From positions 30,479-94,478 of the forward strand of contig JBAXNV010000001.1 of the NCBI GenBank assembly GCA_037133595.1: a DNA stretch of 64,000 bases, written 5' to 3'. This stretch comes from a bacterium. GTDB lineage: Bacteria > Patescibacteriota > Microgenomatia > UBA1400 > UBA12108. The notes below the pieces were generated by a model. It had not been told where the DNA came from. It did no database searches and saw nothing but the letters and a program-made list of their open reading frames with translations. Numbering within the stretch: position 1 is the first letter of the stretch; every line of letters begins with the position of its first letter. The position numbers and the translations under genes were made by a program. Below are positions 1 through 64,000 of the stretch, one piece after another.

Positions 1-386
1 GCGTTAGCCAGTCAGTCGAGATAGACAAAAAGTCAGCCCTTGCTCCACCTGACGTAGATATGGCGCTTTCTCTTCGCGTGTACCAAACACCAGAACTTGC
101 TATTCTGGTCCCAGAAAGTGAGAGAGTGGCAGAAGCAATTTTACCGCTTTCCCAAAGAATCGGGTCCAGTTTTCGCTATGGTGGCTCGCCTAATTTAGTT
201 TTTTATAGTCAAAAGCACGTGACATATTATTACAACGTCGACGAGTGGATTGCCGCGCTAAATTCTATCCCATCTCTTACGATGTTTGCTACCGCCGATA
301 TGCCTCGCCTACCAGCTAGTTACGTTGTTGAATCAATAAATAAAAGTTATGTTACGGCAAGTCAGGGGGAAGATGCTGTCCGTTAG
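1..386 (+). CDS. 3' end of a gene that starts upstream of the window (partial, unknown function)
   Basis: The reading frame of ORF 60..386 has no stop codon from nt 3 to 386, so the listed Met at 60 is probably internal; no recognisable motif. Confidence 0.35.
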   Translation, partial: VSQSVEIDKKSALAPPDVDMALSLRVYQTPELAILVPESERVAEAILPLSQRIGSSFRYGGSPNLVFYSQKHVTYYYNVDEWIAALNSIPSLTMFATADMPRLPASYVVESINKSYVTASQGEDAVR

Positions 387-1149
387 TACACAAATCGCTA
401 GGGAAGATTCGCTAAGTACTTTTGAAGAAATGCTCAAGAGTATAAGTTTTGCTAACGAAATTATCATCTTTAATATGCAAAGGAATGATCAAGAATTTAG
501 AAATATTGCCAACAAATTTCATGCCAAAATTATTGAGGTAAAGACCCCCAAGATCGTAGAAGTAATTCGAGAAGATCAAGTATCGTCTGCAAGTGGCAAC
601 TGGGTTCTAGTAATGGATTTTGACGAAATCATAACGCCAGTTCTTTCAACGGAGATATTAAAGATAACTAAAGAAAATAATTCTGCCTATTCAGGATTTA
701 ACATTCTTCGCCGCAACTATTCGCTTGGTTTTCCGTTAAGTCATGGTGGGTTCGGCGATGATTATGTGTTGAGATTAATTCACAAATCATCTTTTCTTTC
801 TTGGCCAACCAACATTCATTCAACGCCGACTTTCAAAGGCAAAGTGGGCAAGTTAAAAAATTACATGGAACATCATAAGGACGAGAGTGTAGAACAAATG
901 GTGGACAAGACTAATAGATACTCTGATATTGAGTCACAACAATTTCTCGAAGGCAGTCTACCCAAAGTGGTAACAGCTACCCTTATGCGCAAATGGTGGA
1001 TGGAAACATTGCGTAGAGGTGCTTTCAAAGCAGGGTTTCTCGATGGCAAAATAGGCCTGATCCAATCTATCTATCAGGGTTTCTCGGTATTTATTAGCTA
1101 CGCCAAACTTTACGAAAAACAAATCAGTAGTAAGACAACCAAATCATAG
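349..1149 (+). CDS. family 2 glycosyltransferase (GT-A fold)
   Basis: N-terminal region LSVSTQIAREDSLSTFEEMLKSISFANEIIIFN aligns with LSIAIASYNEAENIQPCLESVKDLADEIVVVD of the GT2 ORF at 7727; DxD-like DFDE; start may be the Met at 373. Confidence 0.55.
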   Translation: MLRQVRGKMLSVSTQIAREDSLSTFEEMLKSISFANEIIIFNMQRNDQEFRNIANKFHAKIIEVKTPKIVEVIREDQVSSASGNWVLVMDFDEIITPVLSTEILKITKENNSAYSGFNILRRNYSLGFPLSHGGFGDDYVLRLIHKSSFLSWPTNIHSTPTFKGKVGKLKNYMEHHKDESVEQMVDKTNRYSDIESQQFLEGSLPKVVTATLMRKWWMETLRRGAFKAGFLDGKIGLIQSIYQGFSVFISYAKLYEKQISSKTTKS

Positions 1150-1156
1150 CACTTCG

Positions 1157-1624
1157 ATGATTCGAATCGATGGAGTAATTATGTCACAGGTATCAAAGCG
1201 AAAAATAGATCAAAAAGTTTACGATAAGTTGTTCTCCCTATTGCCGGAATTTATGGGGAGGTTAAGCCGCAATAACCATCAACAAGATTTTGTAAATACA
1301 CTATTCTATACAACCGAGAAGACAATGATCGCCAAAAGGCTTGCAATTGCTTTTATGTTGACCAAAGAATATACGTACAGTCAGATGATCTCCAAACTAA
1401 AGGTCAGTCAGGGTACAGTTGCCAAAGTTGCAGAGATGGTTGGTAACGCCGACAAATCATTTATATCCGAACTTCAAAATATTTCCAAAGAACAGCAATT
1501 TGTCGATTTTCTTGAACTTATCGGTTACAAGATTGAAACCATGCTTCCACCCAAAGGTGGCAACTGGTCCGTGTGGAGGCGTAGAATAGAGAAGGACAAG
1601 CAAAAATCAGAGCAACCATTTTAA
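1157..1624 (+). CDS. TrpR-like (YerC/YecD family) DNA-binding protein
   Basis: Segment MIAKRLAIAFMLTKEYTYSQMISKLKVSQGTVAKVAEM resembles the helix-turn-helix of Trp-repressor-related YerC/YecD proteins; the gene is flanked by GATTCGAATC palindromes. Confidence 0.45.
   Translation: MIRIDGVIMSQVSKRKIDQKVYDKLFSLLPEFMGRLSRNNHQQDFVNTLFYTTEKTMIAKRLAIAFMLTKEYTYSQMISKLKVSQGTVAKVAEMVGNADKSFISELQNISKEQQFVDFLELIGYKIETMLPPKGGNWSVWRRRIEKDKQKSEQPF
1159..1168. promoter_or_regulatory. 10-bp perfect palindrome GATTCGAATC overlapping the start codon of the TrpR-like gene; shares 12 nt (ATGATTCGAATC) with the site at 1634
   Basis: Read directly from the sequence; dyad symmetry. Confidence 0.3.
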
Positions 1625-1633
1625 ATACTACAA

Positions 1634-1647
1634 TGATTCGAATCATC
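1634..1647. promoter_or_regulatory. 14-bp perfect palindrome ATGATTCGAATCAT between the TrpR-like gene stop and the GT4 start; candidate operator
   Basis: Read directly from the sequence; 14 nt upstream of the ATG at 1661. Confidence 0.3.
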
Positions 1648-1660
1648 GAATTAATCAAAT

Positions 1661-2710
1661 ATGAAAATAGATACAAAAAAAGCATTAATTGTTAGCCCAT
1701 ATCTTGATCATCTTGGTGGTGGCGAGCGCTACATGCTTTCAATCGCCTCTGCTCTGGAGTCTCTCAACTATCAAGTGACATTCTCCTGGGACAATATCGA
1801 AGAGATTAACAAACTAGCAGCCATGCTTGGAATAACTTTACAAGATCCCGCCATAGATCAGCGAGTTATGTCTCTATATCACAGCAAAAATCCTATGGCC
1901 ATGTACCTAGCCTCTCGCAGGTATGATCTCACGGTCTATCTTTCTGATGGTTCACTTCCTCTACTCGGTAGTCGCAAAAATCTTATTCACATGCAGGTCC
2001 CATTTCACAATGTCGGTGGAAATAGTTTTAAAAACAAATTTAAAAAAAGATTCTTTAACGACATCATTGTCAACTCACAATTTACCAAAAAAATTATTGA
2101 TCAAGAATTCGGTGTCAACTCAACAGTGTTGTATCCACCAGTTCAGTTAGTGGAAGTGAAAAAAGCAAAAGAAAAAATTATCCTCTCGGTTGGTCGTTTT
2201 GAGCCATCACTCAATACCAAAAAACAGGATATTTTGATCGAAGCTTTTCGCATATTTTCGCCCAAGTTCCCTGAGTGGAAATTGGTTTTGGCTGGAGCTT
2301 CCACCAGCGACGAGTGGATCAATCGTCTTCGCGAAATGGCAGTCGGTCTCCCAATAGAGTTTGCAATTAATGCAACTCACGGTGATCTAAATGATCTATA
2401 TGCTAGATCTACAGTTTATTGGCATGCCGCAGGATATGGAATAAATGAAGCTAAAAACCCCGAGCTAACAGAGCATTTTGGCATTAGTTGCGTAGAGGCC
2501 ATTTCTGCTGGTTGTGCTCCATTTGTTGTTGGTAAGGGTGGGCAGCCAGAAATAGTTAGTGACATATCCTATCATTGGGAGACCCCATCAGACCTCGCCA
2601 TCAAAACAGCAGCATGGATTAACTCTCCAAGAGCTATCCCGACTTTTGCAACAGATTATTCGCTTAAAGCTTTTACCAATCAGCTAAGCACTCTGCTGCA
2701 AAAAATATGA
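1661..2710 (+). CDS. family 4 glycosyltransferase (GT-B)
   Basis: C-terminal EHFGISCVEAISAGCAPFVVGKGGQPEIV, the typical GT4 E-x7-E region; ATGA overlap with the next gene. Confidence 0.7.
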   Translation: MKIDTKKALIVSPYLDHLGGGERYMLSIASALESLNYQVTFSWDNIEEINKLAAMLGITLQDPAIDQRVMSLYHSKNPMAMYLASRRYDLTVYLSDGSLPLLGSRKNLIHMQVPFHNVGGNSFKNKFKKRFFNDIIVNSQFTKKIIDQEFGVNSTVLYPPVQLVEVKKAKEKIILSVGRFEPSLNTKKQDILIEAFRIFSPKFPEWKLVLAGASTSDEWINRLREMAVGLPIEFAINATHGDLNDLYARSTVYWHAAGYGINEAKNPELTEHFGISCVEAISAGCAPFVVGKGGQPEIVSDISYHWETPSDLAIKTAAWINSPRAIPTFATDYSLKAFTNQLSTLLQKI

Positions 2711-4056
2711 AAAAATATTGGCTAATAATTTGGATATTAATTTTCGCTTTCGGGGCAATAGTTAGATTTTTCCAATTTACTTCACGCTCCCCATTTGATT
2801 GGGATCAAAATCGTGATTATGCAGCAGTTGCCTCGATTGTTTCTGGCAAACCAACTCTACTTGGACCTATCGCCAAAGGCGATAATGGTTTTTATATAGG
2901 GCCCTTGTATTATTATCTACTAGTCCCAGGATACATCGTCTCAAAAGGCAATCCAATCTCATTCCCAATAACAAGTATTACTATCGATTTGCTTGGGATT
3001 GCTCTTCTAATTTATCTTGCATATCGGCGTTCGAGCGAGCGCCAAGTTGCAACAATTATCGCTGGCATCTGGTCAATTTCTTGGTTTTGTATCGAAAACT
3101 CTCGCGTGTCGTGGAATGTGGCATTACTATTTTCATGGATGGCCGCAATGTATGTTTTTGCGACGATGCGCAATAACACCAATTTGAGGATATTTTGTTA
3201 TGGCTTGGTAGCGGGTTTAGCCTGGCATATTCACGCTTCGCTCTTGCCGCTTAGCATCATTTTGCCAGTATTTTTCTTGCCCCAATCTACTTCTCGTATC
3301 AAAAGTTATTTACTATTTTGCGTTGGATATTTCGTTCCGCTCATCCCGTTATTGGCTTTTGATTTGCGTCACGCATTTTTTAATCTCAATCTTATGCTTA
3401 ATTTTGTCTCCACTCAAAACGACTTGCCTCACTCATCTATTACTTCAATTATCATAGATGTTATCGCCAAATTGGGTCGAAATACCATGGGAATCATAGG
3501 GGGTCCTCTTCGCTCCAATGTTTGGGTTGGGATTGCCGTAATGATGCTAGCATTGTGGGGGTTATTTACTCGCCGCCGCACTACTTTGTGGGCCAGTGTA
3601 ATCATATTTTTTAACTTTATATTTGTGGTAGCTTTGCGTGACCTACGCTTTCCCGAATATTATCTTGCTGCCAGTTATCTACCGGTTCTAATTTTGTTAT
3701 TCAATTTACGAATAAAGTTTGTTATACCTACGCTCGCTCTTTTGTTAATTGCGTTCTTCAATATTTCCTCGTACTCAATCGCTCCAAGCCCATATTCTTT
3801 GGCTAATAAAATTTTGCTTACGCAAAAAGTTTCTTCCTTAAAAGCCTCAATCGATGCGCGCTATGAGCTATCTCCTGGTAGGGAAGGGGGGATTGTGCCC
3901 CTTTTGCAAAAAGCAGGCGTTACAATCAACCAATCAGCTGACACTAAGATTATCTTTACGGATAAACTAGACGGCCAAGTTACAATCGGCAGTATGTTCG
4001 CTACAGATCTAATTCGCATCGGTGGCTTACGCGCCGCCATCTATAAGGTACAATAA
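2707..4056 (+). CDS. polytopic membrane protein, probable GT-C type glycosyltransferase
   Basis: More than 10 predicted hydrophobic helices; translationally coupled within the GT operon. Confidence 0.45.
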   Translation: MKKYWLIIWILIFAFGAIVRFFQFTSRSPFDWDQNRDYAAVASIVSGKPTLLGPIAKGDNGFYIGPLYYYLLVPGYIVSKGNPISFPITSITIDLLGIALLIYLAYRRSSERQVATIIAGIWSISWFCIENSRVSWNVALLFSWMAAMYVFATMRNNTNLRIFCYGLVAGLAWHIHASLLPLSIILPVFFLPQSTSRIKSYLLFCVGYFVPLIPLLAFDLRHAFFNLNLMLNFVSTQNDLPHSSITSIIIDVIAKLGRNTMGIIGGPLRSNVWVGIAVMMLALWGLFTRRRTTLWASVIIFFNFIFVVALRDLRFPEYYLAASYLPVLILLFNLRIKFVIPTLALLLIAFFNISSYSIAPSPYSLANKILLTQKVSSLKASIDARYELSPGREGGIVPLLQKAGVTINQSADTKIIFTDKLDGQVTIGSMFATDLIRIGGLRAAIYKVQ

Positions 4057-4063
4057 TAAGAAT

Positions 4064-4966
4064 ATGAAAAACCAAATGCCATCTGTTAGTGTCGTAATAC
4101 CAAGTTGGAACAGTGAATCACAAATGAAGCAAAACTTACCTTATGTTTTTGCAGCCGCCAAAAAAGTTGACGCCGAAATAATAATTGTCGACGATGCAAG
4201 CGCTTTCGACAAATCCTACGTTTACATCAAATCACTCAAAGACAAAGTTCGTGGCTACGAAAATAAGACTAATCTCGGATATTCCGCTACCGTTAATCGT
4301 GGGGTTACCCTAGCCAAAGGTGATCTTATCATGCTACTTAACACAGATGTTCGTCCAGAGCCAGATTGTTTTCTCAATGCGCTTGCATACTTCGAGGACG
4401 ATTCGGTCTATTCGGTTGGATTCAATAGTGGTGAGGCTTGGATGGGTGCCGAGTGGGACAGAGGGCTCTTGCAACACTTCAAGGTGGAGCCAACCAATGA
4501 CAATAAAAATAAGGTTAATTCAACTTGTTGGGCAAGTGGTGGCCAGGCGGCTTTTGATCGCAAAAAATGGCTTGCATTAGGAGGTATGGACCTTTTGTTC
4601 AAACCATTTTACTGGGAAGATACCGATATGGGTTATCGTAGCTGGAAAAGAGGTTGGCAAAATCTATGGGGTCCAACCTGCAAATGTGTTCATGATCACA
4701 AGAAAAGTGTAATTGCCAATAACTTTACCAAAGAATTCGTAATGGCCACCGCCCAAAGAAATCAATTTCTCTTTCTCTGGAAAAATATTTCTGACCTGGG
4801 GTATCTTCTCTCTCACCTTATCCGCTTACCCTATTATTTGCTCAAATATCCAGGTCCTGTTGGGAAAGCTATTCTACTTCTTCCCAAGGCGCTTATTGCC
4901 AGGAGTAAAGAAAGTAAGTATTGGGTAAAGAGCGATCGTGATATCCTTAAGACATGGTCAAGATAA
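4064..4966 (+). CDS. family 2 glycosyltransferase (DPM1/ArnC-like, possible polyprenyl-phosphate glycosyltransferase)
   Basis: VSVVIPSWNSE...AEIIIVDDASAFD... GT2 N-terminus with DDA; ATG at 4064 preferred over the GTG at 4022 that overlaps the upstream gene. Confidence 0.65.
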   Translation: MKNQMPSVSVVIPSWNSESQMKQNLPYVFAAAKKVDAEIIIVDDASAFDKSYVYIKSLKDKVRGYENKTNLGYSATVNRGVTLAKGDLIMLLNTDVRPEPDCFLNALAYFEDDSVYSVGFNSGEAWMGAEWDRGLLQHFKVEPTNDNKNKVNSTCWASGGQAAFDRKKWLALGGMDLLFKPFYWEDTDMGYRSWKRGWQNLWGPTCKCVHDHKKSVIANNFTKEFVMATAQRNQFLFLWKNISDLGYLLSHLIRLPYYLLKYPGPVGKAILLLPKALIARSKESKYWVKSDRDILKTWSR

Positions 4967-6060
4967 AAGATATTTTGTTACGTCTCCTAGTGTGGTGCTT
5001 GGTAGTCCTAGCTGTTATGGTTCTGGGATATTTTTTACTTCCCTCACGCTATGCTCCCTTGGCATTTCTTGCTCCAATTTATCGTAGTACTTTTCTTCTA
5101 TGGTCTTGGGCCAACTTTGATGGAGAGCATTATTTACTTATTGCCCAGTATGGGTATCAGATGATTGCTGGGCAATCAGAATACGCTTTTTTCCCACTTT
5201 TCCCTCTCGTGATTCGTTTCGTAGGTATGCTACTTCTTGGTGATTATTATCTCGCTAGTCATTTAATTGTTATTTGTTCATTGATTGGTTTTGCGTATTT
5301 TCTCACTCGTTGGACCAGTAAGATGGGGGGCAAGCTATATTCAATACTCTTGCAAGAACTAATATTTCCTGGAGCAATATTCTTGGCAAGTATTTACACT
5401 GAGCCGCTTTATTTGTTTCTTACAATCATAGTTTTTATTTTTGCAGAAAATAAACAGTGGGGCAGAGCTGCACTATTTACGGCATTCGCAACCGCTACTC
5501 GCATTAATGGGGTATTCCTCGTGCTATTTTTATTAATAAAAATGTTTCGCCAAAAACTAACTCCATTATCCATAATTTCAAATTCATTGTTATCCATATC
5601 TGGCTTGCTCAGTTACATGACATATTTATATCTCACGACCGGCAACGCTCTTTCATTTTATGTTGCACAGTCGGGTTGGGGCAAAAGCACACTTACAATG
5701 CCATGGGACACAGTTATTAGGTATACCCAAGCGCTTACTACAGGATTTATCCCCGACCTTACTCATCTTGTTGTTGCAGTAGAGGTAGTAGTCACGCTGT
5801 ATTTAATTACACTTTTCGTACTTTCATATATTCGTCATACACTTGATTTAGCGTACCTGATCTATTGTTTGGGTAATTTAGCTTTACCACTTGCGACAGG
5901 GAGTCTAGGTAGTATGCCCCGTTTTGGGCTTCTCTTGTTCCCATTGTTCTTGGTACTTGGTAGCTTTAGCAAGCCAAAGCGCGTTATACTATATGTAGTC
6001 TCCGGCACACTTGCAGTCATAGGAGTAATCTTGTTTACGAGAGGATATTGGTGGGCATGA
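4954..6060 (+). CDS. polytopic membrane glycosyltransferase, GT-C (PIG-V/DUF2029-like mannosyltransferase family)
   Basis: WANFDGEHYLLIAQYGY...FFPLFPLVIRF motif; paralogue of 14143..15252 (WDGPSYVVVAKSLYDP...HFPAMPLLIRAF). Confidence 0.45.
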   Translation: MVKIKDILLRLLVWCLVVLAVMVLGYFLLPSRYAPLAFLAPIYRSTFLLWSWANFDGEHYLLIAQYGYQMIAGQSEYAFFPLFPLVIRFVGMLLLGDYYLASHLIVICSLIGFAYFLTRWTSKMGGKLYSILLQELIFPGAIFLASIYTEPLYLFLTIIVFIFAENKQWGRAALFTAFATATRINGVFLVLFLLIKMFRQKLTPLSIISNSLLSISGLLSYMTYLYLTTGNALSFYVAQSGWGKSTLTMPWDTVIRYTQALTTGFIPDLTHLVVAVEVVVTLYLITLFVLSYIRHTLDLAYLIYCLGNLALPLATGSLGSMPRFGLLLFPLFLVLGSFSKPKRVILYVVSGTLAVIGVILFTRGYWWA

Positions 6061-7730
6061 AAAAAATACTTTCAATCAAGTGGATTATTATTTTTGCAGC
6101 CGTACTTAGGCTTTCATTCTTAGGTAGTGCTCCAATCTCTCTTAATTGGGACGAAATAAGTATGGGCTATACAGCGTATTCTGTAGGAGCTACTGGTCGC
6201 GATGAATGGGGAGAGTTATTGCCAATATTTTTTCGTTCCTACGGAGAGTGGAAAAGTGCGGTTTACATTTACCTACTAGTACCTTTTATAAAAGTCTTGG
6301 GGCTAAATGCTTGGGCGGTTCGCCTTCCTTCAGCACTTGCCGGGATTGGTGCTGTTTATCTTATATATTTACTTGGCAAAAGACTTTATAGTGAGAAAGT
6401 TGGGCTCTGGTCTGCGCTTTTAATCGCAGTTACTCCATGGCATCTCGTGCTATCCCGGCCTGCATTCGAGGCCAATGTATCACTTACCCTCCTCCTACTT
6501 GGAATTTACGGATTTGTTAGAGCATGGCAAACTCACTGGCAGTGGCAGGGTCTCGCACTTTCACTCATTGGTTTTGGCCTTGCTCCACATACTTACAACA
6601 GTGGCAAGATCGTAGTGCCCTTTCTCGTGCTTTATCTAGTCGTTGCAACCAAGTTTTACAAATCAATAAAAAACTGCGCATTATACTTTGGGGTTCTTGC
6701 AGTTTTTGCTCTCCCCATTCTTCTCAATATGGCAACTGGTCGTGCCCAATATCGCTATACTCAGGTCGGGGTGACAACAGATCAGTCAGCTGTGGCCAAG
6801 TTTTACGACAGTAGGAAAACCTTCCCTCTCCCAGAACTTGCCAACAAGATCCTATTCAACCAAGGCACTTTCTTTGTGTACAAGGTAGTCGACAATTGGC
6901 TTTCATACTTTGATCCTAGCTTTCTATTTATCGAGGCCGGTGATCATCGTCAGCATCATGTTCCATATCGCGGAGTTCTTTATCTAGTCGAAGGTTTATT
7001 TATTGTTTATGGACTTAAAGTTTTGTCATCTCGAGCACAGTCGAGAGATCTATCTTCAAGATTCCTCCACTTCGGTCGGAATGACACTGTATCTCTGAAA
7101 TTTCTTCCGTTTGTCATAATCGCCCTCGGCTTCCTCCCAGGAGCTCTTACTCGCGACTCCGAGCATGTGCTACGAACCATTCTCGCAATACCTGGATTTG
7201 TATTATTAGCAGCAGTCGGTGTAGATTATCTTCAAAACAACAAGAATCTTGGTCGACTTTTCACTTACTCATTATATTTCCTAACATTTGAGATTTTCAC
7301 TTTCTTAGTTATGTATTTTGCCTGGTATCCTCGCCTCACGGCATCCGACTGGCAATATGGACACAAACAAGTCGCCATCTATTTACAGCAGCACGAAGCC
7401 GAGTATGACAAGATCATAATGACCAAATGGTTCGGCGAGCCGCAGCTATTTTTGGCTTTTTACAACAAATGGGATCCTGTGTGGTATCAACAAGAGAACA
7501 AAAAATTGATTAGCTACGAGGGTGATGGACGTCTTTGGCTGGATCAGCTCCCAGAATATAGTTTTGGCAAATATACTTTCCGTTACCTCAATTGGCAATC
7601 AGAATCAAGGGCAAAAAACACACTATATATAAGTAAATGGGACGACTTCTATCAAGATAGCGATTACCAGGGTACAATAAAGTATCCTGATGGTAGTATA
7701 GCTTTTCAATTAGTAAGGGGAGACAAATGA
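6057..7730 (+). CDS. GT-C glycosyltransferase, ArnT/PMT-like (GT39/GT83)
   Basis: LNWDEISMGYTAYSV..GRDEWGELLP with DE motif in loop 1; more than 10 TM segments; paralogue of 10197..11849; ATG at 6057 overlaps the upstream stop (ATGA). Confidence 0.65.
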   Translation: MKKILSIKWIIIFAAVLRLSFLGSAPISLNWDEISMGYTAYSVGATGRDEWGELLPIFFRSYGEWKSAVYIYLLVPFIKVLGLNAWAVRLPSALAGIGAVYLIYLLGKRLYSEKVGLWSALLIAVTPWHLVLSRPAFEANVSLTLLLLGIYGFVRAWQTHWQWQGLALSLIGFGLAPHTYNSGKIVVPFLVLYLVVATKFYKSIKNCALYFGVLAVFALPILLNMATGRAQYRYTQVGVTTDQSAVAKFYDSRKTFPLPELANKILFNQGTFFVYKVVDNWLSYFDPSFLFIEAGDHRQHHVPYRGVLYLVEGLFIVYGLKVLSSRAQSRDLSSRFLHFGRNDTVSLKFLPFVIIALGFLPGALTRDSEHVLRTILAIPGFVLLAAVGVDYLQNNKNLGRLFTYSLYFLTFEIFTFLVMYFAWYPRLTASDWQYGHKQVAIYLQQHEAEYDKIIMTKWFGEPQLFLAFYNKWDPVWYQQENKKLISYEGDGRLWLDQLPEYSFGKYTFRYLNWQSESRAKNTLYISKWDDFYQDSDYQGTIKYPDGSIAFQLVRGDK

Positions 7731-8545
7731 GCGACACAAATATCAAATTATCCATAGCTATTGCCTCATATAATGAGGCAGAAAATATTCAGCCTTGTCT
7801 CGAATCAGTCAAAGACCTTGCTGATGAGATAGTGGTTGTTGACGGTACTTCTACCGATAAAACAGCTGAACTCGCAAGAGAGATGGGTGCAGCAGTTATC
7901 GTAGTCCCCAATCAAAAGAATTTTCACATCAACAAGACGCTTGCAATCGATAATTGTCATGGAGAGTGGATCCTGCAGCTAGATGCCGACGAGAGGGTAA
8001 GTACAGCGCTAGCGCAAGAAATTAAGACAATAATCAGTAGTCCCAACTCTGTTTCGTACGCCGCTTTTTATCTTAAAAGGCGCAACTACTTTCTTGGGCG
8101 TTGGATGAACAAAGGGGGTATGTACCCAGATCCAGTGATTAGACTTTTTCAAAAGGGAAGAGCGCATCTGCCAGAAAAAACGGTACACGAGTTAATGGTT
8201 GTCGATGGGGAGACGAGTTGGCTGGATAATGACCTATTGCATATCGCTGATCCCACCTTTTCTCGCTACCTCAAACGTAGCAATAGATACACTACTTTGC
8301 AAGCCGAAGAATGGCTCAAAGATGGCAAGATTGGCTTGGGCTGGCCCACAATCATCCTATACTGTTTTGGCAAACCAATTTATCGCTTCTTTGAGATATA
8401 TCTACGCCACAAAGGTCTTCTGGACGGGTTTCCAGGGTTTGTATTTGCACTCTATTCAGGCCTTCATATAACCAGTTCTTATGTAAAGTATTATGAAAAA
8501 AGAAAGTCTGGCAAAGGTATTACTCTTTCAACGGACTGGGAATAA
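7727..8545 (+). CDS. family 2 glycosyltransferase
   Basis: LSIAIASYNEAENI...EIVVVDGTSTDKT, DADE (DxD). Confidence 0.65.
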   Translation: MSDTNIKLSIAIASYNEAENIQPCLESVKDLADEIVVVDGTSTDKTAELAREMGAAVIVVPNQKNFHINKTLAIDNCHGEWILQLDADERVSTALAQEIKTIISSPNSVSYAAFYLKRRNYFLGRWMNKGGMYPDPVIRLFQKGRAHLPEKTVHELMVVDGETSWLDNDLLHIADPTFSRYLKRSNRYTTLQAEEWLKDGKIGLGWPTIILYCFGKPIYRFFEIYLRHKGLLDGFPGFVFALYSGLHITSSYVKYYEKRKSGKGITLSTDWE

Positions 8546-8547
8546 CT

Positions 8548-10200
8548 ATGATCAGGCGACACTGGTTTTTTCTTACGATACTTACGATATTTTCATTTTG
8601 GTCTATCAAAATAATTTTTGCTCCCGGAATGATGCAAACACATGATGGGCTTTGGCAGGTTCAGCGCGCATCGATAATGTTTGACACTCTCAAGTCTGGT
8701 CAATTCCCTGCCCGTTGGGCATCTAGTCCAGATAATGGGTATGGGATACCACTTTTCAATTTCATCTATCCAGCTCCATATTATCTTGCCGCTCCGTTTA
8801 TGTTTTTGGGTATCGTCAATATCACCTCGATCAAAATTGTTACGATCTTTGCATATTTTTTGGGTGGATTTGGGATTTATTATCTATTTCGCAAGCATCG
8901 CATTGTAGCGCTTGCTACTGCCATTCTCTATATTCTCAATCCATATCAGTTCGTCAACATATTCGTTCGTGGTGCACTCGGCGAGACGCTTGTTATTGGT
9001 CTTGCGCCATGGGTTGTTGCAAGTGCAATGGCTCTTAAGGATCGTCGTTTGCGTTGGTATGACCCAATCGCCTTTGCGCTTGCTTTAATCTCGCACAATT
9101 TCTTAGGATTACTATTGGGAGCGATTGTATTATTTTACGGGATCGCTCTCGGTGTCTGGAAGCGCGCTTTATTGTTTGTACTATTATCAATTGGCCTTGC
9201 CTCATTTTTCCTAGTTCCCATGATTATTGAGCGCAAAGATCTGCTCTCTTCTGCTACCAGCAATTTCACATACATTTGGAGTGATCACTTTATCTACCCC
9301 AAGCAACTTATATATAGCAAATGGGATTATTGGTACTCTATGCCAGGTGACTTGCAGGACGGCATGACTTTTCAGCTTGGCTTTGCCAATCTTGTTGTCC
9401 TGGCACTTTATACTGGGTGGTATCTAGTTCGTTTTCGCAAAATGTCGGCCAAAAATAAGCTTCAGTATGGCTTTTGGCCTCTTATGGCTTTCGGGCTAAT
9501 GCTTGCAATGATCCCCGCGGGTCGATTTATCTGGGAGTTGTTTCCGATCCTTCAGACAATGCAGTTTCCATGGAGGCTACTTGGGCTTATGACTGTTGTT
9601 GTTGGTGTAATGACAGGACTATTGTTAACCAAAAGAATTTCTCATCATCGCCTTTCTGGGTTATTGTTATTACTTGCTCTCGTCTTACTGTCTCTTGTTA
9701 ATACTCGCAATTATCATCGGCCGATGAGGATAATGACTAGCGAGGAATTTCGCGTAACGAACGAAGTTTTTGCAGACAAAACCACAACTTCACTTCGCGC
9801 CGAAGTTGTACCCAAATGGGCAAGTATTGAGCGTTATCAGCCACTAAGCTTGCGATTATTTAATCCTAGGTTAGGCATGTTATCAGGGAACGCAGAGATC
9901 AATTCAGCAACTGATAATCCAGGTGATTTACGCTTCAAGGCTACCGCCGAAAACGAGCGCGCAACAGCCATTTATTATCGCAATTATTACCCCATTTGGC
10001 AGGCAACAATAGATGGTAAACCATTGGCTATCTCTCCAACCGACTCAGGTGAAATCTCAATTCCACTGACTCAAGGTATTCATGATTATCATATCTATTT
10101 GCACAATACCAAAGCCGCAAGCGTAGGTAACTGGGTCTCTCTATTATCACTTGCCGTAGTCATTACCATGGCGACAATAGAGCGTAAGGCCAAATCATGA
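8548..10200 (+). CDS. large polytopic membrane protein (PTPS-related/YfhO-like), presumed GT-C type glycosyltransferase
   Basis: N-terminal ..QTHDGLWQVQRA...GQFPARWAS..NGYGIPLFNFIYPAPYY; many TM helices. Confidence 0.4.
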   Translation: MIRRHWFFLTILTIFSFWSIKIIFAPGMMQTHDGLWQVQRASIMFDTLKSGQFPARWASSPDNGYGIPLFNFIYPAPYYLAAPFMFLGIVNITSIKIVTIFAYFLGGFGIYYLFRKHRIVALATAILYILNPYQFVNIFVRGALGETLVIGLAPWVVASAMALKDRRLRWYDPIAFALALISHNFLGLLLGAIVLFYGIALGVWKRALLFVLLSIGLASFFLVPMIIERKDLLSSATSNFTYIWSDHFIYPKQLIYSKWDYWYSMPGDLQDGMTFQLGFANLVVLALYTGWYLVRFRKMSAKNKLQYGFWPLMAFGLMLAMIPAGRFIWELFPILQTMQFPWRLLGLMTVVVGVMTGLLLTKRISHHRLSGLLLLLALVLLSLVNTRNYHRPMRIMTSEEFRVTNEVFADKTTTSLRAEVVPKWASIERYQPLSLRLFNPRLGMLSGNAEINSATDNPGDLRFKATAENERATAIYYRNYYPIWQATIDGKPLAISPTDSGEISIPLTQGIHDYHIYLHNTKAASVGNWVSLLSLAVVITMATIERKAKS

Positions 10201-11849
10201 AAAAGTATCTCCTCCTAATTATTCTTATCGTTGCAGCTACATTCCGGCTAATTGGCCTTACCATGGCACCTCCTGGTCTCAATTGGGATGAGGTAAGCAT
10301 CGGCTACAATGCTTATTCAATTCTTAAAACAGGTCGTGACGAATGGGGAGAGTTTTTACCACTTGCCTTCAAAGCCTTTGGCGAGGTTAAGTTGCCTGGT
10401 ATGATTTATGCAAGCATCCCAGCAATTGCGCTTTTTGGCGAGACAGATTTTGGGGTTCGTGCTACCCCAGCAATAATCGGAATTATTGGAGTATGTCTAA
10501 TATATTTTCTTGGCAAAGAGCTTTTTGGCAAAAAAGAGTATGGTCTAGTCTCCGCAGCACTATTAGCAATTTCTCCATGGGGAGTTCATTTTTCTCGGGT
10601 CAGTTTTGAGGCTGGATTAGCAATGGTTCTTACCATGTTTTCTGTTTATTGTCTTCTTCGTGCCAAAGAAAAACCAAGCTATTTTTGGCCCGCGATGTTA
10701 GCCGCAGTATTTGCGCTATATACCTACAATAGTGTGCGGATTTTGCTACCATTATTATTTCTGAGTTACCTTGTTCTTGGTATTATCAAAATCACCAAAA
10801 GCAATACCAAGACGTTAATCAGTGTCATTGTTGTCGGACTAATCCTTGTAATTCCAAGTGTTACCAACATTCTTAGCAAAGGTGGTCAGATCCGGTGGGG
10901 TACCGTAAGTATTACTGGGCAAAAGGGATTTTTTGACGATGTTGCAGCAAGTAGGGGATACACAAGCAGTCTCCCAGAGCCACTTCCACGAATTGTTCAA
11001 AACAAAGTAACTCATTATATTTTTGCACTAGCCAATAACTACATTCAAACATTCTCAAGCGAGTTCTTATTCTTCAAAGGTAGTACCAACACCCAGCGCT
11101 CTGTTCAGGGGATGGGAATGCTCTATCTATTTGAGCTACCCCTTCTTATCATTGGCATATCGCAACTTATAGGTAAGGACAAGTCAGGCAAATCTGCAGC
11201 ACTATTACTATTACCTTGGTTGCTACTGGCCCCCATTCCCTCAGCAATCACAACAGATGCGCCATCTTCTGTGCGCACACTAGGTATTCTCCCTGCACTT
11301 TTACTAACAGAAGCGTTGGGATCAATGGCAATTATCAAATATCTTCGCACAAGATCTAAGATCTTTTCATATTTGGCACTTGCGTTTATAGTTTGGAATA
11401 TTTCGTATTTTGGGTATCAACTATGGCTTGTTAATCCAGTCAAATATGCCGACAACTGGCTCTACGGCCAACGCGAAATGATGCAATTTGTAACCAAAAA
11501 TGAGAATAATGTAGATAGTATTTACATCACTTCCAAGTATGGCGAGCCGTATATTTATGCACTATTCTACAGTGGATATGATCCAGCAAAATATCAAACA
11601 GAGACTGTGGTGCGCAATCCTGATCCGACTGGTTGGGTACACGTATATAGCTTTGGCAAATTTCACTTTACCGACTTTGGAGGACTTGAAACTCCCAAAG
11701 AAATCTTAGCCCGTCATAAGGGTAGGATTATGATGATTGACGGGTTTGCAACTCTCCCTGGCGAGTACCACAGGGATTTAGAGATCAAGGCGCCCAACTG
11801 GATTATGATGTTTGAAGGTACCATTCAAAATGGTCAAAACCCCAATTAA
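10197..11849 (+). CDS. GT-C glycosyltransferase, ArnT/PMT-like (paralogue of 6057..7730)
   Basis: LNWDEVSIGYNAYSILKTGRDEWGEFLP with DE motif; conserved C-terminal segment KYGEPYIYALFYSGYDPAKYQ matching WFGEPQLFLAFYNKWDPVWYQ. Confidence 0.65.
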   Translation: MKKYLLLIILIVAATFRLIGLTMAPPGLNWDEVSIGYNAYSILKTGRDEWGEFLPLAFKAFGEVKLPGMIYASIPAIALFGETDFGVRATPAIIGIIGVCLIYFLGKELFGKKEYGLVSAALLAISPWGVHFSRVSFEAGLAMVLTMFSVYCLLRAKEKPSYFWPAMLAAVFALYTYNSVRILLPLLFLSYLVLGIIKITKSNTKTLISVIVVGLILVIPSVTNILSKGGQIRWGTVSITGQKGFFDDVAASRGYTSSLPEPLPRIVQNKVTHYIFALANNYIQTFSSEFLFFKGSTNTQRSVQGMGMLYLFELPLLIIGISQLIGKDKSGKSAALLLLPWLLLAPIPSAITTDAPSSVRTLGILPALLLTEALGSMAIIKYLRTRSKIFSYLALAFIVWNISYFGYQLWLVNPVKYADNWLYGQREMMQFVTKNENNVDSIYITSKYGEPYIYALFYSGYDPAKYQTETVVRNPDPTGWVHVYSFGKFHFTDFGGLETPKEILARHKGRIMMIDGFATLPGEYHRDLEIKAPNWIMMFEGTIQNGQNPN

Positions 11850-13073
11850 TATGAGTAATATTCCAGCTGGTAATAAGCGGTAACTAGGCAATTGATTACT
11901 CACGATATATATAAGTTGTGCAAATGGGGCAAATGGCGTGTTGGGCATAGGATACATTGCGGTAGTTATGGCCCCCACAGCCGCAACAAATATTGAGTAC
12001 CCAAATAGTAACACAAATATCTTCCTTGCCCACGCACCTAGTTTCTCCCACCCACTAGCGGCAAGTAGGGAGAGTAATGGTAGAGTTGGTAGTAGATATC
12101 GAGGTCCATATTGATACCCTCCAAACGTTTGTTGAGTACAGATATGTAGTAACTGCAAGGTAGGTATTATAACTGCAGCATACGCTAGCATCCTTGATGT
12201 TTGCCTAAGCTTTTTATACCCAATAATCCCAAACAACAATATTGGTGAAAAAGCCCACAAAGCGCTCTTTGGGTCGGTCAAATAAAAATTTATATGTGCG
12301 GCAAAATTGGCTATATCCCACATGGGCATTGTGTCAGCTATTTTTCCGGCAAGATTGGGGAAAAGTAAAGGATTGCCAAAGTTGAGATAGTTAAACACCA
12401 AAGAAGGAGCGAGGCCAGTGGCAACTCCAGTTCCATATCGAATCAGTATTTTTACTTCTTTCGTTATCAAAAGTATCAAAATCCCAAGCCCCAAGGGTAG
12501 GGTTAATGGCAGCATCGAAAAAAACAGAGTCATTCCAGCAGCAATTCCGGCCGAGATATATCGTTTACAATAAACGAGATATACTGCCACAAATCCTACC
12601 ATCATTGCATAAATATCATGGTGCGATACCCCAGCATAAGGCCAGGCAATAGTGCCAAGCACAAAGATAGCCGGAGCCAAATATGATTTAGATATCAAGA
12701 ATAACAAAGTCGCGACAATTGCCATGCCAACGCCCGATGTCATCATTGTAATAATGTTGCTAGCATAGTCGTAGTGATGTTTCCATTCGATGCCAACATA
12801 TTTTAGGGGAGTATAAATTATTGATCCAACAATCGTTTGACCTGGCTGTTTCAATGGGAAAACTTGGTTTTGGTAGCGGAAAGTTTCATCACCCTCCACG
12901 AGATTAAACCCAGGAATAGCTTGATCTAATAGTCCAAAAGTACCATGATCGCTTAACCCAGCTATAGTTGCATTTTGTAGCCCAAAGTACTTTGCGTTTA
13001 AGCTATTAATTGGGCAAGTTACAACCCCCCATGCGATAAAAAACACGCTAGTAGCAAAGCGCCAATCTTTCAT
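11778..13073 (-). CDS. polytopic membrane protein, probable glycosyltransferase or polymerase (unknown family)
   Basis: More than 10 hydrophobic helices; start trimmed to the ATG at 13073 to avoid a divergent overlap with the gene at 13102. Confidence 0.4.
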   Translation of the reverse strand: MKDWRFATSVFFIAWGVVTCPINSLNAKYFGLQNATIAGLSDHGTFGLLDQAIPGFNLVEGDETFRYQNQVFPLKQPGQTIVGSIIYTPLKYVGIEWKHHYDYASNIITMMTSGVGMAIVATLLFLISKSYLAPAIFVLGTIAWPYAGVSHHDIYAMMVGFVAVYLVYCKRYISAGIAAGMTLFFSMLPLTLPLGLGILILLITKEVKILIRYGTGVATGLAPSLVFNYLNFGNPLLFPNLAGKIADTMPMWDIANFAAHINFYLTDPKSALWAFSPILLFGIIGYKKLRQTSRMLAYAAVIIPTLQLLHICTQQTFGGYQYGPRYLLPTLPLLSLLAASGWEKLGAWARKIFVLLFGYSIFVAAVGAITTAMYPMPNTPFAPFAQLIYIVSNQLPSYRLLPAGILLILIGVLTILNGTFKHHNPVGRLDL

Positions 13074-13101
13074 AGTGTAATGATACAATAACCAATACAA
13101 G

Positions 13102-14133
13102 ATGAAAGTAGTCATTAGTCACAAACCATTACATTCTGGTAGCAAAACACGTGGTGTTGGCGTATATACCCACGAGCTAATCAATGCTTTTCACAAATAC
13201 TTCCCCGAAACCAGGCTAATAGCTAGTTCCAAGGATTATTATCACGAAGATGCCGATCTTGTTCATTTTCCTTTTTTCGATCCATTTTTTTTATCTCTCC
13301 CTAGTCACTTCAAAAAACCTACCATCATTACAATTCATGATCTAACTCCTCTTAAGTTTCCAACTCATTTCCCGTCTGGACTCAAAGGCAAAATTAAACT
13401 TTGGATGCAAACAATTAGAGCTCGTCGAGCCAACAAGATCATTACGGATTCCGAGTGCAGCAAAAGAGACATTGTGGAGATGCTTGGTATTGTCGCCGAT
13501 CAAATAGTTGTTATCCCGCTAGCTCATACCAAAGAAAAGGTACCAACGGTAATGGCCAGAAAAATTGCCGGCAAGTACAAACTACCAGATAGATATATTC
13601 TTTACGTTGGTGACATCAACTGGAACAAGAATATAGTTGGGCTAATAAAGTCCTTCTCTGCTCTTGAAGACGATAACATTCACTTAGTTTTAGTTGGTAA
13701 GGTTTTTGGCGACATGCCCAAAATCCCAGAGTGGAAGGATATCGATCAGGCAATTGAGAACTCAAATAAAAAAGACATGATACATCTTCTTGGATACGTA
13801 CCTTCGCACCACCTTCCAGTGCTTTATGCCAACGCCACTTTATACGTGCAACCCAGTTGGTATGAGGGCTTTGGACTCCCTTTACTAGAGGCAATGACGT
13901 ATGGTTGCCCAGTTGCAAGTAGCAATAGAGGTAGTTTACCAGAGGTTGGTGGTGATGCTGTTGTGTATTTTGATCCAGACAAAGATATGACACAAGTTAT
14001 TGCAGATATTCTCTCCAATACTCGCAAACGCAATTCCCTAGTGCAAAAAGGACTCGAACGTGTCAAACTTTTCTCATGGGAGAAAACAGCCAGTGAAACA
14101 AAACAAGTCTATGAACAAGTTGTGGGGAAGTAA
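13102..14133 (+). CDS. family 4 glycosyltransferase
   Basis: YEGFGLPLLEAMTYGCPVASSNRGSLPEVGGDAVVYFDP. Confidence 0.7.
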   Translation: MKVVISHKPLHSGSKTRGVGVYTHELINAFHKYFPETRLIASSKDYYHEDADLVHFPFFDPFFLSLPSHFKKPTIITIHDLTPLKFPTHFPSGLKGKIKLWMQTIRARRANKIITDSECSKRDIVEMLGIVADQIVVIPLAHTKEKVPTVMARKIAGKYKLPDRYILYVGDINWNKNIVGLIKSFSALEDDNIHLVLVGKVFGDMPKIPEWKDIDQAIENSNKKDMIHLLGYVPSHHLPVLYANATLYVQPSWYEGFGLPLLEAMTYGCPVASSNRGSLPEVGGDAVVYFDPDKDMTQVIADILSNTRKRNSLVQKGLERVKLFSWEKTASETKQVYEQVVGK

Positions 14134-14142
14134 TATAACAAT

Positions 14143-15252
14143 ATGATTTCAAAAATATTATCCAAGTATCGCCAGTGGATTATGATAGCTAGTCTTTTTA
14201 TTTTGATTACAACCATCTTCTATGGAGTATATTACAAGTTGTATGGTAGCCTAGACATAATCTATAAAGCATGGGATGGTCCAAGTTATGTCGTGGTAGC
14301 CAAAAGCTTGTACGATCCCAAGTTGGCTGTTGCCAATAACATTATTCATTCAGTTGATATCAACGAGAAATGGACTTGGCTGCCTGCCCACTTTCCAGCT
14401 ATGCCTTTATTAATTCGTGCTTTTTCATTTATCGGTTTCTTCCAGGCCATGATTGTTCTTACCTTGCTTTCATCACTCGCCGCAACACTCGCGCTCTATG
14501 AGTTTTTCAAAGCTATAAAGATTACCAAACATCCATTTTGGTTAACTCTCCCATTTCTTTTTCTTTCCCCGCGCTGGTTTATTGTAAGTCATACGGGTAG
14601 TTCGGAGCCGCTTTTTATGGCCTTGATGCTAGTCTCTTTTACATTTTTTACCAAAAAGAATATGGTTAAGTCGGCGATATTTGCCGCCTTATGCATGCTC
14701 GTTCGGCCGCAAGGAGTTTTTTTGGGGTTAGGATACGGTATAGTCGCTTTAATCGAGCTGATCAAAACCAGGCAGTTTGAGCTCATCATTCGCAAATATA
14801 TTTATTACCTCTTAATCCCTGTAGCGCTCGTTGGCGTATTCACTTTTTATTACTTTCGCACAGGAGATTTCTTTGCTTTCTTCTCAGCCATAGCTTTGTT
14901 TAAGCATTTTCAATTCTCTCTTTTCCCCACCTTCAACTTCCCCGCAGCCAATGTTGAAACATTTTGGCAGGAGATCAATGCGCTCATGTTTGTACTTGCT
15001 GGTTCCGCATGTCTGATGGTGCTCAGAAGAAGAGTTTGGTGGCTAGGAGTCATTAGTCTTACATTTCTGGCGCCACTTTTATTTATGCAGCACTCCGATA
15101 TAAGTCGTTATCTTATCCCGCTTTTACCCGTGATGTTTGTTGCTTATCAGCCAATCCTAGAGCGCAAGAGTTTTATTGTTGGGGTTATTCTCATGGCGCC
15201 TGCAATCATGCGTTACGCTCTCAACTTTTTGCATTTTAACCACGCGATATGA
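14143..15252 (+). CDS. polytopic GT-C membrane glycosyltransferase (PIG-V/DUF2029-like), paralogue of 4954
   Basis: Shared motifs with 4954..6060; multi-TM. Confidence 0.45.
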   Translation: MISKILSKYRQWIMIASLFILITTIFYGVYYKLYGSLDIIYKAWDGPSYVVVAKSLYDPKLAVANNIIHSVDINEKWTWLPAHFPAMPLLIRAFSFIGFFQAMIVLTLLSSLAATLALYEFFKAIKITKHPFWLTLPFLFLSPRWFIVSHTGSSEPLFMALMLVSFTFFTKKNMVKSAIFAALCMLVRPQGVFLGLGYGIVALIELIKTRQFELIIRKYIYYLLIPVALVGVFTFYYFRTGDFFAFFSAIALFKHFQFSLFPTFNFPAANVETFWQEINALMFVLAGSACLMVLRRRVWWLGVISLTFLAPLLFMQHSDISRYLIPLLPVMFVAYQPILERKSFIVGVILMAPAIMRYALNFLHFNHAI

Positions 15253-16310
15253 GTCAAGAGGTTCCCATGGAATCCAAATCACGTATCGTGATATTTGATT
15301 ATCTTCGCGTCATCCTCGCTTTTTTTGTCGTTGCCATTCATGCTGACACAATCACCTCATCTCCAACCAATTATCTTGGAGGTGCTTCATGGTGGTTGGC
15401 TGCAATACTCAATTCTCTTGGTAGGGTTTCAGTGCCATTATTTATTATGTTAAGTGGAGCTCTGGCATTAAGTCCAATTTCGAAGGTCAAATCTATTTCA
15501 ACAATCTTTCAAAGGCTCGGCATTCCTCTTCTTTTTTGGACAGCTTGTTATAATTTGTGGAACGTCTTTTATCTTCACAATTCATTCTCATATTCCGTTG
15601 GGCATCTATATTATCTTTTCATTGCGCTTGGCCTTGGCCTAGTCACTCCATATTTACGTAATCACCCAAACCTTCTTCGTATCCGTTATGGATTGATCTT
15701 ACTGGGCATCTCGATCTCAATTGATATTATTCATTTCTTCACGGGTTGGGGCAATTTTTTCTTTTCGATACCGATACTATGGACTTTGTATCTTGGCTAT
15801 TTTATCTTAGGATTATCCTGGAAATATAAAATAAATCAGGTCATTACATATTTATCAATTATATTTCTTGCTGTTTGTGGAGCCTACTCGCTATATATTG
15901 GGAACTGGTCAGATATTCATGGATCATCTGCGTGGTGGATAGTTCCAGCTGGTAACTACTATTGGAGCCATTTTGCCCCAAACATTGTCATCTCAGTAAT
16001 TGTTATTTGGTCAACAATCAATTACTTACGCTCTTACATTGGTAACTCGTCCATAAACAAATTAGTAGCCAATTTGGGATCAGCAACCTATGGGATCTAT
16101 CTAGTCCATCCTTTTATTTTGGGATTTATGGAGCGTCAACTTGGGTTTGAGGTTCATCTTATAACTGGCAATTTGGCACTTTATTATAGTGTCAAAATAT
16201 TCGTTGCTTTGATACTTTCATATGGGTTAGTATTAGCGCTAAAGCGAACACGTGTGGGGTCCGTAGTTCTTGGCGACATATTGCAAACGCAAAATAAAAA
16301 GCTATCATAA
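15249..16310 (+). CDS. acyltransferase family 3 (OafA-like) membrane O-acyltransferase
   Basis: RIVIFDYLRVILAFFVVAIHAD, the acyltransferase_3 N-terminal signature; about 10 TM helices. Confidence 0.6.
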   Translation: MSQEVPMESKSRIVIFDYLRVILAFFVVAIHADTITSSPTNYLGGASWWLAAILNSLGRVSVPLFIMLSGALALSPISKVKSISTIFQRLGIPLLFWTACYNLWNVFYLHNSFSYSVGHLYYLFIALGLGLVTPYLRNHPNLLRIRYGLILLGISISIDIIHFFTGWGNFFFSIPILWTLYLGYFILGLSWKYKINQVITYLSIIFLAVCGAYSLYIGNWSDIHGSSAWWIVPAGNYYWSHFAPNIVISVIVIWSTINYLRSYIGNSSINKLVANLGSATYGIYLVHPFILGFMERQLGFEVHLITGNLALYYSVKIFVALILSYGLVLALKRTRVGSVVLGDILQTQNKKLS

Positions 16311-16314
16311 AACC

Positions 16315-16647
16315 ATGTCAGCAAAAATATCCAGTCAAAACGAACCAGCTACAAAAGGTGAGTTAAAGAGAGTAGAAACCGTGCTAAAGACGGATATTAA
16401 GAACATCCAGGTTGATGTATCTCAGTTAAAGGTCGACGTTTCTCAGCTCAAAGTAGATATGAAAGAAGTCAAAACAACGATTGTTACCATGTCTCAGCAA
16501 CTAGATTGGTTATACAAACGCGAGCTTAATAAACAAGAAGAGGGGCTAATCCACGATAATCGTCATGAAGAGGTCGAAGACAAGCTGGTAAATCACGAGA
16601 CGCGCATTGTAGGTGTTGAGAAATTTGTCAAATTGGTAACAGCGTAA
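16315..16647 (+). CDS. small coiled-coil protein, unknown function
   Basis: VDVSQLKVDVSQLKVDMKEVK tandem heptad-like repeat; start moved to the ATG at 16315, after the upstream stop. Confidence 0.3.
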   Translation: MSAKISSQNEPATKGELKRVETVLKTDIKNIQVDVSQLKVDVSQLKVDMKEVKTTIVTMSQQLDWLYKRELNKQEEGLIHDNRHEEVEDKLVNHETRIVGVEKFVKLVTA

Positions 16648-16675
16648 TCTATTTTCCAAGGTTATAATAGCGCAT

Positions 16676-17401
16676 ATGTCACTTTCATTCGTTCAGCTCA
16701 ATATCGAATCAGACAAGCATCTTAGCGAGGTGAAAAGGATTTTCCAAGCTCAACCCGACGTCGTGCATCTGCAGGAAGTTTTTCGCGCCGATGCCGAGGA
16801 GCTTGCTTCCCAGTATGGATATTATTGTCACTACGCTCCCCATGTGATTTTCGAGGATGCAAGTGCCAAGTTCAACCCGCGCGGGGAGTGGGGTGTGGCA
16901 ATCCTTACCAAGGCCAAGCAATCCAACTGCCAAACAGAATATTATCGTTACCAGGGCACGCCAGTGAAAGCTCAACTCGATGCCCAGGATCATCCTCGTG
17001 CAATCATTAGCTGCGACATCGAGGTAGAAGAGCAAGTCTACACTTTTGCCACTCTTCACTTTACCTGGGCCATGCCAGTAGATGCCGATCGTCTCCAAAA
17101 AGAAGACCTCGAAAGACTCTTATCAATCCTCAAGAAATATTCTAGTTTAGTTCTCTCTGGCGATTTCAATGCACCTCGCGGTAGTCTCGTACAAACCGAG
17201 CTCGCGAGTCGCTACCAATACCACATCCCCAGGATCATCAACACCACAATTGACAATAGTCTCCACCGTGCCGCTCCACTTTTCTTGGTAGTAGATCATC
17301 TATTTGCTACCCCCGATTACAAGATCACCAACGTGCGTGTAGAGTCAGGCTATTCCGATCATTGTGCAATTTTTGCGAGTATCACAAAAGTTACCACTTA
17401 A
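16676..17401 (+). CDS. exodeoxyribonuclease III (Xth)-like AP endonuclease, EEP family
   Basis: N-terminal PDVVHLQEV (compare Xth PDVIGLQE); GDFNA; C-terminal D..SDHCAI (the Xth/APE1 SDHCP motif). Confidence 0.6.
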   Translation: MSLSFVQLNIESDKHLSEVKRIFQAQPDVVHLQEVFRADAEELASQYGYYCHYAPHVIFEDASAKFNPRGEWGVAILTKAKQSNCQTEYYRYQGTPVKAQLDAQDHPRAIISCDIEVEEQVYTFATLHFTWAMPVDADRLQKEDLERLLSILKKYSSLVLSGDFNAPRGSLVQTELASRYQYHIPRIINTTIDNSLHRAAPLFLVVDHLFATPDYKITNVRVESGYSDHCAIFASITKVTT

Positions 17402-18056
17402 TCTCGGTCTTTCCCGTTTTTTGCAAATAAGCATTAGTTTTAGAGAATGGTTTCGATCCAAAAAATCCGTTGTAAGCCGAGAATGGCGAAGGGTGTGGCG
17501 ACTCAATCACCAGGTGTTTGTTTTTATCAATAGTCGCGCCTTTTTGTTTGGCATAGTTACCCCACAGCACAAATACTAAATTCTCTTTCTTATCAGACAA
17601 AACTCGGATAACGGCATCAGTAAATTCTTCCCAGCCTTTTTTTTGGTGCGATCCAGCATCGCTCTTGGCGACGGTCAAAGTTGCGTTAAGTAAAAGTACT
17701 CCTTGCTTCGCCCAACCTTCCAGATCTCCTTGTGGAAAGTTTGTTGCATGCCCAAGATCAGTCACGATTTCTTTAAAGATATTCTGTACCGATGGTGGCA
17801 GGCGCACTCCATTGTTAACCGCAAAGCATAGACCATTGGCTTGCCCAGGTTCGTGATATGGATCTTGCCCAAGGATTACAACTTTGACCTTGTCAAACGG
17901 CGTAAGTTCAAAGGCCCGAAAAATCAGGGAAGGGGGAGGATAGATAATTGCTTCTTGATATTGTTTTTTGACAAATTCGGTAAGTTTACCAAAGTATTCT
18001 TTCTCAAACTCTTCTTCCAATACATTCATCCAACTTGGCTCAATCTTTACGTTCAT
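17391..18056 (-). CDS. ung: uracil-DNA glycosylase, family 1
   Basis: GQDPYHEPGQANGLCFAV, LLLNATLTV, HPSPFSA motifs; start set at MNVKIEPSW. Confidence 0.85.
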   Translation of the reverse strand: MNVKIEPSWMNVLEEEFEKEYFGKLTEFVKKQYQEAIIYPPPSLIFRAFELTPFDKVKVVILGQDPYHEPGQANGLCFAVNNGVRLPPSVQNIFKEIVTDLGHATNFPQGDLEGWAKQGVLLLNATLTVAKSDAGSHQKKGWEEFTDAVIRVLSDKKENLVFVLWGNYAKQKGATIDKNKHLVIESPHPSPFSAYNGFFGSKPFSKTNAYLQKTGKTEIKW

Positions 18057-18113
18057 ATGAAATGACTGTATCACATCTTGATATCTTGATAAACCCATAC
18101 ATACAACAACATA

Positions 18114-18170
18114 TTGACATTCGGGTACTATTTGGTAGATATTGATATTGGTATATGTGAGTATGGGAGG
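18114..18170 (+). promoter_or_regulatory. candidate promoter/operator and strong Shine-Dalgarno for the toxin gene
   Basis: TTGACA at 18114; GATATT direct repeats at 18138-18149; GGGAGG 5 nt upstream of the ATG at 18176. Confidence 0.3.
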
Positions 18171-18175
18171 GCAAA

Positions 18176-18520
18176 ATGGGATATTTAATAAAGTACTTCA
18201 AGCACAATAATGAAGAACCTATAGAAGAGTATCTATCCAATAGTGATGAAACGACGAGAGGAAAGATAGTTAGACAGATAGCGTATATATATGAGTACGG
18301 TATTAATCCCAATATCCCAAGATTCAAAAAATTAGTTGGTTACAATATTTGGGAGGCGAGGGTATTGGGGAAAGATAATATACGCATATTTTGTTGCAGC
18401 AATTTGGGAGTAATATACATATTGCATATATTCAGGAAAAAATCACAAAAAACACAAAAAAAAGACCTTCAAATTGGCGAGAAAAGATATAATATCGTGT
18501 TGACAGGTAATATCCAATAA
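18176..18520 (+). CDS. type II toxin, HigB/RelE-like (phage Gp49-like, DUF891)
   Basis: About 114 aa; immediately followed (14 nt) by an XRE HTH gene in the typical HigB-HigA order; low-GC. Confidence 0.5.
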   Translation: MGYLIKYFKHNNEEPIEEYLSNSDETTRGKIVRQIAYIYEYGINPNIPRFKKLVGYNIWEARVLGKDNIRIFCCSNLGVIYILHIFRKKSQKTQKKDLQIGEKRYNIVLTGNIQ

Positions 18521-18534
18521 GATATCATGTCAAC

Positions 18535-18819
18535 ATGAGCAAGCAAATAAACGATTTTGAAGAATCACTAAAAAAATATCTAAAAGATCCTGGGTTCAAA
18601 AAAATCTGGGAGGATAGTGAGGCTGATTATCAAATTGGAAAATTATTGATAGAGGCGCGGATGAAGCAAAGAATATCCCAACGCGCTCTCGCCAAATCCA
18701 TCGGTACGACCCAGGCAGTTCTCTCTAGGATTGAGTCCAATACAACTAGCCCTACATTTCGCATGGCGGCCAAAATTGCACGAGGGCTGGGCAAAAGATT
18801 GCAAGTTAGATTTGTCTAG
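18535..18819 (+). CDS. XRE-family HTH antitoxin (HigA-like)
   Basis: ISQRALAKSIGTTQAVLSRIESN helix-turn-helix. Confidence 0.65.
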   Translation: MSKQINDFEESLKKYLKDPGFKKIWEDSEADYQIGKLLIEARMKQRISQRALAKSIGTTQAVLSRIESNTTSPTFRMAAKIARGLGKRLQVRFV

Positions 18820-18854
18820 TTGCATCCTTCAACTAGTTTAGTATTATTACAGTA

Positions 18855-19460
18855 ATGGCAACTGATATTGATCTATCAGAAAGAGCGAGTGAAAGCGGCA
18901 AAAAGGTGGGGCGCAGCGTCTCCATTAATGGTATTCATGCCGTCGACATGACGCTTGAGAAAAGCGAAAACCTAAACGATCCCATGCTTAATCTCAATAT
19001 TCAGCTCAACAATCCTCTCGGTAGGCTCTGGCTCGCTATTCAAAGGATCTGGAAGAGCCAAAGTACCGTAATTGCGCTCAAGTTTACCATCCCTTTGCTA
19101 GTTCTCCCAATCGCAATTTACGTGGGGTATAGATTGTGGCAAGGCAGGGGAGTAAGTGTACCTATGAGCAAACTCGGTATCGTGCATGAGGTCAAGGTAT
19201 CGGGTGATCCACGCGATATTCTCGTACTCCCTACAAGCGACGTATATATGCTCGAATATGGCCAAGACTTTGTACCTGCCACACGCATGACCGAAAAGCC
19301 AGTGGTAGTAATCGGTACTTACAACAACCTAAGTAACACTCTCTCGGTACAAGCTATCCTCGCATACAACCCCGCCGATATCCCCACCTCTCCCATCACT
19401 TCATACACTCAGCCCACAATGTGGGATACCATCCTCAAATTTGTGGATCAATTCCGCTAA
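18855..19460 (+). CDS. hypothetical single-pass membrane protein
   Basis: One TM segment, TVIALKFTIPLLVLPIAIYVGY; no recognisable motif. Confidence 0.3.
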   Translation: MATDIDLSERASESGKKVGRSVSINGIHAVDMTLEKSENLNDPMLNLNIQLNNPLGRLWLAIQRIWKSQSTVIALKFTIPLLVLPIAIYVGYRLWQGRGVSVPMSKLGIVHEVKVSGDPRDILVLPTSDVYMLEYGQDFVPATRMTEKPVVVIGTYNNLSNTLSVQAILAYNPADIPTSPITSYTQPTMWDTILKFVDQFR

Positions 19461-19490
19461 TTTACGCACCAATGGCCGTATAATAAAGTT

Positions 19491-20771
19491 ATGCTCAAAA
19501 GACTCAAAACTCTTACCTCCTCCTCTGGTGCCATCTCTCTATTTTTTATAAGCGGTGGCAACATTATCTCGACCATAATCTCGGCGCTTGCACTAATCAT
19601 TTTTTCGCGCTTTCTTGGCCCAGCCGAGTTTGGTGTTTTCTCGGCAGGCTTTGCACTTATGCAGATTATTATCCGCGTTGTCGATATGGGGGTAAACACA
19701 GCAGCCGAGCGCACAATAGCCCAAAAGTACGAGACTAGCGAAAGGCCAACAGCCATCTCATACATGCAACTAGTCCTCTGGATTAGATCGTTTGCAATCA
19801 CAATCGTATTGATTATCGGCCTTCTCTTTTCCCAGTCAATCGCCACTTGGCTTGGCATCACCAATCTATTAATCATCCGTCTCGCTTTTCTTACCTCTTT
19901 TGGTACGGTTTTTTACGAGTATGTAGCACTATTACTTCAGTCCACCCAGGCATTTATGTATGTTGCGCGCATGGCAATTGCTCAGGCATCAGCCAAGCTA
20001 ATTTTTGGCCTTATTCTTATTTGGCAACACGCATTAACCGCTACTTCTGCGCTAGCTATCTACGGTCTTATGCCCTTTTTTGGGGCTCTCTCTTCGCTTC
20101 GTCGCATTCCACTCACTTCCTTTGACTTGCCGCCAAATTGGCAAAAGCTCGGGAAGACTCTTGGGCTTACAGCTCGCTGGACAGCGATCAATATGATTGG
20201 GGTAACTCTCGCCGATAATATCGACATCCTGTTGGTGCAAAAGCTCCTTGGCAGTTATCAAACAGGTATCTGGGGCGCAGCGGGGCGCCTTGCACTATTT
20301 GCAAGCTTAATCGGGTTGTCCATGACGACAGTGCTTAGCATTCGCGTTGCGCGATACAACAACAAAAAAGATCTTGACGTCTATCTTGCCAAAGCCAAAT
20401 GGCTCGCACTTGGTGGCGCTACTCTCGTACTACTTGGCATTCCGCTTGCTGGGCTAGGCCTCTGGCTAACAGTCGGCCCAGAATACCTCGTAGGTACCAC
20501 TCCACTTATTCTTATGCTTGTTGCAGTTGCACTAGCTACATCCGCAGCTCCATATACCGCGCTCTTCTATCTTTTCAATCGCCCAGAGTATTATGCCTAT
20601 GTTGGCATCATCCTCGCAGTAGGGATAACGGTTGGCAATTGGTTTGCAATCCCTATCTATGGGCTAATTGGAGCAGGCACGGTAAAAATAGTTGTTCGCG
20701 CCGCAATTCTCGTATTTACACTTTTCTACGCGAGGTCTAGCTATCTTGGCCAAGTAAAGTATAGTAAGTAG
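19491..20771 (+). CDS. Wzx-type oligosaccharide flippase (MOP superfamily polysaccharide biosynthesis protein)
   Basis: 426 aa with about 12 TM helices and a Wzx-like N-terminus; glycan locus context. Confidence 0.6.
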   Translation: MLKRLKTLTSSSGAISLFFISGGNIISTIISALALIIFSRFLGPAEFGVFSAGFALMQIIIRVVDMGVNTAAERTIAQKYETSERPTAISYMQLVLWIRSFAITIVLIIGLLFSQSIATWLGITNLLIIRLAFLTSFGTVFYEYVALLLQSTQAFMYVARMAIAQASAKLIFGLILIWQHALTATSALAIYGLMPFFGALSSLRRIPLTSFDLPPNWQKLGKTLGLTARWTAINMIGVTLADNIDILLVQKLLGSYQTGIWGAAGRLALFASLIGLSMTTVLSIRVARYNNKKDLDVYLAKAKWLALGGATLVLLGIPLAGLGLWLTVGPEYLVGTTPLILMLVAVALATSAAPYTALFYLFNRPEYYAYVGIILAVGITVGNWFAIPIYGLIGAGTVKIVVRAAILVFTLFYARSSYLGQVKYSK

Positions 20772-21777
20772 ATCTACCAGCTCCTTTGCGTTCAATTATT
20801 TCCATACCAATCAGTCTTTGGAAATCAAGGGTGCGGGTAGCTTTTGCGCGAGTAGTGAGTTTGGCATAATCTCTATCGGTAATGTATCCATTCGTTTTAA
20901 TAAAGCCAATGATCTTATTATGATGAATCTCTAGGTTTGTTTCTGGCGAATCGGTGCGCTTTGGCAACATTTTTTGGACTCGCAATAATTCATCAATCAA
21001 ACCGGCGGTAAAATATTCAAGCCACGTGGTAAAGTCGATAGATTCTTTCAATTCATTGTAATCTCCATATTCACCTACAGTTTGAAAATATTTTGTCACA
21101 TTTTGGTTGTAGTAATTCTCAAAGCTAAACAAATTAAACGTATTAAGACCCATTTTTGCGAGCAACACCTTCGTTATCAAACGAGTAGTTCTACCGTTGC
21201 CATCCATAAATGGGTGAATAATAACCATTTGCTTATGAAAAATACCAGCCAAAATCAATGGATCAACCTTGGTTATATTTTTTTTAATATATTTAATCAA
21301 ATCCAACGTAAGGCTCTCAACAACATCAACCTCGGGTGGTAAATATACAATCTTTCCAGTTCTTGGGTCATTCACGACAACTGGCATTTTGCGTAGTCTA
21401 CCAGACTCTTGTTTGGGGAGTAGGTTTTGGGTAACTTGCTTGTGAGTCTGCAAGATAAGGGGGAGCGAAACCTCGATCTCGTTTGACTCAATTAATCTAC
21501 ATAAATTCTCAATAGCTAAGTTGTAGTTAATAACTTCACGCTCACTATCGCGGATATTGGTAGGTCGTGATTTTAGGAGTTGTTTTACTTCGGTAAGGGG
21601 CAGGGGATTGCCTTCGATACTGGTAGATGCAAAAGTCGAAACTTCCCTGGCAATAATCTCAAACTCCAAAAGAACCAATCTTGGGAATCGTCTATCGTTG
21701 AGGTCGTGAACGAGCGAATTTACCTTAGAAATATTTGCAAGTAACTGGTTCGAGATCAAAAATTTTGGCTCAAACAT
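20737..21777 (-). CDS. Fic family protein, class II (internal inhibitory helix)
   Basis: HPFMDGNGRTTRL Fic motif; STSIEGN matches [ST]xxxE[GN]; start set at the conserved MFEPKFLISNQLL. The listed TTG start at 21822 would translate the tandem repeats. Confidence 0.8.
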   Translation of the reverse strand: MFEPKFLISNQLLANISKVNSLVHDLNDRRFPRLVLLEFEIIAREVSTFASTSIEGNPLPLTEVKQLLKSRPTNIRDSEREVINYNLAIENLCRLIESNEIEVSLPLILQTHKQVTQNLLPKQESGRLRKMPVVVNDPRTGKIVYLPPEVDVVESLTLDLIKYIKKNITKVDPLILAGIFHKQMVIIHPFMDGNGRTTRLITKVLLAKMGLNTFNLFSFENYYNQNVTKYFQTVGEYGDYNELKESIDFTTWLEYFTAGLIDELLRVQKMLPKRTDSPETNLEIHHNKIIGFIKTNGYITDRDYAKLTTRAKATRTLDFQRLIGMEIIERKGAGRSTYYTLLGQDS

Positions 21778-21779
21778 AG

Positions 21780-21811
21780 TAGTCGAATAATAGTCGATTA
21801 TTAGTCGATTG
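21780..21811. repeat. three tandem 10-11 bp direct repeats (TAGTCGAATAA / TAGTCGATTAT / TAGTCGATTG) abutting the Fic start codon
   Basis: Read directly from the sequence; the same unit appears at 51064-51093 upstream of the second Fic gene. Confidence 0.7.
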
Positions 21812-21828
21812 TCAAGTAACAAGCCATC

Positions 21829-22563
21829 TTACACAATCCCCTCATACACCTTGGTCGCTTCTTCAATATCACCAAAGAACAATTGCTTGCCATTCTGTAG
21901 CACAAGCCCTTTGGTACAGTACTTTTTGACCATATCGGGGCTATGGCTCACCATTACCATAGTACTCCCAAGCTTCTTAAACTCGGCCATGCGAGCCAGA
22001 CACTTTTGCTGAAAGCTCTGATCTCCCACGGCCAGGATCTCATCAATTAGTAGTATATCGGGAGTTTCGGCAACAGCTACCGAGAAGGCGAGGCGCATAT
22101 ACATTCCCGAGGAATAGTGTTTGATCGGCTGGTCCATAAAGTTCTCAAGCTCGGCAAATTCGACAATATTATTGTATAGCTTATCCATATCTTTGCGCTT
22201 GATCCCGAGTATCGAGCCATTAAGGTATACATTCTCGCGCCCCGTAAGTTCTGGGTGAAATCCTGCACCAAGCTCGATAAGCGGCGCCACACGCCCATTC
22301 ACAGTTATTCGCCCATCAGAGGGCTTGGTAACACCCGCAATGATCTTAAGTAGGGTTGACTTGCCGCTACCGTTTCGCCCCATAATCCCCAGTGATTCTC
22401 CTTTGGCTAGTTCAAATTCAATCGAGGATAGTGCCGCAAAGTTGGTTTTGGTTTCTTTGCCAGAGAACAGGGCAGGGAGAAACTCCTTAAACGTTCGCTG
22501 TTTTTGCAGGCTATATTCTTTGCTTACGTTTTCAGCTTGTATGGCGCATGTTGGGTTAGACAT
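21829..22563 (-). CDS. ABC transporter ATP-binding protein, Wzt/TagH-like polysaccharide exporter
   Basis: Walker A GRNGSGKST; signature YSSGMYMRL; Walker B LLIDE; start at MSNPT, 4 nt after the permease stop. Confidence 0.8.
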   Translation of the reverse strand: MSNPTCAIQAENVSKEYSLQKQRTFKEFLPALFSGKETKTNFAALSSIEFELAKGESLGIMGRNGSGKSTLLKIIAGVTKPSDGRITVNGRVAPLIELGAGFHPELTGRENVYLNGSILGIKRKDMDKLYNNIVEFAELENFMDQPIKHYSSGMYMRLAFSVAVAETPDILLIDEILAVGDQSFQQKCLARMAEFKKLGSTMVMVSHSPDMVKKYCTKGLVLQNGKQLFFGDIEEATKVYEGIV

Positions 22564-23356
22564 AGTCGGCAAATCTCCCTTCCAGTTTCTTAAACACCAC
22601 AAACCCAATCCCAAAGAAAACGAGCGCAGTAACAGCGGCAATAGACAAGCTAACCATATTTGGCTCTTTGCCAGACAAGATAACTTGTCGATAGGCATTG
22701 ATAATCACAGACATAGGGTTAAGGGATAGCAAGAATCGGTACCTCTCGGGTATTACTTCCACTGGGTACATAATCGGAGTAAGGTACATCCACACAAGGA
22801 TAATTAGACCGAGCAGGTACTGGATATCACGGTAAAAAAGGTTAAAGGCCGAGACGAGTAGCGATAGCCCCATAGATAGTAAGACTTGGATCAAAAATAT
22901 CGGTAGTATCCACAGGTAGTGGATCGTAAGCGGGATATGAAAGATGAAAAGAAAAAGTATAAGTACGAGGCACGAGTAGCCAAAGTCCACAATCTTGGCG
23001 ATGATTGTGGCATAAACAAGGATTTCTCGGGGGAAGTAAATCTTGGTGATCAAATTGCTGTTACCCACCAGCGCCCCAGCCGATGACATTAGGCTAGAGG
23101 TAAAAAGGTTCCAGGGGAGTAGGGCAACAGTCAAAAAGATAATAAATGGCACACCAAGCGAGGGCACGTGTAGGATCTTGTCGAAAACAAAGCTCATCAC
23201 AATAAGCTGAAACAGCGGATTAAGTATTACCCATGCGTATCCTAGTACCGACTGCTTGTACCTCTGTGATATCTCGCGGTTGGCCAGATTCCAAAGTAGC
23301 TCTCGATGTTCCCAAAAAAGCTTAAGATTGACAGCCAACTTTTGCACAAGATTCAT
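22556..23356 (-). CDS. ABC-2 type transporter permease, Wzm/TagG-like
   Basis: 6 TM helices; immediately upstream of the Wzt-like ATPase. Confidence 0.7.
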   Translation of the reverse strand: MNLVQKLAVNLKLFWEHRELLWNLANREISQRYKQSVLGYAWVILNPLFQLIVMSFVFDKILHVPSLGVPFIIFLTVALLPWNLFTSSLMSSAGALVGNSNLITKIYFPREILVYATIIAKIVDFGYSCLVLILFLFIFHIPLTIHYLWILPIFLIQVLLSMGLSLLVSAFNLFYRDIQYLLGLIILVWMYLTPIMYPVEVIPERYRFLLSLNPMSVIINAYRQVILSGKEPNMVSLSIAAVTALVFFGIGFVVFKKLEGRFADYV

Positions 23357-23374
23357 ACGTCTAGTCTATCACAA

Positions 23375-24442
23375 CTATGATCGAAAAATATTTTCCCAAG
23401 TTAGGGGCGATAGTTGCTTTTCCAGATTAGCTAACTCGCCACTAAGGTCGTTAATGGATTTATATGTCTTAGTAATTTGGCTTACCCATGTTTTTGCGTT
23501 ACGCTCGTTAGCGTAAGGAATAATAGTTAGTAATTTTGATTTAATCCCTATCCCTTCTGCTCCAATTTCGGTCGTTATTATTGGTTTCCCATAAGAAAGA
23601 CTCTCTAGTATCTTGATTCTAGTCCCAGAACCAGAATAAATAGGTGCAACTAAGAAATCAATCTTTGAGTAAAAATCACGCAATTCGTCGATATGATCAA
23701 TTATTTCTACATGTTTGTTTTCGCTTAGCAATTTGTCAAACTTACCTAGTACCATCACGCGATATTCGTGTTCTCTCGTATTTAATGCGGGGAGAATATT
23801 CTCGGTAATAAAGTTGATAGCCGCAATATTAGGTGTATGCGATTGAGAGCCAATAAATCCAAGAGTCATAATTTTACTTGTTCTTGGCGGCAAAAAATGT
23901 ATCCCATCAATTCCGTTTGGAGTAATTAATATATTATTCATTCCAAATAAATTAGATAATGCGGCGGCATCTATCTTAGACATTGTGACAACTTGGTGGA
24001 ATCGCTTAAGGTAGTATTTTTCGTAGATATACACCTGTAGGCAGCTTGCGAGTCGCAGCAGTACCACGAAGGGATTATTGCTTTCCCATGCACGTCTCCA
24101 GAAAGAAACAGTAGATATGTCTAACGAAACAAATGTAGTAGGAACGTCGCGCGGCAGAAACTGCGCAAGATATAGCAACTGCGTGCCTTCTATTCTAATT
24201 TCATCAAAAGATTCATTCTCCAACAATTTGCGCAACTCAGGATTGTAATAATTGGTCATATGATAGGGGATGCCAGTTGTTATCGAAGTCCAAAGAGACT
24301 TTCTAACTACAGACACTTCCCTAAAGGTAATTTCATATTTTTGACTCAAGTATTTAAGAGTATTTTTTAGTCTTGTGGCACCACCATTATTTTGTGGTAG
24401 TAGTGGTATCCCGGAAATAAGTAGAAGTTTTAGTTTTTTCAT
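23375..24442 (-). CDS. family 4 glycosyltransferase
   Basis: GT-B architecture; first gene of the low-GC cassette. Confidence 0.6.
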   Translation of the reverse strand: MKKLKLLLISGIPLLPQNNGGATRLKNTLKYLSQKYEITFREVSVVRKSLWTSITTGIPYHMTNYYNPELRKLLENESFDEIRIEGTQLLYLAQFLPRDVPTTFVSLDISTVSFWRRAWESNNPFVVLLRLASCLQVYIYEKYYLKRFHQVVTMSKIDAAALSNLFGMNNILITPNGIDGIHFLPPRTSKIMTLGFIGSQSHTPNIAAINFITENILPALNTREHEYRVMVLGKFDKLLSENKHVEIIDHIDELRDFYSKIDFLVAPIYSGSGTRIKILESLSYGKPIITTEIGAEGIGIKSKLLTIIPYANERNAKTWVSQITKTYKSINDLSGELANLEKQLSPLTWENIFRS

Positions 24443-24486
24443 TACCGCCTATTTATAACATGTAGATGAGGATACATTCCCAATGT

Positions 24487-24517
24487 TTGACACTTATTGC
24501 TGTCACACATATATAAT
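24487..24517 (+). promoter_or_regulatory. sigma70-like promoter (TTGACA, 17 nt spacer, TATATA) for the GT2 gene at 24529
   Basis: Consensus-like hexamers read in the divergent intergenic region. Confidence 0.3.
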
Positions 24518-24528
24518 ACAACCTTATT

Positions 24529-25377
24529 ATGATAAAAATACTGAAGAAATATCACAACAGTTATCTAGTTTATAAAATGCTTCACAAGAAGGAATCTCTC
24601 TTTGGGAACAGAATCCAAGTTGTAGAAGGATTGGCACAGAACAACCTCAAACCTATAGATACTCAGATCAATCCAATTTCAATAATTATTCTTAATCATA
24701 ATAATGGAAACATCCTCCCAAAATGCCTGGACTCACTAATAAAATATAATGATTACGGTTATCGAATCATTGTGGTAGATAATTTATCAGCAGACAAATC
24801 TGTTGAGTTTTTAGGGAAAAAATACAAAAACATAATAACAATAGTACGTAATAAGATTAATGGATGTGCTTCTGGTAGAAACCTTGGGGCAATAGAGGCT
24901 GGTCAGGGATTATTAGTATTTCTTGACAGCGATCAGGGGCCAACAGCTCACAATTGGTTAGACAACTATCTTCAAATATTGTTATCAGATCCAAAGGTAG
25001 GAGCAATCGGTAGTAATGGAGGGTTCTTCACGGAAAGAGATCTTACCGGACCTTTACTAAGCCTGTTTCCGAATTTAGGGATGAAACAAGGCGTTATTTG
25101 TCGTACAAATATCGATTACCTAGAAACGAGTGGTTTTTTGATTAGGAAAACCTTATTTGATAAGATAGGGGGATTTGACGATCATTATGATCCATATATT
25201 TTTGAGGATGCAGACTTGTCGAGAAAAATTGTTAAGTCGAATCATTTACTATGTTATAGTCCCTATCTATCTGCTTATCATGATGCTCACAGTACAACCA
25301 AATCCGATCAGGCAGGCCAAGATTACTTAACACAATTTAGCAATAACGCGGCGTATTTTAGAAAAAAGTGGTTGTAA
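24529..25377 (+). CDS. family 2 glycosyltransferase
   Basis: ISIIILNHNNG...IIVVDNLSADKS...DSDQ. Confidence 0.65.
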   Translation: MIKILKKYHNSYLVYKMLHKKESLFGNRIQVVEGLAQNNLKPIDTQINPISIIILNHNNGNILPKCLDSLIKYNDYGYRIIVVDNLSADKSVEFLGKKYKNIITIVRNKINGCASGRNLGAIEAGQGLLVFLDSDQGPTAHNWLDNYLQILLSDPKVGAIGSNGGFFTERDLTGPLLSLFPNLGMKQGVICRTNIDYLETSGFLIRKTLFDKIGGFDDHYDPYIFEDADLSRKIVKSNHLLCYSPYLSAYHDAHSTTKSDQAGQDYLTQFSNNAAYFRKKWL

Positions 25378-26280
25378 TTTGTACTCCGTTGATAAGAGAC
25401 TTTCTTCATAAAACGGCTTTTCAGTTTGGTCAAACTGCTCTTTTGCATACACGCCAGCTACAGAATAGCCAATTCTATTCATCTGTCTAGTCATCTGGTG
25501 ATAAAACCTTGCGATTGATCCATCTATTCTAATTTTGTCCTGGGTTGGAACGACCTTCATTAATCGGATCCAAAATGCATTAGACTCTTCAGTGGCGCGC
25601 TGACTATAAGTACCTTGTCCCGGATGCTTCCTGGAGCAAAGTAGATAGTCTTTCATGAAGAGGATATTGTATTTTGGAAATAATCTTAGCCACATATCAT
25701 AATCCTGAGAAGTGCGAAGGCTTGGATCAAATAATCCTTCTTTAATTAAAATATTTTTAGGAATTAAGGTAGTACATCCGAAAACTAATCCTTTTACGAC
25801 GGGGTAGTAATGACATTGAAATTTTCTTACGTCGTGCACATTCTCGATGTTAACGGATTCGACGATATCTGCATTTTCATTAATTATTCGATAATTAGAA
25901 AACAATATTGTCTTATTTCGCAAATCTGCATCTATTTCATTCAACGTCTCTACTTGCTGCTCGATCTTATTGGGTTCAAACACGTCATCATGCGACAGCC
26001 AAGAGATATATTGTCCTTTAGCTTCAATTATCCCAATATTCAAAGCATCGGATACTCCACTATTCTTTTTCCCTATATATCTAATTTTATTTCCATAAGA
26101 TTTAACTATTTCTTCTGTATCATCAGTCGAGCCATCATTTACAACAATGACTTCGCAGTTTTTGTGGGTTTGCGCCAGTGCACTGTCTATGGCTTGGCAC
26201 AAGTATCTGGTACCATTGTAGACAGGAATTACGATAGAAACTAACAGATCATTGTTACTTTTATTCATCAGAGACAGCAA
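25327..26280 (-). CDS. family 2 glycosyltransferase
   Basis: VSIVIPVYNGTRYLCQAIDSALAQTHKNCEVIVVNDGSTDDT; paralogue of 27569..28696. Confidence 0.7.
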   Translation of the reverse strand: MLSLMNKSNNDLLVSIVIPVYNGTRYLCQAIDSALAQTHKNCEVIVVNDGSTDDTEEIVKSYGNKIRYIGKKNSGVSDALNIGIIEAKGQYISWLSHDDVFEPNKIEQQVETLNEIDADLRNKTILFSNYRIINENADIVESVNIENVHDVRKFQCHYYPVVKGLVFGCTTLIPKNILIKEGLFDPSLRTSQDYDMWLRLFPKYNILFMKDYLLCSRKHPGQGTYSQRATEESNAFWIRLMKVVPTQDKIRIDGSIARFYHQMTRQMNRIGYSVAGVYAKEQFDQTEKPFYEESLLSTEYKLQPLFSKIRRVIAKLC

Positions 26281-26292
26281 TCTTTCTTTGAT

Positions 26293-27582
26293 TTAGTCGA
26301 CTAACTCTAGAAACTTCAATCTGTCACGAACGATCCTACTAATATTTTCTGGACTAAAGTATTTATTAGCAGTATATTTACCCTCAACTATAAGTTTATT
26401 TCTCCAGACTGAATCAGAAACCATTCGATGCATGTGTGTTATTGCCTCATCAATATTTGGATTAGCCCAAATCAAACCATCACCGGGCTTTGAACCAACA
26501 TATTTGCCATTTACAGGAACTAGATCATAACCAACGAGTGCCGTATTCATATGTGTCATATACTGCATATTACCTGACCATGCAGTTGAAATTACCGGCG
26601 TGCCCAAAGACATAGCTTCTAGAGGCAACAAACCAAAACCTTCAGAACGATGCAAAGATATCACAGCATCTGATATCTGAACTAATGTTCTTTTTTCGAT
26701 ATCTGATAGATATTTTTCTATAAAATAAATATGCGGATAAGGCGACAATGCCTTCTTTAATTCTTGGATGTGTCTTCTATGTTTGTTTGAATAATTCAGT
26801 TTCAATACCAATCCAACATTATGGTCATCTGGGGAAAAAGCTTTTAAAAAAGCTTTAGCAACAGCATGAGGATTTTTTCGGGACACATAGCTCGTGCAAT
26901 CATAAGCAAACGTAAATATGAATATATTGCTGTCGATCTTAAAATGGTTTCTACCATCTTTTAGGATTGTTTTTTTTGGATTTGCGAATAGTGGAACTGT
27001 GATAACGGGAACGATTGATTTTTTCCCAATTGCAATTGTACAAAAATCAGAAAGAGTCCATATTTCGTGGAACATACTCAAATGACGGCTATAAATTTCA
27101 GGTAGTTCTTCTAGCTCCCATGCCAAATATCCGATATTAAAATATTTTTTGCCATCAAGGCCGAGATGTAACATCATTGCTGATGCATTTGAGGTAGCAT
27201 GACAAGAAAAAAGATTAACGCTGTATGGTTTTTTGCTTTTAAATTCTAATTTACATTTTTTAAGATCGGATAAATCAAATATATTATACGGAATTTGAGC
27301 ACTATCTAATAACTGTTGTAACGAGCGAGCTATTTCGCCAGCACTGTTTTTCAAATCATAAACGAAAAGATTTACGCCTTGTGGCAAATTACTAAATCTG
27401 CGACGATTTAATCTGACATTTTCATTGTACAAATAAATTTTTTGATAAAATGCATCTTTAAAATTGCCGTAAATTTTACCAGGTAAAACAGACTTTATAA
27501 TATGCTTTACTGAACGTATTACAGGGAATGTGTTAATCTTTATTGACAAGTGTTGTCTGTCAATTTGTTTATTTATGACCAT
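26293..27582 (-). CDS. family 4-like glycosyltransferase (GT-B)
   Basis: RSEGFGLLPLEAMSLGTPVISTAWSGN. Confidence 0.6.
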   Translation of the reverse strand: MVINKQIDRQHLSIKINTFPVIRSVKHIIKSVLPGKIYGNFKDAFYQKIYLYNENVRLNRRRFSNLPQGVNLFVYDLKNSAGEIARSLQQLLDSAQIPYNIFDLSDLKKCKLEFKSKKPYSVNLFSCHATSNASAMMLHLGLDGKKYFNIGYLAWELEELPEIYSRHLSMFHEIWTLSDFCTIAIGKKSIVPVITVPLFANPKKTILKDGRNHFKIDSNIFIFTFAYDCTSYVSRKNPHAVAKAFLKAFSPDDHNVGLVLKLNYSNKHRRHIQELKKALSPYPHIYFIEKYLSDIEKRTLVQISDAVISLHRSEGFGLLPLEAMSLGTPVISTAWSGNMQYMTHMNTALVGYDLVPVNGKYVGSKPGDGLIWANPNIDEAITHMHRMVSDSVWRNKLIVEGKYTANKYFSPENISRIVRDRLKFLELVD

Positions 27583-28696
27583 ATTTTGTCTTAATTTTAC
27601 TGCTTAAAAGTATAAATATTTTTTTTAATGCTTTCCAAAGCCCATATTTCTTGATTGCTTTGAAAGTTCTGGCAGGTATATCGTAACGCAAAAAAAGACG
27701 GATTGTTTTATGAGCAGATTTAGCAATAGTTTTTTCTTCACTAACCAATGAAACTGTATTTAAATTTCGCCTACCATACATTGTTTTAATACCTTTGCCT
27801 TCTGCTAATACCTCCACATAATCAAGTGCAATAGAATAGTCTGCATATGCAAAAAAATACTCCATATCAAGAAAAAACTGTGCTACTGTCGGAGATATTT
27901 GAAGGATTTCTTCATCGTTTAGATGATCTAGAATGTCAATATAGAGCAAACTATACTCGATATTACCCCGAGTATGAGATCTCCTACCTTGTCTGCTAGA
28001 TGATTCTCGAGCTGTAATTAGAACTTCATTTATATATAGGTGTGGAAACTTTGCAAATGCTCGGTAATAGAATTCAAAATCGTGGGCTACCAATGATGTT
28101 TCATCAAATAATCCAACTGTTTCAAATACTTTTTTTGAAAACAGGTGGGTGCAGCCATGTGTTTTATTGTAAATAACAGGATATAGCCACAAATCATTTC
28201 TTTTTGGATACTCGTCTCTATGTTGCTGGTAACCAGCAGTGGGAAATGTTCTCGTGTAATCTTCGTTCATTCCGTCCAAATCAGAAATTATAATAGTGTC
28301 TCTATTTTTCAATTTGGAGAGTTCTTCTATAGCTCGAGAAATCTTTTGTGGATAGTATAAATCATCATGACTTAGCCAAGAAAAATATTCTCCACGCATT
28401 TCTTTTATACCGAGATTGAGAGCAGTTGATGTTCCTCCATTTTTCTTAGAAAAATAGCGAATTTTATCACCATAAGACAATGCAATTTTTTCGGTGGCCC
28501 CATCATCATTTGATCCATCATTGATAACAATTATCTCTATGTTCTTATATGTTTGAGACAAGGCGCTATCAATAGCTTCACGAAGAAAATTTGAGCCGTT
28601 ATATACAGGGATCACGATTGATACGAGTGGATTCCAGCTTAATGATTTGATTATTATTGGCTTCTTTTTATTATTATTTATCATAACTTTGTCCAA
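27569..28696 (-). CDS. family 2 glycosyltransferase
   Basis: VSIVIPVYNGSNFLREAIDSALSQTYKNIEIIVINDGSNDDG. Confidence 0.7.
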   Translation of the reverse strand: MDKVMINNNKKKPIIIKSLSWNPLVSIVIPVYNGSNFLREAIDSALSQTYKNIEIIVINDGSNDDGATEKIALSYGDKIRYFSKKNGGTSTALNLGIKEMRGEYFSWLSHDDLYYPQKISRAIEELSKLKNRDTIIISDLDGMNEDYTRTFPTAGYQQHRDEYPKRNDLWLYPVIYNKTHGCTHLFSKKVFETVGLFDETSLVAHDFEFYYRAFAKFPHLYINEVLITARESSSRQGRRSHTRGNIEYSLLYIDILDHLNDEEILQISPTVAQFFLDMEYFFAYADYSIALDYVEVLAEGKGIKTMYGRRNLNTVSLVSEEKTIAKSAHKTIRLFLRYDIPARTFKAIKKYGLWKALKKIFILLSSKIKTKYGHK

Positions 28697-29790
28697 ATAG
28701 TTCTATTAACATATTCTGTGTAACTTGCAATAATTTTGACTACTTTTTGTGCCAAATGATCGACATCATAATCTTTAACAACGCCAATCTGACCAATTTG
28801 GCTCGTAACAATTTTTATAGAATTTAACACATTTTCTTTTTTTAACCCACTCATAATCAGCGTACCTTCATCCATGCCCTCTGGTCTTTCATGTGCTTGT
28901 CTAATCGTAATAGCAGGAAAAACTAACAGTGACGACTCTTCGGTAATAGTGCCGCTATCGGAGATCACACAGAAAGCATTTTGTTGCAATTTAATATAAT
29001 CAAAAAAACCAAAAGGTTTACTTATTCTGATTAATTCGTGCAACTCAATATTTTTCTCTATTAACAACTTTTGCGTTCTAGGATGACAGGAAAAAATTAT
29101 TGGCATCCTATATTGTTCACAAATTGCATTAAGTGAATTAACTAAGTCAGTAAAGTTACTCCAATTATCAATATTTTCCTCGCGATGTACGCTTAAAACA
29201 AAGTATTTTTTTGCTGTCAAATCTAGTTTTGTCAAAATTTCACTCTTCTCAATTAGTTTGCTATTTTCTCTAAGTACTTCTTTCATGCTCGAACCAACCT
29301 TGATAATAGTTTCTGGCCTAATACCTTCGGTAATTAGATATCTCCTAGCGTGTTCTGTAATTGTTAAATTAATGTCGCTTAAATGGTCAATAATTTTTCT
29401 GTTGATTTCTTCTGGCACTCTTTGGTCAAAACATCTATTGCCAGCTTCCATGTGAAAAATTGGAATTCTATTTCTTTTAGCAGAAATTACAGATAAGCAA
29501 GAATTGGTGTCCCCGTAAACAAGTAAAGCATCAGGTGTATTTTGTTTAAACAACTCGTCTGATTTACTAATAATATTGCCGATTGTCTCGGCAGTCGTTT
29601 TGCCCGTTGAGTTCATGAAATAATCTGGTTTTCTGATGCCCAATTCTTCAAAAAAAATCTCATTTAATTCATAGTCATAATTCTGACCAGTGTGAACTAA
29701 AATATGCTCGGTATACAAATCCAATTCTTTAATCACCTGCGACAACTTGATAATTTCTGGTCTTGTGCCAACAATGGTCATGACTTTCAT
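28681..29790 (-). CDS. UDP-N-acetylglucosamine 2-epimerase (non-hydrolysing), WecB/FnlC/Cap5G family
   Basis: MKVMTIVGTRPEIIKL...HTGQNYD...; family-specific N-terminal signature. Confidence 0.8.
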   Translation of the reverse strand: MKVMTIVGTRPEIIKLSQVIKELDLYTEHILVHTGQNYDYELNEIFFEELGIRKPDYFMNSTGKTTAETIGNIISKSDELFKQNTPDALLVYGDTNSCLSVISAKRNRIPIFHMEAGNRCFDQRVPEEINRKIIDHLSDINLTITEHARRYLITEGIRPETIIKVGSSMKEVLRENSKLIEKSEILTKLDLTAKKYFVLSVHREENIDNWSNFTDLVNSLNAICEQYRMPIIFSCHPRTQKLLIEKNIELHELIRISKPFGFFDYIKLQQNAFCVISDSGTITEESSLLVFPAITIRQAHERPEGMDEGTLIMSGLKKENVLNSIKIVTSQIGQIGVVKDYDVDHLAQKVVKIIASYTEYVNRTIWTKL

Positions 29791-29828
29791 ATTATTCTCC
29801 CAAAGATAATTTTTGATAAAACTTAAAT

Positions 29829-30857
29829 CTATTTTTCCAATTCATTCTGAATGTAATCGAGTGATTTCAATTTTTCAACAACCTCGTCGACGGTCAGTCG
29901 CTTGGTGTTATGAGAGGTATAATCCTCTTCCTTAGATATGTTCTTGTCTCCTACGCTAAAGTATTTTGAATAATTAAGGTCGCGGTTATCTGCTGGTATC
30001 CGGAAAAAATCTCCCAGATCCTCTGCCTTGGCCATTTCTTCGCGGTTAACAAGCGATTCAAATAATTTTTCACCATGTCTAGATCCGATAATTTTTAAGT
30101 TATTTTTTGCTTTAAAAATTATCAAAAGCGCCTTGGCCAAATCAAGGATAGTAGAGGCAGGTGCTTTTTGAACAAAAATATCCCCACCCAGTGCATGTTC
30201 ATAAGCATAAAGCACTAATTTAACAGATTCGTCAAGTGACATAAGAAATCTAGTCATGTCAGGATCGGTGACGGTAATATCCTTATTCTCTTTTATTTGT
30301 TTGATAAATAATGGAATAACTGATCCTCTAGATGCCATAACATTCCCGTATCGTGTAGCACAAAATATTGTTTTGCCGGGATTAGTGTTGCGGGATTTAG
30401 CCAGCATAAGTTTCTCCATCATTGCTTTCGACATTCCCATGGCATTAATGGGGTACACGGCTTTGTCAGTACTCAAGACGATAACTTTTTCTACATTATT
30501 GTGCTCTGCGGCATTCAATACGTTGTCTGCACCCAATATGTTTGTTCTTACTGCTTCCATCGGGAAAAATTCACACGAAGGAACCTGCTTAAGGGCTGCG
30601 GCGTGGAATACAAAGTTTACACCTCTCATTGCGTTATCAATTGTTTCCAGGTTCCTAACATCACCAATAATAAATTTAACTCTCATATCAGCAATTTCTA
30701 TTCTCATTTTCTCTTGTTTTTCTTCATCTCTACTAAAAATCCTAATTTCACCAATATCAGTATTATCCAAAAAATGTCGTAGCATTTTGTTGCCGAATGA
30801 ACCAGTACCACCAGTGATAAGAAGTGTTTTATTTTTAAAACTTATTGTTTTTTGCAT
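29829..30857 (-). CDS. UDP-GlcNAc 4,6-dehydratase, CapD/FnlA/PseB family
   Basis: LLITGGTGSFGN Rossmann motif; 342 aa; polysaccharide biosynthesis protein CapD-like. Confidence 0.8.
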   Translation of the reverse strand: MQKTISFKNKTLLITGGTGSFGNKMLRHFLDNTDIGEIRIFSRDEEKQEKMRIEIADMRVKFIIGDVRNLETIDNAMRGVNFVFHAAALKQVPSCEFFPMEAVRTNILGADNVLNAAEHNNVEKVIVLSTDKAVYPINAMGMSKAMMEKLMLAKSRNTNPGKTIFCATRYGNVMASRGSVIPLFIKQIKENKDITVTDPDMTRFLMSLDESVKLVLYAYEHALGGDIFVQKAPASTILDLAKALLIIFKAKNNLKIIGSRHGEKLFESLVNREEMAKAEDLGDFFRIPADNRDLNYSKYFSVGDKNISKEEDYTSHNTKRLTVDEVVEKLKSLDYIQNELEK

Positions 30858-31752
30858 ATTGATCTCGATTATGTTTATAAAATTCTGAACCTAAAAAATC
30901 ATTATACATGTCAAAGATTAGTTTATTCCAGCTAGGCACATCATAATCAATAGATATCTTAAACTTGTCCGAATCAAGAGATCTATCAATTTCAATAGAT
31001 TCATCAGCACTTATAATAATTTTCTTCTGGTATATTTCCGCAACGATGGTAAGTAAATCATGTTTTGAAATTGGTCGAGCAGAAATGTGATGAAGTCCGA
31101 AAAGTTTATCATTGGGAATTATTTTATTTATCAACAATCTGGAAAATTCCAGCGTAGTCAACCCGGAGAATATTGCCTTTTTGTAACCTTTAACCGTAGC
31201 TTCTTGGCTCAAAAACCAGTTTATAAGGCTGATATTCGAACTTAGTTCATGTCCAATAATAGATGTTCGTAGAGTAAGAGTATTGGTACGATCGCTTACT
31301 TCACCCAAATACTTGGTCATACCATACACGTCATGACATGTGGGTTCATCATCTTCGTGGTAATTACCAGATTTACCATCAAACACACAATCAGTGGCTA
31401 TGGTAATAAATCTACAGTTATTTTTTTCACACAACTCTGAAACGAGGTGGGGGAATAACGCATTAATCTCTATACAATCTCTTATATTACTAGACTTATT
31501 CTGTTTGATGATGCCAATACAATTTATTACTATATCTGGATGAAGTGATTTAATTATACTTTCTACAGTATCTATCTTGTTGGCATAAACCCCATCAAAT
31601 ATTTTTAGATCAAAAATATTGGGTAATAGGCCAGCAAAGCTATTTTTGCTGGTAACAGTTCCATATACATCAAATTCTCGATTTTTTGACAAGGTTTCAA
31701 ATACTTTGTGACCTAACATTCCGCTCGCGCCAAGGACAATAATTCTTTTCAT
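30835..31752 (-). CDS. NAD(P)-dependent sugar-nucleotide reductase/epimerase (RmlD substrate-binding-like; FnlB-like role)
   Basis: MKRIIVLGASGMLG Rossmann N-terminus; operonic with the dehydratase and 2-epimerase. Confidence 0.55.
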   Translation of the reverse strand: MKRIIVLGASGMLGHKVFETLSKNREFDVYGTVTSKNSFAGLLPNIFDLKIFDGVYANKIDTVESIIKSLHPDIVINCIGIIKQNKSSNIRDCIEINALFPHLVSELCEKNNCRFITIATDCVFDGKSGNYHEDDEPTCHDVYGMTKYLGEVSDRTNTLTLRTSIIGHELSSNISLINWFLSQEATVKGYKKAIFSGLTTLEFSRLLINKIIPNDKLFGLHHISARPISKHDLLTIVAEIYQKKIIISADESIEIDRSLDSDKFKISIDYDVPSWNKLIFDMYNDFLGSEFYKHNRDQYAKNNKF

Positions 31753-31835
31753 AATCTAGCTAAGATTATAGCAATTAAGTTTGTGGCAATATAGGGTATC
31801 TTCACCTAATCAATTCTACTTGGTACAATTCAAAT

Positions 31836-32444
31836 ATGGCTCAGATCAGCTTTCCATCAGACGACAATATCACTTACCTTTTTCTCGACTGGGGCGAGCT
31901 CGGCGCTCTTACCCAGGTACTAGCTACCAAGATCTTAGATTCTGGCGCTGCTCCATATGATCGTATCATAGCGCTTGCAACAGGCGGCCAGACGATGAGC
32001 AAAGCCATTAAGGATTATCTCAATATCCAAAATAGTAGCAGTATGCATATCTCTTTTTACACCGGTATTGGCACAACCAACAAAACTCCCGTTATCACCC
32101 AGTCAATAGCCACCGATCTGCAGGGTGAGCGCGTGCTTGTGTTCGACGATGTCAACGACACTGGGGCAACTCTCGAAGTAGCCAAGGCATATCTCCAAAT
32201 GCGAGGGGTCAAGAGTATCGACACCGCGTGTCTTTTGCAAAAGCCCCGCACCAAATGCCCTTCAACTTTCTTTGGCGACAGTACCGAGAGCTGGATTATC
32301 TTTCCCGATGAGGTAAGAGAAACCATCACCCTTCTTAGCTCTCGCTGGAGCAAGCAGGGGGTAAGTAAGCAAGATATCCACTCTCGCCTCAACCAGATCG
32401 GGTTTCTCGACTCACATCTAACGCTTATTGAGAACTATTCGTAA
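31836..32444 (+). CDS. phosphoribosyltransferase (type I PRTase) family protein
   Basis: VLVFDDVNDTGATL PRPP-binding motif. Confidence 0.5.
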   Translation: MAQISFPSDDNITYLFLDWGELGALTQVLATKILDSGAAPYDRIIALATGGQTMSKAIKDYLNIQNSSSMHISFYTGIGTTNKTPVITQSIATDLQGERVLVFDDVNDTGATLEVAKAYLQMRGVKSIDTACLLQKPRTKCPSTFFGDSTESWIIFPDEVRETITLLSSRWSKQGVSKQDIHSRLNQIGFLDSHLTLIENYS

Positions 32445-32447
32445 CAT

Positions 32448-33110
32448 CTATCCTGTTTTGGTAAGGTCGAGCTTCTTTACTACCAAGGTAATACTTGATT
32501 TGGCTTCTTCCCAATCAATATTCTGGTGCATTCTAGGCATTGGTTCGTGGTCTGCATCCTCAAAATAAACGAGCGATTTGAGGATGTGGGGGAGGTTGTA
32601 ATCAATATTTGGGTATTTATCTGGTAGATAATCGAGCAAGTCATTGAGCTTATATGTCTTGAGGATGGCGTACAGGTCTATAAAATCTTTTTTACTACCG
32701 CGCATACCAATTGTTTGAAGCTTGGTAAGAGCGACATCGAGAACAGAGCTAAGCAGAATGCTATCATATGGAACAAAATCAGACAATAAAGGGTAAGGAT
32801 AACCCAAGAATTGGACTTTTACTCCACGAATGTAGCAATTAAGCGTACTGTTGCCCAAAGTCGTGTTGGTTAGTGGGCCCAATACAGAAAGCTCATTCTG
32901 CAAAACAATGGGGTCAAAGTCGACAGAGCTAAAAAAATCCAAATCTTCTGACTCTCGATGACCAAGTTGAAGCGAAAGTGCAGTCCCACCCGATAAATAA
33001 AAGTTCTGTAAGAAAGAAGGTTTGCTAGACTGGATCTGCTCCAATAACCGGGCCGTACTGGGCGGTAATGTGTCTGGGAATAGTTGGTTCATGGCAAGTA
33101 CACCTTCCAA
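32448..33110 (-). CDS. nucleotidyltransferase AbiEii/AbiGii-type toxin (DUF1814), type IV TA / abortive infection
   Basis: SGGTALSLQLGHRESEDLDFF matches the AbiEii GGTAL...R.S.D(I/L)DF signature. Confidence 0.6.
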   Translation of the reverse strand: MEGVLAMNQLFPDTLPPSTARLLEQIQSSKPSFLQNFYLSGGTALSLQLGHRESEDLDFFSSVDFDPIVLQNELSVLGPLTNTTLGNSTLNCYIRGVKVQFLGYPYPLLSDFVPYDSILLSSVLDVALTKLQTIGMRGSKKDFIDLYAILKTYKLNDLLDYLPDKYPNIDYNLPHILKSLVYFEDADHEPMPRMHQNIDWEEAKSSITLVVKKLDLTKTG

Positions 33111-33319
33111 AAATTGGCAGACTTCTTGCTCAACTTAAACTTGTCTAGTCTTTGCCTAATTGAATCTATTCTTGTTTTACCAAATAGCCAGACGAGTGCC
33201 GATCTGTCACCTCGATCGAGGAGAGTTTGCGTTATGTAATTTTCGTGTTTTTCCCAAGAAAGATCACCCAAATCATCCCCCCAAAAAAATCTCGCTATGT
33301 TTTTAGGTAATCCAGACAC
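33089..33319 (-). CDS. small protein overlapping the AbiEii gene by 22 nt; candidate cognate antitoxin or partner
   Basis: 76 aa; translationally coupled upstream of the nucleotidyltransferase; no motif recognised. Confidence 0.3.
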   Translation of the reverse strand: MSGLPKNIARFFWGDDLGDLSWEKHENYITQTLLDRGDRSALVWLFGKTRIDSIRQRLDKFKLSKKSANFWKVYLP

Positions 33320-33364
33320 CTACATATTATATCAAGTTTTTACCCATACTGGCAGCTTGCAATC

Positions 33365-34723
33365 ATGTACAATTACCTCATGCAAACACTACTTGTTGCC
33401 GCACTTGCCCTACTACTACGCATTCCTTTTCTCTCCCAATCTCTCTGGCTCGACGAGGCGATAGAGGCACTCGCTCTTCAGGGCAAAATGGGCCCCCTCC
33501 TCACCTACGCTCTTGCCGATTTTCAGCCACCTCTTTATCACGGCCTGCTCTATGTATGGACTCAGCTTGTTGGAACGAGCGAAGTGGCGCTACGCCTCCC
33601 CTCGCTACTTGCTGGGGTAGGGGTGGTAGTTGTCGGGCTCAAGCTGGCCGAGTTGTTGGCTGGCAAAAGGGCAGGGCTCATTGTGGGGCTACTTCTTGCA
33701 ACCAATCCTCTTCTTATCTACTACTCGGTAGAAGGCAGAACATACATGCTCACCACCTTCTTTGTCACTCTTTCGTTTTACTGCCTTTTTCGCTTGCTTC
33801 AAAATGCTAGTAAATCTCTCTCGCTCCTATACATGCTTGCAACAATCGGCATTGTCTGGACAAGCTATCTAGGTGCTCTGATTGTTGTGCTACAGGGTCT
33901 TTATCTCCTCGTCAACAAAAAGTGGTCACTTATTCTCCCGCTCGCACTTGGTGCTGGTACGATCGTCTTTTGGCTACCATCTTTTGTAAAGTCACTCGGG
34001 GTCGGGGGCACCAATCTAGCAACAAGCCCCATGTGGGCGAGTGTTGTTGGGCAGTTTAGCTGGAAGTCGCTCCCACTCACGTGGGTCAAGTTTGTGTTGG
34101 GTAGGATTTCGTTTGATAACAAATTAATTTATGCTGGGGTTGTTGGCCTCGTTGGGCTTTTGCATTTGTATATATTAAAAGGCTTTGTTCCAAAGCTCAA
34201 AGTTCCAAGTTCCAAGCTTCTGCTGCTTTGGCTTGTCGGCCCCGTCGTTCTTGGCCTAGTAATTACCAACTTTATCCCGGTCTATCAGTTCTTTCGCGTG
34301 CTCTTTGTCCTCCCAGCGTATTTTATGTTGTTGGGGCTAGCACTCTCTAATAGGCCTAGTAAGATCACAATCTACGCACTTGTTGCCACTCAACTCATCT
34401 TTCTCGGAGTTTACGCATTTTCTCCCCGCTTTCATCACGAAGACTGGCGAGCGCTTGTGGCAACCTATGGGGAAAACGCCACCTACGCGCTACCTAGTAT
34501 CGAACAAAACGCTCCACTACTATATTATGGCGTAGCAAGAGCCAGCATGCTTGAGCCCAAGGTAGGTATTGGTACAGCTTCAAATCAAATCGTCTACATT
34601 CGCTATGCCGAAGAAGTATTTGATGCCGGTGGGGTTGGGCGTGCCAATCTGCTCTCAAGTGGGTATACTAAGCTAAGCGAGCAAGTATTCTCAGGTCTTG
34701 CCACAGAGGTCTACGCAAAATGA
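33365..34723 (+). CDS. GT-C glycosyltransferase, ArnT/PMT-like (GT39/GT83)
   Basis: LWLDEAIEA DE motif in the first loop; more than 10 TM helices. Confidence 0.6.
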   Translation: MYNYLMQTLLVAALALLLRIPFLSQSLWLDEAIEALALQGKMGPLLTYALADFQPPLYHGLLYVWTQLVGTSEVALRLPSLLAGVGVVVVGLKLAELLAGKRAGLIVGLLLATNPLLIYYSVEGRTYMLTTFFVTLSFYCLFRLLQNASKSLSLLYMLATIGIVWTSYLGALIVVLQGLYLLVNKKWSLILPLALGAGTIVFWLPSFVKSLGVGGTNLATSPMWASVVGQFSWKSLPLTWVKFVLGRISFDNKLIYAGVVGLVGLLHLYILKGFVPKLKVPSSKLLLLWLVGPVVLGLVITNFIPVYQFFRVLFVLPAYFMLLGLALSNRPSKITIYALVATQLIFLGVYAFSPRFHHEDWRALVATYGENATYALPSIEQNAPLLYYGVARASMLEPKVGIGTASNQIVYIRYAEEVFDAGGVGRANLLSSGYTKLSEQVFSGLATEVYAK

Positions 34724-35829
34724 AAATAGGCATTGATATCTCCCAGATGGCATACACAGGTACCGGTGTTGCTCGCTACGTTTCGGGCATGACCAAGGCA
34801 CTATTAAAAGCTGGTTCTACTCACCAGTTTGTTTTGATCGCTGGAGCCCTTCAGCAAAGAAAGTTCTTTACCAATCTTGCCAATAGCTCAGAGTACAAGG
34901 GTATTGAGTTTCGTATCCTTCCTCTCCCTCCCAAGCTCGCTCGTCACCTCCTCAAGTTCCCCGTGCTAAACCCATTTATCAAAGATCTGGATCTCTTGCA
35001 TACTTCCGACTGGGCAGAACCCTTTACTAGCTGTCCTCGCGTCACTACTGTTCATGATCTTGTTTTTCACAAGTATCCCGAAACAGTTGATAAAGAAGTT
35101 CTCCAGGCACAAACAACGCGCCTTATCCGTATCGTCAAGTCGGGCACACATATTATCGCTGATTCACAGAGTACAAAAAATGATCTAAAAGAAATTTATC
35201 ATCTTGCAGATGATCAGATCGATGTGGTATATCCAGCTATAGATAGCGCATATTGTAAGGTAGAGAGTAACAAAATAGACCAAGTGAAATCAAAATATGG
35301 CATAAGTGGTAGGTATATTTTGTCGGTCGGTACGCAAGAGCCAAGGAAAAATCTCACTGGGATAATCGAGGCGTATACGGATCTCAAAAATGATCCCAGC
35401 TGGCAGGATGTTGCACTTGTTGTTACTGGCAAGTACGGTTGGGGCGATAAAATTGCTCCGGTACAGGGAATGGTTGCAACAGGTTATGTCGATGAGGTAG
35501 ATCTCCCAGCTCTATATTCTGGGGCCGATGTCTTTGTGTACCCAAGTTTTTATGAAGGGTTCGGATTCCCGGTGCTAGAGTCTATAGCCTGTGGCACACC
35601 CGTTGTCACAAGCAATATCTCATCTCTCCCAGAACTTGCGGGGCATGCGGCGGTACTAGTTGATCCAAATGATCATTTGGCGATTGCAGCTGGTATTACC
35701 GAAGCATACAAGCAAAGAGAAGCTCTTATAGCAAGCGGTCTTGAGAGAGCTAGCGAGTTGTCGTGGGCTAGATCCGCCGAACAAATTATTCGTATCTATG
35801 AAAAGGTCGTAGCAAATGCCAAAAAATAA
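34720..35829 (+). CDS. family 4 glycosyltransferase
   Basis: YEGFGFPVLESIACGTPVVTSNISSLPELAG. Confidence 0.75.
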   Translation: MKIGIDISQMAYTGTGVARYVSGMTKALLKAGSTHQFVLIAGALQQRKFFTNLANSSEYKGIEFRILPLPPKLARHLLKFPVLNPFIKDLDLLHTSDWAEPFTSCPRVTTVHDLVFHKYPETVDKEVLQAQTTRLIRIVKSGTHIIADSQSTKNDLKEIYHLADDQIDVVYPAIDSAYCKVESNKIDQVKSKYGISGRYILSVGTQEPRKNLTGIIEAYTDLKNDPSWQDVALVVTGKYGWGDKIAPVQGMVATGYVDEVDLPALYSGADVFVYPSFYEGFGFPVLESIACGTPVVTSNISSLPELAGHAAVLVDPNDHLAIAAGITEAYKQREALIASGLERASELSWARSAEQIIRIYEKVVANAKK

Positions 35830-36928
35830 GAAATTATCAATTGCGCTTGATGGTAACGAAGCCAATGTGGTCGAGCGAGTTGGTACTGGGCAGTACGCTT
35901 TTAACATTCTTACTCGCTGGGCAGGGAACACTACGTACGACTTTCATATTTATCTGCGTACTCAGCCAGTAGCCGATATGCCCAAAGCCGGCAAGAACTG
36001 GCATTACCACGTTGTTGGGCCCAACAAAGCCTGGACTCGTCTTGCTCTCCCCCTAGCCCTAGCTCAGTCGCATCAACACGATGTTTTCTGGAATCCAGCC
36101 CACTACTTGCCGCCCTTTACCTTTGGCAAAAGCGTGGTTACGATCCACGATCTAGCGTACGAATATTTTCCCGAACTATTTCTCCCCAAGGACCTGTATC
36201 AACTCACCCACTGGACCAAGGCATCAGTCAAACATGCCACGCACGTTATCGCTGTCTCATCCGCTACCAAAAGAGATTTGGTCAAGCTCTACAGGGTGCC
36301 GGCTGGCAAAATCTCGGTAATCTACAATGGCTATGATCAAGATATCTTTAACACCAAGTTCAAACTCGACCCCAAAAAACTCCAAGACCACTCTCTTTCA
36401 TCGGGCGCCTTTATCCTCTTTGTTGGCACCATTCAGCCTAGGAAAAATCTCATCAACCTGATCCACGCCTTTGGGATCATGAAAGATCATGGTTACAAGG
36501 GAAAGTTGGTGATTGCAGGCAAGGTAGGTTGGCTAGCCGACGACACTCTTGCCGCCGTCGCTCACTCCAGCGTCAAGGATGATATTGTCCTTACTGGTTA
36601 TATTTCGGATGAAACGAGGCAACTTTTCAATCGCTATGCTTCAGTAGTTGTTCTCCCTAGTCTCTACGAAGGCTTTGGGATGCCGCTTATCGAGGCCATG
36701 GCCAGTGGCACTCCTGTTGCAGGCAGTAACAATAGTAGTATCCCCGAGGTAGTAGGGAAGGGTGGCGAGCTCTTTGATCCAAGCTCTCCAGATAGTATCG
36801 CCGCGGCAATTTTTAAGGTAATTAACAGTCGCACAAGCTATAGTAAACAAGCTCTTGCGCAGGCCGCCAAGTTCTCCTGGGATAAATGCGCAGATGAAAC
36901 ACTAAAAGCCTTGGTTGAGGTACAATAA
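35816..36928 (+). CDS. family 4 glycosyltransferase
   Basis: YEGFGMPLIEAMASGTPVAGSNNSSIPEVVGKGGELFDP. Confidence 0.75.
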   Translation: MPKNKKLSIALDGNEANVVERVGTGQYAFNILTRWAGNTTYDFHIYLRTQPVADMPKAGKNWHYHVVGPNKAWTRLALPLALAQSHQHDVFWNPAHYLPPFTFGKSVVTIHDLAYEYFPELFLPKDLYQLTHWTKASVKHATHVIAVSSATKRDLVKLYRVPAGKISVIYNGYDQDIFNTKFKLDPKKLQDHSLSSGAFILFVGTIQPRKNLINLIHAFGIMKDHGYKGKLVIAGKVGWLADDTLAAVAHSSVKDDIVLTGYISDETRQLFNRYASVVVLPSLYEGFGMPLIEAMASGTPVAGSNNSSIPEVVGKGGELFDPSSPDSIAAAIFKVINSRTSYSKQALAQAAKFSWDKCADETLKALVEVQ

Positions 36929-36932
36929 ATCT

Positions 36933-37541
36933 ATGACCAAGTCGATATTTCGGGACAAACATGGCAAAGAGCTAAGCACCAAAGAGGCTTGGGTCAAGGT
37001 AATTAAGCGTTTTGAAAGCTACATTCTCGACTTTACCCTCATGTGTCTGCACTTTACAACTTATATCCCCCTCCACTTTGTGCGCAATTTTGTCTGGCAG
37101 TTGGTGGGCGTCAAGCTTGGCAACAAAAGTACTCTTCATACCGGCATTAGGGTGTTTGATCCTCGAGGGATTACTGTAGGGGAGGGAACAATCATAGGTT
37201 TTGGTTGTTTTCTCGATGGCAGATCCAAGCTAACAATCGGCAATCACACCGATATTGCCAGTGAGGCAATGATTTACAACGGGGAGCACGATATTCATGC
37301 TCCTGATTTTGCTGGTATTGAAGCTCCTGTCACAATCGGCGACTATGTCTTTATCGGTCCTCGCGCCATCATTCTCCCTGGGGTCACGATCGGCAAAGGC
37401 GCAGTGGTTGGGGCTGGGGCTGTTGTCACCAAGGATGTTGCACCATTTGCGATAGTTGGTGGCGTGCCTGCCAAAGTTATTGGCGAAAGAGAGCTCAAAG
37501 ATCCGCATTATGTACTTGGTCGTTTTAAGTTATTTCAATAG
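36933..37541 (+). CDS. hexapeptide-repeat (LbH) O-acetyltransferase, WbbJ/WcaF/maltose acetyltransferase-like
   Basis: IGNHTDIASEAMIY...VTIGDYVFIGPRAIILPGVTIGKGAVVGAGAVV hexapeptide repeats. Confidence 0.75.
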   Translation: MTKSIFRDKHGKELSTKEAWVKVIKRFESYILDFTLMCLHFTTYIPLHFVRNFVWQLVGVKLGNKSTLHTGIRVFDPRGITVGEGTIIGFGCFLDGRSKLTIGNHTDIASEAMIYNGEHDIHAPDFAGIEAPVTIGDYVFIGPRAIILPGVTIGKGAVVGAGAVVTKDVAPFAIVGGVPAKVIGERELKDPHYVLGRFKLFQ

Positions 37542-37549
37542 GAGTTAAC

Positions 37550-38461
37550 ATGATACTTGTATCTGTAATTATCGTTAGCTACAACACTCGCGAGCTCACT
37601 GTCAAAAGTATTAAGCACGCCCAAAAAAGCGCTGGTTTTGCCAAAGGTGAAATCGAGATAATCGTAATCGACAACAACTCCAAAGACGACACAGTAAGCT
37701 ACCTCAAAGAACACTATCCCGAGGTAGTACTTATTGCCAACCAAGACAATGTCGGCTTTGGCGGTGGCAACAATCAAGGCGCCAAGATTGCCAAGGGCAA
37801 GTATCTGCTACTTCTTAATACCGACGCATTTCTAGAGCCAGAGTCCCTACGCATACTTGTTGATGTACTAAAAAAACATGACGATATCGTCTCGGTCGGC
37901 CCACAACTGCGCTATGTCGACGGCAGTATGCAGCTTTCTGGCGGCTATCTCCCAACCCCTATGCGCGTTATGGCCTGGATGTGGTGGCTCGACAAGTTGC
38001 CACTTATTAAGAAGTTTTTTTCCACTCCTTATCATGTTTTTGATCTAGATTGGCACAAAAAGTCGCAGTATCCAGAGTGGCTTATGGGTGCTTGCGTATT
38101 GTTTCGACGCGACGAGTTTCTTGCCGCCGGTGGATTTGACGACAAGATATTTATGTACGCCGAAGAGGTGGAGCTTTATCGCAGGTTAAAGGAAAGTCTT
38201 GGCAAAAAAGTCTACTTTACAACCAAGACCAAAGTTGTCCATATGGGCGGCGCCAGTAGCAAAAAAGCCAATGCATATAGGCTCATGTACGAGCTTAAAG
38301 GCATCGAATATATTTATACCAAGCACTATCCCAACCTGTTATGGTTTGTCAAAGCCGTTATCTTTGTTGGGGTTATTTTGCGCATGCTTGTTTTTACTCT
38401 TATTCCAAGTCGCCGCGAGGCGCTTGTGGAGTATCAAAAATACTTTGAAGGAAATAAATAA
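37550..38461 (+). CDS. family 2 glycosyltransferase
   Basis: VSVIIVSYNTRELT...IIVIDNNSKDDT...LLLNTDAFLEP. Confidence 0.7.
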   Translation: MILVSVIIVSYNTRELTVKSIKHAQKSAGFAKGEIEIIVIDNNSKDDTVSYLKEHYPEVVLIANQDNVGFGGGNNQGAKIAKGKYLLLLNTDAFLEPESLRILVDVLKKHDDIVSVGPQLRYVDGSMQLSGGYLPTPMRVMAWMWWLDKLPLIKKFFSTPYHVFDLDWHKKSQYPEWLMGACVLFRRDEFLAAGGFDDKIFMYAEEVELYRRLKESLGKKVYFTTKTKVVHMGGASSKKANAYRLMYELKGIEYIYTKHYPNLLWFVKAVIFVGVILRMLVFTLIPSRREALVEYQKYFEGNK

Positions 38462-40098
38462 TGAAAAGTTTTTGGACCAGACTCCTTACTTTTCTTGACG
38501 CCAATATTCTTACCATCCTTACGGCGCTACTTATTGTTGTTGTTCCGCTCTATCCCAAGCTCCCTCTAGCCGATCTACTAGAAGGCTATATTGTGCGCCT
38601 GCGCCTCGAGGATATCCTCATTGCTTTTGCCTGTTTGGTATATTTTGTTCAGCTACTGCGCAAACGCATCGCACTACCCACCTCGATCGTTGCTCGGCTT
38701 ATGCTTGGCTATATTATTGTCGGGTTTCTCTCCAGCTTGTCGGCTCTATTTATAACCAATACCGTGCCATTGCTTACTTCGCACGTCTTTAAGCTCGGGC
38801 TACATCTTTTTCGCCGCATCGAATATTTTTCGCTCTTCTTTATTGCTTACAGTAGTATCAGAACTCGCCGTGATCTCAAGCTATTTGTCGCCGTCGCGCT
38901 AGCGACCCTTCTTGCAGTAGTTGTTTATGGGTTTGGGCAAAAGTATCTCTACTGGCCTGCTTTCTCAACCATGAATCGCGAGTTTAGCAAGGGCATGCGT
39001 CTCTACCTTACCCCGACTAGTCGCGTCATGAGTACATTTGGTGGTCATTACGACTACGGGGCATACCTGATGATTATTCTTACTGGCCTTATCTCTGGCA
39101 TCTGGCTAGTCAAAAACAAGCTTGTCAAAATTGGGCTTGGCCTTTTGGCACTTGGCTCATACTGGTCGCTCTTACTTACCTCTTCCCGCTCAAGCTTTGG
39201 CGGCTACGTTGCAGGCGTTACGGCAATCGCGCTATTACTCGCTTTTCGTCAAGGTTTTTGGTGGTCACTCAAAAGGTATGTGGCTGTAATGATTGTAAGT
39301 CTTGTTATGATGCTGACAATTGGCGATCTTTCCACTCGCTTTCTCCAGGTAGTGCAGTCTCCCGATGCCATTCATCAATTTATCCCTTGGGTAGAGACTG
39401 GCAAGATTGAGGAAAATATATACAAAACCAAAGACTTTTTTTTGCGCCTTGCCGAGCTCAAAAGAAATCTCACCGAGCCCAAAAAAGAGCCTCCCAAAAA
39501 TGGTATCTCAACCGACGAACTTGCCAAGGTCGCAGTCCCCTCGGATGTGCCCCCAACCGACACCAAGCCGCTCCCTCCCGATGTCACTCAAGCTGAGGAT
39601 GATGTGCGCAACCAGCCAACAGCAACCGCCACCGTGTCTGCGGGTAGCAACTACAGCGAAAATGCGCTCAAGTACGGCCTCTCCGCGGCAATAAGACTCG
39701 ATGTTCTCTGGCCTCAGGCAATCGCTTCATTTAAGAAAAATCCACTCCTGGGTACGGGCTACTCCACTCTCGTCAAAGGTCAAAACGAAGAGTTTACTCA
39801 AGCTGAGTCGACCGACAACGATTATCTGCGCATGCTTGGCGAGACTGGGCTTTTGGGTACACTACTTTTTCTTTCGCTCCCACTTTATCTAGGCTATCTT
39901 GCAATTGTGGCTTATAAAAAGGCTCAAACGCCTCTCGACCAAGTACTCTTGCTTTCGATGCTTGGGGCAAGTATCGCGATGCTAGTTAACGCGACCTACA
40001 TTGATGTTTTCGAGAGTAGCAAAGTCGCCTATACTTTTTGGCTACTTGCCGCAATCATGCTTCGCACAACCGAGCTTGTACGTGGGAAACAAAAATGA
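38461..40098 (+). CDS. O-antigen ligase/polymerase-like membrane protein (Wzy_C domain) with a Pro-rich insertion
   Basis: Multi-TM; C-terminal DNDYLRMLGETGLLGTLLF Wzy_C-like; low-complexity PKKEPPKNG...PPTDTKPLPPD loop at about 39440-39700. Confidence 0.55.
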   Translation: MKSFWTRLLTFLDANILTILTALLIVVVPLYPKLPLADLLEGYIVRLRLEDILIAFACLVYFVQLLRKRIALPTSIVARLMLGYIIVGFLSSLSALFITNTVPLLTSHVFKLGLHLFRRIEYFSLFFIAYSSIRTRRDLKLFVAVALATLLAVVVYGFGQKYLYWPAFSTMNREFSKGMRLYLTPTSRVMSTFGGHYDYGAYLMIILTGLISGIWLVKNKLVKIGLGLLALGSYWSLLLTSSRSSFGGYVAGVTAIALLLAFRQGFWWSLKRYVAVMIVSLVMMLTIGDLSTRFLQVVQSPDAIHQFIPWVETGKIEENIYKTKDFFLRLAELKRNLTEPKKEPPKNGISTDELAKVAVPSDVPPTDTKPLPPDVTQAEDDVRNQPTATATVSAGSNYSENALKYGLSAAIRLDVLWPQAIASFKKNPLLGTGYSTLVKGQNEEFTQAESTDNDYLRMLGETGLLGTLLFLSLPLYLGYLAIVAYKKAQTPLDQVLLLSMLGASIAMLVNATYIDVFESSKVAYTFWLLAAIMLRTTELVRGKQK

Positions 40099-41522
40099 AA
40101 AAACTCGCAACAGTTTTCCTACTCGTAATCATGGGGCTTGGAGCCACTCTGCGTACATACAAGCTCCACGAGCCCCTTGGCGACTGGCACAGTTGGCGCC
40201 AGGCCGACACAGCCTCGGTTGCGCGCGAATATGTCAAAGCAGGCAAGATCGATCTACTACACCCCCAGTATCACGACCTTAGTAGCATCCCCTCAGGGCT
40301 AGACAATCTTGCTGGTTGGCGTTTTGTCGAGTTCCCCCTAAGAGACGCGCTCCATGCTCAGCTTGTGATGTGGTTCCCTTCAGTTGGCCTAGTTGAGTGG
40401 GGGAGGATAATCTCAATCGTTGCCTCAACGCTTACGATTGGGTTGATCTATTTGGTAGTCACTTATCTTTCTGGCTCTCGCGCTGGTCTATTTTCGGCGC
40501 TAATCTTTGCGATTCTCCCTTACAATATTTATTATGGCCGCGTTATTTTGCCCGAGCCAATGCTTGTTCTGTTTATGTTACTTTCGCTTTACGCCTTTTT
40601 TCGCGCCTGGGATAGTGGCAAACCAAAATGGTGGCTAGCGACGTTAGTTGCTCTTGCAACAACTCTCCTTTTCAAACCCACTGGCGCCGTGATCCTACTC
40701 CCCATGTTTGGTTATGGTCTTGGCTCCCTTGGCAAGATCAGTATCCGCAATACTATCTTTGCGCTCCTTTTGCCGCTATTAGCTTTTGTCCCGTATTTAC
40801 TTTGGCGACGCTATCTTGCCGCATTCCCCGAGGGCATCCCAGCTAGTTCTTGGCTGTTTAATGGCAACGGGATTAGGCTCAAGGGTGCTTGGTTTCGCTG
40901 GCTCTTTGGCGAGCGTTTGGGCAAGATGATTCTTGGGTATTGGGGACTTTTGCCACTCGGGTTTGGGCTACATCGCCTTGGTGGCAAGCTCAAAGAAACC
41001 CTCGTGTATGGCGGACTTCTTTTGGGCTCACTTACCTACATGGCAGTTATTGCAACAGGCAACGTACAGCATGATTATTATCAGATCCAAATTATGCCAA
41101 CAGTAGCAATCCTTGTAGGTCTCGGCATCGACTACATGCTTACGCTCTCCAAAGGTTTTAAGTTGGTTACTACCACAATCCTCATTGTCACCTCACTCTC
41201 ACTTATGCTTGCACTGTCGTGGTACGAGCTTCAGGGATTTTTCTGGGTCAACAATCGCGCCATGGTCCAAGCGGGCATCGAGCTAGACGCCATCTCGCCC
41301 AAGGACGCGCTCGTTATCGCGCCTTATATGGGCGACACAGCTTTTCTCTTCCAGACCAATCGCCGCGGTTGGCCCATAGGGGGGGCTATCGAATTCAAAA
41401 TAAATTCTGGAGCTAGCTATTATGTAACAACTACTAAAGATGCCGAGTATCAGGATCTTGTATCCAAGTACACTCTTGTCAAAGATACCGATCAATTCTC
41501 AATTATCAAGTTGTCCAAATAA
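40095..41522 (+). CDS. GT-C type polytopic glycosyltransferase (ArnT/PMT-like)
   Basis: MKKLATVF... HSWRQADTASVA loop motif; more than 10 TM helices; ATGA overlap with the upstream stop. Confidence 0.5.
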   Translation: MKKLATVFLLVIMGLGATLRTYKLHEPLGDWHSWRQADTASVAREYVKAGKIDLLHPQYHDLSSIPSGLDNLAGWRFVEFPLRDALHAQLVMWFPSVGLVEWGRIISIVASTLTIGLIYLVVTYLSGSRAGLFSALIFAILPYNIYYGRVILPEPMLVLFMLLSLYAFFRAWDSGKPKWWLATLVALATTLLFKPTGAVILLPMFGYGLGSLGKISIRNTIFALLLPLLAFVPYLLWRRYLAAFPEGIPASSWLFNGNGIRLKGAWFRWLFGERLGKMILGYWGLLPLGFGLHRLGGKLKETLVYGGLLLGSLTYMAVIATGNVQHDYYQIQIMPTVAILVGLGIDYMLTLSKGFKLVTTTILIVTSLSLMLALSWYELQGFFWVNNRAMVQAGIELDAISPKDALVIAPYMGDTAFLFQTNRRGWPIGGAIEFKINSGASYYVTTTKDAEYQDLVSKYTLVKDTDQFSIIKLSK

Positions 41523-41523
41523 T

Positions 41524-42720
41524 ATGAAAATCCTAATGCTAACGCCATATCTTCCTTACCCCTTGGTTAGTGGTGGGCAGATCCGCACCTACAATCTCCT
41601 CAAGCACCTTAGCAAAAATCATGACATCACGCTCTTTGCCCTAATCAAAGATGAGTCGGAGCGCAAGTATCTCAAAGAGCTCGAAAAGTACTGTAGTCGG
41701 ATTGAGCTGTTTTCTCGTACCAAAAATCCATGGCACCCACGCAACATCCTTCTTGCTGGTTTTACTCCGTACCCATTTGTCGTTACTCGCAATCTCCCAC
41801 TCGGTATGCGCCATGCAATCGAGGCCGAGCTTACGCGGAAAAAATACGACATTATCCACGCCGAAACCTTCTACATGATGCCCAACATCCCCCCCACCAA
41901 GATCCCCACGATCCTTGCCGAGCAAACAATTGAGTATCTGGGATATCAGGACTATGCCAACAAGGTCAACTCACTTATTCGCCTCTTTCTTAATCTAGAT
42001 ATTGCCAAGATCAAGTACTGGGAGCGCTACTTTTGGAACAAGTCCGACAAGCTTATTACCATGTCCGAGGAAGATCGCAACTTCATCGAGAAAGAACTCG
42101 GCCATACTCTTAACGCGAGCGTTGTTGCCAATGGTGTTGATATTGAGTACTTTATGGGTACCAAGAAAAAGCTCCCCAAAGATCCAACCGTTCTTTTTGT
42201 TGGTACTTTCAAATGGCTTCCCAATATCGAGGCGGTGGAGGAGATCGTACACAAAATTTGGCCGCTTATCAAAAAAGCACTCCCGAGTGCCAAGCTCAAG
42301 ATTGTTGGCTTCTCGCCAACCAAAAAAATCCAAAGCTATGCCACAGATCCTTCAATCGAAGTCTTGGGTGGGGTAGAGGATATTCGCGACGCATTTGCAA
42401 CCGCTCATGTTCTACTAGCTCCAATCCGAAGTGGCAAGGGGACTAGGTTTAAGGTCTTGGAGGCCATGGTTACAGCAACACCAGTTGTTGCAACCAACCT
42501 TGCTGTTGAGGGTATTGCGCTTCAGCCCGGGGTAAATGTTCTTACTGCTGACAAAAGTGCTGATCTGGCAGCTCTCACAGTTAAACTTTTACAAGATTCC
42601 AAGCTCCAAACAAGTATGGGCGAGGCAGGCCGTGCTGTTGTGCGTGCTACATATAGTTGGGATAGTATTGCCAAAGAGTTAGATCGCGTTTACAAAGAAT
42701 TTATCAATCACAAAGGATAA
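41524..42720 (+). CDS. family 4 glycosyltransferase
   Basis: MKILMLTPYLPYPLVSGGQIRTYNL; GTRFKVLEAMVTATPVVATNLAVEGI. Confidence 0.75.
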   Translation: MKILMLTPYLPYPLVSGGQIRTYNLLKHLSKNHDITLFALIKDESERKYLKELEKYCSRIELFSRTKNPWHPRNILLAGFTPYPFVVTRNLPLGMRHAIEAELTRKKYDIIHAETFYMMPNIPPTKIPTILAEQTIEYLGYQDYANKVNSLIRLFLNLDIAKIKYWERYFWNKSDKLITMSEEDRNFIEKELGHTLNASVVANGVDIEYFMGTKKKLPKDPTVLFVGTFKWLPNIEAVEEIVHKIWPLIKKALPSAKLKIVGFSPTKKIQSYATDPSIEVLGGVEDIRDAFATAHVLLAPIRSGKGTRFKVLEAMVTATPVVATNLAVEGIALQPGVNVLTADKSADLAALTVKLLQDSKLQTSMGEAGRAVVRATYSWDSIAKELDRVYKEFINHKG

Positions 42721-42721
42721 A

Positions 42722-43633
42722 ATGCCAAATAACAATACAAAGCCAGACCTTTCTGTTATTATTCTCAACTACAATGCCGAGAAGTTTCTTCGCGATACTC
42801 TTACTTCGGTACTAAAGCAAAAGGGGCTAGTTATCGAGACTATTGTGGTCGACAATAATAGCAAAGACAACAGTAGGTCAATGGTTGCAAGCGAGTTTCC
42901 TACAGTTCTTTGGGTTCAGCGCGACACCTCCATGGGTTTCTCTGCAGGCAACAATGCAGGGCTACCTCACGCTCACGCCGAGACTATTCTTTTTCTTAAC
43001 CCAGACACCAAGATCCAAGGTGTCAACGATCTCAAAAAATGCTACGACAAGCTCTACAGCGACGACACAATTGGTACCCTTACTGCCAGATTAGATCTAG
43101 TGATTACTGGCGGCATCGACGAGACCTGTCATCGTGGCTTCCCCACTCCTTGGGCCAGCCTTACCCACTTTGCTGGGCTAGATCACATGTTCCCCAATTC
43201 GCCACTTTTTGCCCAGTACACCAAGTCGTATCTTGGTTACGACAACGAGCACGAGATCGACGCAGTTGGCGGGATGTTTATGCTAATGCGAAAGAGCGTT
43301 GGCGAGTTGGTTGGTTGGTGGGACGAGGACTATCCACTTTATGGCGAGGATCTTGATTTTTGCTACCGTATCAAAGAAGCGGGTTACCGCAATCTTTACT
43401 ACCCAGCAGTTACTGTGCTTCATTACAAGGGTGTTAGTACTGGTATGAGCAAGCATAGTAAGACAGTCACAACTGCAAGCAAAGAGACAACAAGGAGAGT
43501 CAAAGGCTGGTCAATTACCGCGATGGAGCTTTTTTACAACAAACATTACAAGAATAAATATCCACTTTTTCTTACCTGGCTAGTTAAGTTGGGGATTAAG
43601 GGTATGTACTTTTTGCGCGTTACCTTGGCGTAG
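42722..43633 (+). CDS. family 2 glycosyltransferase
   Basis: LSVIILNYNAEKFL...IVVDNNSKDNS...LFLNPDT. Confidence 0.7.
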   Translation: MPNNNTKPDLSVIILNYNAEKFLRDTLTSVLKQKGLVIETIVVDNNSKDNSRSMVASEFPTVLWVQRDTSMGFSAGNNAGLPHAHAETILFLNPDTKIQGVNDLKKCYDKLYSDDTIGTLTARLDLVITGGIDETCHRGFPTPWASLTHFAGLDHMFPNSPLFAQYTKSYLGYDNEHEIDAVGGMFMLMRKSVGELVGWWDEDYPLYGEDLDFCYRIKEAGYRNLYYPAVTVLHYKGVSTGMSKHSKTVTTASKETTRRVKGWSITAMELFYNKHYKNKYPLFLTWLVKLGIKGMYFLRVTLA

Positions 43634-43645
43634 TACAATCAAGCT

Positions 43646-44719
43646 ATGCTCATTGCAATCGATGCTCGTTTCTATGGCACAGAGAATACCGGTCTTGGCC
43701 GCTATACTCAAAATGTGCTTGCGCATTTTTTTGAAAAAGATGATACCAACGAGTACATCGTATTTGTTACCCCCAAATATGCTAGACTCATATTCCCAGG
43801 CAGAGTAAAGGTTGTGCCCATTAATGTACGTCACTACACACTTGCCGAGCAATTGGTAATACCTTATCTATTGCTCAAGTATCGTGCAGAATTACTGTAC
43901 ACTCTTCACTTCAATGCACCCATTTTCTGCCCCGTTCCATTAGTTATCACGATTCACGATCTTATAAAGACTCATTTTCAGGACATTGCAACTTCTACTC
44001 ATGGTCATTTGGCTTTTGCCATCAAAAGGTGGGGGTATCGCACCGTGATGGGCGCCGTAATCGCAAATGCCAAGAATATCATTGTCCCGTCAGTCGCTGT
44101 CAAATCCGATATTCTTACGGCCTATCCAGATGCAGTAGGAACCAAAATAATCCCAATTCACGAGGCAGTTGACTCATTCTTTGTTAATTCTGCCCCCAAA
44201 ATAATCGCCAAACCAAAAATATTTTCCTCTCTCTTCAACCTGCTTTTTGTTGGCAATGCTTACCCTCACAAAAATCTTACTAATCTACTCTCCGCTTTCA
44301 CCATTTTGCGAAGAGAAGGCGATTACCATCTTACGATCTTAAGCAAAAAAACACCTTTTCTTGCCAGCGCATTAAAAAAACTCAACCCGATCGATCGCCC
44401 ATTTGTTGCAGTCGATGAAGACGTTAGCGACAAGGCATTGCTGCGCCATTACACTACAACAGGAGTCTTGGTAGTGCCATCGTTTATGGAGGGGTTTGGG
44501 CTCCCAGCTCTAGAGGCTTTATCGGTGGGTACGCCCGTTGCCGCTTCAGACATTCCAGTCTTTCGCGAGGTATACGGCAAGCATGTTACCTATTTCAATC
44601 CTTTTGATGCGCTCTCAATGGTCAAAGGGATCAAGCAGGCTTTAGGCAACGGTGTAATTTATCAATATCCAAGGACGTGGGGGCAGGTAGCTACTGAGAT
44701 TCGCAAGGTGCTACTGTGA
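43646..44719 (+). CDS. family 4 glycosyltransferase
   Basis: MEGFGLPALEALSVGTPVAASDIPVFREV. Confidence 0.65.
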   Translation: MLIAIDARFYGTENTGLGRYTQNVLAHFFEKDDTNEYIVFVTPKYARLIFPGRVKVVPINVRHYTLAEQLVIPYLLLKYRAELLYTLHFNAPIFCPVPLVITIHDLIKTHFQDIATSTHGHLAFAIKRWGYRTVMGAVIANAKNIIVPSVAVKSDILTAYPDAVGTKIIPIHEAVDSFFVNSAPKIIAKPKIFSSLFNLLFVGNAYPHKNLTNLLSAFTILRREGDYHLTILSKKTPFLASALKKLNPIDRPFVAVDEDVSDKALLRHYTTTGVLVVPSFMEGFGLPALEALSVGTPVAASDIPVFREVYGKHVTYFNPFDALSMVKGIKQALGNGVIYQYPRTWGQVATEIRKVLL

Positions 44720-45801
44720 AAGTTGCGATAGTTTATGATCGTCTCAACAAGTGGGGCGGGGCAGAGCGAGTTTTACTTGCTTTTCACGAGCTTTTTCCAG
44801 GTGCTGTGTGGTATACGAGTGTATGGGATCCCAGAGTGGCGACTTTTTCGGCCAATTGGGATGTGCATACAAGCTGGCTCAACAAAATCCCTTTTCTTCG
44901 CCATCTGCACGAATGGATGCCGTATCTTATGCCATACATTTTCGAGAGCTTCGACTTGGCCAGCTATGATTTAATCATTTCAATTAGTTCCGAAAGTGCC
45001 AAGGGGGTTATCACCAAGCCAGGTACCATCCATCTCAATTACTGCCTCACTCCAACTCGATATCTATATTCTCACACTGGGGTATATCTCAAGCAAAATC
45101 CAATATATCGCTTAGTTGCCAATGTTCTACGCAAGTGGGATCAGGTTGCGGCGACGCGGCCTGATGAAATGATAGCAATAAGTACCCAAGTGAAAAATAG
45201 AATACAAAAATACTACAATCGCGACAGTGAAGTCATTTTTCCTCCAATTGATATCAAAATATTTTCACCAAGCCCTCAAGGTCTGACCCTGAGGGGCGAT
45301 TATTACCTCGTCGTTTCTCGTCTTGTGCCATACAAGAATATTGATCAAATCGTTAAGGCGTTCAATAAACTGCCAGACAAAAAGCTTGTTATCATTGGAG
45401 TTGGCTCGGAATCAGCCAAGTTGCGCAAGCTAGCAGGCCCAAACATCACATTTCTAGGTCAAGTTGAAGAATCTGCACTCGTTGGCTACTATGCAAGAGC
45501 CAAAGCGTTTATCCAGGCCAATATCGAGGATTTTGGGCTAGCAATGGTCGAGGCACAGGCTGTAGGGATCCCTGTGATTGCCAAAAGAGGTGGTGGGGCA
45601 AACGACATTGTTTTGGACGGCGCAACTGGCTTGTTGTATGATGGCAAAGGAGCTGGCGCGCTGATCCTCGCCATAACTCAATTTGAGACCCAAACATTTG
45701 CAAAAGCTGCCTGCCGCGCAAATGCTCAAAGATTTGATACACATATATGGCAAAGAAAAATAATGGAAAGGGTCACGAATTTATGTCAGAACAAAATCTA
45801 G
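44716..45801 (+). CDS. family 4 glycosyltransferase (GTG start); carries an in-frame copy of the 23-nt palindromic element
   Basis: EDFGLAMVEAQAVGIPVIAKRGGGANDIV; GTGA overlap with the upstream gene. Confidence 0.7.
   Translation: MKVAIVYDRLNKWGGAERVLLAFHELFPGAVWYTSVWDPRVATFSANWDVHTSWLNKIPFLRHLHEWMPYLMPYIFESFDLASYDLIISISSESAKGVITKPGTIHLNYCLTPTRYLYSHTGVYLKQNPIYRLVANVLRKWDQVAATRPDEMIAISTQVKNRIQKYYNRDSEVIFPPIDIKIFSPSPQGLTLRGDYYLVVSRLVPYKNIDQIVKAFNKLPDKKLVIIGVGSESAKLRKLAGPNITFLGQVEESALVGYYARAKAFIQANIEDFGLAMVEAQAVGIPVIAKRGGGANDIVLDGATGLLYDGKGAGALILAITQFETQTFAKAACRANAQRFDTHIWQRKIMERVTNLCQNKI
45274..45297. repeat. 23-nt near-palindromic element CCCTCAAGGTCTGACCCTGAGGG (copy 1, in-frame in the GT4 gene, encoding PQGLTLR)
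   Basis: Identical 23-mer at 59769-59791. Confidence 0.7.
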
Positions 45802-46892
45802 AACACGTTTATGTAGTCATCCTTTGTGGTGGTGGTGGTACTCGGCTCTGGCCACTTTCTCGCAACAAAACTCCCAAGCAATTTATAGAGTTGGTTGGTG
45901 GGGAAACTCTATTTAAGAAGACATACGACCGCGCTCTTGCCCTTGTTCCTCAAGATCACATCTATATCATGACCAATCAGGAATATATGGAAGATATTTA
46001 CAGGCAAGCCCCAGAGATAACTAGTAATCGCATTGTCGCCGAACCAGTCAAAAAAAATACGGCACTAGCTATGGGCGTAATTGCCGGGATAATCCATGTC
46101 CAAGATAAGGATGCAGTTATTATCAATCTTGCTTCTGATCATCTCGTAGGGAATCTGGAAAAATTCAAAAAAACAGTTCTAGCTGCTGCAGATTACGCGG
46201 CCGATCACGACTGTTTTGTTTCGGTTGGTATCCAACCAGTCTTTCCACATCCTGGCCTTGGCTATATTCATCGTGGTGTTAGAATCCACGATGACAATGG
46301 CACCTCGGTATATCAGGTACAGGGATTTCAGGAGAAGCCAACCTCAGCTGTTGCCACTGAATATCTCAAAAGTGGCGAATATTATTGGAATGCCAATCTT
46401 TATACTTGGTCATCCAAAGTAATTCTCTCAGAATTCAAACTTCTTTCGCCAATTCTTTATACTCACATCCAAAACATTATGGCCTGCATCGGCAAGTCAA
46501 ATTACGAAACCTGCTTTGCTACAGAATATGCTAATGCTCCCGAAGAGGCAATTGATACTGCAATCTCAGAAAAAACCAAAAAACTTGTGGTTATTCCTGG
46601 CAACTTTGGCTGGAGCGATGTGGGTAGTTGGAATGTTGTGCATGATGAAGTGGCCAAGGATGAGGCAGGTAATGCGCTGGTTGAGCGCGAGGCTGGTGCC
46701 GATTGGGTACGGATCGATACGCATGATTCACTAGTCTCTGTGGGGCGTAAATTCGTGGCGACTATTGGAGTTTCCGATCTTATGATCATCGATACTCCCG
46801 ATGCATTACTCATCACCAAGAAAAATCGAGCTCAAGAAGTCAAAAAGATCATTGAAGAGCTCAAAATAAAGGGCTATAAAGAACTTCTATGA
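45783..46892 (+). CDS. manC: mannose-1-phosphate guanylyltransferase
   Basis: ILCGGGGTRLWPLSRNKTPKQF (ManC/GMPP signature); start may instead be the ATG at 45747. Confidence 0.75.
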   Translation: MSEQNLEHVYVVILCGGGGTRLWPLSRNKTPKQFIELVGGETLFKKTYDRALALVPQDHIYIMTNQEYMEDIYRQAPEITSNRIVAEPVKKNTALAMGVIAGIIHVQDKDAVIINLASDHLVGNLEKFKKTVLAAADYAADHDCFVSVGIQPVFPHPGLGYIHRGVRIHDDNGTSVYQVQGFQEKPTSAVATEYLKSGEYYWNANLYTWSSKVILSEFKLLSPILYTHIQNIMACIGKSNYETCFATEYANAPEEAIDTAISEKTKKLVVIPGNFGWSDVGSWNVVHDEVAKDEAGNALVEREAGADWVRIDTHDSLVSVGRKFVATIGVSDLMIIDTPDALLITKKNRAQEVKKIIEELKIKGYKELL

Positions 46893-47521
46893 TGACTTAT
46901 CAAACCACGCTCAAAAGAGTGCTAGATCTATTGGTCGCCTCTGTACTTTCAATAATTTTTCTGCCGGTTTGGTTGCTGGTACCAATACTTGTCAAGTTAA
47001 CATCCCCAGGGAAAATTCTATACAGTCACAAAAGAGTCGGGCAAAATGGCATAGAGTTTGAGATGTTTAAGTTCCGCTCCATGGTGCTTGATGCCGATGA
47101 TATCTTACACAACGGCGACAAAAAACTGTTAGAAAAATTTAAAAAACACGACTGGAAACTAGAAGCCAAAGATGATCCTCGCATCACTGCATTGGGGAGA
47201 GTATTAAGAGCGCTCACGATCGATGAGTTCCCGCAGCTGCTCAATGTGTTCCGCGGTGAGATGAGTATGGTTGGTCCTCGCGCCTATCTTCAAAAAGAGC
47301 TCAATGAACAGCTGCAAAAATATCCAATCGCCAAAAAAGATATTACGGTCGTTCTTACCGCCAAACCAGGTATTACTGGCCTCTGGCAGGTATCGGGGAG
47401 GAATGAAATTACGTTTGACAAAAGAGCTCATCTTGATGCAGAATATGTAAGAGGAGCTTCCCTATGGAAAGATTTGACAATACTAGTAAAAACCCCCAAA
47501 GCAATGATCAGCAAATGGTGA
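46889..47521 (+). CDS. polyprenyl-phosphate sugar-1-phosphate transferase (small 'bacterial sugar transferase', PglC/WbaP C-domain type), initiating enzyme
   Basis: N-terminal TM hairpin; DEFPQLLNVFRGEMSMVGPRA signature. Confidence 0.8.
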   Translation: MMTYQTTLKRVLDLLVASVLSIIFLPVWLLVPILVKLTSPGKILYSHKRVGQNGIEFEMFKFRSMVLDADDILHNGDKKLLEKFKKHDWKLEAKDDPRITALGRVLRALTIDEFPQLLNVFRGEMSMVGPRAYLQKELNEQLQKYPIAKKDITVVLTAKPGITGLWQVSGRNEITFDKRAHLDAEYVRGASLWKDLTILVKTPKAMISKW

Positions 47522-49440
47522 TGCTCGACGAGCCACCAGCTACCTTGTCGCTCGAAGAACATGCTTCAAATCCCAGATTCAAATTTTTCAAGTCACCAAT
47601 ATTTATTGGAGTATTAATATTTTTCTTGTTGCTTATTTGGTTTATTGGTTACTCCTCTTATCTTGGCTATCAAGCTTATCAGTCGGGTCTCAAGACTTAT
47701 GGAGTCGCCCAGGGCATTGCAACAGCCATCACAGCGCGCAATCTCCAAGACGCTCAGTCCAAGCTAACAGATACCAAAAACGCACTTATTGAGACTCAAG
47801 ATTTGTTTGGCAAGTTAAGTTATCTGTCACCACTTCCTTTTCTTGGCAATTATTACAAAGACGGTACGCACGCATTTGCTGCTGGTCTCAAAAGTTTAGA
47901 TGCAGGCGAGCTAGTCCTTTCGTCGCTTGCTCCATATGCCGATGTTCTCGGGTTTGCGGGTGGTGAGGGCTTGCCCGAATTTACTAGCACCGAAGATCGT
48001 ATTATCTTTATCGCAACTACAGTCGAAAAGCTTGCTCCAGAGATGGACAATATTAACCAAAAGCTTGGCGAGGTTAGCTCAGAGCTATCTTTGATTAACC
48101 CCAAGAATTATCCCGAGAAAATTGGGGACAAAGAGGTAAGAGCCAAGCTCGTTACTCTTCAGTCAACAGTCGCCGGCATGGTAACTTCACTCTCTTCGTT
48201 TCAACCCATGGTCAAGCTTCTCCCCGATCTTCTAGGCAACCCAGAAGCTCGCAAATATATGCTACTTTTCCAAAACAATGCAGAGCTTCGCCCAACTGGT
48301 GGTTTTCTTACAGCCTATGCCACGCTCAAAGTTACCAAAGGCAAGATCGAGCCAGGAGTCTCAGAAGATATCTACACACTCGACAGTAGCTTCAAGCAAA
48401 AGGTGCCAGCCCCAGACCCAATTAAAAAGTATCTCCCCCTCGTTTACACCTGGAATCTGCGTGACATGAATCTTTCTCCAGACTTTAAGTTATCTATGGA
48501 TACCTTTACCAAATACGCCAAAACCGCCTCAGAAATGCCCGAAGTCGACGCAATCATAGCAATCGATACAGAGGTCCCAGTTAGGTTGCTCAAGGTTCTT
48601 GGCCCAATCGGCGTTCCAGGATTTGGCGGCAAATTCTCCGCCGAAAACGATCCTCGCTGCAACTGCCCTCAAGTTATCTACGAACTAGAAAACATCATCA
48701 CAAAGCCTACCTACGAGATTAGGGTAGGGCGCAAAAGTATTCTTGGCCCACTCATGAATAGCATGCTCGCCAATATTATGGGGAGCCCCAAGAGCAAGTG
48801 GCCCGAATTTTTCAATATCTTTGCCGATAGCATTCGCGAGAAGCATCTCATGATGTATTTTTATGATAGCAACAAACAAAATGCTGTCGAGGTTCTTCAG
48901 GCCGCAGGTCGCATCACTACCTACGAAGGCGATTATCTGCACATCAATGATACCAACTTTGCTGGCGCCAAGAGCAATCTTTTTGTCGAAAACGAAGTCA
49001 ATCAAGAAGTTAGTATTGGGGAGGGTGGCGCAGTAACCAAAAAGATTACGCTCACCTACCGCAATCCAGCTCCAGGTAGCAACTGCAATCTTGAGGCTGG
49101 CCAACTATGTCTCAATGGCACGCTTCGCGACTGGATTAGAGTCTATGTTCCCAAAGGGAGTGTGCTCAAAGACGTTAAAGGTAGCGAGGTCGATGTAACA
49201 ACTAGCGAGGATCTGGGCAAAACTGTGTTTGAAGGCTTCTTTACACTAACTCCTCAGTCTGTCAAAAAACTAGAATTTAGCTATGTTACCCCAGCGGGGA
49301 CTGTCTCTGGAGACAACTACAAGCTGCTTATTCAAAAGCAAGGTGGTACGCAAACAGTCAAACACACGATTTCGGTAAATGGCAAAAAAGCCATCAACTA
49401 CAGCATCAACTCTGATCAAGAGATAGTTCTGCCCAAATAA
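47515..49440 (+). CDS. large signal-anchored extracytoplasmic protein, DUF4012-like
   Basis: Single N-terminal TM segment; LLFQNNAELRPTGGF motif recalled from DUF4012 proteins. Start is uncertain (47464, 47515 or 47521). Confidence 0.4.
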   Translation: MVMLDEPPATLSLEEHASNPRFKFFKSPIFIGVLIFFLLLIWFIGYSSYLGYQAYQSGLKTYGVAQGIATAITARNLQDAQSKLTDTKNALIETQDLFGKLSYLSPLPFLGNYYKDGTHAFAAGLKSLDAGELVLSSLAPYADVLGFAGGEGLPEFTSTEDRIIFIATTVEKLAPEMDNINQKLGEVSSELSLINPKNYPEKIGDKEVRAKLVTLQSTVAGMVTSLSSFQPMVKLLPDLLGNPEARKYMLLFQNNAELRPTGGFLTAYATLKVTKGKIEPGVSEDIYTLDSSFKQKVPAPDPIKKYLPLVYTWNLRDMNLSPDFKLSMDTFTKYAKTASEMPEVDAIIAIDTEVPVRLLKVLGPIGVPGFGGKFSAENDPRCNCPQVIYELENIITKPTYEIRVGRKSILGPLMNSMLANIMGSPKSKWPEFFNIFADSIREKHLMMYFYDSNKQNAVEVLQAAGRITTYEGDYLHINDTNFAGAKSNLFVENEVNQEVSIGEGGAVTKKITLTYRNPAPGSNCNLEAGQLCLNGTLRDWIRVYVPKGSVLKDVKGSEVDVTTSEDLGKTVFEGFFTLTPQSVKKLEFSYVTPAGTVSGDNYKLLIQKQGGTQTVKHTISVNGKKAINYSINSDQEIVLPK

Positions 49441-49958
49441 TGCATTACCAGAAGTATCTCGGAATAATAATCAAAAAAACTGCGGTCAAAGATGCTGACC
49501 AATTCCTTACAATTTTGACAAAAGGCGAAGGAAAGCTAAGCGTCTACGCGTGTGGTGTTAGAACTCTGGTTAGCAAAAGGCGCGCCAGCCTCGATTACTT
49601 TTCGGAGATCAACTTTGAGGTCGTCGAAAAGTCTGGTCGCCTTACCCTTATGAGTGTGGAGCTGGTCAACGACTTTATGGCCGCGAAGAAAGGCCTGTAC
49701 GACATCTCGCGCTTGTTTCAGATAGCTGAGCTTGTCGATGGTCTCTTGCCCGAAGGTGAAGAAAATGAGTTTGTGTATGAGCTTCTTCATAAGGCCCTAT
49801 CTCATCTCGAGCAGTTTGCTATGCCCGAGTATCTTATCCGCTTCAAAAGGAGGCTTCTGCGCGAGCTTGGCTACGGGGAAGGGGAGATTAGCGACAGCAA
49901 TCTAGATAGTTACATCGAATCTCTTCTCGACAAGCCTCTGCGCGCAAAGCTGATCTAG
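49440..49958 (+). CDS. recO: DNA repair protein RecO (short form)
   Basis: N-terminal OB-fold pattern GIIIKKTAVKDADQFLTILTKGEGKLSVYACGVRT similar to RecO. Confidence 0.5.
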   Translation: MHYQKYLGIIIKKTAVKDADQFLTILTKGEGKLSVYACGVRTLVSKRRASLDYFSEINFEVVEKSGRLTLMSVELVNDFMAAKKGLYDISRLFQIAELVDGLLPEGEENEFVYELLHKALSHLEQFAMPEYLIRFKRRLLRELGYGEGEISDSNLDSYIESLLDKPLRAKLI

Positions 49959-49998
49959 TATATTAGTTTTCAAAAACTTCAGAGTGTGAAAGTATGTT

Positions 49999-51063
49999 TC
50001 ACGCAGCATATTCTTTGCGAGCATTCTTAATTGCATGTGTTTCATTTAAAACATAATATGTAGTAGGGCCGCCAGATTTTCTCTCGATCAGCCCAAGGTC
50101 GACTAGATTGCGGAAATCCATAATTCTAGTTGAGTCAGCTCTCTTGGTAAGTTTGACATACTCCTTGTCACATATTCGCCCATGTGCAGTAAGATAGTTA
50201 AGAATCAACTGATGATAATCCTCAAGTCTGTCGTTAGAAATTAACATATCGAGTAGCTTTTGGATTCGCGATAATTCATCTACAATCCCATCTGTAAAAT
50301 ATTCGAGCCAAAACGTAAAGTCGGTATTATCTGCTATCTCATAATAATCCCCGTACTCTCCAACAGTAGCAAAGTACTTGGTCACATTTTGGTTATAATA
50401 ATTCTCAAAACTAAATAGGTTGAAGGTATTCATGCCCAAGTCTGATAATAATACCTTTGTCAAAAGTCTGGTAGTCCGACCATTTCCATCCATAAATGGG
50501 TGAATTAGCACCATTTGTTTGTGAAAAATACCAGCCAGGATAAGTGAGTCAAGCTCACCGCGATTCAATTTAATATAAGCAATAAGGTCTTGGAGCAACT
50601 GAGGAACATCACCAAAATCGGGTGGTATAAATGCAATCTGTCTCGTTTTTGGGTCGTTGACCACAACGGCACGCTTTCTTAAGTGTCCATTATCTGATTT
50701 GGATAATAGGCCACTGGTCACAACTTTCTGCACCTTGAGTACAAGAGGAAAATCAATTGTCAGGGCTCCTGTCTTAGCTTCCATTTCCAGTTCAATCAAC
50801 GCCTGGTTGTAGTTCAGCACCTCCAGTTCGCTATCTCTTACATTTTCTGGTTTCCCTTTGATCAGTTTTTTAACTTCAGTTAGGGGTAAGGGATTTCCTT
50901 CAATAGAGGTAGAGGCATGGGTAGAGAGATCTTGTGCAGCTCGCCACATCTCCATATACACTAGGCGGGGCAACTTTTTTCCATTAAGATTAGTCCTAAT
51001 TTCTGCAATCTTCTTGATGTTCTCTAGAAGTTTATTAGAGATGGAATATTTTGGACTAAACAT
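49999..51063 (-). CDS. Fic family protein, class II (paralogue of 20737..21777)
   Basis: HPFMDGNGRTTRLLTKVLL; STSIEGN inhibitory motif; start set at the conserved MFSPKYSISNKLL. Confidence 0.8.
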   Translation of the reverse strand: MFSPKYSISNKLLENIKKIAEIRTNLNGKKLPRLVYMEMWRAAQDLSTHASTSIEGNPLPLTEVKKLIKGKPENVRDSELEVLNYNQALIELEMEAKTGALTIDFPLVLKVQKVVTSGLLSKSDNGHLRKRAVVVNDPKTRQIAFIPPDFGDVPQLLQDLIAYIKLNRGELDSLILAGIFHKQMVLIHPFMDGNGRTTRLLTKVLLSDLGMNTFNLFSFENYYNQNVTKYFATVGEYGDYYEIADNTDFTFWLEYFTDGIVDELSRIQKLLDMLISNDRLEDYHQLILNYLTAHGRICDKEYVKLTKRADSTRIMDFRNLVDLGLIERKSGGPTTYYVLNETHAIKNARKEYAA

Positions 51064-51093
51064 TAGTCGATTATAGTCGATTATAGTCGATTG
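51064..51093. repeat. three perfect tandem 10-bp repeats (TAGTCGATTA x2 + TAGTCGATTG) abutting the Fic start codon
   Basis: Read directly from the sequence; on the gene strand they read CAATCGACTATAATCGACTATAATCGACTA-ATG, giving TATAAT-like hexamers. Confidence 0.7.
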
Positions 51094-51125
51094 GTCAAAC
51101 CAATAACACATGTTAAAATAAGTTC

Positions 51126-52520
51126 ATGACTACTCAACCAACTTCGCTTAACGATATCGTATCTCTGTGCAAAAGGCGCGGTTTTATGTTCCCAGGTAGC
51201 GACATCTACGGAGGTCTAGCCAATACTTGGGACTATGGTCCACTCGGTGCCGCTCTTAAGAAAAATCTCAAAGACTTGTGGTGGAACACCTTTATCGATA
51301 ACAGGGACGACATGGTAGGACTCGATACGGGTATCATTCTCAACAGCAAAGTCTGGGAGGCATCAGGTCATTTATCAGGATTCGCCGATGCCATGATCGA
51401 CTGCAAAGTTTGCCGTGCCAGGACTCGTGCCGACCATCTTATCGAGGATTACCTAGAGAAAAAGGGTACTCCCGAGAAGGTAGAGGGCAAGAGTATGGCA
51501 GAGCTAACTGCCATGGTTGTTGATAACAAGATCAAATGTCCAACTTGTGGCAATAGCAACTTTACCGATGTGCGCTCTTTTAATCTGCTTTTCCCGACCA
51601 AAATGGGTATCCTCGCAGATACCGAGAGTACAGTTTATCTTCGCGGCGAGACGGCGCAAGGGATCTTTATCAACTTCAAAAATATAATGGATAGTAGTCG
51701 GGTCAAGCTCCCATTTGGCGCTGGCAACATCGGCAAGAGCTTCCGTAACGAGATTACCAAAGGCCAGTTTATCTTTCGCACTGTTGAGTTTGAGCAGGGT
51801 GAGATCGAGTTTTTCTTTGATCCAACAGTTAGCAACTGGGAGGAGCTTTTTGACAAGTGGCTATCCTCGATGCAAACATTCCTACTTGAGACTCTTGGGA
51901 TCAAGTCCGAGAATCTTCGCGTAAGAGAGCACGAAGATGCCGAGAGAAGCTTTTATAGCAAGCGCACAGTCGATATCGAGTACCAATATCCTTTTGGGTT
52001 TAAAGAGCTTTGGGGTCTTGCTTACCGCACCGATTACGATCTCTCCCGTCACCAGGAGTTCTCTGGTAAGGATCTCACAGTAATGCGACAAGATGGGACC
52101 AAGTTCTTGCCTCATGTTATCGAACCAGCCGTTGGTATAGATCGCCTCATTCTTATGATATTGTGCGATAGCTATTGGGCCGATATCGAGCACAACCGTG
52201 TAGTTCTTAGGCTCAAGCCAGCTCTTGCTCCCTACAAAGTCGCTGTCTTCCCATTACTAAAAAATAACGAAGAATTGGTCGGCAAAGCCAAAGAAGTTTA
52301 CGATAGTCTCAAAACAAAATATCGCACTGCCTGGGATGATCGCGGCAATATCGGCAAAAGATATTACTACCAAGACGAGATGGGTACGCCATTTTGCATA
52401 ACAGTTGACCACCAAACGCTTGAGGATGGCACTGTTACTGTTCGCGATAGGGATACTACAGCTCAAGAGCGGATAAATATTTCAGCCCTAGATACCTATC
52501 TTTGTGGTAAATTAGAATAA
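51126..52520 (+). CDS. glyQS: glycine--tRNA ligase, dimeric (alpha2) class II type
   Basis: RRGFMFPGSDIYGGLANTWDYGPLGAALKKNLKDLWW N-terminal signature; 464 aa. Confidence 0.9.
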   Translation: MTTQPTSLNDIVSLCKRRGFMFPGSDIYGGLANTWDYGPLGAALKKNLKDLWWNTFIDNRDDMVGLDTGIILNSKVWEASGHLSGFADAMIDCKVCRARTRADHLIEDYLEKKGTPEKVEGKSMAELTAMVVDNKIKCPTCGNSNFTDVRSFNLLFPTKMGILADTESTVYLRGETAQGIFINFKNIMDSSRVKLPFGAGNIGKSFRNEITKGQFIFRTVEFEQGEIEFFFDPTVSNWEELFDKWLSSMQTFLLETLGIKSENLRVREHEDAERSFYSKRTVDIEYQYPFGFKELWGLAYRTDYDLSRHQEFSGKDLTVMRQDGTKFLPHVIEPAVGIDRLILMILCDSYWADIEHNRVVLRLKPALAPYKVAVFPLLKNNEELVGKAKEVYDSLKTKYRTAWDDRGNIGKRYYYQDEMGTPFCITVDHQTLEDGTVTVRDRDTTAQERINISALDTYLCGKLE

Positions 52521-52521
52521 T

Positions 52522-53325
52522 ATGAAAAAACCAATTGTTCTCTCGATCATTGCTCTGGTTGCGCTCGTAGGCGGTATCGTAGTTGCCAAAAAATTAATTT
52601 CCCCCAAGTCGACCGTGGTCACTACCAAGCAAGAGGAGGTTGTTCTCCCAGTCAACGTTATCCCGGTCGAGGAACGCCCATTTGTAACCCTTACTCCTGA
52701 TGCATCTGGCAGAAATCTGGCACTTGGTATCAACAACTTCAAAAGTACCTCATCCACCGTGGATTACGAGTTGGTTTATCAAACATCCGAAGGTGATGAA
52801 GGTGCTTTTGGGAGGATGAACCTCGCAACAGAGACTCAGCCAATCAGCAAGCAGCTTCTCCTTGGTAGCCGCTCCGCCGGTGGTGCCACTACTTTTTACA
52901 ATGGAGTAACAGGTGGTGCAATCGCACTTACTTGGGGCGAAACAAAGGTCAAAGAGAGCTTCAATTTTATTAGGTTCAACCCAACAGATCCAACTATTAT
53001 TAGCGTTGATGGTAGGCTTACCTACACTCTCACCGCCAAGGCTTTAAAGAAAGACGATGTAATAGTTACCATGAAGACGTCGGGTTATCCAGCGAGCTTG
53101 CCCACCCCAACTGCCAAGCTTTTGGCAGGCCCATACGCCATTCTTACCCCAACCACTCCCAAAGGGGTAGTAACTCTTAGTGTGCAGCTTCCAAGTGGTA
53201 CACACACCAACCCCACGATCTACGAGTTCGTAAGCGGTAAATGGGCCAAGCTTAAGACCACGCTAAAAGGCGACACAGTCACAGCCACTCCTACCACAAA
53301 CATTTTCATTGTCACCGAAGAGTAA
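52522..53325 (+). CDS. hypothetical membrane-anchored extracytoplasmic protein
   Basis: N-terminal TM or signal segment; Thr/Ser-rich, beta-rich. Confidence 0.35.
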   Translation: MKKPIVLSIIALVALVGGIVVAKKLISPKSTVVTTKQEEVVLPVNVIPVEERPFVTLTPDASGRNLALGINNFKSTSSTVDYELVYQTSEGDEGAFGRMNLATETQPISKQLLLGSRSAGGATTFYNGVTGGAIALTWGETKVKESFNFIRFNPTDPTIISVDGRLTYTLTAKALKKDDVIVTMKTSGYPASLPTPTAKLLAGPYAILTPTTPKGVVTLSVQLPSGTHTNPTIYEFVSGKWAKLKTTLKGDTVTATPTTNIFIVTEE

Positions 53326-53351
53326 GATTTAAAAAATATATATGCAAACAT

Positions 53352-53579
53352 TCATTGGGCATTAGCCATACTAAGAGCAATCTTCAACGCTATTTGATAG
53401 CTTTCAGGATTAAAGCCTACAACAACGCCTTCGCATAAAGTAAGACGATCTTCATATTCCAAAAAAGGAGTGGCATCTTTCCAACCAACCTCAGTACGGT
53501 CTGGGTAGACGTGTCTCTGATCATTGCCGCCTGGCGCTTCTGGTCTATTTGTCATAGTTTCGCGATTATACACCAACAT
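53352..53579 (-). CDS. small hypothetical protein (75 aa) in an unusually long intergenic gap
   Basis: Only ORF in the 390-bp gap 53326-53715; no motif recognised. Confidence 0.2.
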   Translation of the reverse strand: MLVYNRETMTNRPEAPGGNDQRHVYPDRTEVGWKDATPFLEYEDRLTLCEGVVVGFNPESYQIALKIALSMANAQ

Positions 53580-53652
53580 ATTGATCCCATAACATATACA
53601 TTCGGGATCTCTTCGGTTTTATATCACACTACATTTTGCTAGTACAAAACAG

Positions 53653-53681
53653 TTGACAACTATATCATTCTAAGCTTAAAT
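53653..53681 (+). promoter_or_regulatory. candidate mraZ/dcw promoter (TTGACA, 17 nt spacer, TTAAAT)
   Basis: Hexamers read from the sequence 35-60 nt upstream of the mraZ ATG; AAAGTGG-like element at 53697-53707. Confidence 0.35.
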
Positions 53682-53715
53682 GTCCTCATTGGAAAAAAGT
53701 GGAAAAGAGTCTTAT

Positions 53716-54147
53716 ATGTTTATTGGCACATATTATCACACTCTCGAAGATAAAGGCCGCGTCGCGGTGCCCAAAACTTTTCGGCAACTTCTTGGTACTG
53801 GTAGCGTTGCAACTTACGGTCTCGACGGTTGTCTCTTTATCTTTACAGAAGAAGGCTGGTCCAAGCTCACCGACAAACTCTCAACCCTCCCGCTCGGTAG
53901 CAAGCCTGCTCGCGATTTCTTGCGTCTTCTTACCTACAACGCAACCCCCATCGAGTTTGATGCTCTAGGTCGTACTCACCTCCCAGAAAACCTCATTGCT
54001 CTAGGGAAGCTCAAAAAAGAAGTTGTTTTTGCCGGCGCGCTTTCTCGTGTCGAGCTTTGGGACAAGCAAGCTTATCACACCTATGTCGACAGCCTCTCGG
54101 CAAGTGAAGCTACTTTATCCGAAACTCTTGGGGAACTTGGCATATGA
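53716..54147 (+). CDS. mraZ: transcriptional regulator MraZ
   Basis: Duplicated DxxxR motifs LEDKGRVAVP and FDALGRTHLP. Confidence 0.85.
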   Translation: MFIGTYYHTLEDKGRVAVPKTFRQLLGTGSVATYGLDGCLFIFTEEGWSKLTDKLSTLPLGSKPARDFLRLLTYNATPIEFDALGRTHLPENLIALGKLKKEVVFAGALSRVELWDKQAYHTYVDSLSASEATLSETLGELGI

Positions 54148-55016
54148 CAAACGTCGTTCACATCCCAGTGCTTGTAGAACAAGTGGTAAAGATTTTTGAG
54201 CCAGCAGCTGGCAAGACTTTTGTCGACGCGACACTTGGTGCGGCAGGTCACTCTCTTGCTATCCTTTCTTGTGGCGCCACTATTATTGGGATCGATCAAG
54301 ACGAAGATATCCTACAAATCGCTCAAGATAGGATCAAAGAAGCGGGTTACTCAGATCAATTTACACCTATCTGTGCGAGCTTTAGCAAACTGGCAGAGTT
54401 AATCAAAACTCCTGTCGATGGTATTCTTTTTGATCTTGGGGTAAGTAGTTATCAGCTCGACACTCCCGAGCGTGGCTTTTCGTTTCGTTACGACGCTCCT
54501 CTTGATATGCGCATGAGCAAGTCGCTTAGTGTCACTGCTGCTGATCTTGTAAACGCGCTTGGCCGCAAAGAGCTATATGAGCTTTTTACAACACTTGGCG
54601 ATGAATATCGTTGCAAACCACTTATCGAAACAATCATGCGGCAAAGAAAAATCCAGCCAATCAAAACAACCGGCGAGCTAGTCGACCTAATCGAAGACTG
54701 CCTACCAAGGACTGGCGCGATTCACCCCGCAACCAAAATTTTCCAAGCCCTTCGCATGGCTGTCAACAGTGAGCGCGAAGAGCTCAAAGCCGCACTGCCC
54801 TCGGCTTTGAGTGTACTAAAACCGGGTGGGATACTAGCAGTTATTAGTTTTCACTCCGGTGAAGATGCAATTGTAAAAGATTTTTTTGCCGAAAACTCAA
54901 AAGCGATCGAAAGCTTGTCCGACAAACCAATAATCGCCACAAACAAAGAAGTCGAGGATAATCCTCGCTCTCGCTCAGCCAAATTACGTATAGGAAGGAA
55001 AAATGAAACTAATTAA
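54144..55016 (+). CDS. rsmH: 16S rRNA (cytosine1402-N4)-methyltransferase
   Basis: HIPVLVEQVV...FVDATLGAAGHS...GIDQD. Confidence 0.9.
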   Translation: MTNVVHIPVLVEQVVKIFEPAAGKTFVDATLGAAGHSLAILSCGATIIGIDQDEDILQIAQDRIKEAGYSDQFTPICASFSKLAELIKTPVDGILFDLGVSSYQLDTPERGFSFRYDAPLDMRMSKSLSVTAADLVNALGRKELYELFTTLGDEYRCKPLIETIMRQRKIQPIKTTGELVDLIEDCLPRTGAIHPATKIFQALRMAVNSEREELKAALPSALSVLKPGGILAVISFHSGEDAIVKDFFAENSKAIESLSDKPIIATNKEVEDNPRSRSAKLRIGRKNETN

Positions 55017-55275
55017 AGTTCTCTGTGTAGTTATTGTTGCCTTGGTTATCGCCAATGTAACTACGGCCAATCAAGGTCTAGATCAAAGTATCAAGATGGG
55101 CAAATTGGGCGAAGAAATCGCCAAGCTCACCAAGGAGAACAGTATTCTCCAGGCACAACTCGCCAAAAGCGCCTCCCTCGCATCACTCGAAACCAAGATC
55201 GAACAAGCTGGATTTATTACTCCAACTCGGATCTTGGCAGTCGGCACAACCACTTCGTCTCTTGCTTCGCGCTGA
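55003..55275 (+). CDS. ftsL: cell division protein FtsL-like
   Basis: 90 aa with an N-terminal TM and a coiled coil, between rsmH and ftsI. Confidence 0.5.
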   Translation: MKLIKVLCVVIVALVIANVTTANQGLDQSIKMGKLGEEIAKLTKENSILQAQLAKSASLASLETKIEQAGFITPTRILAVGTTTSSLASR

Positions 55276-55296
55276 CAGATCTTGTAGCTTAATATC

Positions 55297-57048
55297 ATGT
55301 CACATAATACAACTGACCGCCTAAGCTTGGCTTTTGAATTATTTTTACTTGCAATTACAGTCGTCGTTGCTAGGCTTATTTATTGGCAACTTATCAAAGG
55401 TGGTGAGCTCAAGATTCAAGCCGCCGAGCAGCACGCCAAGCAAAGTTCGGTCGAGCCCAAACGCGGTACGATTAAGACAGCCGATGGCTATCCTCTGGTA
55501 TTTACCACTCCAACTTACTCAGTTGTAGAGTATAAGCCTCAGCTCAAAGATACTGCAACCAAGATTACGGATAGTATTTTGCCGCTTCTCAATTTTGAGA
55601 TAAAAGATCCCGTAATCGCAACAGATCCTGCTCAAGTCGCGACAAAAATCAAAGAACTGCAAGACTCAACTCGCCTAGACATGCTCGACAAGCTCAATAC
55701 CAAGAACTGGGCGATATTAGCCAAAGGGGTCACGATCGACGAGAAGCAGCAAATCGAAAATCTCAAATTCCCAGGCATCGCCTTTGAGGAAAGTTTTGTG
55801 CGTGGTTATCCAGAGGCCTCTATGTCTGCTCACGTAATTGGTTTTGTTGGCAAAGATGATATGGATGCGCCAACTGGCTACTTTGGCCTAGAAGGGTTTT
55901 ACAATCGCGAGTTATCAGGTCGGGTTGGTCTGGAAAAAGAAGACAAAGATGCTTCGGGCAACCCTTTGTTGATCAGCACTTTTCGCAAATTATCTGGTCG
56001 TGAAGGACGAGATCTTACGCTGAATATGGAGCGCAGTGTCCAACACATCGTCGAAAGCGAGCTAGCAGCAGCTCTTGTTCGCTACGGCGCCTCAGCGGGC
56101 GAGGTAATTGTGATGGATCCCAATACGGGCGGGATTCTAGCGATGGCAAGCCTCCCGAACTATCAGGGAGATCGGTTTGGGTACTATGACACCAGTCTCT
56201 ACAAAAATCCTAGTATTGCCAACAGCTACGAGCCTGGGAGTACTTTCAAGGTACTAGTCGCTGCCGCAGCATTCAACGAAGGTGCAATTACCAAAGACGA
56301 CAAATGCGACATTTGTGGTGGTCCTCTCCCAATCGACAAATACTTTATCAAGACCTGGGATGGCACTTACCGGCCTGGCGCCACACCCGAAGATATCATT
56401 GTTCACTCCGACAACACGGGTATGGTCTGGATGCAAAGGAAACTTGGGGGCGAGAAAATGGTCGACTATCTTACCAAGTTTGGGATCGGTCAAAAGACTG
56501 GGATTGATCTTCAAGAAGAGGTTGCTCCGCCATTTCGTAGCAAATGGGGAGAAATCGACTACGCGACTTCTTCGTTTGGCCAGGGGATTGCAGTCACCTC
56601 GATTCAAATGATAACGGCTGTTTCGGCGATTGCCAATGGTGGCAAGTTGATGGAGCCTCATGTGGTCAAGAGTGTTGGCGGGGACAAAGGGCTTGAGGTA
56701 GTCCCCAAAGTTATTCGCACAGTAATCTCGCCAGATGCCGCAACAGAAGTCAAAGATCTTATGGTTGCCGCAGTAGAAAAGGGCGAGGCGCAGTGGACCA
56801 AGATAAAGGGTTACAAGGTAGCCGGAAAGACGGGCACGGCTCAGATTGCGGTCGATGGGTATTACGACGCCGAAAAGACCATAGCCAGTTTTGTGGGTTT
56901 TGCTCCAGCCGACAATCCCCGTTTTGTGATGATCACCAAACTTAGAGAACCCACCACCTCAATCTGGGGGAGCGAAACTGCCGCTCCGCTCTTTTTCAAG
57001 ATCGCGCGCCGCTTATTTTTGCACTACAATATCGCGCCCACTCAGTAG
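55297..57048 (+). CDS. ftsI: penicillin-binding protein (peptidoglycan D,D-transpeptidase FtsI)
   Basis: SxxK (GSTFK), SxN (HSDNTG) and KTG (GKTGTAQ) motifs; N-terminal TM. Confidence 0.85.
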   Translation: MSHNTTDRLSLAFELFLLAITVVVARLIYWQLIKGGELKIQAAEQHAKQSSVEPKRGTIKTADGYPLVFTTPTYSVVEYKPQLKDTATKITDSILPLLNFEIKDPVIATDPAQVATKIKELQDSTRLDMLDKLNTKNWAILAKGVTIDEKQQIENLKFPGIAFEESFVRGYPEASMSAHVIGFVGKDDMDAPTGYFGLEGFYNRELSGRVGLEKEDKDASGNPLLISTFRKLSGREGRDLTLNMERSVQHIVESELAAALVRYGASAGEVIVMDPNTGGILAMASLPNYQGDRFGYYDTSLYKNPSIANSYEPGSTFKVLVAAAAFNEGAITKDDKCDICGGPLPIDKYFIKTWDGTYRPGATPEDIIVHSDNTGMVWMQRKLGGEKMVDYLTKFGIGQKTGIDLQEEVAPPFRSKWGEIDYATSSFGQGIAVTSIQMITAVSAIANGGKLMEPHVVKSVGGDKGLEVVPKVIRTVISPDAATEVKDLMVAAVEKGEAQWTKIKGYKVAGKTGTAQIAVDGYYDAEKTIASFVGFAPADNPRFVMITKLREPTTSIWGSETAAPLFFKIARRLFLHYNIAPTQ

Positions 57049-57052
57049 TCAC

Positions 57053-58345
57053 ATGATACAATTATGTCCATCAATTATGAAAAAACAGCTTAAAGATGTC
57101 TTTAGACCTCTCTTTCCCCAGGTCTTGATCAACTACCTGTTTCATCTCCCCAAAGCATTTTTGGCTAGCCGCATTTATGGCAATCCAAGCGCCGATCTAG
57201 AGATAATTGGGGTCACGGGCACAGATGGCAAGACCACCACAACCACGCTCATTTACCATATTCTCAAAATTGCCAAAAAGAAAGTTGCCATGGTCTCCAC
57301 AATCGAAGCCAAAATTGGCAAAAAAAGCCTCAAAACTGGCTTTCACGTGACCTCTCCCGACCCATTTTCACTTCAAAAATTTTTGCGCATGATGCGCTCT
57401 CAAAAGATTCGCTATGTAGTACTTGAGATGACCAGTCACGGTCTGGATCAATTCCGCTTTTACCCCATCAAGCCCTCAATTGCAGTTTTAACCAACATTA
57501 CCCACGAACATCTCGATTACCACAAAACCTTTGACAAGTACAAAGACGCCAAGCTCAAATTATTCCGCCACGCCAAGTATGCCGTCGTCAACAAAGATTT
57601 ATCGACCTTTCAGGATCTCAATCGTCGCCTCAGCAAGGTTCTTTTCTCGACATATTCGATCGATCAAGAGTCTCAGCTGCGTCCTTCGCATGTTGAGTAC
57701 GGCGTAGGCTATACCAAGTTTAATATTGGCAAAATAGAATACATGGTCCCTCTAACCGGTCGCTACAATCTCGAAAATACTTTGGCAGCCATAAGTACAG
57801 CATTGCTATTGGATATTGCTCCTTCAGAAATCAAAAAAGCACTCATGAGCTTCCCGGGTCTTAAAGGTCGCTTCGAAACGGTAGAGAATGACAGGGGTAT
57901 TAATTCCATCGTTGATTTTGCACACACTCCAAATGCTCTTCGCGAGGTATTGCAAAATGTTCGTTCTCAGATGAGCCAGGGACAGCGATTAATTGTAGTT
58001 TTTGGCTCGGCAGGGTTAAGAGATGAGTCCAAAAGACCACTTATGGGTCAGGCTGCTAGTGAGTTTGCCGACGAGATCGTTCTTACCGCCGAGGATCCAC
58101 GCACCGAGGATCCAGGAGCAATCGCAGCCGCCATTCAATCTGGCATTGCCAAGAAAAAGCTTAAATTAGTTCACGTTGAGCTTGATCGCCAAGCTGCAAT
58201 TGATCTAGCAATCAACAAGCTTGCCAAAGCTGGAGATTGGGTCGTATGTGCTGGCAAAGGTCACGAAGAATCTATGTGTTATGGTACAGTAGAGACACCC
58301 TGGTCAGATCGCGTTGCGGTCGAGACTGCACTAACAAACAAGTAA
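57053..58345 (+). CDS. murE: UDP-N-acetylmuramoyl-L-alanyl-D-glutamate--2,6-diaminopimelate (or L-Lys) ligase MurE, short form
   Basis: GVTGTDGKTTTT; LEMTSHGLDQFR (the MurE S-S-H-A-L-x-Q-x-R equivalent); DFAHTPNAL; GRFE. Confidence 0.75.
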   Translation: MIQLCPSIMKKQLKDVFRPLFPQVLINYLFHLPKAFLASRIYGNPSADLEIIGVTGTDGKTTTTTLIYHILKIAKKKVAMVSTIEAKIGKKSLKTGFHVTSPDPFSLQKFLRMMRSQKIRYVVLEMTSHGLDQFRFYPIKPSIAVLTNITHEHLDYHKTFDKYKDAKLKLFRHAKYAVVNKDLSTFQDLNRRLSKVLFSTYSIDQESQLRPSHVEYGVGYTKFNIGKIEYMVPLTGRYNLENTLAAISTALLLDIAPSEIKKALMSFPGLKGRFETVENDRGINSIVDFAHTPNALREVLQNVRSQMSQGQRLIVVFGSAGLRDESKRPLMGQAASEFADEIVLTAEDPRTEDPGAIAAAIQSGIAKKKLKLVHVELDRQAAIDLAINKLAKAGDWVVCAGKGHEESMCYGTVETPWSDRVAVETALTNK

Positions 58346-58352
58346 GGAAGTT

Positions 58353-59102
58353 ATGTCCAATCTTAAGCACACAGCCGCCATTATTTTAGCTGCTGGCAAG
58401 GGCTCCAGGATGCATGCCAAGCTCAAAAACAAGGTAGCTTTTGTTCTCGATGGACAGCCGATGGTTGCCCGTGCCGCGACCAATCTTAGGTTAGCCGGAG
58501 TTGGCCAAATCATTGCCGTTGTTGGCTTTGCCGCCGACTCTGTCAAAAAAGCTCTTGGCGACCAGGTAACTTACGTCACTCAGAGTGAACAACTTGGGAC
58601 CGGCCATGCCATCAAAACTGCGCTCCCCGCCATGGCACCCGAGATGACGACTGTGCTCTCAGTTTATGGCGACGACTCAGCTTTTTACCCCGCAACACTT
58701 TATGAGTCTATGATTCACAAGCTTATTGAGAGCGGCTCGGGACTTTTGTTTTTAACAATCATCAAGGAAGATCCTTTTGGGCTCGGTCGCATCATAAGAG
58801 ACAATGTTGGCAATGTACTTCGAATTGTCGAAGAAAAAAACGCAACCGAAAAAGAGAAGCAAATCCAAGAAATAAACACTGGTTTTTACTGTTTCAAACG
58901 CGATTTTTTAGAGAAATATATTTGCGAAATTACTCAAAATGAGATTTCTGGCGAGTACTACCTGACAGATCTTGTTGAAATTGCGCTAAAACACGGCGAA
59001 AAAGTAGACACTTATCGGGCAGATAGTAATCTTTGGCACGGCGTCAACAACAGGAGTGATTTTGCCAAAGCCAGGGTCAAGATTTCCAAAAATTATGAAT
59101 AA
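58353..59102 (+). CDS. sugar-1-phosphate nucleotidyltransferase, GlmU N-terminal (UDP-GlcNAc pyrophosphorylase) domain only
   Basis: AIILAAGKGSRM; QSEQLGTGHAIKTALP (GlmU signature); 249 aa with no LbH acetyltransferase domain. Confidence 0.6.
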   Translation: MSNLKHTAAIILAAGKGSRMHAKLKNKVAFVLDGQPMVARAATNLRLAGVGQIIAVVGFAADSVKKALGDQVTYVTQSEQLGTGHAIKTALPAMAPEMTTVLSVYGDDSAFYPATLYESMIHKLIESGSGLLFLTIIKEDPFGLGRIIRDNVGNVLRIVEEKNATEKEKQIQEINTGFYCFKRDFLEKYICEITQNEISGEYYLTDLVEIALKHGEKVDTYRADSNLWHGVNNRSDFAKARVKISKNYE

Positions 59103-61326
59103 AAAAGCCTATTTTATCGGAATAAAGGGAGTCGGAATGATGGCTCTTGCTCTTGCCATGCAAGATGTTGGCTGGCAGGTTTCAGGGTCAGATACAGCCG
59201 AAAACTTCATTACCGATCACGTGCTTTCCGCCCGCAACCTAGAGGTCCGTCCCCTAGGCTCTGCGATCCCAGAGGGGACGGACCTCATCGTTTACTCAAC
59301 TGCTTACACAAAGCCAATCCATCCCACAGCCAAAATAGTTTCGCTTGCTCAGGCATTAGCTGATTTTGTAAAAGATCGAACAGTTATCGCTGTGGCAGGG
59401 GTAGGGGGCAAGACTACAACTAGCGCCATGCTCGCAACGCTGTTTCGCGCTGCTGGCCGCGATGCTGGGTATTATATAGGCACAAGCGATATCGTAGGGC
59501 TCAATGCTCCAGGAGCCGCTGGCACTGATCCAGTGTATATAATCGAAGCCGATGAGTATGCTATCAGCAAGTCGGATTCACGCCCCAAATTTGCACTACT
59601 AAACCCCAATATTCTCATTACCACCAATATTCAGCACGATCATCCTGACATTTATCCAGACGAAGCCTCAACTCTTGGAACTTTTCGCACTCTTGTTGAG
59701 AGTTTACCACAGGGTTCTACATGGATCGCCTGCGAAGACGATCAACTAACTCATCAATTATTGTGCGACCCTCAAGGTCTGACCCTGAGGGCCAAAACCA
59801 TACGCTACGGAAAGTCGCATCCAATATATCAACAGCTTTCACTCTCTGTCTTTGGCGATCACAACAAGCTGGATGGCACGGCCGCCGTTCTTGCGGCGAT
59901 CGAATCTGGGATCACGATGAAAGAGGCAGTTGTTGCGATCCAAAGTTACAAGGGCGCGACTCGTCGCCAAGAAAAAATGGGTGAGGTTGCAGGGCGTCTT
60001 TTGTACGATGACTACGGGCATCATCCCCACGAAATCGAGTCGACCGTGTCTGCTTTCAAACAAGCTTTCCCACGTAACAAAATAACTCTCGTCTTCGAGT
60101 CTCACACTTATTCGCGCACCGAAAAGTTGCTAGTCGAATTCGCCAAAGCAATTGCGCTTGCCGACAACTGCTACATCATGCCAATTTTTGAAAGTGCTCG
60201 TGAGAAGGGCCAGCCTCACTCTGTTACCCCAGAGAGTTTTGCCAAAGAAGTTGCCAAGTACAATAACAACGTCAAAGCTCTTACTTGGGATAACGCGGCA
60301 GAGACTATCGCCCAAGAGAGCCGTGAAAAAGACCTCATTCTTACAATGGGCGCAGGATTTGTTTATAAGTTGCACACTGAGTTAAGGTCTGTTCTTGAAA
60401 GGAATTCACGAGTGCAACTCGAGAAGGGCTCGCCGGCAGGTGAAAGGACAGATCTCATGGGATTAATCATACAAAAAAACATTCCTTTAGCAAAGTACAC
60501 TTATTTCAAGCTTGGTGGTCCCTCCGATTATTTTGTAGAAGTCAAAACAATTGTCGAGCTAACAACGGCGCTCTCTTATGCCCAAGATCACAAACTCCCA
60601 TATTTTATCCTAGGTAGTGGTAGTAACATCCTCGTTACCGACAAAGGGTTTCGGGGACTTGTCATCAAAAATAAAATTGCAAACATCACTCAGCAAGACA
60701 ATATCTTGACTGCGGATTCTGGCGTTCCAGTTAATCAACTGGTGACATATGCGATTGCTCAAGGTCTTGCTGGTCTTGAAGATTTCTTGGGGCTGCCAGG
60801 CACTGTCGGGGGGGCGATATTTAACAATGCTCATCACATGGGCGATCTCATTGGCAACCACGTGGTTAATGTCAAAGTTCTTGAGGCAGATGGCAAGATT
60901 AGTACTCTCACTCACAAAGAGCTTGATTTTGCCTATGATTATTCGCGTTTGCACAACACCGACGAGATTATTCTCTCAGTGTCATTTCAGCTCACCAAAA
61001 AAGACAAAGAAGAACTTGCCCAAAAAGGTCAATTTGCTGTGGCGCGCCGCGCCAAGACCCAACCACTCGGTTCCTCAAGCTCTGGCTGTATCTTTCAAAA
61101 TCCAAGTAGCACCCAATCCGCTGGTTACCTCATCGATCAGGCAGGTCTCAAGGGCGCGCGCGTTGGTGGCGCGGTAGTAAGTGATGTACACGCCAACTTT
61201 ATCGTCAACGACGGTAGTGCGACCTCCTCGGATGTGCTTGATCTTATCGAGTTAATTAAGGCCAAAGTGTACCAGGTACATGGTGTAAACCTTGTCAGTG
61301 AAGTGTTTGTGATTGGCGAAAAATAG
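59095..61326 (+). CDS. murC-murB: fused UDP-N-acetylmuramate--L-alanine ligase / UDP-N-acetylenolpyruvoylglucosamine reductase (MurC-MurB)
   Basis: MurC half: FIGIKGVGMMALA, GVGGKTTTSAM, DDYGHHPHEI. MurB half: YFKLGGPSDYF, LGSGSNILV, GLPGTVGGAIFNNA, SSGCIFQNP. Carries copy 2 of the 23-nt element. Confidence 0.8.
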   Translation: MNKKAYFIGIKGVGMMALALAMQDVGWQVSGSDTAENFITDHVLSARNLEVRPLGSAIPEGTDLIVYSTAYTKPIHPTAKIVSLAQALADFVKDRTVIAVAGVGGKTTTSAMLATLFRAAGRDAGYYIGTSDIVGLNAPGAAGTDPVYIIEADEYAISKSDSRPKFALLNPNILITTNIQHDHPDIYPDEASTLGTFRTLVESLPQGSTWIACEDDQLTHQLLCDPQGLTLRAKTIRYGKSHPIYQQLSLSVFGDHNKLDGTAAVLAAIESGITMKEAVVAIQSYKGATRRQEKMGEVAGRLLYDDYGHHPHEIESTVSAFKQAFPRNKITLVFESHTYSRTEKLLVEFAKAIALADNCYIMPIFESAREKGQPHSVTPESFAKEVAKYNNNVKALTWDNAAETIAQESREKDLILTMGAGFVYKLHTELRSVLERNSRVQLEKGSPAGERTDLMGLIIQKNIPLAKYTYFKLGGPSDYFVEVKTIVELTTALSYAQDHKLPYFILGSGSNILVTDKGFRGLVIKNKIANITQQDNILTADSGVPVNQLVTYAIAQGLAGLEDFLGLPGTVGGAIFNNAHHMGDLIGNHVVNVKVLEADGKISTLTHKELDFAYDYSRLHNTDEIILSVSFQLTKKDKEELAQKGQFAVARRAKTQPLGSSSSGCIFQNPSSTQSAGYLIDQAGLKGARVGGAVVSDVHANFIVNDGSATSSDVLDLIELIKAKVYQVHGVNLVSEVFVIGEK
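59769..59791. repeat. 23-nt near-palindromic element CCCTCAAGGTCTGACCCTGAGGG (copy 2, in-frame in murC, encoding PQGLTLR)
   Basis: Identical to 45275-45297. Confidence 0.7.
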
Positions 61327-61349
61327 ATAACTCCTATACAATCTCTCCT

Positions 61350-62678
61350 ATGACAAGTTTCAAAATCAAAGGCGGATCTCCTCTTCGAGGCGCAGTACGT
61401 CTTGGTGGAGCCAAAAATGCCAGCTTCAAGCTTATGATCGCCGCAGCATGTGGCGTGGGCGAGTCACGACTGCTCAACATGAGTAATATTGGCGATGTCG
61501 ATGTTACTTTTCGCACTCTCGAGGCACTTGGTGTCAAATGTACTCGACCTGGCGATAATACAGTTTATGTTGTCGGCAACGGGATCAATTCAGACACAAT
61601 CCCTCAATTTGCAGGTGAGAAAAGTCGCGCCAGTACGCTTTTTGCAGGCCTTCTTCTTAACAAAAAGGGTAGGGCGGTGATTCCTCAACCTGGTGGATGC
61701 GCTCTAGGCGATCGCCCAGTAGAGCGCCATCTCGATGGCTTTCGTGCCATGGGTGCAACCGTAGAATGTACAGATAACGCAATTGTCATGGAGGCTCCAG
61801 ATGGTCTTCATGGTGCAACCTACAAGTTTGACAAAAAAAGCCACACTGGTACTGAGGCTATAATTATTGCGGCAGTTCTTGCTCACGGCAAAACAGTAAT
61901 CGAGAATGCAGGCCTTGAGCCAGAGATTGATGACCTCATCAATTTCTTCAACAAAATGGGTGCAAGTATTAGCCGTATGGGCAATGGAGAGACGATTGTG
62001 ATCGAAGGGGTTGATACGTTATATGGCGCTACACATCGCGTCATGTGTGATCGCAATGAGGCTGTAAGCTATGCCACGATGGCGATAGCTTCCAAAGGCG
62101 ATATTATCGTTGAAGGCGCAGATCCCAAGTATCTTACTGCCTTTCTCAACAAGCTTGATCAGGCGGGTGGACGCTACGAAATCGAAGAATACGGCATCCG
62201 TTTTTGGTATGACTCACCGCTTGTTGCAACAGATCTCACAACCGGACCTGAGCCAGATTTTATGACAGACTGGCAGCCTCTCTGGACTACCATGATGACT
62301 CAGGCTAAAGGAGAAAGTCATGTTATCGAGGCTGTGCACAACAATCGCCTGGCATTTACGAGCCAACTCAACTCGATGGGGGCAAACATCGAAACCTACG
62401 ATCCAATGCCAGAGGATCCAAGTGGTTTCTACGAGTTCGAGTGGCCCGAACGTGTCAAAAACCCTCATGCCGCAAAGATCATTGGTCCAACCCCTCTTGT
62501 CGGCAAGCTGGATCTTACTGTTCCAGATTTACGCGGCGGTGCGACTCTAGTTATGGCAGCTCTAATTGCCGAGGGTACAACAATCATCAAAGATATCGAA
62601 CAGATTGATCGAGGCTACGAGAGTTTCGACGAAAGACTGCGAAATCTCTCTGCAAGTATCGAACGTATTGAGGGCTAA
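61350..62678 (+). CDS. murA: UDP-N-acetylglucosamine 1-carboxyvinyltransferase
   Basis: LGGAKNASFKLM; PGGCALGDRPV (active-site Cys). Confidence 0.9.
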   Translation: MTSFKIKGGSPLRGAVRLGGAKNASFKLMIAAACGVGESRLLNMSNIGDVDVTFRTLEALGVKCTRPGDNTVYVVGNGINSDTIPQFAGEKSRASTLFAGLLLNKKGRAVIPQPGGCALGDRPVERHLDGFRAMGATVECTDNAIVMEAPDGLHGATYKFDKKSHTGTEAIIIAAVLAHGKTVIENAGLEPEIDDLINFFNKMGASISRMGNGETIVIEGVDTLYGATHRVMCDRNEAVSYATMAIASKGDIIVEGADPKYLTAFLNKLDQAGGRYEIEEYGIRFWYDSPLVATDLTTGPEPDFMTDWQPLWTTMMTQAKGESHVIEAVHNNRLAFTSQLNSMGANIETYDPMPEDPSGFYEFEWPERVKNPHAAKIIGPTPLVGKLDLTVPDLRGGATLVMAALIAEGTTIIKDIEQIDRGYESFDERLRNLSASIERIEG

Positions 62679-62680
62679 TT

Positions 62681-63820
62681 ATGTCTTCTCAAATTATCAA
62701 ATGTCCAGAGTGCGGCCACCAATTTGCGCTCGATGACGTGCTAGCTCACCAGCTCGAGGAAGCAGCTCTCAAGGCAGTTGAGCTCAAGCACCAACAGGCT
62801 CTTGCACAAGCTATCGAAAAAGCCAAGTCTCAAGTTAGCTCGGATCTTGAGCTCAAGCTCAAATCACTTTCTGATCAGGCAGCTGAGGAGAAGGAGCGCA
62901 ACAAAAAACTCATGGTAGAGCTACTGGAGCAAGGCAAAATGTTGCGCCAGGCCCAAGTCGACAAAGAAGCATCGGCACTTGAGCTTCAAAAGAAACTCGC
63001 TGAGTCCGAGGCCAAACTCAAGATTGAGATCAAAACCAAAGCTGATGAGGAGCACGCCCTCAAAGGGATGGAAAAAGACAAGATAATCGCCGATCTACAA
63101 AAGTCGCTCTCTGATGCTCAGCGAAAGGCCGAGCAGGGGAGCCAGCAGACGCAAGGCGAGGTGCTTGAGCTCGAGATCGAAGCAATACTAAAAAAAGAGT
63201 TCCCACTAGATCAAATAAACGAAGTTAAAAAAGGGGTAAATGGCGCCGACATTACCCAGCTAGTTTTTGACAAATCGGGGAGAGAATGTGGCACTATCCT
63301 GTGGGAAACCAAGAACGGCAAATGGAGTGGTGGGTGGATTCCCAAGCTCAAAGAAGACGCAAGACTGGCCCATGCTCATATTTCAATTCTCGTTGCAGTA
63401 AATCCCCCCGAAGACATCAAAACCTATGCTTATCGCGAAGGTGTTTGGGTAACCACTCGCGCCATGGTCGCGGCTCTAGCAAGTGTATTGCGTTTTAATC
63501 TCTACAACCTCATGCTTGAACAATCCAAAAATCAGAACAAGACGGAGAAGCAGGAGATATTGTGGGCATACATCACCAGCCACGATTTTCAGGCACGCAT
63601 CGAAGCCATGATGGAAAATTACAATGCCATGCAAACAGAGATCGAGCGCGAAAAGCGCTGGTTTTTGACCAAATGGGCAAGGCAGGACAAACAGCTTCGC
63701 ACGCTAATAGATCATACCAATGGTGTTTATGGCGATTTGCAAGGTGTCGTTGGCAAGAGTCTTCCAGACATCGCTATTCAAGAAATTGGTCTTATACCCA
63801 ATACCACATTATTGGAATAA
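62681..63820 (+). CDS. zinc-ribbon plus long coiled-coil protein, DUF2130-like
   Basis: N-terminal CPECGHQF; extended coiled coil; conserved C-terminal region. Confidence 0.35.
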   Translation: MSSQIIKCPECGHQFALDDVLAHQLEEAALKAVELKHQQALAQAIEKAKSQVSSDLELKLKSLSDQAAEEKERNKKLMVELLEQGKMLRQAQVDKEASALELQKKLAESEAKLKIEIKTKADEEHALKGMEKDKIIADLQKSLSDAQRKAEQGSQQTQGEVLELEIEAILKKEFPLDQINEVKKGVNGADITQLVFDKSGRECGTILWETKNGKWSGGWIPKLKEDARLAHAHISILVAVNPPEDIKTYAYREGVWVTTRAMVAALASVLRFNLYNLMLEQSKNQNKTEKQEILWAYITSHDFQARIEAMMENYNAMQTEIEREKRWFLTKWARQDKQLRTLIDHTNGVYGDLQGVVGKSLPDIAIQEIGLIPNTTLLE

Positions 63821-63824
63821 AATT

Positions 63825-64000
63825 ATGAATGACATACCTAATCCTGTGTTAGAGGCAGTTAGAGATAGGATGATGAGTGGAGAAGATCCTGAGACAATTG
63901 TTAATGACATGTTTGATTTGCAAATTATTAAGATGCCAGCAGAAAGAGTAAGTAGGGCAGAGCAATTTCTTAATATAGATCATGCACGGCTTGAGGACGA
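63825..64000 (+). CDS. 5' end of an unknown gene (runs off the window)
   Basis: ATG at 63825, open to the end of the window; A/T-richer codons. Confidence 0.25.
   Translation, partial: MNDIPNPVLEAVRDRMMSGEDPETIVNDMFDLQIIKMPAERVSRAEQFLNIDHARLED

What the first reader, a model, noticed from the sequence alone, without database searches (positions are those of the whole stretch)
349..49440. Exceptionally dense extracytoplasmic glycosylation locus (about 27 glycosyltransferases, about 9 GT-C-like)
Two translationally coupled mega-operons (1661-11849 and 33365-49440, joined by ATGA/TAATG overlaps) plus flanking units encode about 8 GT2, 9 GT4 and about 9 polytopic GT-C-type enzymes, including ArnT/PMT-like proteins with DE loop motifs and PIG-V/DUF2029-like proteins. 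The same locus also encodes DPM1-like GT2s that could make lipid-linked monosaccharide donors, an initiating phosphoglycosyltransferase, a Wzx flippase, a Wzy_C/ligase-like protein and a Wzm/Wzt exporter. The co-occurrence of Wzx-dependent, ABC-dependent and GT-C (lipid-linked donor, periplasmic-face) routes resembles mycobacterial arabinogalactan/LAM or protein O-mannosylation machinery more than a simple O-antigen cluster. The product is unknown; it could be a complex cell-surface glycoconjugate or an S-layer/protein glycosylation system.
Basis: partly seen in the sequence, partly recalled or inferred. Interest (0 to 1): 0.6.

Follow-up and report, generated by a model that had tools for sequence, protein, structure and literature searches.

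The report
Conserved glycan-building super-locus in a CPR bacterium
A tiny-genome Microgenomates (CPR/Patescibacteria) bacterium devotes about 50 kb, most of it shared gene-for-gene with its relatives, to some 26 sugar-transferring enzymes that build an unknown cell-surface glycan, including at least nine that work on the outer face of the membrane.

Summary
Profile searches give 9 GT4-type genes, 7 secure GT2 genes plus 1 divergent one, and 9 polytopic GT-C-type genes. Six of the GT-C genes pass Pfam cut-offs, two are assigned through homologues that hit PMT_2, and one rests on weak PIG-V/GT87-like hits. The region also has a Wzx, Wzm/Wzt, a Wzy_C protein, a priming phosphoglycosyltransferase and ManC. 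Glycosyltransferase genes fill 61% of 349-49440, and all glycan genes fill 87%.

New points:
- The organism is a Microgenomates bacterium.
- The region is composite, not one locus. Two vertically inherited operons (1-16310 and 33365-49440) are syntenic across Microgenomates. They flank a variable stretch holding toxin-antitoxin, Fic and AbiE genes and a low-GC (34.5%) ABC-transporter glycan island.
- The locus runs upstream of the window, where there is one more PMT_2 gene and two more GT2 genes.
- The right-hand operon ends PGT-DUF4012-RecO-GlyRS next to the cell-division/wall (dcw) cluster.
- The DUF4012 model has a central domain resembling LCP wall-glycopolymer ligases. This is a lead only.

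The "DPM1-like GT2" claim is not established. Membership of the mycobacterial AG/LAM or protein O-mannosyltransferase families is not met, so the resemblance is by enzyme class only. The product is unknown. I rate it a new variant of a known kind, of moderate interest.

The parts
1..386 (+). 3' end of an upstream PMT_2 (GT-C) gene, 508 aa in full, with an NWDE motif
   Evidence: The window's own metagenome contig L088 extends 4.3 kb upstream. Further upstream lie a 304-aa GT2, a double-GT2 of 545 aa and a cut-off 210-aa ORF. That ORF is likely a Wzx, by gene order in L086.
373..1149 (+). Divergent GT2b-like (GT-A) protein, 258 aa
   Evidence: Pfam GT2 0.065. BLASTP 7e-9 to the C-terminal half of the upstream double-GT2. 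52-60% identical orthologues at the same position in L085-L087.
1181..1624 (+). Trp_repressor-like small HTH protein inside the operon; possible regulator
   Evidence: PF01371 1.6e-8. Present at the same position in L086.
1661..2710 (+). GT4-type glycosyltransferase (GT4a)
   Evidence: Glycos_transf_1, 66.7 bits.
2707..4056 (+). Divergent PMT_2-type GT-C, 449 aa, about 8 TM, invariant FDWDQNRD after TM1
4064..4966 (+). GT2 (GT2a); 70-72% identical in relatives
   Evidence: PF00535, 69 bits. Orthologue identities. Weak matches to DPMS 5mlz (1e-6) and ArnC (6e-4).
4954..6060 (+). PIG-V-like GT-C mannosyltransferase-family protein, FDGEHY motif
   Evidence: PF04188, 28.4 bits against a 22.4 cut-off. 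Motif.
6051..7730 (+). PMT_2 GT-C (PMT2a), LNWDE motif
   Evidence: PF13231 6e-16. Motif.
7727..8545 (+). GT2 (GT2b)
   Evidence: PF00535, 70.5 bits. Weak matches to AglJ, Dol-P-hexose transferase and PpgS.
8548..10200 (+). PTPS_related GT-C-like membrane protein (YfhO-like by my own knowledge), THDG motif
   Evidence: PF10131, 28.5 bits against a 26.4 cut-off. Motif.
10197..11849 (+). PMT_2 GT-C (PMT2b), LNWDE motif
   Evidence: PF13231 9e-14. 32% identical to PMT2a.
11778..13073 (-). Divergent PMT_2-type GT-C, 431 aa, on the opposite strand; not found in three relatives
   Evidence: NCBIfam LA_3751/2 1e-6. 415 representative clusters. 11 of 60 homologues hit PMT_2. No hit in L085-L087.
13102..14133 (+). 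GT4-type glycosyltransferase (GT4b)
   Evidence: Glycos_transf_1, 107.6 bits.
14143..15252 (+). PIG-V/GT87-like polytopic protein, about 7 TM; weakest GT-C call
15249..16310 (+). Acyl_transf_3 membrane O-acyltransferase
   Evidence: PF01757, 72 bits.
19491..20771 (+). Wzx-type flippase in the variable stretch
   Evidence: Polysacc_synt, 55.7 bits. Not orthologous to the Wzx/MurJ-like genes of L085-L087.
21829..23356 (-). Wzt (TagH-like ATPase) and Wzm (ABC-2 permease)
23375..28696 (.). GT4c(-), GT2c(+), GT2d(-), GT4d(-), GT2e(-) of the variable island
   Evidence: GC is 34.5% for 24529-31752.
28681..31752 (-). WecB-type 2-epimerase, FnlA-like 4,6-dehydratase/5-epimerase and RmlD-like reductase; a UDP-2-acetamido-2,6-dideoxy-L-hexose pathway of the L-FucNAc type
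33365..34723 (+). PMT_2 GT-C (PMT2c), LWLDEA motif; first gene of the conserved right operon
34720..36928 (+). Two GT4-type glycosyltransferases (GT4e, GT4f)
36915..37541 (+). Hexapeptide (WcaF-like) acetyltransferase
37550..38461 (+). GT2 (GT2f), one C-terminal hydrophobic helix
38461..40098 (+). Wzy_C protein with a WaaL-like fold; 50-75% identical across more than 100 clusters
40095..41522 (+). PMT_2 GT-C (PMT2d), DWHSWRQxDT motif
41524..45801 (+). GT4g, GT2g, GT4h, GT4i
   Evidence: Syntenic in 29 loci.
45747..46892 (+). Mannose-1-phosphate guanylyltransferase (ManC)
46889..47521 (+). Small priming phosphoglycosyltransferase (Bac_transf)
   Evidence: PF02397, 197 bits. NCBIfam EPS_sugtrans/WbaP.
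47464..49440 (+). DUF4012 protein: one TM, a long helical stalk, an alpha/beta domain with LCP-like fold hits, and a C-terminal beta-sandwich

Best explanation
This is the main cell-envelope glycan factory of a Microgenomates (CPR/Patescibacteria) bacterium. It consists of two vertically inherited operons separated by a variable, partly acquired island.

Proposed mechanism:
1. The small phosphoglycosyltransferase primes a polyprenyl phosphate carrier.
2. GT4 and GT2 enzymes extend the glycan at the cytoplasmic face, using nucleotide sugars such as GDP-mannose from ManC. An acetyltransferase modifies it.
3. A Wzx flips it across the membrane.
4. The conserved Wzy_C protein polymerises it or ligates it.
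5. The DUF4012 protein, whose central domain resembles LCP ligases, hands the polyprenyl-diphosphate-linked product to its acceptor, most likely peptidoglycan.
6. The left operon, with GT2 and GT-C genes interleaved, then elaborates the exported glycan on the outer face, using polyprenyl-phosphate-sugar donors. This follows the logic of GtrABC, CsbB/YfhO and ArnC/ArnT.
7. The low-GC Wzm/Wzt island makes a second, strain-variable glycan containing an L-FucNAc-type sugar.

Shown here: family assignments, gene packing, synteny and conserved motifs.
Inferred: the carrier lipid, the order of steps, the donors, the acceptor and the role of DUF4012.
For: - Organism: GlyRS is 69-73% identical to Woesebacteria/Microgenomates MAGs.
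- Family assignments.
- Density: GT genes are 61% of the span and all glycan genes 87%.
- Right operon synteny: PMT_2-GT4-GT4-AcT-GT2-Wzy_C-PMT_2-GT4-GT2-GT4-GT4-NTP transferase-PGT-DUF4012-RecO-GlyRS is syntenic in L082-L084. Its 3' part is present in 29 of 51 loci with enough flank, all with GlyRS at least 55% identical.
- Left operon synteny: conserved in L085-L087, and in one relative it lies on the same contig and strand as the right operon.
- Conservation: Wzy_C (mean column identity 60%) and DUF4012 (66%) are far more conserved than strain-variable O-antigen genes usually are.
- Wzy_C: the model hits only WaaL 7tpg.
- PGT-DUF4012 adjacency is also seen in a Bifidobacterium EPS cluster (PMC5412050), and the family is enriched in CPR and Gram-positive bacteria (PMC6744442).
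- GT2 genes sit directly upstream of GT-C genes with overlapping stop/start codons. Remote homologues fuse a DPM1-like GT2 to a GT-C of the 2707 family.
- The first-loop acidic motifs are conserved.
Against: - No GT2 in the window is demonstrably a polyprenyl-phosphate sugar synthase.
- No GtrA-like small flippase was found in the window.
- DUF4012 shows no sequence-level LCP signal. The fold scores are modest, and the catalytic Asp/Arg residues were not mapped.
- The N-terminal helical stalk of DUF4012 could instead indicate a Wzz-like co-polymerase.
- Wzy_C cannot be told apart from a ligase or an O-oligosaccharyltransferase.
- The window's Wzx lies in the variable stretch, not in either conserved operon.
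- There are no glycan, expression or genetic data.
- Whether canonical LCP genes exist elsewhere in these genomes was not tested.
Confidence: 0.65

Rival explanations
1. A general protein O-glycosylation system for S-layer protein, pilins or other surface proteins. The Wzy_C protein acts as an O-oligosaccharyltransferase, as PglL, PilO and WsaB do, transferring the polyprenyl-diphosphate-linked glycan to Ser/Thr. Some PMT_2 proteins mannosylate proteins directly.
For: - Wzy_C is conserved at 50-75% identity, which fits a transferase with a fixed acceptor better than a serotype-specific polymerase.
- Its fold is WaaL-like.
- Three PMT_2 proteins also hit PF02366 PMT.
- CPR bacteria are rich in pili and have Gram-positive-like envelopes (PMC6744442).
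Against: - The PMT_4TMC domain of GT39 enzymes was not detected, and PMT_2 scores exceed PMT scores in every case.
- No candidate acceptor protein is encoded in the locus.
- The LCP-like fold of DUF4012 and the dcw neighbourhood point to the wall rather than to proteins.
- Sequence cannot separate a ligase, a polymerase and an O-oligosaccharyltransferase.
Confidence: 0.2
2. A membrane-anchored lipoglycan pathway analogous to actinobacterial LM/LAM. GDP-mannose-dependent GT4 enzymes build a lipid-linked mannan core inside the cell, and GT-C mannosyltransferases extend it outside from polyprenyl-phosphate-mannose.
For: - ManC lies in the operon.
- There are nine GT4 genes.
- PIG-V-like and weak GT87-like proteins are present.
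- An MptA_B-family gene lies in the homologous locus of a relative (L085).
Against: - A priming phosphoglycosyltransferase and a Wzy_C protein indicate a polyprenyl-diphosphate-linked polymer, not a phosphatidylinositol anchor.
- No Ppm1-like synthase was recognised.
- No Emb/Aft or GlfT families were found.
- In most relatives the NTP-transferase at the ManC position is only 26-30% identical to it.
Confidence: 0.1
3. An ordinary strain-variable O-antigen or capsule cluster that merely happens to be large.
For: The middle part (21829-31752) looks like one. It has Wzm/Wzt, five GT2/GT4 genes, FnlA-type sugar genes and 34.5% GC against 41-46%. In the one relative whose fetched DNA reaches upstream of PRT (L083), different genes lie there. 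Mobile and defence genes sit nearby.
Against: Both large operons are syntenic with 40-75% protein identity across many Microgenomates genomes. That is the opposite of serotype loci. Nine to ten GT-C genes is also atypical for such clusters.
Confidence: 0.05

Closest known systems
Three-component extracytoplasmic glycan modification (GtrA/GtrB/GtrC; CsbB-GtcA-YfhO for teichoic acids; ArnC-ArnE/F-ArnT). Comparison from my own knowledge of these systems.
   Same: GT2 genes sit directly upstream of polytopic GT-C genes of the PMT_2 and PTPS_related (YfhO-like) types. A conserved acidic motif follows TM1. Remote homologues are GT2::GT-C fusions.
   Different: Nine to ten GT-C genes instead of one. 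No GtrA-like flippase was found. The GT2s lack a recognisable GtrB/DPM1 signature and have no C-terminal TM pair.
Actinobacterial arabinogalactan and LM/LAM assembly
   Same: Many GT-C enzymes act outside the membrane on a wall- or membrane-linked glycan. GT4 enzymes and GDP-mannose supply are present. An LCP-type ligation step is proposed, and the locus neighbours wall-synthesis genes.
   Different: No Emb/Aft, GlfT, DprE/UbiA or Ppm1 families were detected. The initiation enzyme is of the PglC/WbaP type. The organism is a CPR bacterium with a genome of about 1 Mb.
Gram-positive Wzx/Wzy-dependent EPS/CPS clusters with a priming GT followed by DUF4012 (Bifidobacterium longum 105-A eps locus, PMC5412050)
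   Same: The PGT-DUF4012 gene pair, GT4/GT2 genes, a flippase and a Wzy-type protein.
   Different: Here the cluster is clade-conserved rather than strain-variable. It lacks a separate Wzz/tyrosine-kinase module, is fused into an operon with RecO-GlyRS beside dcw, and contains GT-C genes.
S-layer/general protein O-glycosylation loci (Geobacillus/Paenibacillus slg clusters, from my own knowledge; Tannerella, PMC6120980)
   Same: A PGT, cytoplasmic GTs, an exporter and a Wzy_C-domain transferase.
   Different: No acceptor protein gene is linked, and GT-C genes are far more numerous.

Membership tests
GT-C superfamily, PMT_2 (PF13231) type | Profile match above the curated cut-off | tested here: met
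   Four window proteins score 42.9-68.6 bits against a cut-off of 26.1. An upstream fifth was found. The ORFs at 2707 and 11778(-) qualify only through homologues.
GT-C superfamily, PMT_2 (PF13231) type | Polytopic membrane protein with a conserved acidic motif in the first extracytoplasmic loop | tested here: met
   7-9 hydrophobic segments by a Kyte-Doolittle scan. The motifs directly follow TM1 and are conserved or invariant in orthologues. The loop's sidedness is inferred from N-terminal Lys residues only; no topology predictor was available.
GT-C superfamily, PMT_2 (PF13231) type | Uses a polyprenyl-phosphate-linked sugar donor | not testable with these tools
   Needs biochemistry.
GT39 protein O-mannosyltransferase (PMT) | PF02366 as the best N-terminal match, plus the C-terminal PMT_4TMC domain | tested here: not met
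   PF02366 scores 25-43 bits, always below PMT_2. No PMT_4TMC hit at E<=0.01.
ArnT (GT83) | NCBIfam/Pfam ArnT-specific match with ArnC and ArnE/F partners | tested here: not met
   NCBIfam gave only sub-threshold Agl23 and archaeal STT3 hits. ArnC matched at 6e-4 to 9e-5 only. No small flippase was found.
Mycobacterial AG/LAM machinery | Emb/Aft arabinosyltransferases, GlfT, MptA/B, PimE (GT87), Ppm1 | tested here: not met
   None was detected in the window apart from a GT87 hit at E 0.063. An MptA_B family gene occurs only in relative L085.
Polyprenyl-phosphate sugar synthase (DPM1/GtrB/ArnC-like GT2) | Specific profile or structure match beyond the generic GT-A core | tested here: inconclusive
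   The best matches cover only the N-terminal 100-130 residues: DPMS 5mlz 1e-6, ArnC 6e-4, Dol-P-hexose transferase 5e-8, PpgS 2e-6. Identity to the DPM1-like domain of fusion P0224 is 23-44%, over short stretches.
Wzx/Wzy-dependent pathway | Priming PGT, Wzx flippase, Wzy-type polymerase, chain-length regulator | tested here: inconclusive
   PGT, Wzx and Wzy_C are present. Polymerase versus ligase is unresolved. There is no Wzz; only 2 of 34 DUF4012 proteins hit Wzz, at E 0.1.
ABC-transporter-dependent glycan pathway | Wzm permease and Wzt ATPase with adjacent GTs | tested here: met
   ABC2_membrane 69 bits and ABC_tran 80 bits. The NCBIfam hits to TagH and to the galactan Wzt/Wzm families (E 1e-22 to 1e-66) are all below their curated cut-offs. 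No WecA/MraY-type initiator was seen in the window.
LCP (LytR-CpsA-Psr) ligases, for the DUF4012 protein | LCP fold | tested here: inconclusive
LCP (LytR-CpsA-Psr) ligases, for the DUF4012 protein | PF03816 sequence match, with conserved Asp pair and Arg cluster at the pyrophosphate site | tested here: not met
   None of the 34 members matched PF03816 at E<=10, and the PDB profile search gave no LCP hit. Residue mapping was not possible.
UDP-L-FucNAc-type pathway (FnlA/B/C) | FnlA equivalog, a reductase and a 2-epimerase | tested here: inconclusive
   FnlA scores 491 bits, below the 730 cut-off. WecB scores 242 against a 210 cut-off. The RmlD-like protein scores 79 bits, below its cut-off.

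The most novel reading that the evidence does not exclude
Microgenomates make a clade-wide, probably essential wall-linked heteroglycan that functionally stands in for teichoic acids or arabinogalactan. A polyprenyl-diphosphate-linked backbone is remodelled outside the membrane by ten or more GT-C enzymes. It is then attached to peptidoglycan by DUF4012, which would be a previously unrecognised, sequence-divergent branch of the LCP ligase fold. That would assign a function to a domain of unknown function that is enriched in CPR and Gram-positive bacteria.
Probability: 0.2. Interest if true: 0.8.

Novelty: new variant of a known kind. Interest (0 to 1): 0.55.

Why it matters
CPR/Patescibacteria have genomes of about 1 Mb; relatives here have contigs of 0.90 and 0.96 Mb. 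They are thought to live attached to other cells, so their surface is central to their biology, yet nothing is known about their envelope glycans.

This work shows that a Microgenomates bacterium spends roughly 5% of such a genome on one glycan region. Two of its operons, one beside the cell-division/wall cluster, are conserved gene-for-gene across the class. That defines a concrete, testable target for envelope chemistry, host recognition and phage-receptor studies.

The DUF4012-LCP fold link, if confirmed, would annotate thousands of proteins: 3372 hits at E<=1e-5 among the 8000 candidates scored. None of the full-text searches for such a locus, or for DUF4012 as an LCP-like protein, found a description of it.

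Tried and rejected
- tRNA and Rfam scans of the window found nothing.
- The promoter/terminator scan of 11-25 kb was at chance level and did not define operon ends.
- Single-sequence PDB searches gave nothing for 2707 or DUF4012. Profile PDB searches gave nothing for Wzy_C and only coiled-coil noise for DUF4012.
- NCBIfam could not subtype any GT2; all hits were far below cut-offs.
- I looked for a GtrA-like small multi-TM ORF and found none.
- I considered that the minus-strand ORF at 11778-13115 might be spurious. I rejected this: it has 415 homologous clusters, with a true start at Met15.
- I considered that the whole span is a horizontally acquired island. I rejected this for the two operons on synteny grounds. 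I kept it for 24529-31752 on GC and lack of conservation, but the donor lineage was not tested.
- Literature searches for CPR or Microgenomates GT-C loci, mannosyltransferases, O-antigen, teichoic acid and LCP returned nothing relevant.
CAZy/dbCAN was not available.

Full report
**What is in the sequence**

The window has 58 ORFs of at least 150 aa. I scanned all of them against Pfam. Inside 349-49440 the secure assignments, all above gathering cut-offs, are:
- Nine GT4-type genes (Glycos_transf_1 / Glyco_trans_1_4): 1661, 13102, 23375-, 26293-, 34720, 35816, 41440, 43646, 44716.
- Seven GT2 genes (PF00535): 4022, 7727, 24529, 25327-, 27569-, 37550, 42722.
- Six polytopic GT-C-type genes: PMT_2 at 6048, 10197, 33365 and 40038; PIG-V at 4954; PTPS_related at 8548.

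The same region also contains:
- Wzx (19491)
- Wzt and Wzm (21829-23356, minus strand)
- a Wzy_C protein (38461)
- a small Bac_transf priming enzyme (46889)
- ManC (45747)
- a hexapeptide acetyltransferase (36915)
- an Acyl_transf_3 protein (15249)
- a three-gene FnlA-type sugar pathway (28681-31752, minus strand)
- a DUF4012 protein (47464)

NCBIfam agrees on the priming enzyme, ManC, the ABC transporter and the sugar-nucleotide genes.

**The three unassigned polytopic ORFs**

- *2707-4056.* It has about 100 homologues. Eleven of them carry a precomputed PMT_2 hit, and one is named a GT39-family protein. A profile of the family (A1) hits the window's own PMT_2 proteins at 2e-9, 4e-7 and 3e-5. 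It also hits the solved GPI mannosyltransferase 1 at 5e-3. The motif FDWDQNRD directly after TM1 is invariant.
- *11778-13115, minus strand.* It has 415 representative clusters of homologues and really starts at Met15, giving 431 aa. Eleven of 60 sampled homologues hit PMT_2, best 5e-16, and eight hit PMT.
- *14143-15252.* This is the weakest case. It gives an NCBIfam cell-surface glycopolymer family hit at 1.5e-8, BLASTP 3e-5 to the PIG-V protein, and GT87 at 0.06.

The ORF at 373-1149 is a diverged GT2b-like protein. Glycosyltransferase genes occupy 61% of the span, and all glycan-related genes occupy 87%.

The tight packing is real. There are six ATGA junctions, one GTGA and two TAATG, and most other gaps are 12 nt or less once later in-frame starts are used. 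First-loop acidic motifs are conserved in orthologues: LNWDE, LWLDEA, DWHSWRQxDT, THDG and FDGEHY.

**Where it comes from**

The GlyRS just downstream is 69-73% identical to those of Woesebacteria and Microgenomates-group MAGs. The window's own proteins are on record from an unnamed NCBI MAG contig of 95.6 kb. Downstream of the locus lie RecO, GlyRS, MraZ, MraW, a PBP, Mur ligases, a MurC-MurB fusion and MurA, which is a dcw cluster. The organism is therefore a CPR/Patescibacteria bacterium. Relatives have near-genome-size contigs of 0.90 and 0.96 Mb, so this region is roughly 5% of the genome (inference).

**The region is composite**

- *Right operon, 33365-49440.* The order PMT_2-GT4-GT4-acetyltransferase-GT2-Wzy_C-PMT_2-GT4-GT2-GT4-GT4-NTP transferase-PGT-DUF4012, followed by RecO-GlyRS, recurs gene-for-gene in L082, L083 and L084. 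Its 3' part is present in 29 of the 51 GlyRS loci that have at least 8 kb of upstream flank. All 29 have GlyRS at least 55% identical. Loci titled Saccharibacteria, Fibrobacter and others lack it.
- *Left operon, 1-16310.* It is syntenic in L085-L087, with 36-72% protein identity. In one relative it lies on the same contig and strand as the right operon, about 66 kb away.
- *Upstream extension.* The window's own metagenome contig shows the locus continuing upstream with a PMT_2 gene, whose 3' end is window 1-386, then a GT2 and a double-GT2. Relatives carry still more GT-C genes there, including an MptA_B-family gene.
- *Between the operons.* This stretch holds an endonuclease/phosphatase gene, UDG, a HigB-like/XRE pair, a lone Wzx, a Fic gene, PRT and an AbiEii fragment. 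It also holds a Wzm/Wzt island whose 24529-31752 part has 34.5% GC, against 41% and 46% for the two operons. In L083, PRT directly precedes the PMT_2 gene, and different genes lie upstream of it. The island is therefore variable and probably acquired. This is an inference; the donor was not tested.

**The conserved unknowns**

Wzy_C is 50-75% identical across more than 100 clusters, with a mean column identity of 60%. Its AlphaFold model (pLDDT 74.7, pTM 0.79) has one real PDB match, the WaaL ligase 7tpg. That confirms the fold but cannot separate a polymerase, a ligase and an O-oligosaccharyltransferase.

DUF4012 is even more conserved, at 57-69% identity and a mean column identity of 66%. 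Its model (pLDDT 76.7) shows one TM, a long helical stalk, an alpha/beta domain and a beta-sandwich.

Structure comparison of the DUF4012 model gives:
- Foldseek returns 3owq and 3nro.
- PMC11337229 confirms 3okz and 4obm as LCP proteins. The LCP status of 3owq and 3nro also rests only on my recollection.
- No sequence-level LCP signal exists.

This is therefore a lead, not a finding. The PGT-DUF4012 pairing is known from a Bifidobacterium EPS cluster (PMC5412050). The family was noted as enriched in CPR and Gram-positive bacteria (PMC6744442), without a function.

**The GT2 question**

None of the GT2s could be shown to be a polyprenyl-phosphate sugar synthase. All matches are to the generic N-terminal GT-A core. 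Context does support a GT2-to-GT-C hand-off:
- GT2 genes sit immediately upstream of GT-C genes with overlapping codons.
- GT2a is the most conserved gene of the left operon, at 70-72% identity.
- Remote homologues P0224 and P0225 fuse a DPM1-like GT2 to a GT-C of the 2707 family.

No GtrA-like flippase ORF was found.

**Interpretation**

The most likely reading is a carrier-lipid-based envelope glycan pathway.
1. The right operon builds, exports, polymerises or ligates, and perhaps attaches to the wall, a conserved glycan.
2. The left operon elaborates that glycan on the outer face with many GT-C enzymes.
3. The island adds a strain-variable second glycan.

Protein O-glycosylation and an LM/LAM-like lipoglycan remain possible, for all or for part of the machinery. 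Membership of GT39, ArnT or the mycobacterial pathways failed the tests I could run.

**Novelty**

All parts belong to known families. Three things are not described in the papers I could search:
- a clade-conserved two-operon architecture with at least ten GT-C genes in a genome of about 1 Mb;
- its linkage to the dcw cluster;
- the LCP-like fold of DUF4012.

I rate it a new variant of a known kind, with interest 0.55.

Noticed in passing
window 59056-61326 (+): A single 756-aa ORF combines Mur ligase domains (MurC-like) with the FAD-binding and C-terminal domains of MurB, apparently a MurC-MurB fusion in the dcw cluster.
   Followed up: no
window 20737-21822 (-) and 49999-51111 (-): Two paralogous Fic-domain proteins, 55% identical. 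The second is inserted between RecO and GlyRS, which are adjacent in relatives L082 and L083.
   Followed up: partly
window 18176-18819 (+): A small pair of ORFs that looks like a HigB/RelE-type toxin with an XRE-type HTH antitoxin, lying between the two glycan operons. This was read from the translations only.
   Followed up: no
window 32448-33110 (-): An AbiEii-family fragment; only about 35 residues match the profile. It is inserted between PRT and the first PMT_2 gene of the right operon. In L083 those two genes are adjacent.
   Followed up: partly
window 16270-16647 (+): A 125-aa ORF with a repeated QLKVDVSQLKVD coiled-coil-like motif and no assignment. It overlaps the end of the acyltransferase gene.
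   Followed up: no
window 58353-59102 (+): A 249-aa protein matching only the N-terminal uridyltransferase half of GlmU, encoded inside the dcw cluster.
   Followed up: no
P0224, P0225 (remote homologues of window 2707-4056): Natural fusions of about 720 aa joining a DPM1-like GT2 domain to a PMT_2-type GT-C. They act as a 'Rosetta stone' for donor synthase and transferase working together.
   Followed up: partly
Homologues of window 11778-13073 (-): e.g. P0380, P0384, P0401, P0420: Some family members are 1100-1280 aa long. Among the 60 homologues scanned, a few carry PA14, NHL/beta-propeller or TPR domains, suggesting GT-C enzymes with built-in carbohydrate- or protein-binding modules. Which members carry which domain was not resolved.
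   Followed up: no
window 45747-46892 (+) versus relatives: The nucleotidyltransferase at this conserved position comes in two types. The ManC-like protein here is 60-61% identical in L002 and L006 and about 40% in L008 and L038, but only 26-30% identical in the other syntenic loci. That hints at different activated sugars for the same operon.
   Followed up: no
window 62681-63820 (+): A DUF2130 protein (181 bits) directly after MurA at the end of the dcw cluster.
   Followed up: no

What the first reader, a model, noticed from the sequence alone, without database searches (positions are those of the whole stretch)
20737..21828. Two paralogous class-II Fic genes each immediately preceded by tandem 10-11 bp direct repeats (copy 1)
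Both Fic genes (20737-21777 and 49999-51063, minus strand) begin with a conserved MF(E/S)PK(F/Y)(L/S)ISN(Q/K)LL. Directly 5' of each ATG sit three tandem repeats, TAGTCGA(A)TTA on the plus strand and CAATCGACTA-TAATCGACTA-TAATCGACTA-ATG on the gene strand. The repeat junctions form TATAAT-like hexamers 6-9 nt before the ATG, consistent with a leaderless transcript and/or an iterated operator for a dimeric/multimeric regulator. The Fic C-terminal winged-helix domain could autoregulate. The six-frame track's longer ORFs (a TTG start at 21822 and an ATG at 51111) simply translate these repeats as IIDY.
Basis: seen in the sequence. Interest (0 to 1): 0.6.

Follow-up and report, generated by a model that had tools for sequence, protein, structure and literature searches.

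The report
Self-operator in Fic gene promoter
The three short repeats in front of each Fic gene are a real, strongly conserved DNA-binding site built into the gene's own promoter. The Fic enzyme's DNA-binding tail almost certainly reads it to control its own production, which is a new variant of a self-control scheme already known for a few Fic enzymes.

Summary
Each Fic gene is directly preceded by three phased copies of AATCGACTA, spaced 11 bp in copy 1 and 10 bp in copy 2. The boxes are interleaved with an 11/12-match sigma-70-type promoter: -35, 17-bp spacer, -10. The -10 ends 9 nt (copy 1) or 6 nt (copy 2) before the ATG, so the mRNA is leaderless or nearly so.

The layout cTTGAC-AATCGNCTA-x3 recurs before orthologues in 78 of 80 genomes found by protein similarity alone (Patescibacteria, Anaerolineales). 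It is better conserved than the coding sequence.

The variable box base N co-varies almost perfectly with one residue, position 316, in the predicted recognition helix of the Fic C-terminal winged helix:
- Thr/Arg at 316 goes with non-T boxes (55 sequences).
- Ala/Asn at 316 goes with T boxes (53 sequences).
- There are no discordant cases, across about 23 switches on the tree.

So the Fic protein very probably binds its own promoter, most likely as an autorepressor. Copy 2 belongs to a small subfamily in which the 10-bp spacing is conserved.

Self-regulation by Fic-wHTH proteins is known (CccR, SoFic). A triple direct-repeat operator, its residue-base code and subfamily-specific spacing are new. 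Nothing here has been tested experimentally.

The parts
20737..21777 (-). Fic gene copy 1 (346 aa): class II Fic with a C-terminal winged helix. The true start is the ATG at 21777, not the TTG at 21822.
   Evidence: Pfam Fic, E=3.5e-15. M1, F2 and P4 are invariant in 36 homologues. In-frame stops lie upstream in 60 of 66 orthologues.
20755..20928 (-). Coding region for the winged helix-turn-helix (residues 284-341). The recognition helix is residues 312-324. The specificity residue Thr316 is the codon at 20830-20832.
   Evidence: AlphaFold2 model: H284-296, H301-307, H312-324, strands 328-331 and 338-341. Residue 316 is the column with the highest mutual information with the box base.
21810..21815 (-). 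-35 hexamer TTGACA of copy 1. Its last A is the first base of box 1.
   Evidence: Promoter scan, 11/12 match with a 17-bp spacer. TTGAC is 90-100% conserved in 78 genome loci.
21802..21810 (-). Box 1, AATCGACTA (copy 1).
21791..21799 (-). Box 2, AATCGACTA (copy 1), lying in the promoter spacer. Its last two bases begin the -10.
21787..21792 (-). -10 hexamer TATTAT of copy 1, ending 9 nt before the ATG.
21780..21788 (-). Box 3, ATTCGACTA (copy 1). It spans from the -10 to the predicted transcription start and ends 2 nt before the ATG.
49999..51063 (-). Fic gene copy 2 (354 aa), 56% identical to copy 1. It belongs to a small subfamily whose recognition helix reads RADSTRI.DF.
51093..51098 (-). 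-35 hexamer TTGACC of copy 2.
   Evidence: Promoter scan, 11/12 match with a 17-bp spacer.
51064..51092 (-). Three identical AATCGACTA boxes at 10-bp spacing (51084-51092, 51074-51082, 51064-51072). Box 3 abuts the ATG.
   Evidence: The 10-bp spacing is conserved in 5 of 5 relatives of copy 2.
51070..51075 (-). -10 hexamer TATAAT of copy 2, ending 6 nt before the ATG. The predicted transcription start is the A of the ATG.

Best explanation
Each array is a three-site operator embedded in the core promoter of a stand-alone Fic gene.

What the sequence shows directly:
- Box 1 abuts or overlaps the -35.
- Box 2 fills the 17-bp spacer and supplies the first bases of the -10.
- Box 3 covers the stretch from the -10 to the transcription start, which lies 0-3 nt before the ATG. 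The mRNA is therefore leaderless.

[quoted passage not shown] Recognition-helix residue 316 contacts base pair N.

What is inferred from geometry:
- Three domains sit head-to-tail on one face of the DNA, one helical turn apart, much as PhoB/OmpR-type winged helices sit on phased direct repeats.
- Occupying these sites excludes RNA polymerase. The potentially toxic AMP-transferase would then hold its own synthesis at a low set point (negative autoregulation).

The two paralogues in the window belong to subfamilies with different operator phasing, 11 bp and 10 bp.
For: 1. Promoter. Both copies match the sigma-70 consensus at 11 of 12 positions with a 17-bp spacer. The -10 ends 9 nt (copy 1) or 6 nt (copy 2) before the ATG.

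2. Conservation. 78 of 80 orthologous loci found by protein similarity alone carry three boxes at 11/11-bp spacing. The consensus cTTGACAATCGNCTAATAATCGNCTATAATTCGNCTA is 70-100% conserved at most positions. The only exceptions are N and a 50-60% position in each of the last spacer and box 3. Sequence just upstream of the -35 is only 30-40% conserved. The proteins are 60-74% identical.

3. The boxes are not coding.
- The distance from box 3 to the ATG is 0-3 nt in 63 of the 80 scored arrays (78 genome loci plus the two window copies).
- Lineages with a 15-28 nt leader place an AGGAGG-type ribosome-binding site after the intact array.
- 60 of 66 orthologues have in-frame stops upstream of the ATG.

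4. Readout by the Fic protein itself.
- Of 346 alignment columns, residue 316 has the highest mutual information with the box base: 1.03 bit against 0.72 for the next column.
- For T versus non-T boxes the figures are 0.94 bit against 0.34.
- Thr/Arg316 goes with non-T boxes (55 sequences) and Ala/Asn316 with T boxes (53 sequences). None is discordant.
- There are about 23 parsimony switches on a tree built from residues 1-300.
- 19 sequences have a nearest neighbour of the other box class. In the 14 of these where both partners carry Thr/Arg or Ala/Asn, residue 316 follows the box class.

5. Position of residue 316. It lies in helix 312-324, the third helix of a predicted winged helix.

6. 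Association with Fic. In a metagenome scan for two boxes only, 43 of 120 hits have this Fic directly downstream, and 7 more at contig ends carry a Fic-type array or start. Most other hits lack a -35 and a third box.

7. Precedent.
- CccR (PDB 7XUX) represses its own promoter through its C-terminal HTH (PMC9755527).
- SoFic binds the 100 bp upstream of its own gene (bioRxiv 10.64898/2026.07.09.737422).
- The model matches both structures over its full length.

8. Subfamily spacing. All 5 relatives of copy 2 that were examined have boxes phased at 10 bp.
Against: - There are no experimental data: no binding assay, transcription-start map or expression measurement.
- Covariation shows that residue 316 and base N are coupled. 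It does not show the sign of regulation.
- Three sites fit awkwardly with the dimers formed by SoFic, CbFic2 and CccR. The oligomeric state of this family is unknown.
- Residues Ile, Val and Ser at 316 (9 sequences, including copy 2 with Ile) do not map cleanly to one base.
- The Anaerolineales orthologues keep the boxes and the TATAAT but lack a clear -35.
- A few full arrays sit before other genes: L101 deaminase, L121 transporter, L176 ATPase.
- The metagenome loci were selected with a DNA pattern that fixed the non-N box bases.
Confidence: 0.75

Rival explanations
1. The Fic winged helix does bind the boxes, but the main role is not repression. The operator could act as a DNA cofactor that assembles Fic molecules and switches their (de)AMPylation activity, or it could act positively on transcription.
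For: For Coxiella CbFic2, DNA binding induces dimerisation and stimulates AMPylation more than 20-fold (PMC10628234). SoFic and EcSofic need dimerisation for activity. Three phased sites would bring several Fic molecules together. The covariation evidence supports binding equally under this reading.
Against: The sites overlap the -35 edge, the spacer, the -10 and the start site of a promoter that already has consensus hexamers and an optimal 17-bp spacer. That is the classic position for a repressor, not an activator. CbFic2 binds DNA without sequence specificity. Here specificity is tightly maintained at one locus only, the protein's own promoter. The two roles are not mutually exclusive.
Confidence: 0.12
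2. A separate transcription factor encoded elsewhere binds the boxes, and the Fic winged helix has another job.
For: No direct binding data exist. A few complete arrays precede non-Fic genes: L101, L121 and L176.
Against: The box base tracks one residue of the Fic protein's own recognition helix with no discordance across about 23 switches. No conserved neighbouring regulator exists, because the flanks differ in every locus. Phased pairs are absent from the rest of the 64-kb window.
Confidence: 0.06
3. The repeats are only promoter architecture (sigma or RNA polymerase contacts, DNA curvature or slippage products), with no dedicated binding protein.
For: The boxes coincide with the -35 edge, the spacer and the -10. 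The 10-11-bp phasing equals one helical turn. The repeats of copy 2 are perfectly identical, as expected of recent slippage.
Against: Other leaderless promoters in the same window have -10 hexamers but no such boxes. RNA polymerase contacts would not make base N change together in boxes 1 and 2 and together with residue 316 of a different protein. The array stays intact in lineages where a leader separates it from the gene.
Confidence: 0.05
4. The repeats are translated as an N-terminal extension (IIDY repeats) from the upstream TTG at 21822 or ATG at 51111. Gene callers annotated copy 1 this way (361 aa).
For: The frame is open in both window copies. The public protein cluster P0001 is the 361-aa form.
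Against: 60 of 66 orthologues have an in-frame stop in the 45 nt before the ATG. The distance from box 3 to the ATG varies by 0-3 nt. Most homologues are 342-346 aa and start MF.PKY.
Confidence: 0.01

Closest known systems
CccR of Yersinia pseudotuberculosis (PDB 7XUX), a class II Fic with a C-terminal HTH that represses its own promoter
   Same: - Same architecture: N-terminal inhibitory helix, Fic core and C-terminal DNA-binding domain. Foldseek gives E=1.2e-8 and TM 0.56 over the full length; phmmer gives E=3.9e-8.
- The operator overlaps the -35/-10 region of the protein's own promoter.
- The logic is negative autoregulation of a toxic AMP-transferase (PMC9755527).
   Different: - CccR binds two inverted 10-bp repeats separated by 26 bp, as a back-to-back dimer. 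Here there are three direct repeats of a 7-bp core at 11-bp or 10-bp spacing.
- Sequence identity is about 20%.
- CccR is a T6SS-secreted effector of a proteobacterium. These genes are stand-alone in Patescibacteria and Chloroflexota, with a leaderless transcript.
- Binding here is inferred, not shown.
SoFic of Shewanella oneidensis / EcSofic (SoFic anti-phage defence system)
   Same: - Class II Fic with a C-terminal winged helix.
- The PADLOC SoFic model matches residues 49-339 at E=2.6e-42.
- The structures 3EQX and 3ZEC match over the full length.
- SoFic binds the 100 bp upstream of its own start codon.
   Different: - The NCBIfam SoFic equivalog scores 67 bits against a cut-off of 550, so this is not an orthologue.
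- The SoFic operator sequence is not defined.
- EcSofic has a downstream 47-aa antitoxin, AS1 (PMC12249575). Here convergent genes overlap or closely follow both stop codons, leaving no room for one.
- There is no defence-island context here.
- Phage defence by this family has not been tested.
CbFic2 of Coxiella burnetii (PDB 8CIL)
   Same: Class II Fic with a winged helix. Foldseek gives E=9e-10. DNA binding through the C-terminal region is coupled to oligomerisation and activity (PMC10628234).
   Different: CbFic2 binds DNA without sequence preference and is proposed to act on host histone H3. Here binding is inferred to be sequence-specific and directed at the protein's own promoter.
PhoB/OmpR-type winged helices on phased direct repeats (the pho box: 7-bp repeats with 4-bp A/T-rich spacers, 11-bp period). 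This comparison rests on my own knowledge and was not tested here.
   Same: A 7-bp conserved core plus a 4-bp A/T-rich spacer, repeated head-to-tail once per helical turn. This implies tandem, same-face binding of winged-helix domains.
   Different: The protein family is unrelated, with no receiver domain. There are three sites rather than two. The sites lie inside the core promoter (a repressor position) rather than replacing a -35 (an activator position).

Membership tests
Class II Fic proteins (Engel et al. 2012 classification) | [quoted passage not shown] | tested here: met
   H188-PFMDGNGRTTR-199. H188, F190, D192, G193, N194, G195, R196 and R199 are invariant in 36 homologues. Pfam Fic scores 57 bits against a cut-off of 24.
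Class II Fic proteins (Engel et al. 2012 classification) | Inhibitory motif (S/T)xxxE(G/N) on the same polypeptide, N-terminal to the Fic core | tested here: met
   S51-T-S-I-E55-G56 is invariant and aligns with the inhibitory-helix region of FICD in phmmer alignments.
SoFic-like Fic-wHTH architecture | [quoted passage not shown] | tested here: met
   The AlphaFold2 model shows three helices plus a two-strand wing at residues 284-341, pLDDT about 75-90. Full-length Foldseek matches to 4RGL, 8CIL, 3EQX/3ZEC and 7XUX. A weak Pfam HVO_A0114 winged-helix hit occurs in homologue P0008: 26.2 bits against a cut-off of 27.6.
SoFic-like Fic-wHTH architecture | Homodimerisation through the N-terminal helix | not testable with these tools
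   A helix at residues 10-27 is predicted. No multimer prediction or experiment was available.
SoFic equivalog (NCBIfam NF046030) | Score above the curated equivalog cut-off | tested here: not met
   67 bits (copy 1) and 51.8 bits (copy 2) against a cut-off of 550.
SoFic anti-phage defence system | Match to the PADLOC SoFic protein model | tested here: met
   E=2.6e-42 over residues 49-339 for copy 1, and E=1.1e-38 for copy 2.
SoFic anti-phage defence system | Protection against phage; defence-island context; downstream small antitoxin AS1 | tested here: inconclusive
   Protection cannot be tested here. The neighbours are polysaccharide-synthesis and ABC-transporter genes, proS and recO. There is no room for a downstream small gene. 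No relatives were found on viral contigs.
CccR-type autorepressing Fic | The protein's own HTH binds its own promoter at the -35/-10 region | tested here: inconclusive
   Strong indirect support comes from the covariation of box base and residue 316 with no discordance and from the overlap of boxes with the promoter. There is no binding experiment.
CccR-type autorepressing Fic | Operator made of two inverted repeats separated by about 26 bp | tested here: not met
   There are three direct repeats at 11-bp or 10-bp spacing and no inverted partner.
Leaderless mRNA | Transcription start at or within a few nt of the start codon; no Shine-Dalgarno sequence | tested here: inconclusive
   The -10 ends 6 or 9 nt before the ATG and there is no space for a ribosome-binding site. 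The same geometry occurs at 7 other genes in the window, and only 11 of 58 starts have an SD-like motif. The transcription start has not been mapped.

The most novel reading that the evidence does not exclude
This Fic family may carry a natural, evolvable self-recognition code with two elements: one recognition-helix residue (316) paired with one operator base, and subfamily-specific operator phasing (10 bp versus 11 bp). The code would keep co-resident paralogues from cross-regulating each other.

Two observations fit this. In the window, the paralogues share the box sequence but differ in spacing. In genome JAHJQJ01, the two paralogues differ in box base and in residue 316 (L008: C boxes with Thr; L065: T boxes with Ala).

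The operator could also serve as the scaffold that assembles and licenses the AMP-transferase. Transcriptional self-control and enzyme activation would then be coupled on one 33-bp DNA element.
Probability: 0.25. Interest if true: 0.7.

Novelty: new variant of a known kind. Interest (0 to 1): 0.55.

Why it matters
- Fic AMP-transferases are potentially toxic, and how cells keep them in check is an active question. Self-repression through a C-terminal winged helix has been shown for one protein (CccR) and suggested for one more (SoFic).
- This locus extends the idea to a very large family: more than 4,400 protein clusters at E<=1e-20. The family is spread through the Patescibacteria, which are largely uncultivated and for which almost no regulatory sites are known.
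- The locus supplies a precisely defined operator, a one-residue/one-base specificity rule and a spacing variant. Each can be tested directly with gel shifts and reporter fusions in E. coli.
- It corrects the start codon of copy 1, which is annotated 15 codons too long in public data.
- It adds evidence that this lineage transcribes many genes as leaderless mRNAs.

Tried and rejected
- **Chance repeats:** rejected by TRF, shuffles and cross-genome conservation.
- **Structured RNA:** no Rfam family matches anywhere in the window at gathering thresholds. Direct repeats do not form a hairpin.
- **N-terminal coding extension:** rejected.
- **Phage origin or mobile phage cargo:** no relatives on IMG/VR viral contigs.
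- **Conserved partner gene (antitoxin or regulator) next to Fic:** none found. Both window copies face convergent genes at their 3' ends, and the flanks differ among loci.
- **Regulon of the same boxes elsewhere in the window:** none.
- **Other hits of the two-box pattern in metagenomes:** minisatellites (L131, L172, L195, L198) and an unrelated recurrent AAATCGACTACAAATCGACTACAC element near integrase or tRNA genes (L085, L150, L151, L158, L182). These are not part of this system.
- **Pfam assignment of the C-terminal domain alone:** only sub-threshold hits.
- **Literature on this family in Patescibacteria:** none found.
- **Not attempted:** protein-DNA or multimer structure prediction, for which no tool was available.
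Full report
**1. The observation**

Reading both regions on the gene strand confirms the arrays.

Copy 1 is TTGACAATCGACTAATAATCGACTATTATTCGACTACT followed by the ATG at 21777. It has three boxes of AATCGACTA, the third being ATTCGACTA, with an 11-bp period.

Copy 2 is TTGACCAATCGACTATAATCGACTATAATCGACTA followed directly by the ATG at 51063. It has three identical boxes with a 10-bp period.

Tandem Repeats Finder lists both arrays. Single boxes are no more frequent in the window than in shuffles, 17 against 14 expected. Exact phased pairs exist only at these two promoters, and the five other pairs need mismatches and match the 3.5 expected by chance.

Both proteins carry only a Pfam Fic domain. 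They are 56% identical and share the MF.PK(F/Y) start.

**2. Promoter anatomy**

A consensus scan gives an 11/12 sigma-70-type match at each array with a 17-bp spacer:

| | -35 | -10 | Distance from -10 to ATG |
|---|---|---|---|
| Copy 1 | TTGACA | TATTAT | 9 nt |
| Copy 2 | TTGACC | TATAAT | 6 nt |

- Box 1 overlaps (copy 1) or abuts (copy 2) the -35.
- Box 2 lies in the spacer and donates the first two bases of the -10.
- Box 3 runs from the -10 to the expected transcription start.
- No space remains for a ribosome-binding site.

This is normal for the genome. Eight of 58 predicted starts, including copy 2 and the divergent proS gene, have a -10-like hexamer 6-7 nt before the ATG. That compares with 2.8% of all ATG trinucleotides. 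Only 11 of 58 starts have any SD-like motif.

**3. Conservation elsewhere**

The Fic family is large, with 4,467 protein clusters at E<=1e-20.

A protein-based scan of one genome per species returned 80 loci. These were mostly Patescibacteria (Gottesman-, Woese-, Levy-, Davies-, Shapiro-, Roizman-, Pace- and Berkelbacteria), plus Anaerolineales and one Dormibacteraceae MAG.

In 78 of these loci the gene is preceded by three boxes at 11/11-bp spacing. The consensus is cTTGACAATCGNCTAATAATCGNCTATAATTCGNCTA. It is 70-100% conserved at most positions. The only exceptions are N and a 50-60% position in each of the last spacer and box 3. Conservation falls to 30-40% just upstream of the -35. The proteins themselves are only 60-74% identical.

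Three observations show that the array is a promoter or operator and not coding sequence:
- The distance from box 3 to the ATG is 0, 1, 2 or 3 nt in 63 of the 80 scored arrays (78 genome loci plus the two window copies).
- Lineages with a leader of 15-28 nt (Berkelbacteria, Moranbacteria and others) keep the array intact and place AGGAGG-type sites after it.
- 60 of 66 orthologues have an in-frame stop in the 45 nt before the ATG.

The 361-aa public form of copy 1 (P0001) is therefore an over-extension.

**4. Who reads the boxes**

Base N of the core TCGNCTA varies between loci but tends to be the same in boxes 1 and 2 of one locus. The commonest combinations across the three boxes are TTT (28 loci) and AAA (23 loci).

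*Mutual information.* I aligned the proteins and computed mutual information between the box class and every column. Residue 316 of copy 1 ranks first, at 1.03 bit against 0.72 for the next column.

I then added 40 more full-length genes from a metagenome scan, giving 120 sequences:

| Residue 316 | Box class | Sequences |
|---|---|---|
| Thr or Arg | non-T (A, C, G) | 55 |
| Ala or Asn | T | 53 |
| Discordant | | 0 |
| Ile/Val/Ser, or mixed boxes | unclear | 12 |

For the binary split of T against non-T, residue 316 carries 0.94 bit and the next column 0.34.

*Phylogeny does not explain the signal.*
- On a neighbour-joining tree built from residues 1-300 only, the box class changes about 23 times and the residue class about 24 times.
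- 19 sequences have a nearest neighbour of the other box class. One example is L030 and L133, which are 83% identical.
- In the 14 of these where both partners carry Thr/Arg or Ala/Asn, residue 316 follows the box class.

*Position of residue 316.* The AlphaFold2 model (mean pLDDT 78) places it in helix 312-324. This is the third helix of a winged helix-turn-helix: helices 284-296, 301-307 and 312-324, with wing strands 328-331 and 338-341. The neighbouring residues R310, A311, T314, R315, D318 and F319 are invariant, which fits the invariant CG and CTA of the box.

I conclude that the Fic protein's own winged helix reads the boxes. This is an inference from covariation, not a measurement.

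**5. Specificity of the association**

- 43 have this Fic directly downstream.
- 7 more are cut by a contig end but carry a Fic-type array or start (L092, L093, L102, L105, L111, L185 and others).
- Most of the rest lack both a -35 and a third box. These are chance matches, minisatellites or an unrelated recurrent element.

Complete arrays before something else are rare:
- L090 and L126 have a 79-aa and a 132-aa ORF, resembling a Phd-VapC toxin-antitoxin pair (not checked against Pfam), inserted between the array and the Fic gene.
- L101, L121 and L176 are followed by a deaminase, a transporter-like ORF (not checked against Pfam) and an AAA ATPase.
- L168 (a Fic with an N-terminal HTH) and L190 (a RhuM-family protein) are preceded by similar boxes.

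**6. Copy 2**

Copy 2 was the only 10/10-bp array among the first 82 arrays examined. Its closest relatives form a small clade of about 13 clusters at 65-72% identity.

All five relatives that I fetched have boxes at 10-bp spacing, for example cTTGACT-AATCGACTAC-TATCGACTAC-TATCGACTA-ATG. All have the same promoter geometry and a distinct recognition helix, RADSTRI.DF.

The 10-bp phasing is therefore a subfamily trait. The two paralogues of the window share the box sequence but not the spacing. In another genome, JAHJQJ01, the two paralogues differ instead in box base and residue 316: L008 has C boxes with Thr, and L065 has T boxes with Ala. This is compatible with insulation between paralogues, but that idea is untested.

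**7. Mechanism**

*Shown by the sequence:* a consensus promoter whose spacer, -10 and start site are occupied by three phased boxes.

*Inferred from covariation:* the Fic winged helix binds them.

*Inferred from position:* binding excludes RNA polymerase, giving negative autoregulation of a potentially toxic enzyme.

*Inferred by analogy (my own knowledge):* the layout of a 7-bp core plus a 4-bp A/T spacer once per helical turn resembles PhoB/OmpR-type tandem binding on one face of the DNA.

*Unknown:* the stoichiometry (three sites against the dimers seen in relatives), any effect of DNA on enzyme activity, and the AMPylation target.

**8. Comparison with known systems**

The proteins are class II Fic enzymes by both defining motifs. 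They have the SoFic-like Fic-wHTH architecture.

| System | Known behaviour | Source |
|---|---|---|
| CccR (7XUX) | Represses its own promoter through inverted repeats AGATAATCAT-N26-ATGATAATCT | |
| SoFic | Binds the 100 bp upstream of its own gene; site undefined | |
| CbFic2 | Binds DNA non-specifically, which stimulates its activity | |
| EcSofic | Anti-phage toxin with a downstream antitoxin AS1 | |

The window proteins match the PADLOC SoFic model at E=2.6e-42. They fall far below the NCBIfam equivalog cut-off, at 67 bits against 550. They have no room for an AS1-like gene and do not sit in a defence island.

They therefore work like CccR but are not members of the CccR or SoFic orthologue groups, and the operator design differs. 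I found no paper on this family in Patescibacteria.

**9. Verdict**

It is a new variant of a known kind, namely autoregulating Fic-wHTH proteins. The new points are a precisely defined triple direct-repeat operator, a one-residue/one-base specificity rule and subfamily-specific spacing. Interest is moderate, because the concept has precedent and nothing is experimentally verified. The predictions are unusually sharp and cheap to test.

Noticed in passing
window 16676, 18855, 19491, 31836, 43646, 51126, 61350 (gene starts): Seven other genes have a TATAAT-like hexamer ending 6-7 nt before their ATG, and only 11 of 58 predicted starts have any SD-like motif. This genome appears to use leaderless mRNAs routinely.
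   Followed up: partly
window 51092-51126: The divergent prolyl-tRNA synthetase gene (start 51126) has a promoter-like site, TGGTCA-16-TAAAAT. Its -35 overlaps box 1 of the copy-2 array by one base, at 51092. A protein bound at the array could also affect proS transcription.
   Followed up: no
window 21829-21831 and 20737-20771: Copy 1 begins only 51 nt after the stop of an ABC-transporter ATPase gene, and no terminator was detected between them. Its 3' end overlaps a convergent polysaccharide-synthesis gene (19491-20771) by 35 nt.
   Followed up: no
L090 629-1700 and L126 1092-2140: A 79-aa and a 132-aa ORF, resembling a Phd/YefM antitoxin and a VapC PIN toxin (not checked against Pfam) and preceded by their own promoter-like site, are inserted between an intact Fic array and the Fic gene.
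   Followed up: partly
L168 1683-2765 (-) and L190 17-1137 (-): Similar phased boxes precede two other kinds of gene: a Fic protein with an N-terminal rather than C-terminal HTH (28% identical to the Fic core) and a RhuM-family protein (Pfam E=2.7e-109). The box type may be shared more widely.
   Followed up: partly
L085, L158, L182, L150, L151, L082, L084, L149: A different recurrent element, AAATCGACTACAAATCGACTACAC, lies near integrase or tRNA genes or lipoprotein-like ORFs. It has no -35 or third box and no Fic downstream, and its nature is unknown.
   Followed up: partly
L038, L046, L048, L051: In some Daviesbacteria-like loci the array lies 50-77 nt upstream of the ATG. In L046 and L051 a short duplicate of the box-3 end (aatacgtctat) sits directly before the ATG, as if a segment had been inserted into the original leaderless junction.
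   Followed up: no
L201 1263-2739: A relative of copy 2 lies on the same contig as a second Fic gene, and a Trp-repressor-family gene sits between them. The Trp-repressor neighbour recurs in L202.
   Followed up: no
L066 upstream of 91: One Anaerolineae locus carries five phased boxes instead of three, so the array length is not absolutely fixed.
   Followed up: no

What the first reader, a model, noticed from the sequence alone, without database searches (positions are those of the whole stretch)
23375..31752. 8.4 kb low-GC cassette (about 30% GC against about 50% flanks) carrying GT2/GT4 genes and an FnlABC-like nucleotide-sugar trio
Sampled 60-nt blocks inside this minus-strand gene block run 25-33% GC, for example 24541-24600 at about 25% and 27601-27660 at about 28%. 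The adjacent ABC transporter is about 47%, PRTase about 53% and dcw genes about 55-58%. The sharp compositional boundaries at about 23375 and 31752 point to horizontal acquisition of a glycan-variation module. The HigBA region 18176-18819 is also low-GC.
Basis: seen in the sequence. Interest (0 to 1): 0.55.

Follow-up and report, generated by a model that had tools for sequence, protein, structure and literature searches.

The report
Swapped-in low-GC surface-sugar gene cassette
An 8.4-kb block of eight sugar-building genes in an uncultured Microgenomates (CPR) bacterium is clearly AT-richer than its surroundings and was very probably acquired by gene exchange, the same process that varies O-antigen and capsule loci in well-studied bacteria, so it is a clean but ordinary example.

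Summary
The low-GC block is real and its borders are right. Unsupervised segmentation puts change points at about 23450 and 31890. The contrast is about half of what was claimed: 34.8% GC inside against 44.3% outside.

The block holds five glycosyltransferases and a three-enzyme nucleotide-sugar set. It sits directly upstream of, and on the same strand as, a conserved Wzm/Wzt ABC exporter. The reductase of the trio is RmlD/QnlA-like, not FnlB-like. The predicted product is therefore UDP-L-RhaNAc or UDP-L-QuiNAc rather than UDP-L-FucNAc.

The host is a Roizmanbacteria-like Microgenomates (CPR) bacterium. In its relatives wzm-wzt is conserved at 70-82% amino-acid identity, while the genes upstream differ in every genome examined.

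Collinear copies of parts of the cassette (78-83% nucleotide identity) occur on two other metagenome contigs. One of them abuts a ~57% GC backbone whose genes are only 27-39% identical to the window's own flanks. Cassette genes far more similar than their flanks is a signature of horizontal exchange.

No integrase, tRNA or flanking repeats were found, which points to recombinational replacement. The donor is unidentified and no cross-phylum origin is shown. This is a new member of a well-known kind, and interest is modest.

The parts
30835..31752 (-). RmlD-like SDR C4-reductase (305 aa), QnlA/WbvR-type. First gene of the cassette; overlaps the next gene by 23 nt.
   Evidence: Pfam RmlD_sub_bind 1.1e-20. 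NCBIfam hits only rmlD models (TIGR01214, 79.5 bits, below cutoff) and not the FnlB-type WbcJ model NF047837. PDB best hits are dTDP-4-dehydrorhamnose reductases 2ggs and 3sc6. GC 32.9%, GC3 28%.
29829..30857 (-). FnlA/CapE/WbvB-type UDP-GlcNAc 4,6-dehydratase/5(3)-epimerase (342 aa).
   Evidence: Polysacc_synt_2 1.9e-104 plus Polysacc_syn_2C. TIGR04130 FnlA 491 bits (cutoff 730), ahead of PseB at 321 bits. PDB CapE 3vvb E = 1e-137. Best database hits 84% (unnamed) and 80% Candidatus Shapirobacteria.
28681..29790 (-). Non-hydrolysing UDP-HexNAc 2-epimerase (WecB/FnlC/QnlB family, 366-369 aa).
   Evidence: Epimerase_2 1.9e-90. TIGR00236 wecB 241.9 bits, above the 210 cutoff. 88% aa identity to L094.
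27569..28696 (-). GT2 glycosyltransferase 'GT2c' (371-375 aa).
   Evidence: Glycos_transf_2 7.8e-29. 88% aa to L094, 80% to L093, 75% to the Spirochaetota-labelled MAG L178.
26293..27582 (-). GT4 glycosyltransferase 'GT4b' (429 aa). Homology with L093 and L094 stops at its stop codon.
   Evidence: Glycos_transf_1 4.6e-13. Best hits 83% aa (P0242, P0243). The nucleotide alignments with L093 and L094-L097 all end at window position 26291.
25327..26280 (-). GT2 glycosyltransferase 'GT2b' (313-317 aa).
   Evidence: Glycos_transf_2 9.1e-32. 53% aa to the L093 counterpart.
24529..25377 (+). GT2 glycosyltransferase 'GT2p' (282 aa), on the opposite strand. Its 3' end overlaps the 3' end of GT2b by 51 nt.
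   Evidence: Glycos_transf_2 1.5e-18. The L093 homologue (52% aa) is also on the opposite strand with the same 51-nt overlap, L093 2852-2902.
23375..24442 (-). GT4 glycosyltransferase 'GT4a' (355 aa). Last cassette gene, 18 nt upstream of wzm.
   Evidence: Glyco_trans_1_4 1.4e-14. Homologues at 35-40% aa occur in L003 (directly upstream of wzm), L028 and L093.
22556..23356 (-). Wzm/TagG-type ABC-2 permease (266 aa). A conserved, host-composition exporter gene that forms the left anchor of the variable position. It is outside the low-GC segment but functionally linked to it.
   Evidence: ABC2_membrane 4.6e-19. Galactan Wzm/RfbD model 1.4e-22. 65-80% aa in Microgenomates/Roizmanbacteria. GC 44.1%, GC3 53.9%.
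21829..22563 (-). Wzt/TagH-type ABC ATPase (244 aa). Nucleotide-binding domain only, no C-terminal carbohydrate-binding domain.
   Evidence: ABC_tran 3e-22. TagH and Wzt models 1e-52 to 1e-67, covering only the NBD. 75-82% aa in relatives.
31753..31835 (.). 83-bp divergent intergenic region between the cassette and the PRTase gene; the right compositional border. Contains TGCTATAAT (31773-31765, minus strand) 12 nt upstream of the first ATG, a possible extended -10 element.
   Evidence: Sequence read directly. The consensus scan did not flag it and its overall count equals the shuffles, so the promoter role is inference only.

Best explanation
The segment is the variable, serotype-like part of an ABC-transporter-dependent cell-surface glycan locus in a Roizmanbacteria-like Microgenomates (CPR) bacterium.

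Proposed working:
1. Three enzymes convert UDP-GlcNAc into a 6-deoxy-L-HexNAc donor. These are the FnlA/WbvB-type dehydratase-epimerase, then the RmlD/QnlA/WbvR-type C4-reductase, then the WecB/QnlB/WbvD-type 2-epimerase. The most likely product is UDP-L-RhaNAc and/or UDP-L-QuiNAc.
2. Five glycosyltransferases (three GT2, two GT4) assemble a polymer on a lipid carrier at the cytoplasmic face of the membrane.
3. The co-oriented, immediately downstream Wzm/Wzt transporter exports it.

The eight-gene segment is not native in composition. It came, as a mosaic of sub-blocks, from a pool of roughly 30-35% GC glycan modules shared among CPR and possibly other bacteria. It was installed by recombination next to the conserved wzm-wzt anchor, not by a site-specific mobile element.

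Shown here: composition, gene content, variability of the position, and sharing of the cassette across unlike backgrounds. Inferred: the sugar product, the polymer, co-transcription, the recombination mechanism, and the selective reason (antigenic, phage-receptor or host-attachment variation).
For: Composition.
- 34.8% against 44.3% GC. Change points at 23450 and 31890. Lowest tetranucleotide correlation in the window.
- Internal control: 18 other GT genes in the window are 39.8-49.1% GC.

Gene content and layout.
- Domain and family assignments.
- There are 18 nt between GT4a and wzm, and wzm and wzt overlap by 8 nt on the same strand.

Host identity.
- Wzm relatives at 65-80% are named Microgenomates, Roizmanbacteria, Beckwithbacteria or Patescibacteria.

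Variable position.
- wzm/wzt are 70-82% conserved, but the upstream content differs in L003-L008, L015, L091 and L092.
- In 10 of the 13 relatives' loci (11 of 14 counting the window) the upstream stretch (up to 8.4 kb) is 3-14 GC points below wzm.

Sharing across backgrounds.
- L094 is collinear over 5.3 kb at 78% nt (wecB 88%, GT2c 88%, GT4b 83% aa).
- L093 carries GT2c-GT4b-GT2b-GT2p-GT4a at 31-38% GC, abutting genes with GC3 64-81%.
- Those L093 flanking genes are 27-39% aa, same-order homologues of the window's flippase, PMT_2, GT4 and GT4.

Not an assembly chimera.
- An NCBI MAG contig of 95.6 kb carries wzm, GT4a, GT4b, fnlA and the PRTase under accession numbers that fit the same ten-gene order (MEI6690161, 162, 165, 168, 170). 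Its GT4b differs from the window's by one residue.

No mobility hallmarks.
- No tRNA. No meaningful flanking repeats.

Pathway logic.
- FnlA + QnlA (annotated as an RmlD-type reductase) + QnlB, equivalent to WbvB/R/D, gives UDP-L-QuiNAc (PMC6467956; PMC6765297).
- The rmlD-fnlA-wecB trio occurs together with GT2c/GT4b homologues in L094 and L178.
Against: - No donor was identified. The closest copies are only 78-83% nt identical and come from unlabelled short contigs.
- The named nearest relatives of the sugar genes are in the host's own Microgenomates group. The transfer may therefore be intra-lineage, and for the sugar trio old or partly vertical. L008 has the same architecture at the same position, with identities (54-73%) similar to those of wzm/wzt (72-75%).
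- Lower GC upstream of wzm recurs in most relatives. This would also fit a locus-specific compositional bias.
- The orthology of the L093 flanks with the window's flanks rests on low identities plus gene order.
- No initiating phosphoglycosyltransferase lies in or next to the cassette. The nearest Bac_transf gene is at 46889-47521.
- The product sugar is inferred from family membership below equivalog cutoffs.
- The only genome-wide GC baseline available is this 64-kb window.
Confidence: 0.75

Rival explanations
1. The cassette is native and vertically inherited. Its low GC is a locus-specific property, for example relaxed or diversifying selection, selection for low expression, or AT-biased mutation in a poorly expressed glycan operon. 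It is not a trace of transfer.
For: In 10 of the 13 relatives' loci the stretch upstream of wzm is 3-14 GC points lower than wzm, so the pattern is systematic. L008, a Microgenomates MAG, has rmlD-fnlA-wecB-GT2-GT2-wzm-wzt in the same order, with identities comparable to wzm/wzt. No mobility genes, tRNA or repeats were found.
Against: Eighteen other GT/GT-C genes in the same window are not low-GC. The closest wzm relatives (80% and 77%) carry entirely different genes at this position. GT2c-GT4b are 80-83% aa identical to L093, while the homologous flanks are only 27-39% identical and differ by more than 10 GC points. In L178 the same GT pair is GC-richer than its surroundings (40% against about 30%), so the genes are not intrinsically AT-rich.
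Confidence: 0.12
2. The cassette was acquired from a different phylum, such as a low-GC Bacillota, Bacteroidota or Spirochaetota donor. This is what the reader's proposed BLAST test was meant to reveal.
For: A GT2c homologue at 75% aa and a GT4b homologue at 58% aa, together with the same rmlD-fnlA-wecB trio, lie in a MAG labelled Spirochaetota (GCA_043803405.1, locus GC 32%). FnlA-type proteins at 72-75% occur in Geobacter and relatives.
Against: The best named FnlA hit is Candidatus Shapirobacteria (80%). The best overall hits (84%, 83%) sit in 30-32% GC contigs whose neighbours look like CPR glycan loci. A Microgenomates MAG has the same architecture at the same position. MAG taxonomic labels in this data set are unreliable, since Microgenomates-like wzm loci are labelled 'uncultured Gammaproteobacteria'. 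FnlA is conserved at about 73% across phyla, so its identities are weakly informative.
Confidence: 0.08
3. The low-GC block is a metagenome assembly chimera: sequence from a co-occurring low-GC organism mis-joined into this contig.
For: The source is a short-read metagenome contig (ENA ERZ27300156 k141_355275). Low-GC Microgenomates carrying homologous wzm and cassette genes exist and could seed mis-joins.
Against: Both borders fall in short intergenic spacers of a coherent operon. A 95.6-kb NCBI MAG contig carries wzm, GT4a, GT4b, fnlA and the PRTase under accession numbers that fit the same uninterrupted order. It differs by one residue in GT4b, so it is not the identical sequence. There is no extended nucleotide repeat at the borders that could cause a mis-join. 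L093 shows an analogous junction in an unrelated sample.
Confidence: 0.03

Closest known systems
Low-GC, serotype-specific O-antigen and capsule gene clusters of Enterobacteriales and other Proteobacteria, exchanged by homologous recombination between conserved flanking genes
   Same: A block of nucleotide-sugar and GT genes with GC well below the genome. Conserved anchor genes next to it. Different gene sets at the same position in relatives. The same locus type in divergent backgrounds. No mobility genes. Surface-polysaccharide locus distance smaller than genome distance is the accepted signature of locus exchange (PMC7305143).
   Different: The host is an uncultured CPR (Microgenomates) bacterium, presumably without an outer membrane or LPS. 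Only one conserved anchor (wzm-wzt) could be shown; the right flank (PRTase) is not syntenic in relatives. Exchange partners differ by more than 10 GC points.
ABC-transporter-dependent polysaccharide pathways (Wzm/Wzt O-antigens, mycobacterial galactan Wzm/Wzt, TagGH wall teichoic acid export)
   Same: An adjacent ABC-2 permease plus ATPase on the same strand directly after the GT genes. No Wzy or Wzx inside the cassette.
   Different: Wzt is only 244 aa, without a carbohydrate-binding domain. No chain terminator and no initiating transferase were recognised in the cluster. The acceptor, the lipid carrier and the final attachment site in a CPR envelope are unknown.
UDP-L-QuiNAc / UDP-L-RhaNAc pathway: WbvB/WbvR/WbvD of Vibrio cholerae O37, equivalent to FnlA/QnlA/QnlB of E. 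coli, Plesiomonas and Rickettsia pso
   Same: A FnlA-type dehydratase/epimerase, an RmlD-type reductase and a 2-epimerase encoded together (PMC6765297; PMC6467956).
   Different: The gene order here is reductase-dehydratase-epimerase. Identities to the characterised enzymes were not measured. Scores are below equivalog cutoffs, and no product chemistry is available.
FnlABC / CapEFG / WbjBCD UDP-L-FucNAc pathway
   Same: The first enzyme (FnlA/CapE, PDB 3vvb E = 1e-137) and the last (2-epimerase) belong to the same families.
   Different: The middle enzyme is not FnlB/CapF/WbcJ-like. It is 305 aa and matches only RmlD models and structures, with no match to NF047837.

Membership tests
Horizontally exchanged serotype-type glycan cassette (O-antigen/capsule-locus paradigm) | Base composition and oligonucleotide signature distinct from the host genome, with borders at gene boundaries | tested here: met
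   34.8% against 44.3% GC. Change points at 23450 and 31890. Tetranucleotide correlation 0.68 against a median of 0.88. Other GT genes are 39.8-49.1% GC. The baseline is the 64-kb window only.
Horizontally exchanged serotype-type glycan cassette (O-antigen/capsule-locus paradigm) | Conserved flanking gene(s), with different gene content at the same position in related genomes | tested here: met
   wzm/wzt are 70-82% aa in nine relatives, and the upstream content differs in each. Only the left anchor is conserved; the right flank is not syntenic.
Horizontally exchanged serotype-type glycan cassette (O-antigen/capsule-locus paradigm) | Cassette genes much more similar between two genomes than the surrounding homologous genes | tested here: met
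   Window against L093: GT2c 80% aa, GT4b 83% aa, 83% nt. Flanks: flippase 30%, PMT_2 27%, GT4 33% and 39%, in the same order. Flank GC3 is 64-81% against 40-52%. Orthology of the flanks is inferred from gene order.
Integrative genomic island / mobile element | Integrase or transposase, tRNA target, flanking direct repeats | tested here: not met
   No tRNA in the window. Only short chance-level repeats in 20000-34000. No recombinase domain among the ORFs scanned.
ABC-transporter-dependent polysaccharide biosynthesis cluster | Wzm-type ABC-2 permease and Wzt-type ATPase encoded with the GT genes | tested here: met
   ABC2_membrane and ABC_tran. Wzm/RfbD, TagH and Wzt NCBIfam models match below equivalog cutoffs. 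Same strand, 18-nt gap to GT4a.
ABC-transporter-dependent polysaccharide biosynthesis cluster | Initiating polyprenyl-phosphate sugar-phosphate transferase (WecA/TagO/WbaP type) available | tested here: inconclusive
   None among the eight cassette genes or the immediate flanks. A Bac_transf gene lies 15 kb away at 46889-47521 in another cluster. The rest of the genome was not seen.
FnlABC (UDP-L-FucNAc) pathway | FnlA-type UDP-GlcNAc 4,6-dehydratase/5-epimerase | tested here: met
   TIGR04130 is the best model (491 bits, below its 730 cutoff). CapE and FnlA structures match at E = 1e-134 to 1e-137. This is family-level membership only.
FnlABC (UDP-L-FucNAc) pathway | FnlB/CapF/WbcJ-type reductase | tested here: not met
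   The 305-aa reductase matches only RmlD models and RmlD structures. It does not match NF047837.
FnlA/QnlA/QnlB (WbvB/R/D) UDP-L-RhaNAc / UDP-L-QuiNAc pathway | RmlD-type C4-reductase encoded next to FnlA-type and 2-epimerase genes | tested here: met
   RmlD_sub_bind 1.1e-20. It overlaps fnlA by 23 nt. wecB TIGR00236 scores above its cutoff. The pathway definition comes from PMC6467956 and PMC6765297. No direct comparison with QnlA or WbvR sequences was made.
FnlA/QnlA/QnlB (WbvB/R/D) UDP-L-RhaNAc / UDP-L-QuiNAc pathway | Enzymatic product is UDP-L-RhaNAc or UDP-L-QuiNAc | not testable with these tools
   Requires enzyme assays with NMR or MS.

The most novel reading that the evidence does not exclude
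CPR/Microgenomates bacteria, and perhaps unrelated neighbours in the same habitats, draw on a common pool of glycan modules. These modules stay near 30-35% GC whatever the host composition (44-46% here, about 57% in L093). They are re-plugged next to different exporters: Wzm/Wzt here, and a Wzx-like flippase in L093. This would amount to a community-level cassette-exchange system for surface-glycan switching in episymbiotic bacteria, possibly with a still unseen vector or with selection that keeps the modules AT-rich.
Probability: 0.15. Interest if true: 0.55.

Novelty: new member of a known kind. Interest (0 to 1): 0.3.

Why it matters
Surface glycans are the interface of CPR bacteria with their host cells and their phages, and almost nothing is known about them experimentally. 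This locus shows that the cassette-exchange logic familiar from O-antigen and capsule loci also operates in Microgenomates. It has one conserved exporter anchor and a hypervariable, compositionally foreign GT/sugar block. The locus also predicts a specific rare sugar (L-RhaNAc or L-QuiNAc) on the cell surface. That makes it useful as a marker for strain typing and for studying recombination in CPR metagenomes. It does not change any concept.

Tried and rejected
- Exact-protein contig look-ups for flank and cassette proteins returned only the source contig or nothing, so they gave no strain-level presence/absence comparison.
- The one metagenome-contig scan, run with a GT4b alignment, used generic GT4 motifs. 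It returned almost only 30-38% relatives (best 48%, L098) and no further cassette copies.
- The promoter/terminator scan gave counts equal to the shuffles and was uninformative.
- The repeat search found no att-like or IS-like borders, and there is no tRNA. An integrative-island model was rejected on this basis.
- An 'empty site' could not be defined, because the PRTase flank is not syntenic in any relative fetched.
- The FnlABC assignment was rejected for the reductase step.
- The AbiEii gene next to the closest fnlA relative (L083) is not detectably homologous to the window's AbiEii-like ORF, and its 201-aa neighbour is not the PRTase. No shared 'TA-linked module' can therefore be claimed.

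Full report
**Observation.**
The window is 43.1% GC. The flagged stretch 23375-31752 is 34.8% GC against 44.3% for everything else. The left side is 41.8% and the right side 46.1%. The stretch is the lowest-GC 8.4-kb segment of the window.

They fall at 23450 and 31890, with log-likelihood ratios of 65 and 125. The stated borders are therefore correct to within about 100 bp.

All eight ORFs inside have GC 32.9-37.2% and GC3 25-35%. The other 54 ORFs average 44.1% GC (Mann-Whitney p = 4e-8). The twelve housekeeping ORFs at 49.4-64 kb have GC 45.0-48.9%. A tetranucleotide signature normalised for base composition also marks the block as the most deviant segment, with a correlation of 0.68 against a median of 0.88.

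The contrast is 9.5 points, not 20. The PRTase is 48.8% GC and the dcw genes are 45-49%. In the HigBA region only higB is low (31.9%).

**Anatomy.**
Read 5' to 3' on the minus strand, the block encodes the following:
- an RmlD-like reductase (30835-31752);
- a FnlA/CapE-type UDP-GlcNAc 4,6-dehydratase/5-epimerase (29829-30857), which overlaps the reductase gene by 23 nt;
- a WecB-family 2-epimerase (28681-29790), which scores above the TIGR00236 cutoff;
- GT2 (27569-28696), GT4 (26293-27582) and GT2 (25327-26280);
- a GT2 on the opposite strand (24529-25377), whose 3' end overlaps the preceding gene by 51 nt;
- GT4 (23375-24442).

Eighteen nucleotides further on, on the same strand, come wzm (22556-23356) and wzt (21829-22563). 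This is a TagG/TagH- or Wzm/Wzt-type exporter whose ATPase has no carbohydrate-binding extension. These two genes have host-like composition, 44-47% GC.

The block is therefore the biosynthetic half of an ABC-transporter-dependent glycan operon.

The reductase matches only RmlD models and structures, not the FnlB/WbcJ model. In the literature, FnlA plus an RmlD-type reductase (QnlA/WbvR) plus a 2-epimerase (QnlB/WbvD) makes UDP-L-QuiNAc via UDP-L-RhaNAc (PMC6467956; PMC6765297). 'FnlABC-like' is thus right for two of the three enzymes, and the predicted sugar changes accordingly.

**Context.**
- The whole window from 1 to about 49 kb is a very large glycan region. It contains many GT2 and GT4 genes, five PMT_2-type GT-C proteins, a Polysacc_synt flippase, a Wzy_C protein, an acyltransferase and a Bac_transf gene.
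- It is interspersed with HigBA, two Fic genes and an AbiEii-like ORF.
- It is followed by recO, a class II aminoacyl-tRNA synthetase, mraZ-rsmH-ftsI-mur genes and murA.
- There is no tRNA, no recombinase and no meaningful flanking repeat.
- Window 21836-42444 is identical to ENA metagenome contig ERZ27300156 k141_355275.

**Host and variability of the position.**
The Wzm protein has hundreds of relatives at 65-80% identity. Those that carry names are Microgenomates group, Candidatus Roizmanbacteria, Beckwithbacteria or Patescibacteria.

In the species-representative genomes and in the two closest metagenomic relatives (wzm 80% and 77%), wzm-wzt are conserved at 70-82% aa. What lies upstream differs in every case:
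- a GT4a homologue only (L003);
- an inverted fnlA (L010);
- a DegT/methyltransferase/acetyltransferase set (L092);
- a STELLO/epimerase/GT4 set (L091);
- in one Microgenomates MAG (L008), the same rmlD-fnlA-...-wecB-GT2-GT2-wzm-wzt architecture, at 42-73% identity.

wzm GC3 follows each host, ranging from 24% to 73%. In 10 of the 13 relatives' loci the upstream stretch is 3-14 points poorer in GC than wzm. So wzm-wzt is a long-resident anchor, and the position upstream of it is a hypervariable slot that is usually AT-richer.

**Evidence for transfer.**
Function is not the cause of the low GC. Eighteen other GT/GT-C genes in the same window have GC 39.8-49.1% and do not overlap the cassette (p = 1e-6).

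The closest homologues of the cassette lie on low-GC contigs:
- FnlA: 84% (L083, 30% GC), 80% (Candidatus Shapirobacteria, 26.6% GC) and 79% (L088, 37.5% GC).
- L094 (31.8% GC) is collinear with window 26291-31539 at 78% nt. Its amino-acid identities are wecB 88%, GT2c 88%, GT4b 83%, fnlA 77% and rmlD 60%.

The most telling comparison is with contig L093.
- It carries GT2c (80% aa), GT4b (83% aa, 83% nt over 1870 nt), GT2b (53%), the opposite-strand GT2 (52%, with the same 51-nt overlap) and GT4a (35%). This block is at 31-38% GC, with GC3 of 21-36%.
- It lies directly next to a flippase, an epimerase, a PMT_2-like protein and two GT4 genes whose GC3 is 64-81%.

Two distantly related backbones of different base composition therefore carry a much more similar, equally AT-rich cassette. 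This is the relative-distance signature used to call surface-polysaccharide locus exchange (PMC7305143).

The cassette is itself mosaic. Homology with both L093 and L094 ends exactly at the GT4b stop codon (window 26291), and identities differ between sub-blocks.

A MAG labelled Spirochaetota (L178) has GT2c (75%) and GT4b (58%) together with the same rmlD-fnlA-wecB trio. There the GT pair is GC-richer (40%) than its roughly 30% surroundings. These genes are therefore not intrinsically AT-rich, and they travel.

**Artefact check.**
- An NCBI MAG contig of 95.6 kb carries wzm, GT4a, GT4b, fnlA and the PRTase as MEI6690161, 162, 165, 168 and 170. This numbering fits the same uninterrupted ten-gene order.
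- Its GT4b differs from the window's by one residue, so it is not the identical sequence.
- Both borders lie in short intergenic spacers of a coherent operon.
- A chimera is unlikely, but read-level confirmation was not possible.

**What is not shown.**
- The donor is unknown. The Spirochaetota label is the only hint, and several MAG labels in the set are evidently wrong.
- The sugar trio could be older at this position than the GT block, as L008 suggests.
- A locus-specific AT bias cannot be fully excluded as a contributor to the recurrent pattern.
- The sugar product, co-transcription with wzm-wzt, the lipid acceptor and the biological role (antigenic, phage-receptor or host-attachment variation) are all inferences.

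**Verdict.**
The interpretation as a horizontally exchanged glycan-variation module is supported, with a corrected pathway assignment. The phenomenon is the well-known low-GC, recombination-exchanged polysaccharide cassette, seen here in a CPR bacterium. It is a new member of a known kind and of modest interest (0.3).

Noticed in passing
window 1-49440: Almost 50 kb of continuous glycan-biosynthesis genes: more than 25 GT2/GT4 genes, five PMT_2-type GT-C proteins, a Polysacc_synt flippase, Wzy_C, an acyltransferase, a hexapeptide transferase, a mannose-1-P guanylyltransferase-like gene, Bac_transf and a DUF4012 protein. This is a large share of what is presumably a small CPR genome.
   Followed up: partly
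window 1-16650 versus 31900-64000: There is a second compositional tier. The left-hand glycan region is about 40-41% GC (GC3 35-45%), against about 46% (GC3 40-57%) on the right. The window is therefore a three-level mosaic, not cassette against a uniform host.
   Followed up: no
window 18176-18819, 20737-21822, 32448-33110, 49999-51111: Toxin-antitoxin or defence-type genes are scattered through the glycan region: HigB(Gp49)/HigA-HTH, two Fic/DOC proteins (361 and 370 aa; the first directly follows wzt and is 38% GC), and an AbiEii-like ORF with only a partial Pfam match and no adjacent antitoxin gene.
   Followed up: no
window 59056-61326: A single 756-aa ORF combines Mur ligase (MurC-like) domains with MurB (FAD_binding_4 + MurB_C) domains, an apparent MurC-MurB fusion in the dcw region.
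   Followed up: no
L093 4900-5150 (Logan SRR28641019_30): GC jumps from about 33% to about 58-60% within about 200 bp, between the GT4a homologue and a Polysacc_synt flippase (GC3 27% to 81%). This is a sharper border than in the window, and the cassette there sits next to a Wzx-like flippase rather than Wzm/Wzt.
   Followed up: partly
L178 9000-13000 (GCA_043803405.1, labelled Spirochaetota): GT2c/GT4b homologues are GC-richer (39-41%) than the surrounding 25-34% locus, the reverse anomaly of the one in the window.
   Followed up: no
L005, L006, L012, L028 (genome contigs): MAGs labelled 'uncultured Gammaproteobacteria' or 'Pseudomonadales' carry wzm/wzt at 54-75% identity to this Microgenomates locus. 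L012 also has the UDG neighbour. The taxonomic labels of these TPA bins look wrong.
   Followed up: no
window 17391-18098; L010 18799-19455; L012 20049-20702: A uracil-DNA glycosylase-family gene lies a few kb downstream of wzt in the window, and 9-10 kb downstream in two more distant relatives (56% aa). This hints at a conserved wzm-wzt...UDG backbone into which Fic, the flippase, a 201-aa ORF and HigBA are inserted here.
   Followed up: no
window 31765-31773 (minus strand): TGCTATAAT, a perfect extended -10 motif, lies 12 nt upstream of the ATG of the first cassette gene, with no -35 and no Shine-Dalgarno sequence. This would imply a near-leaderless transcript. It was not flagged by the consensus scan.
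   Followed up: no
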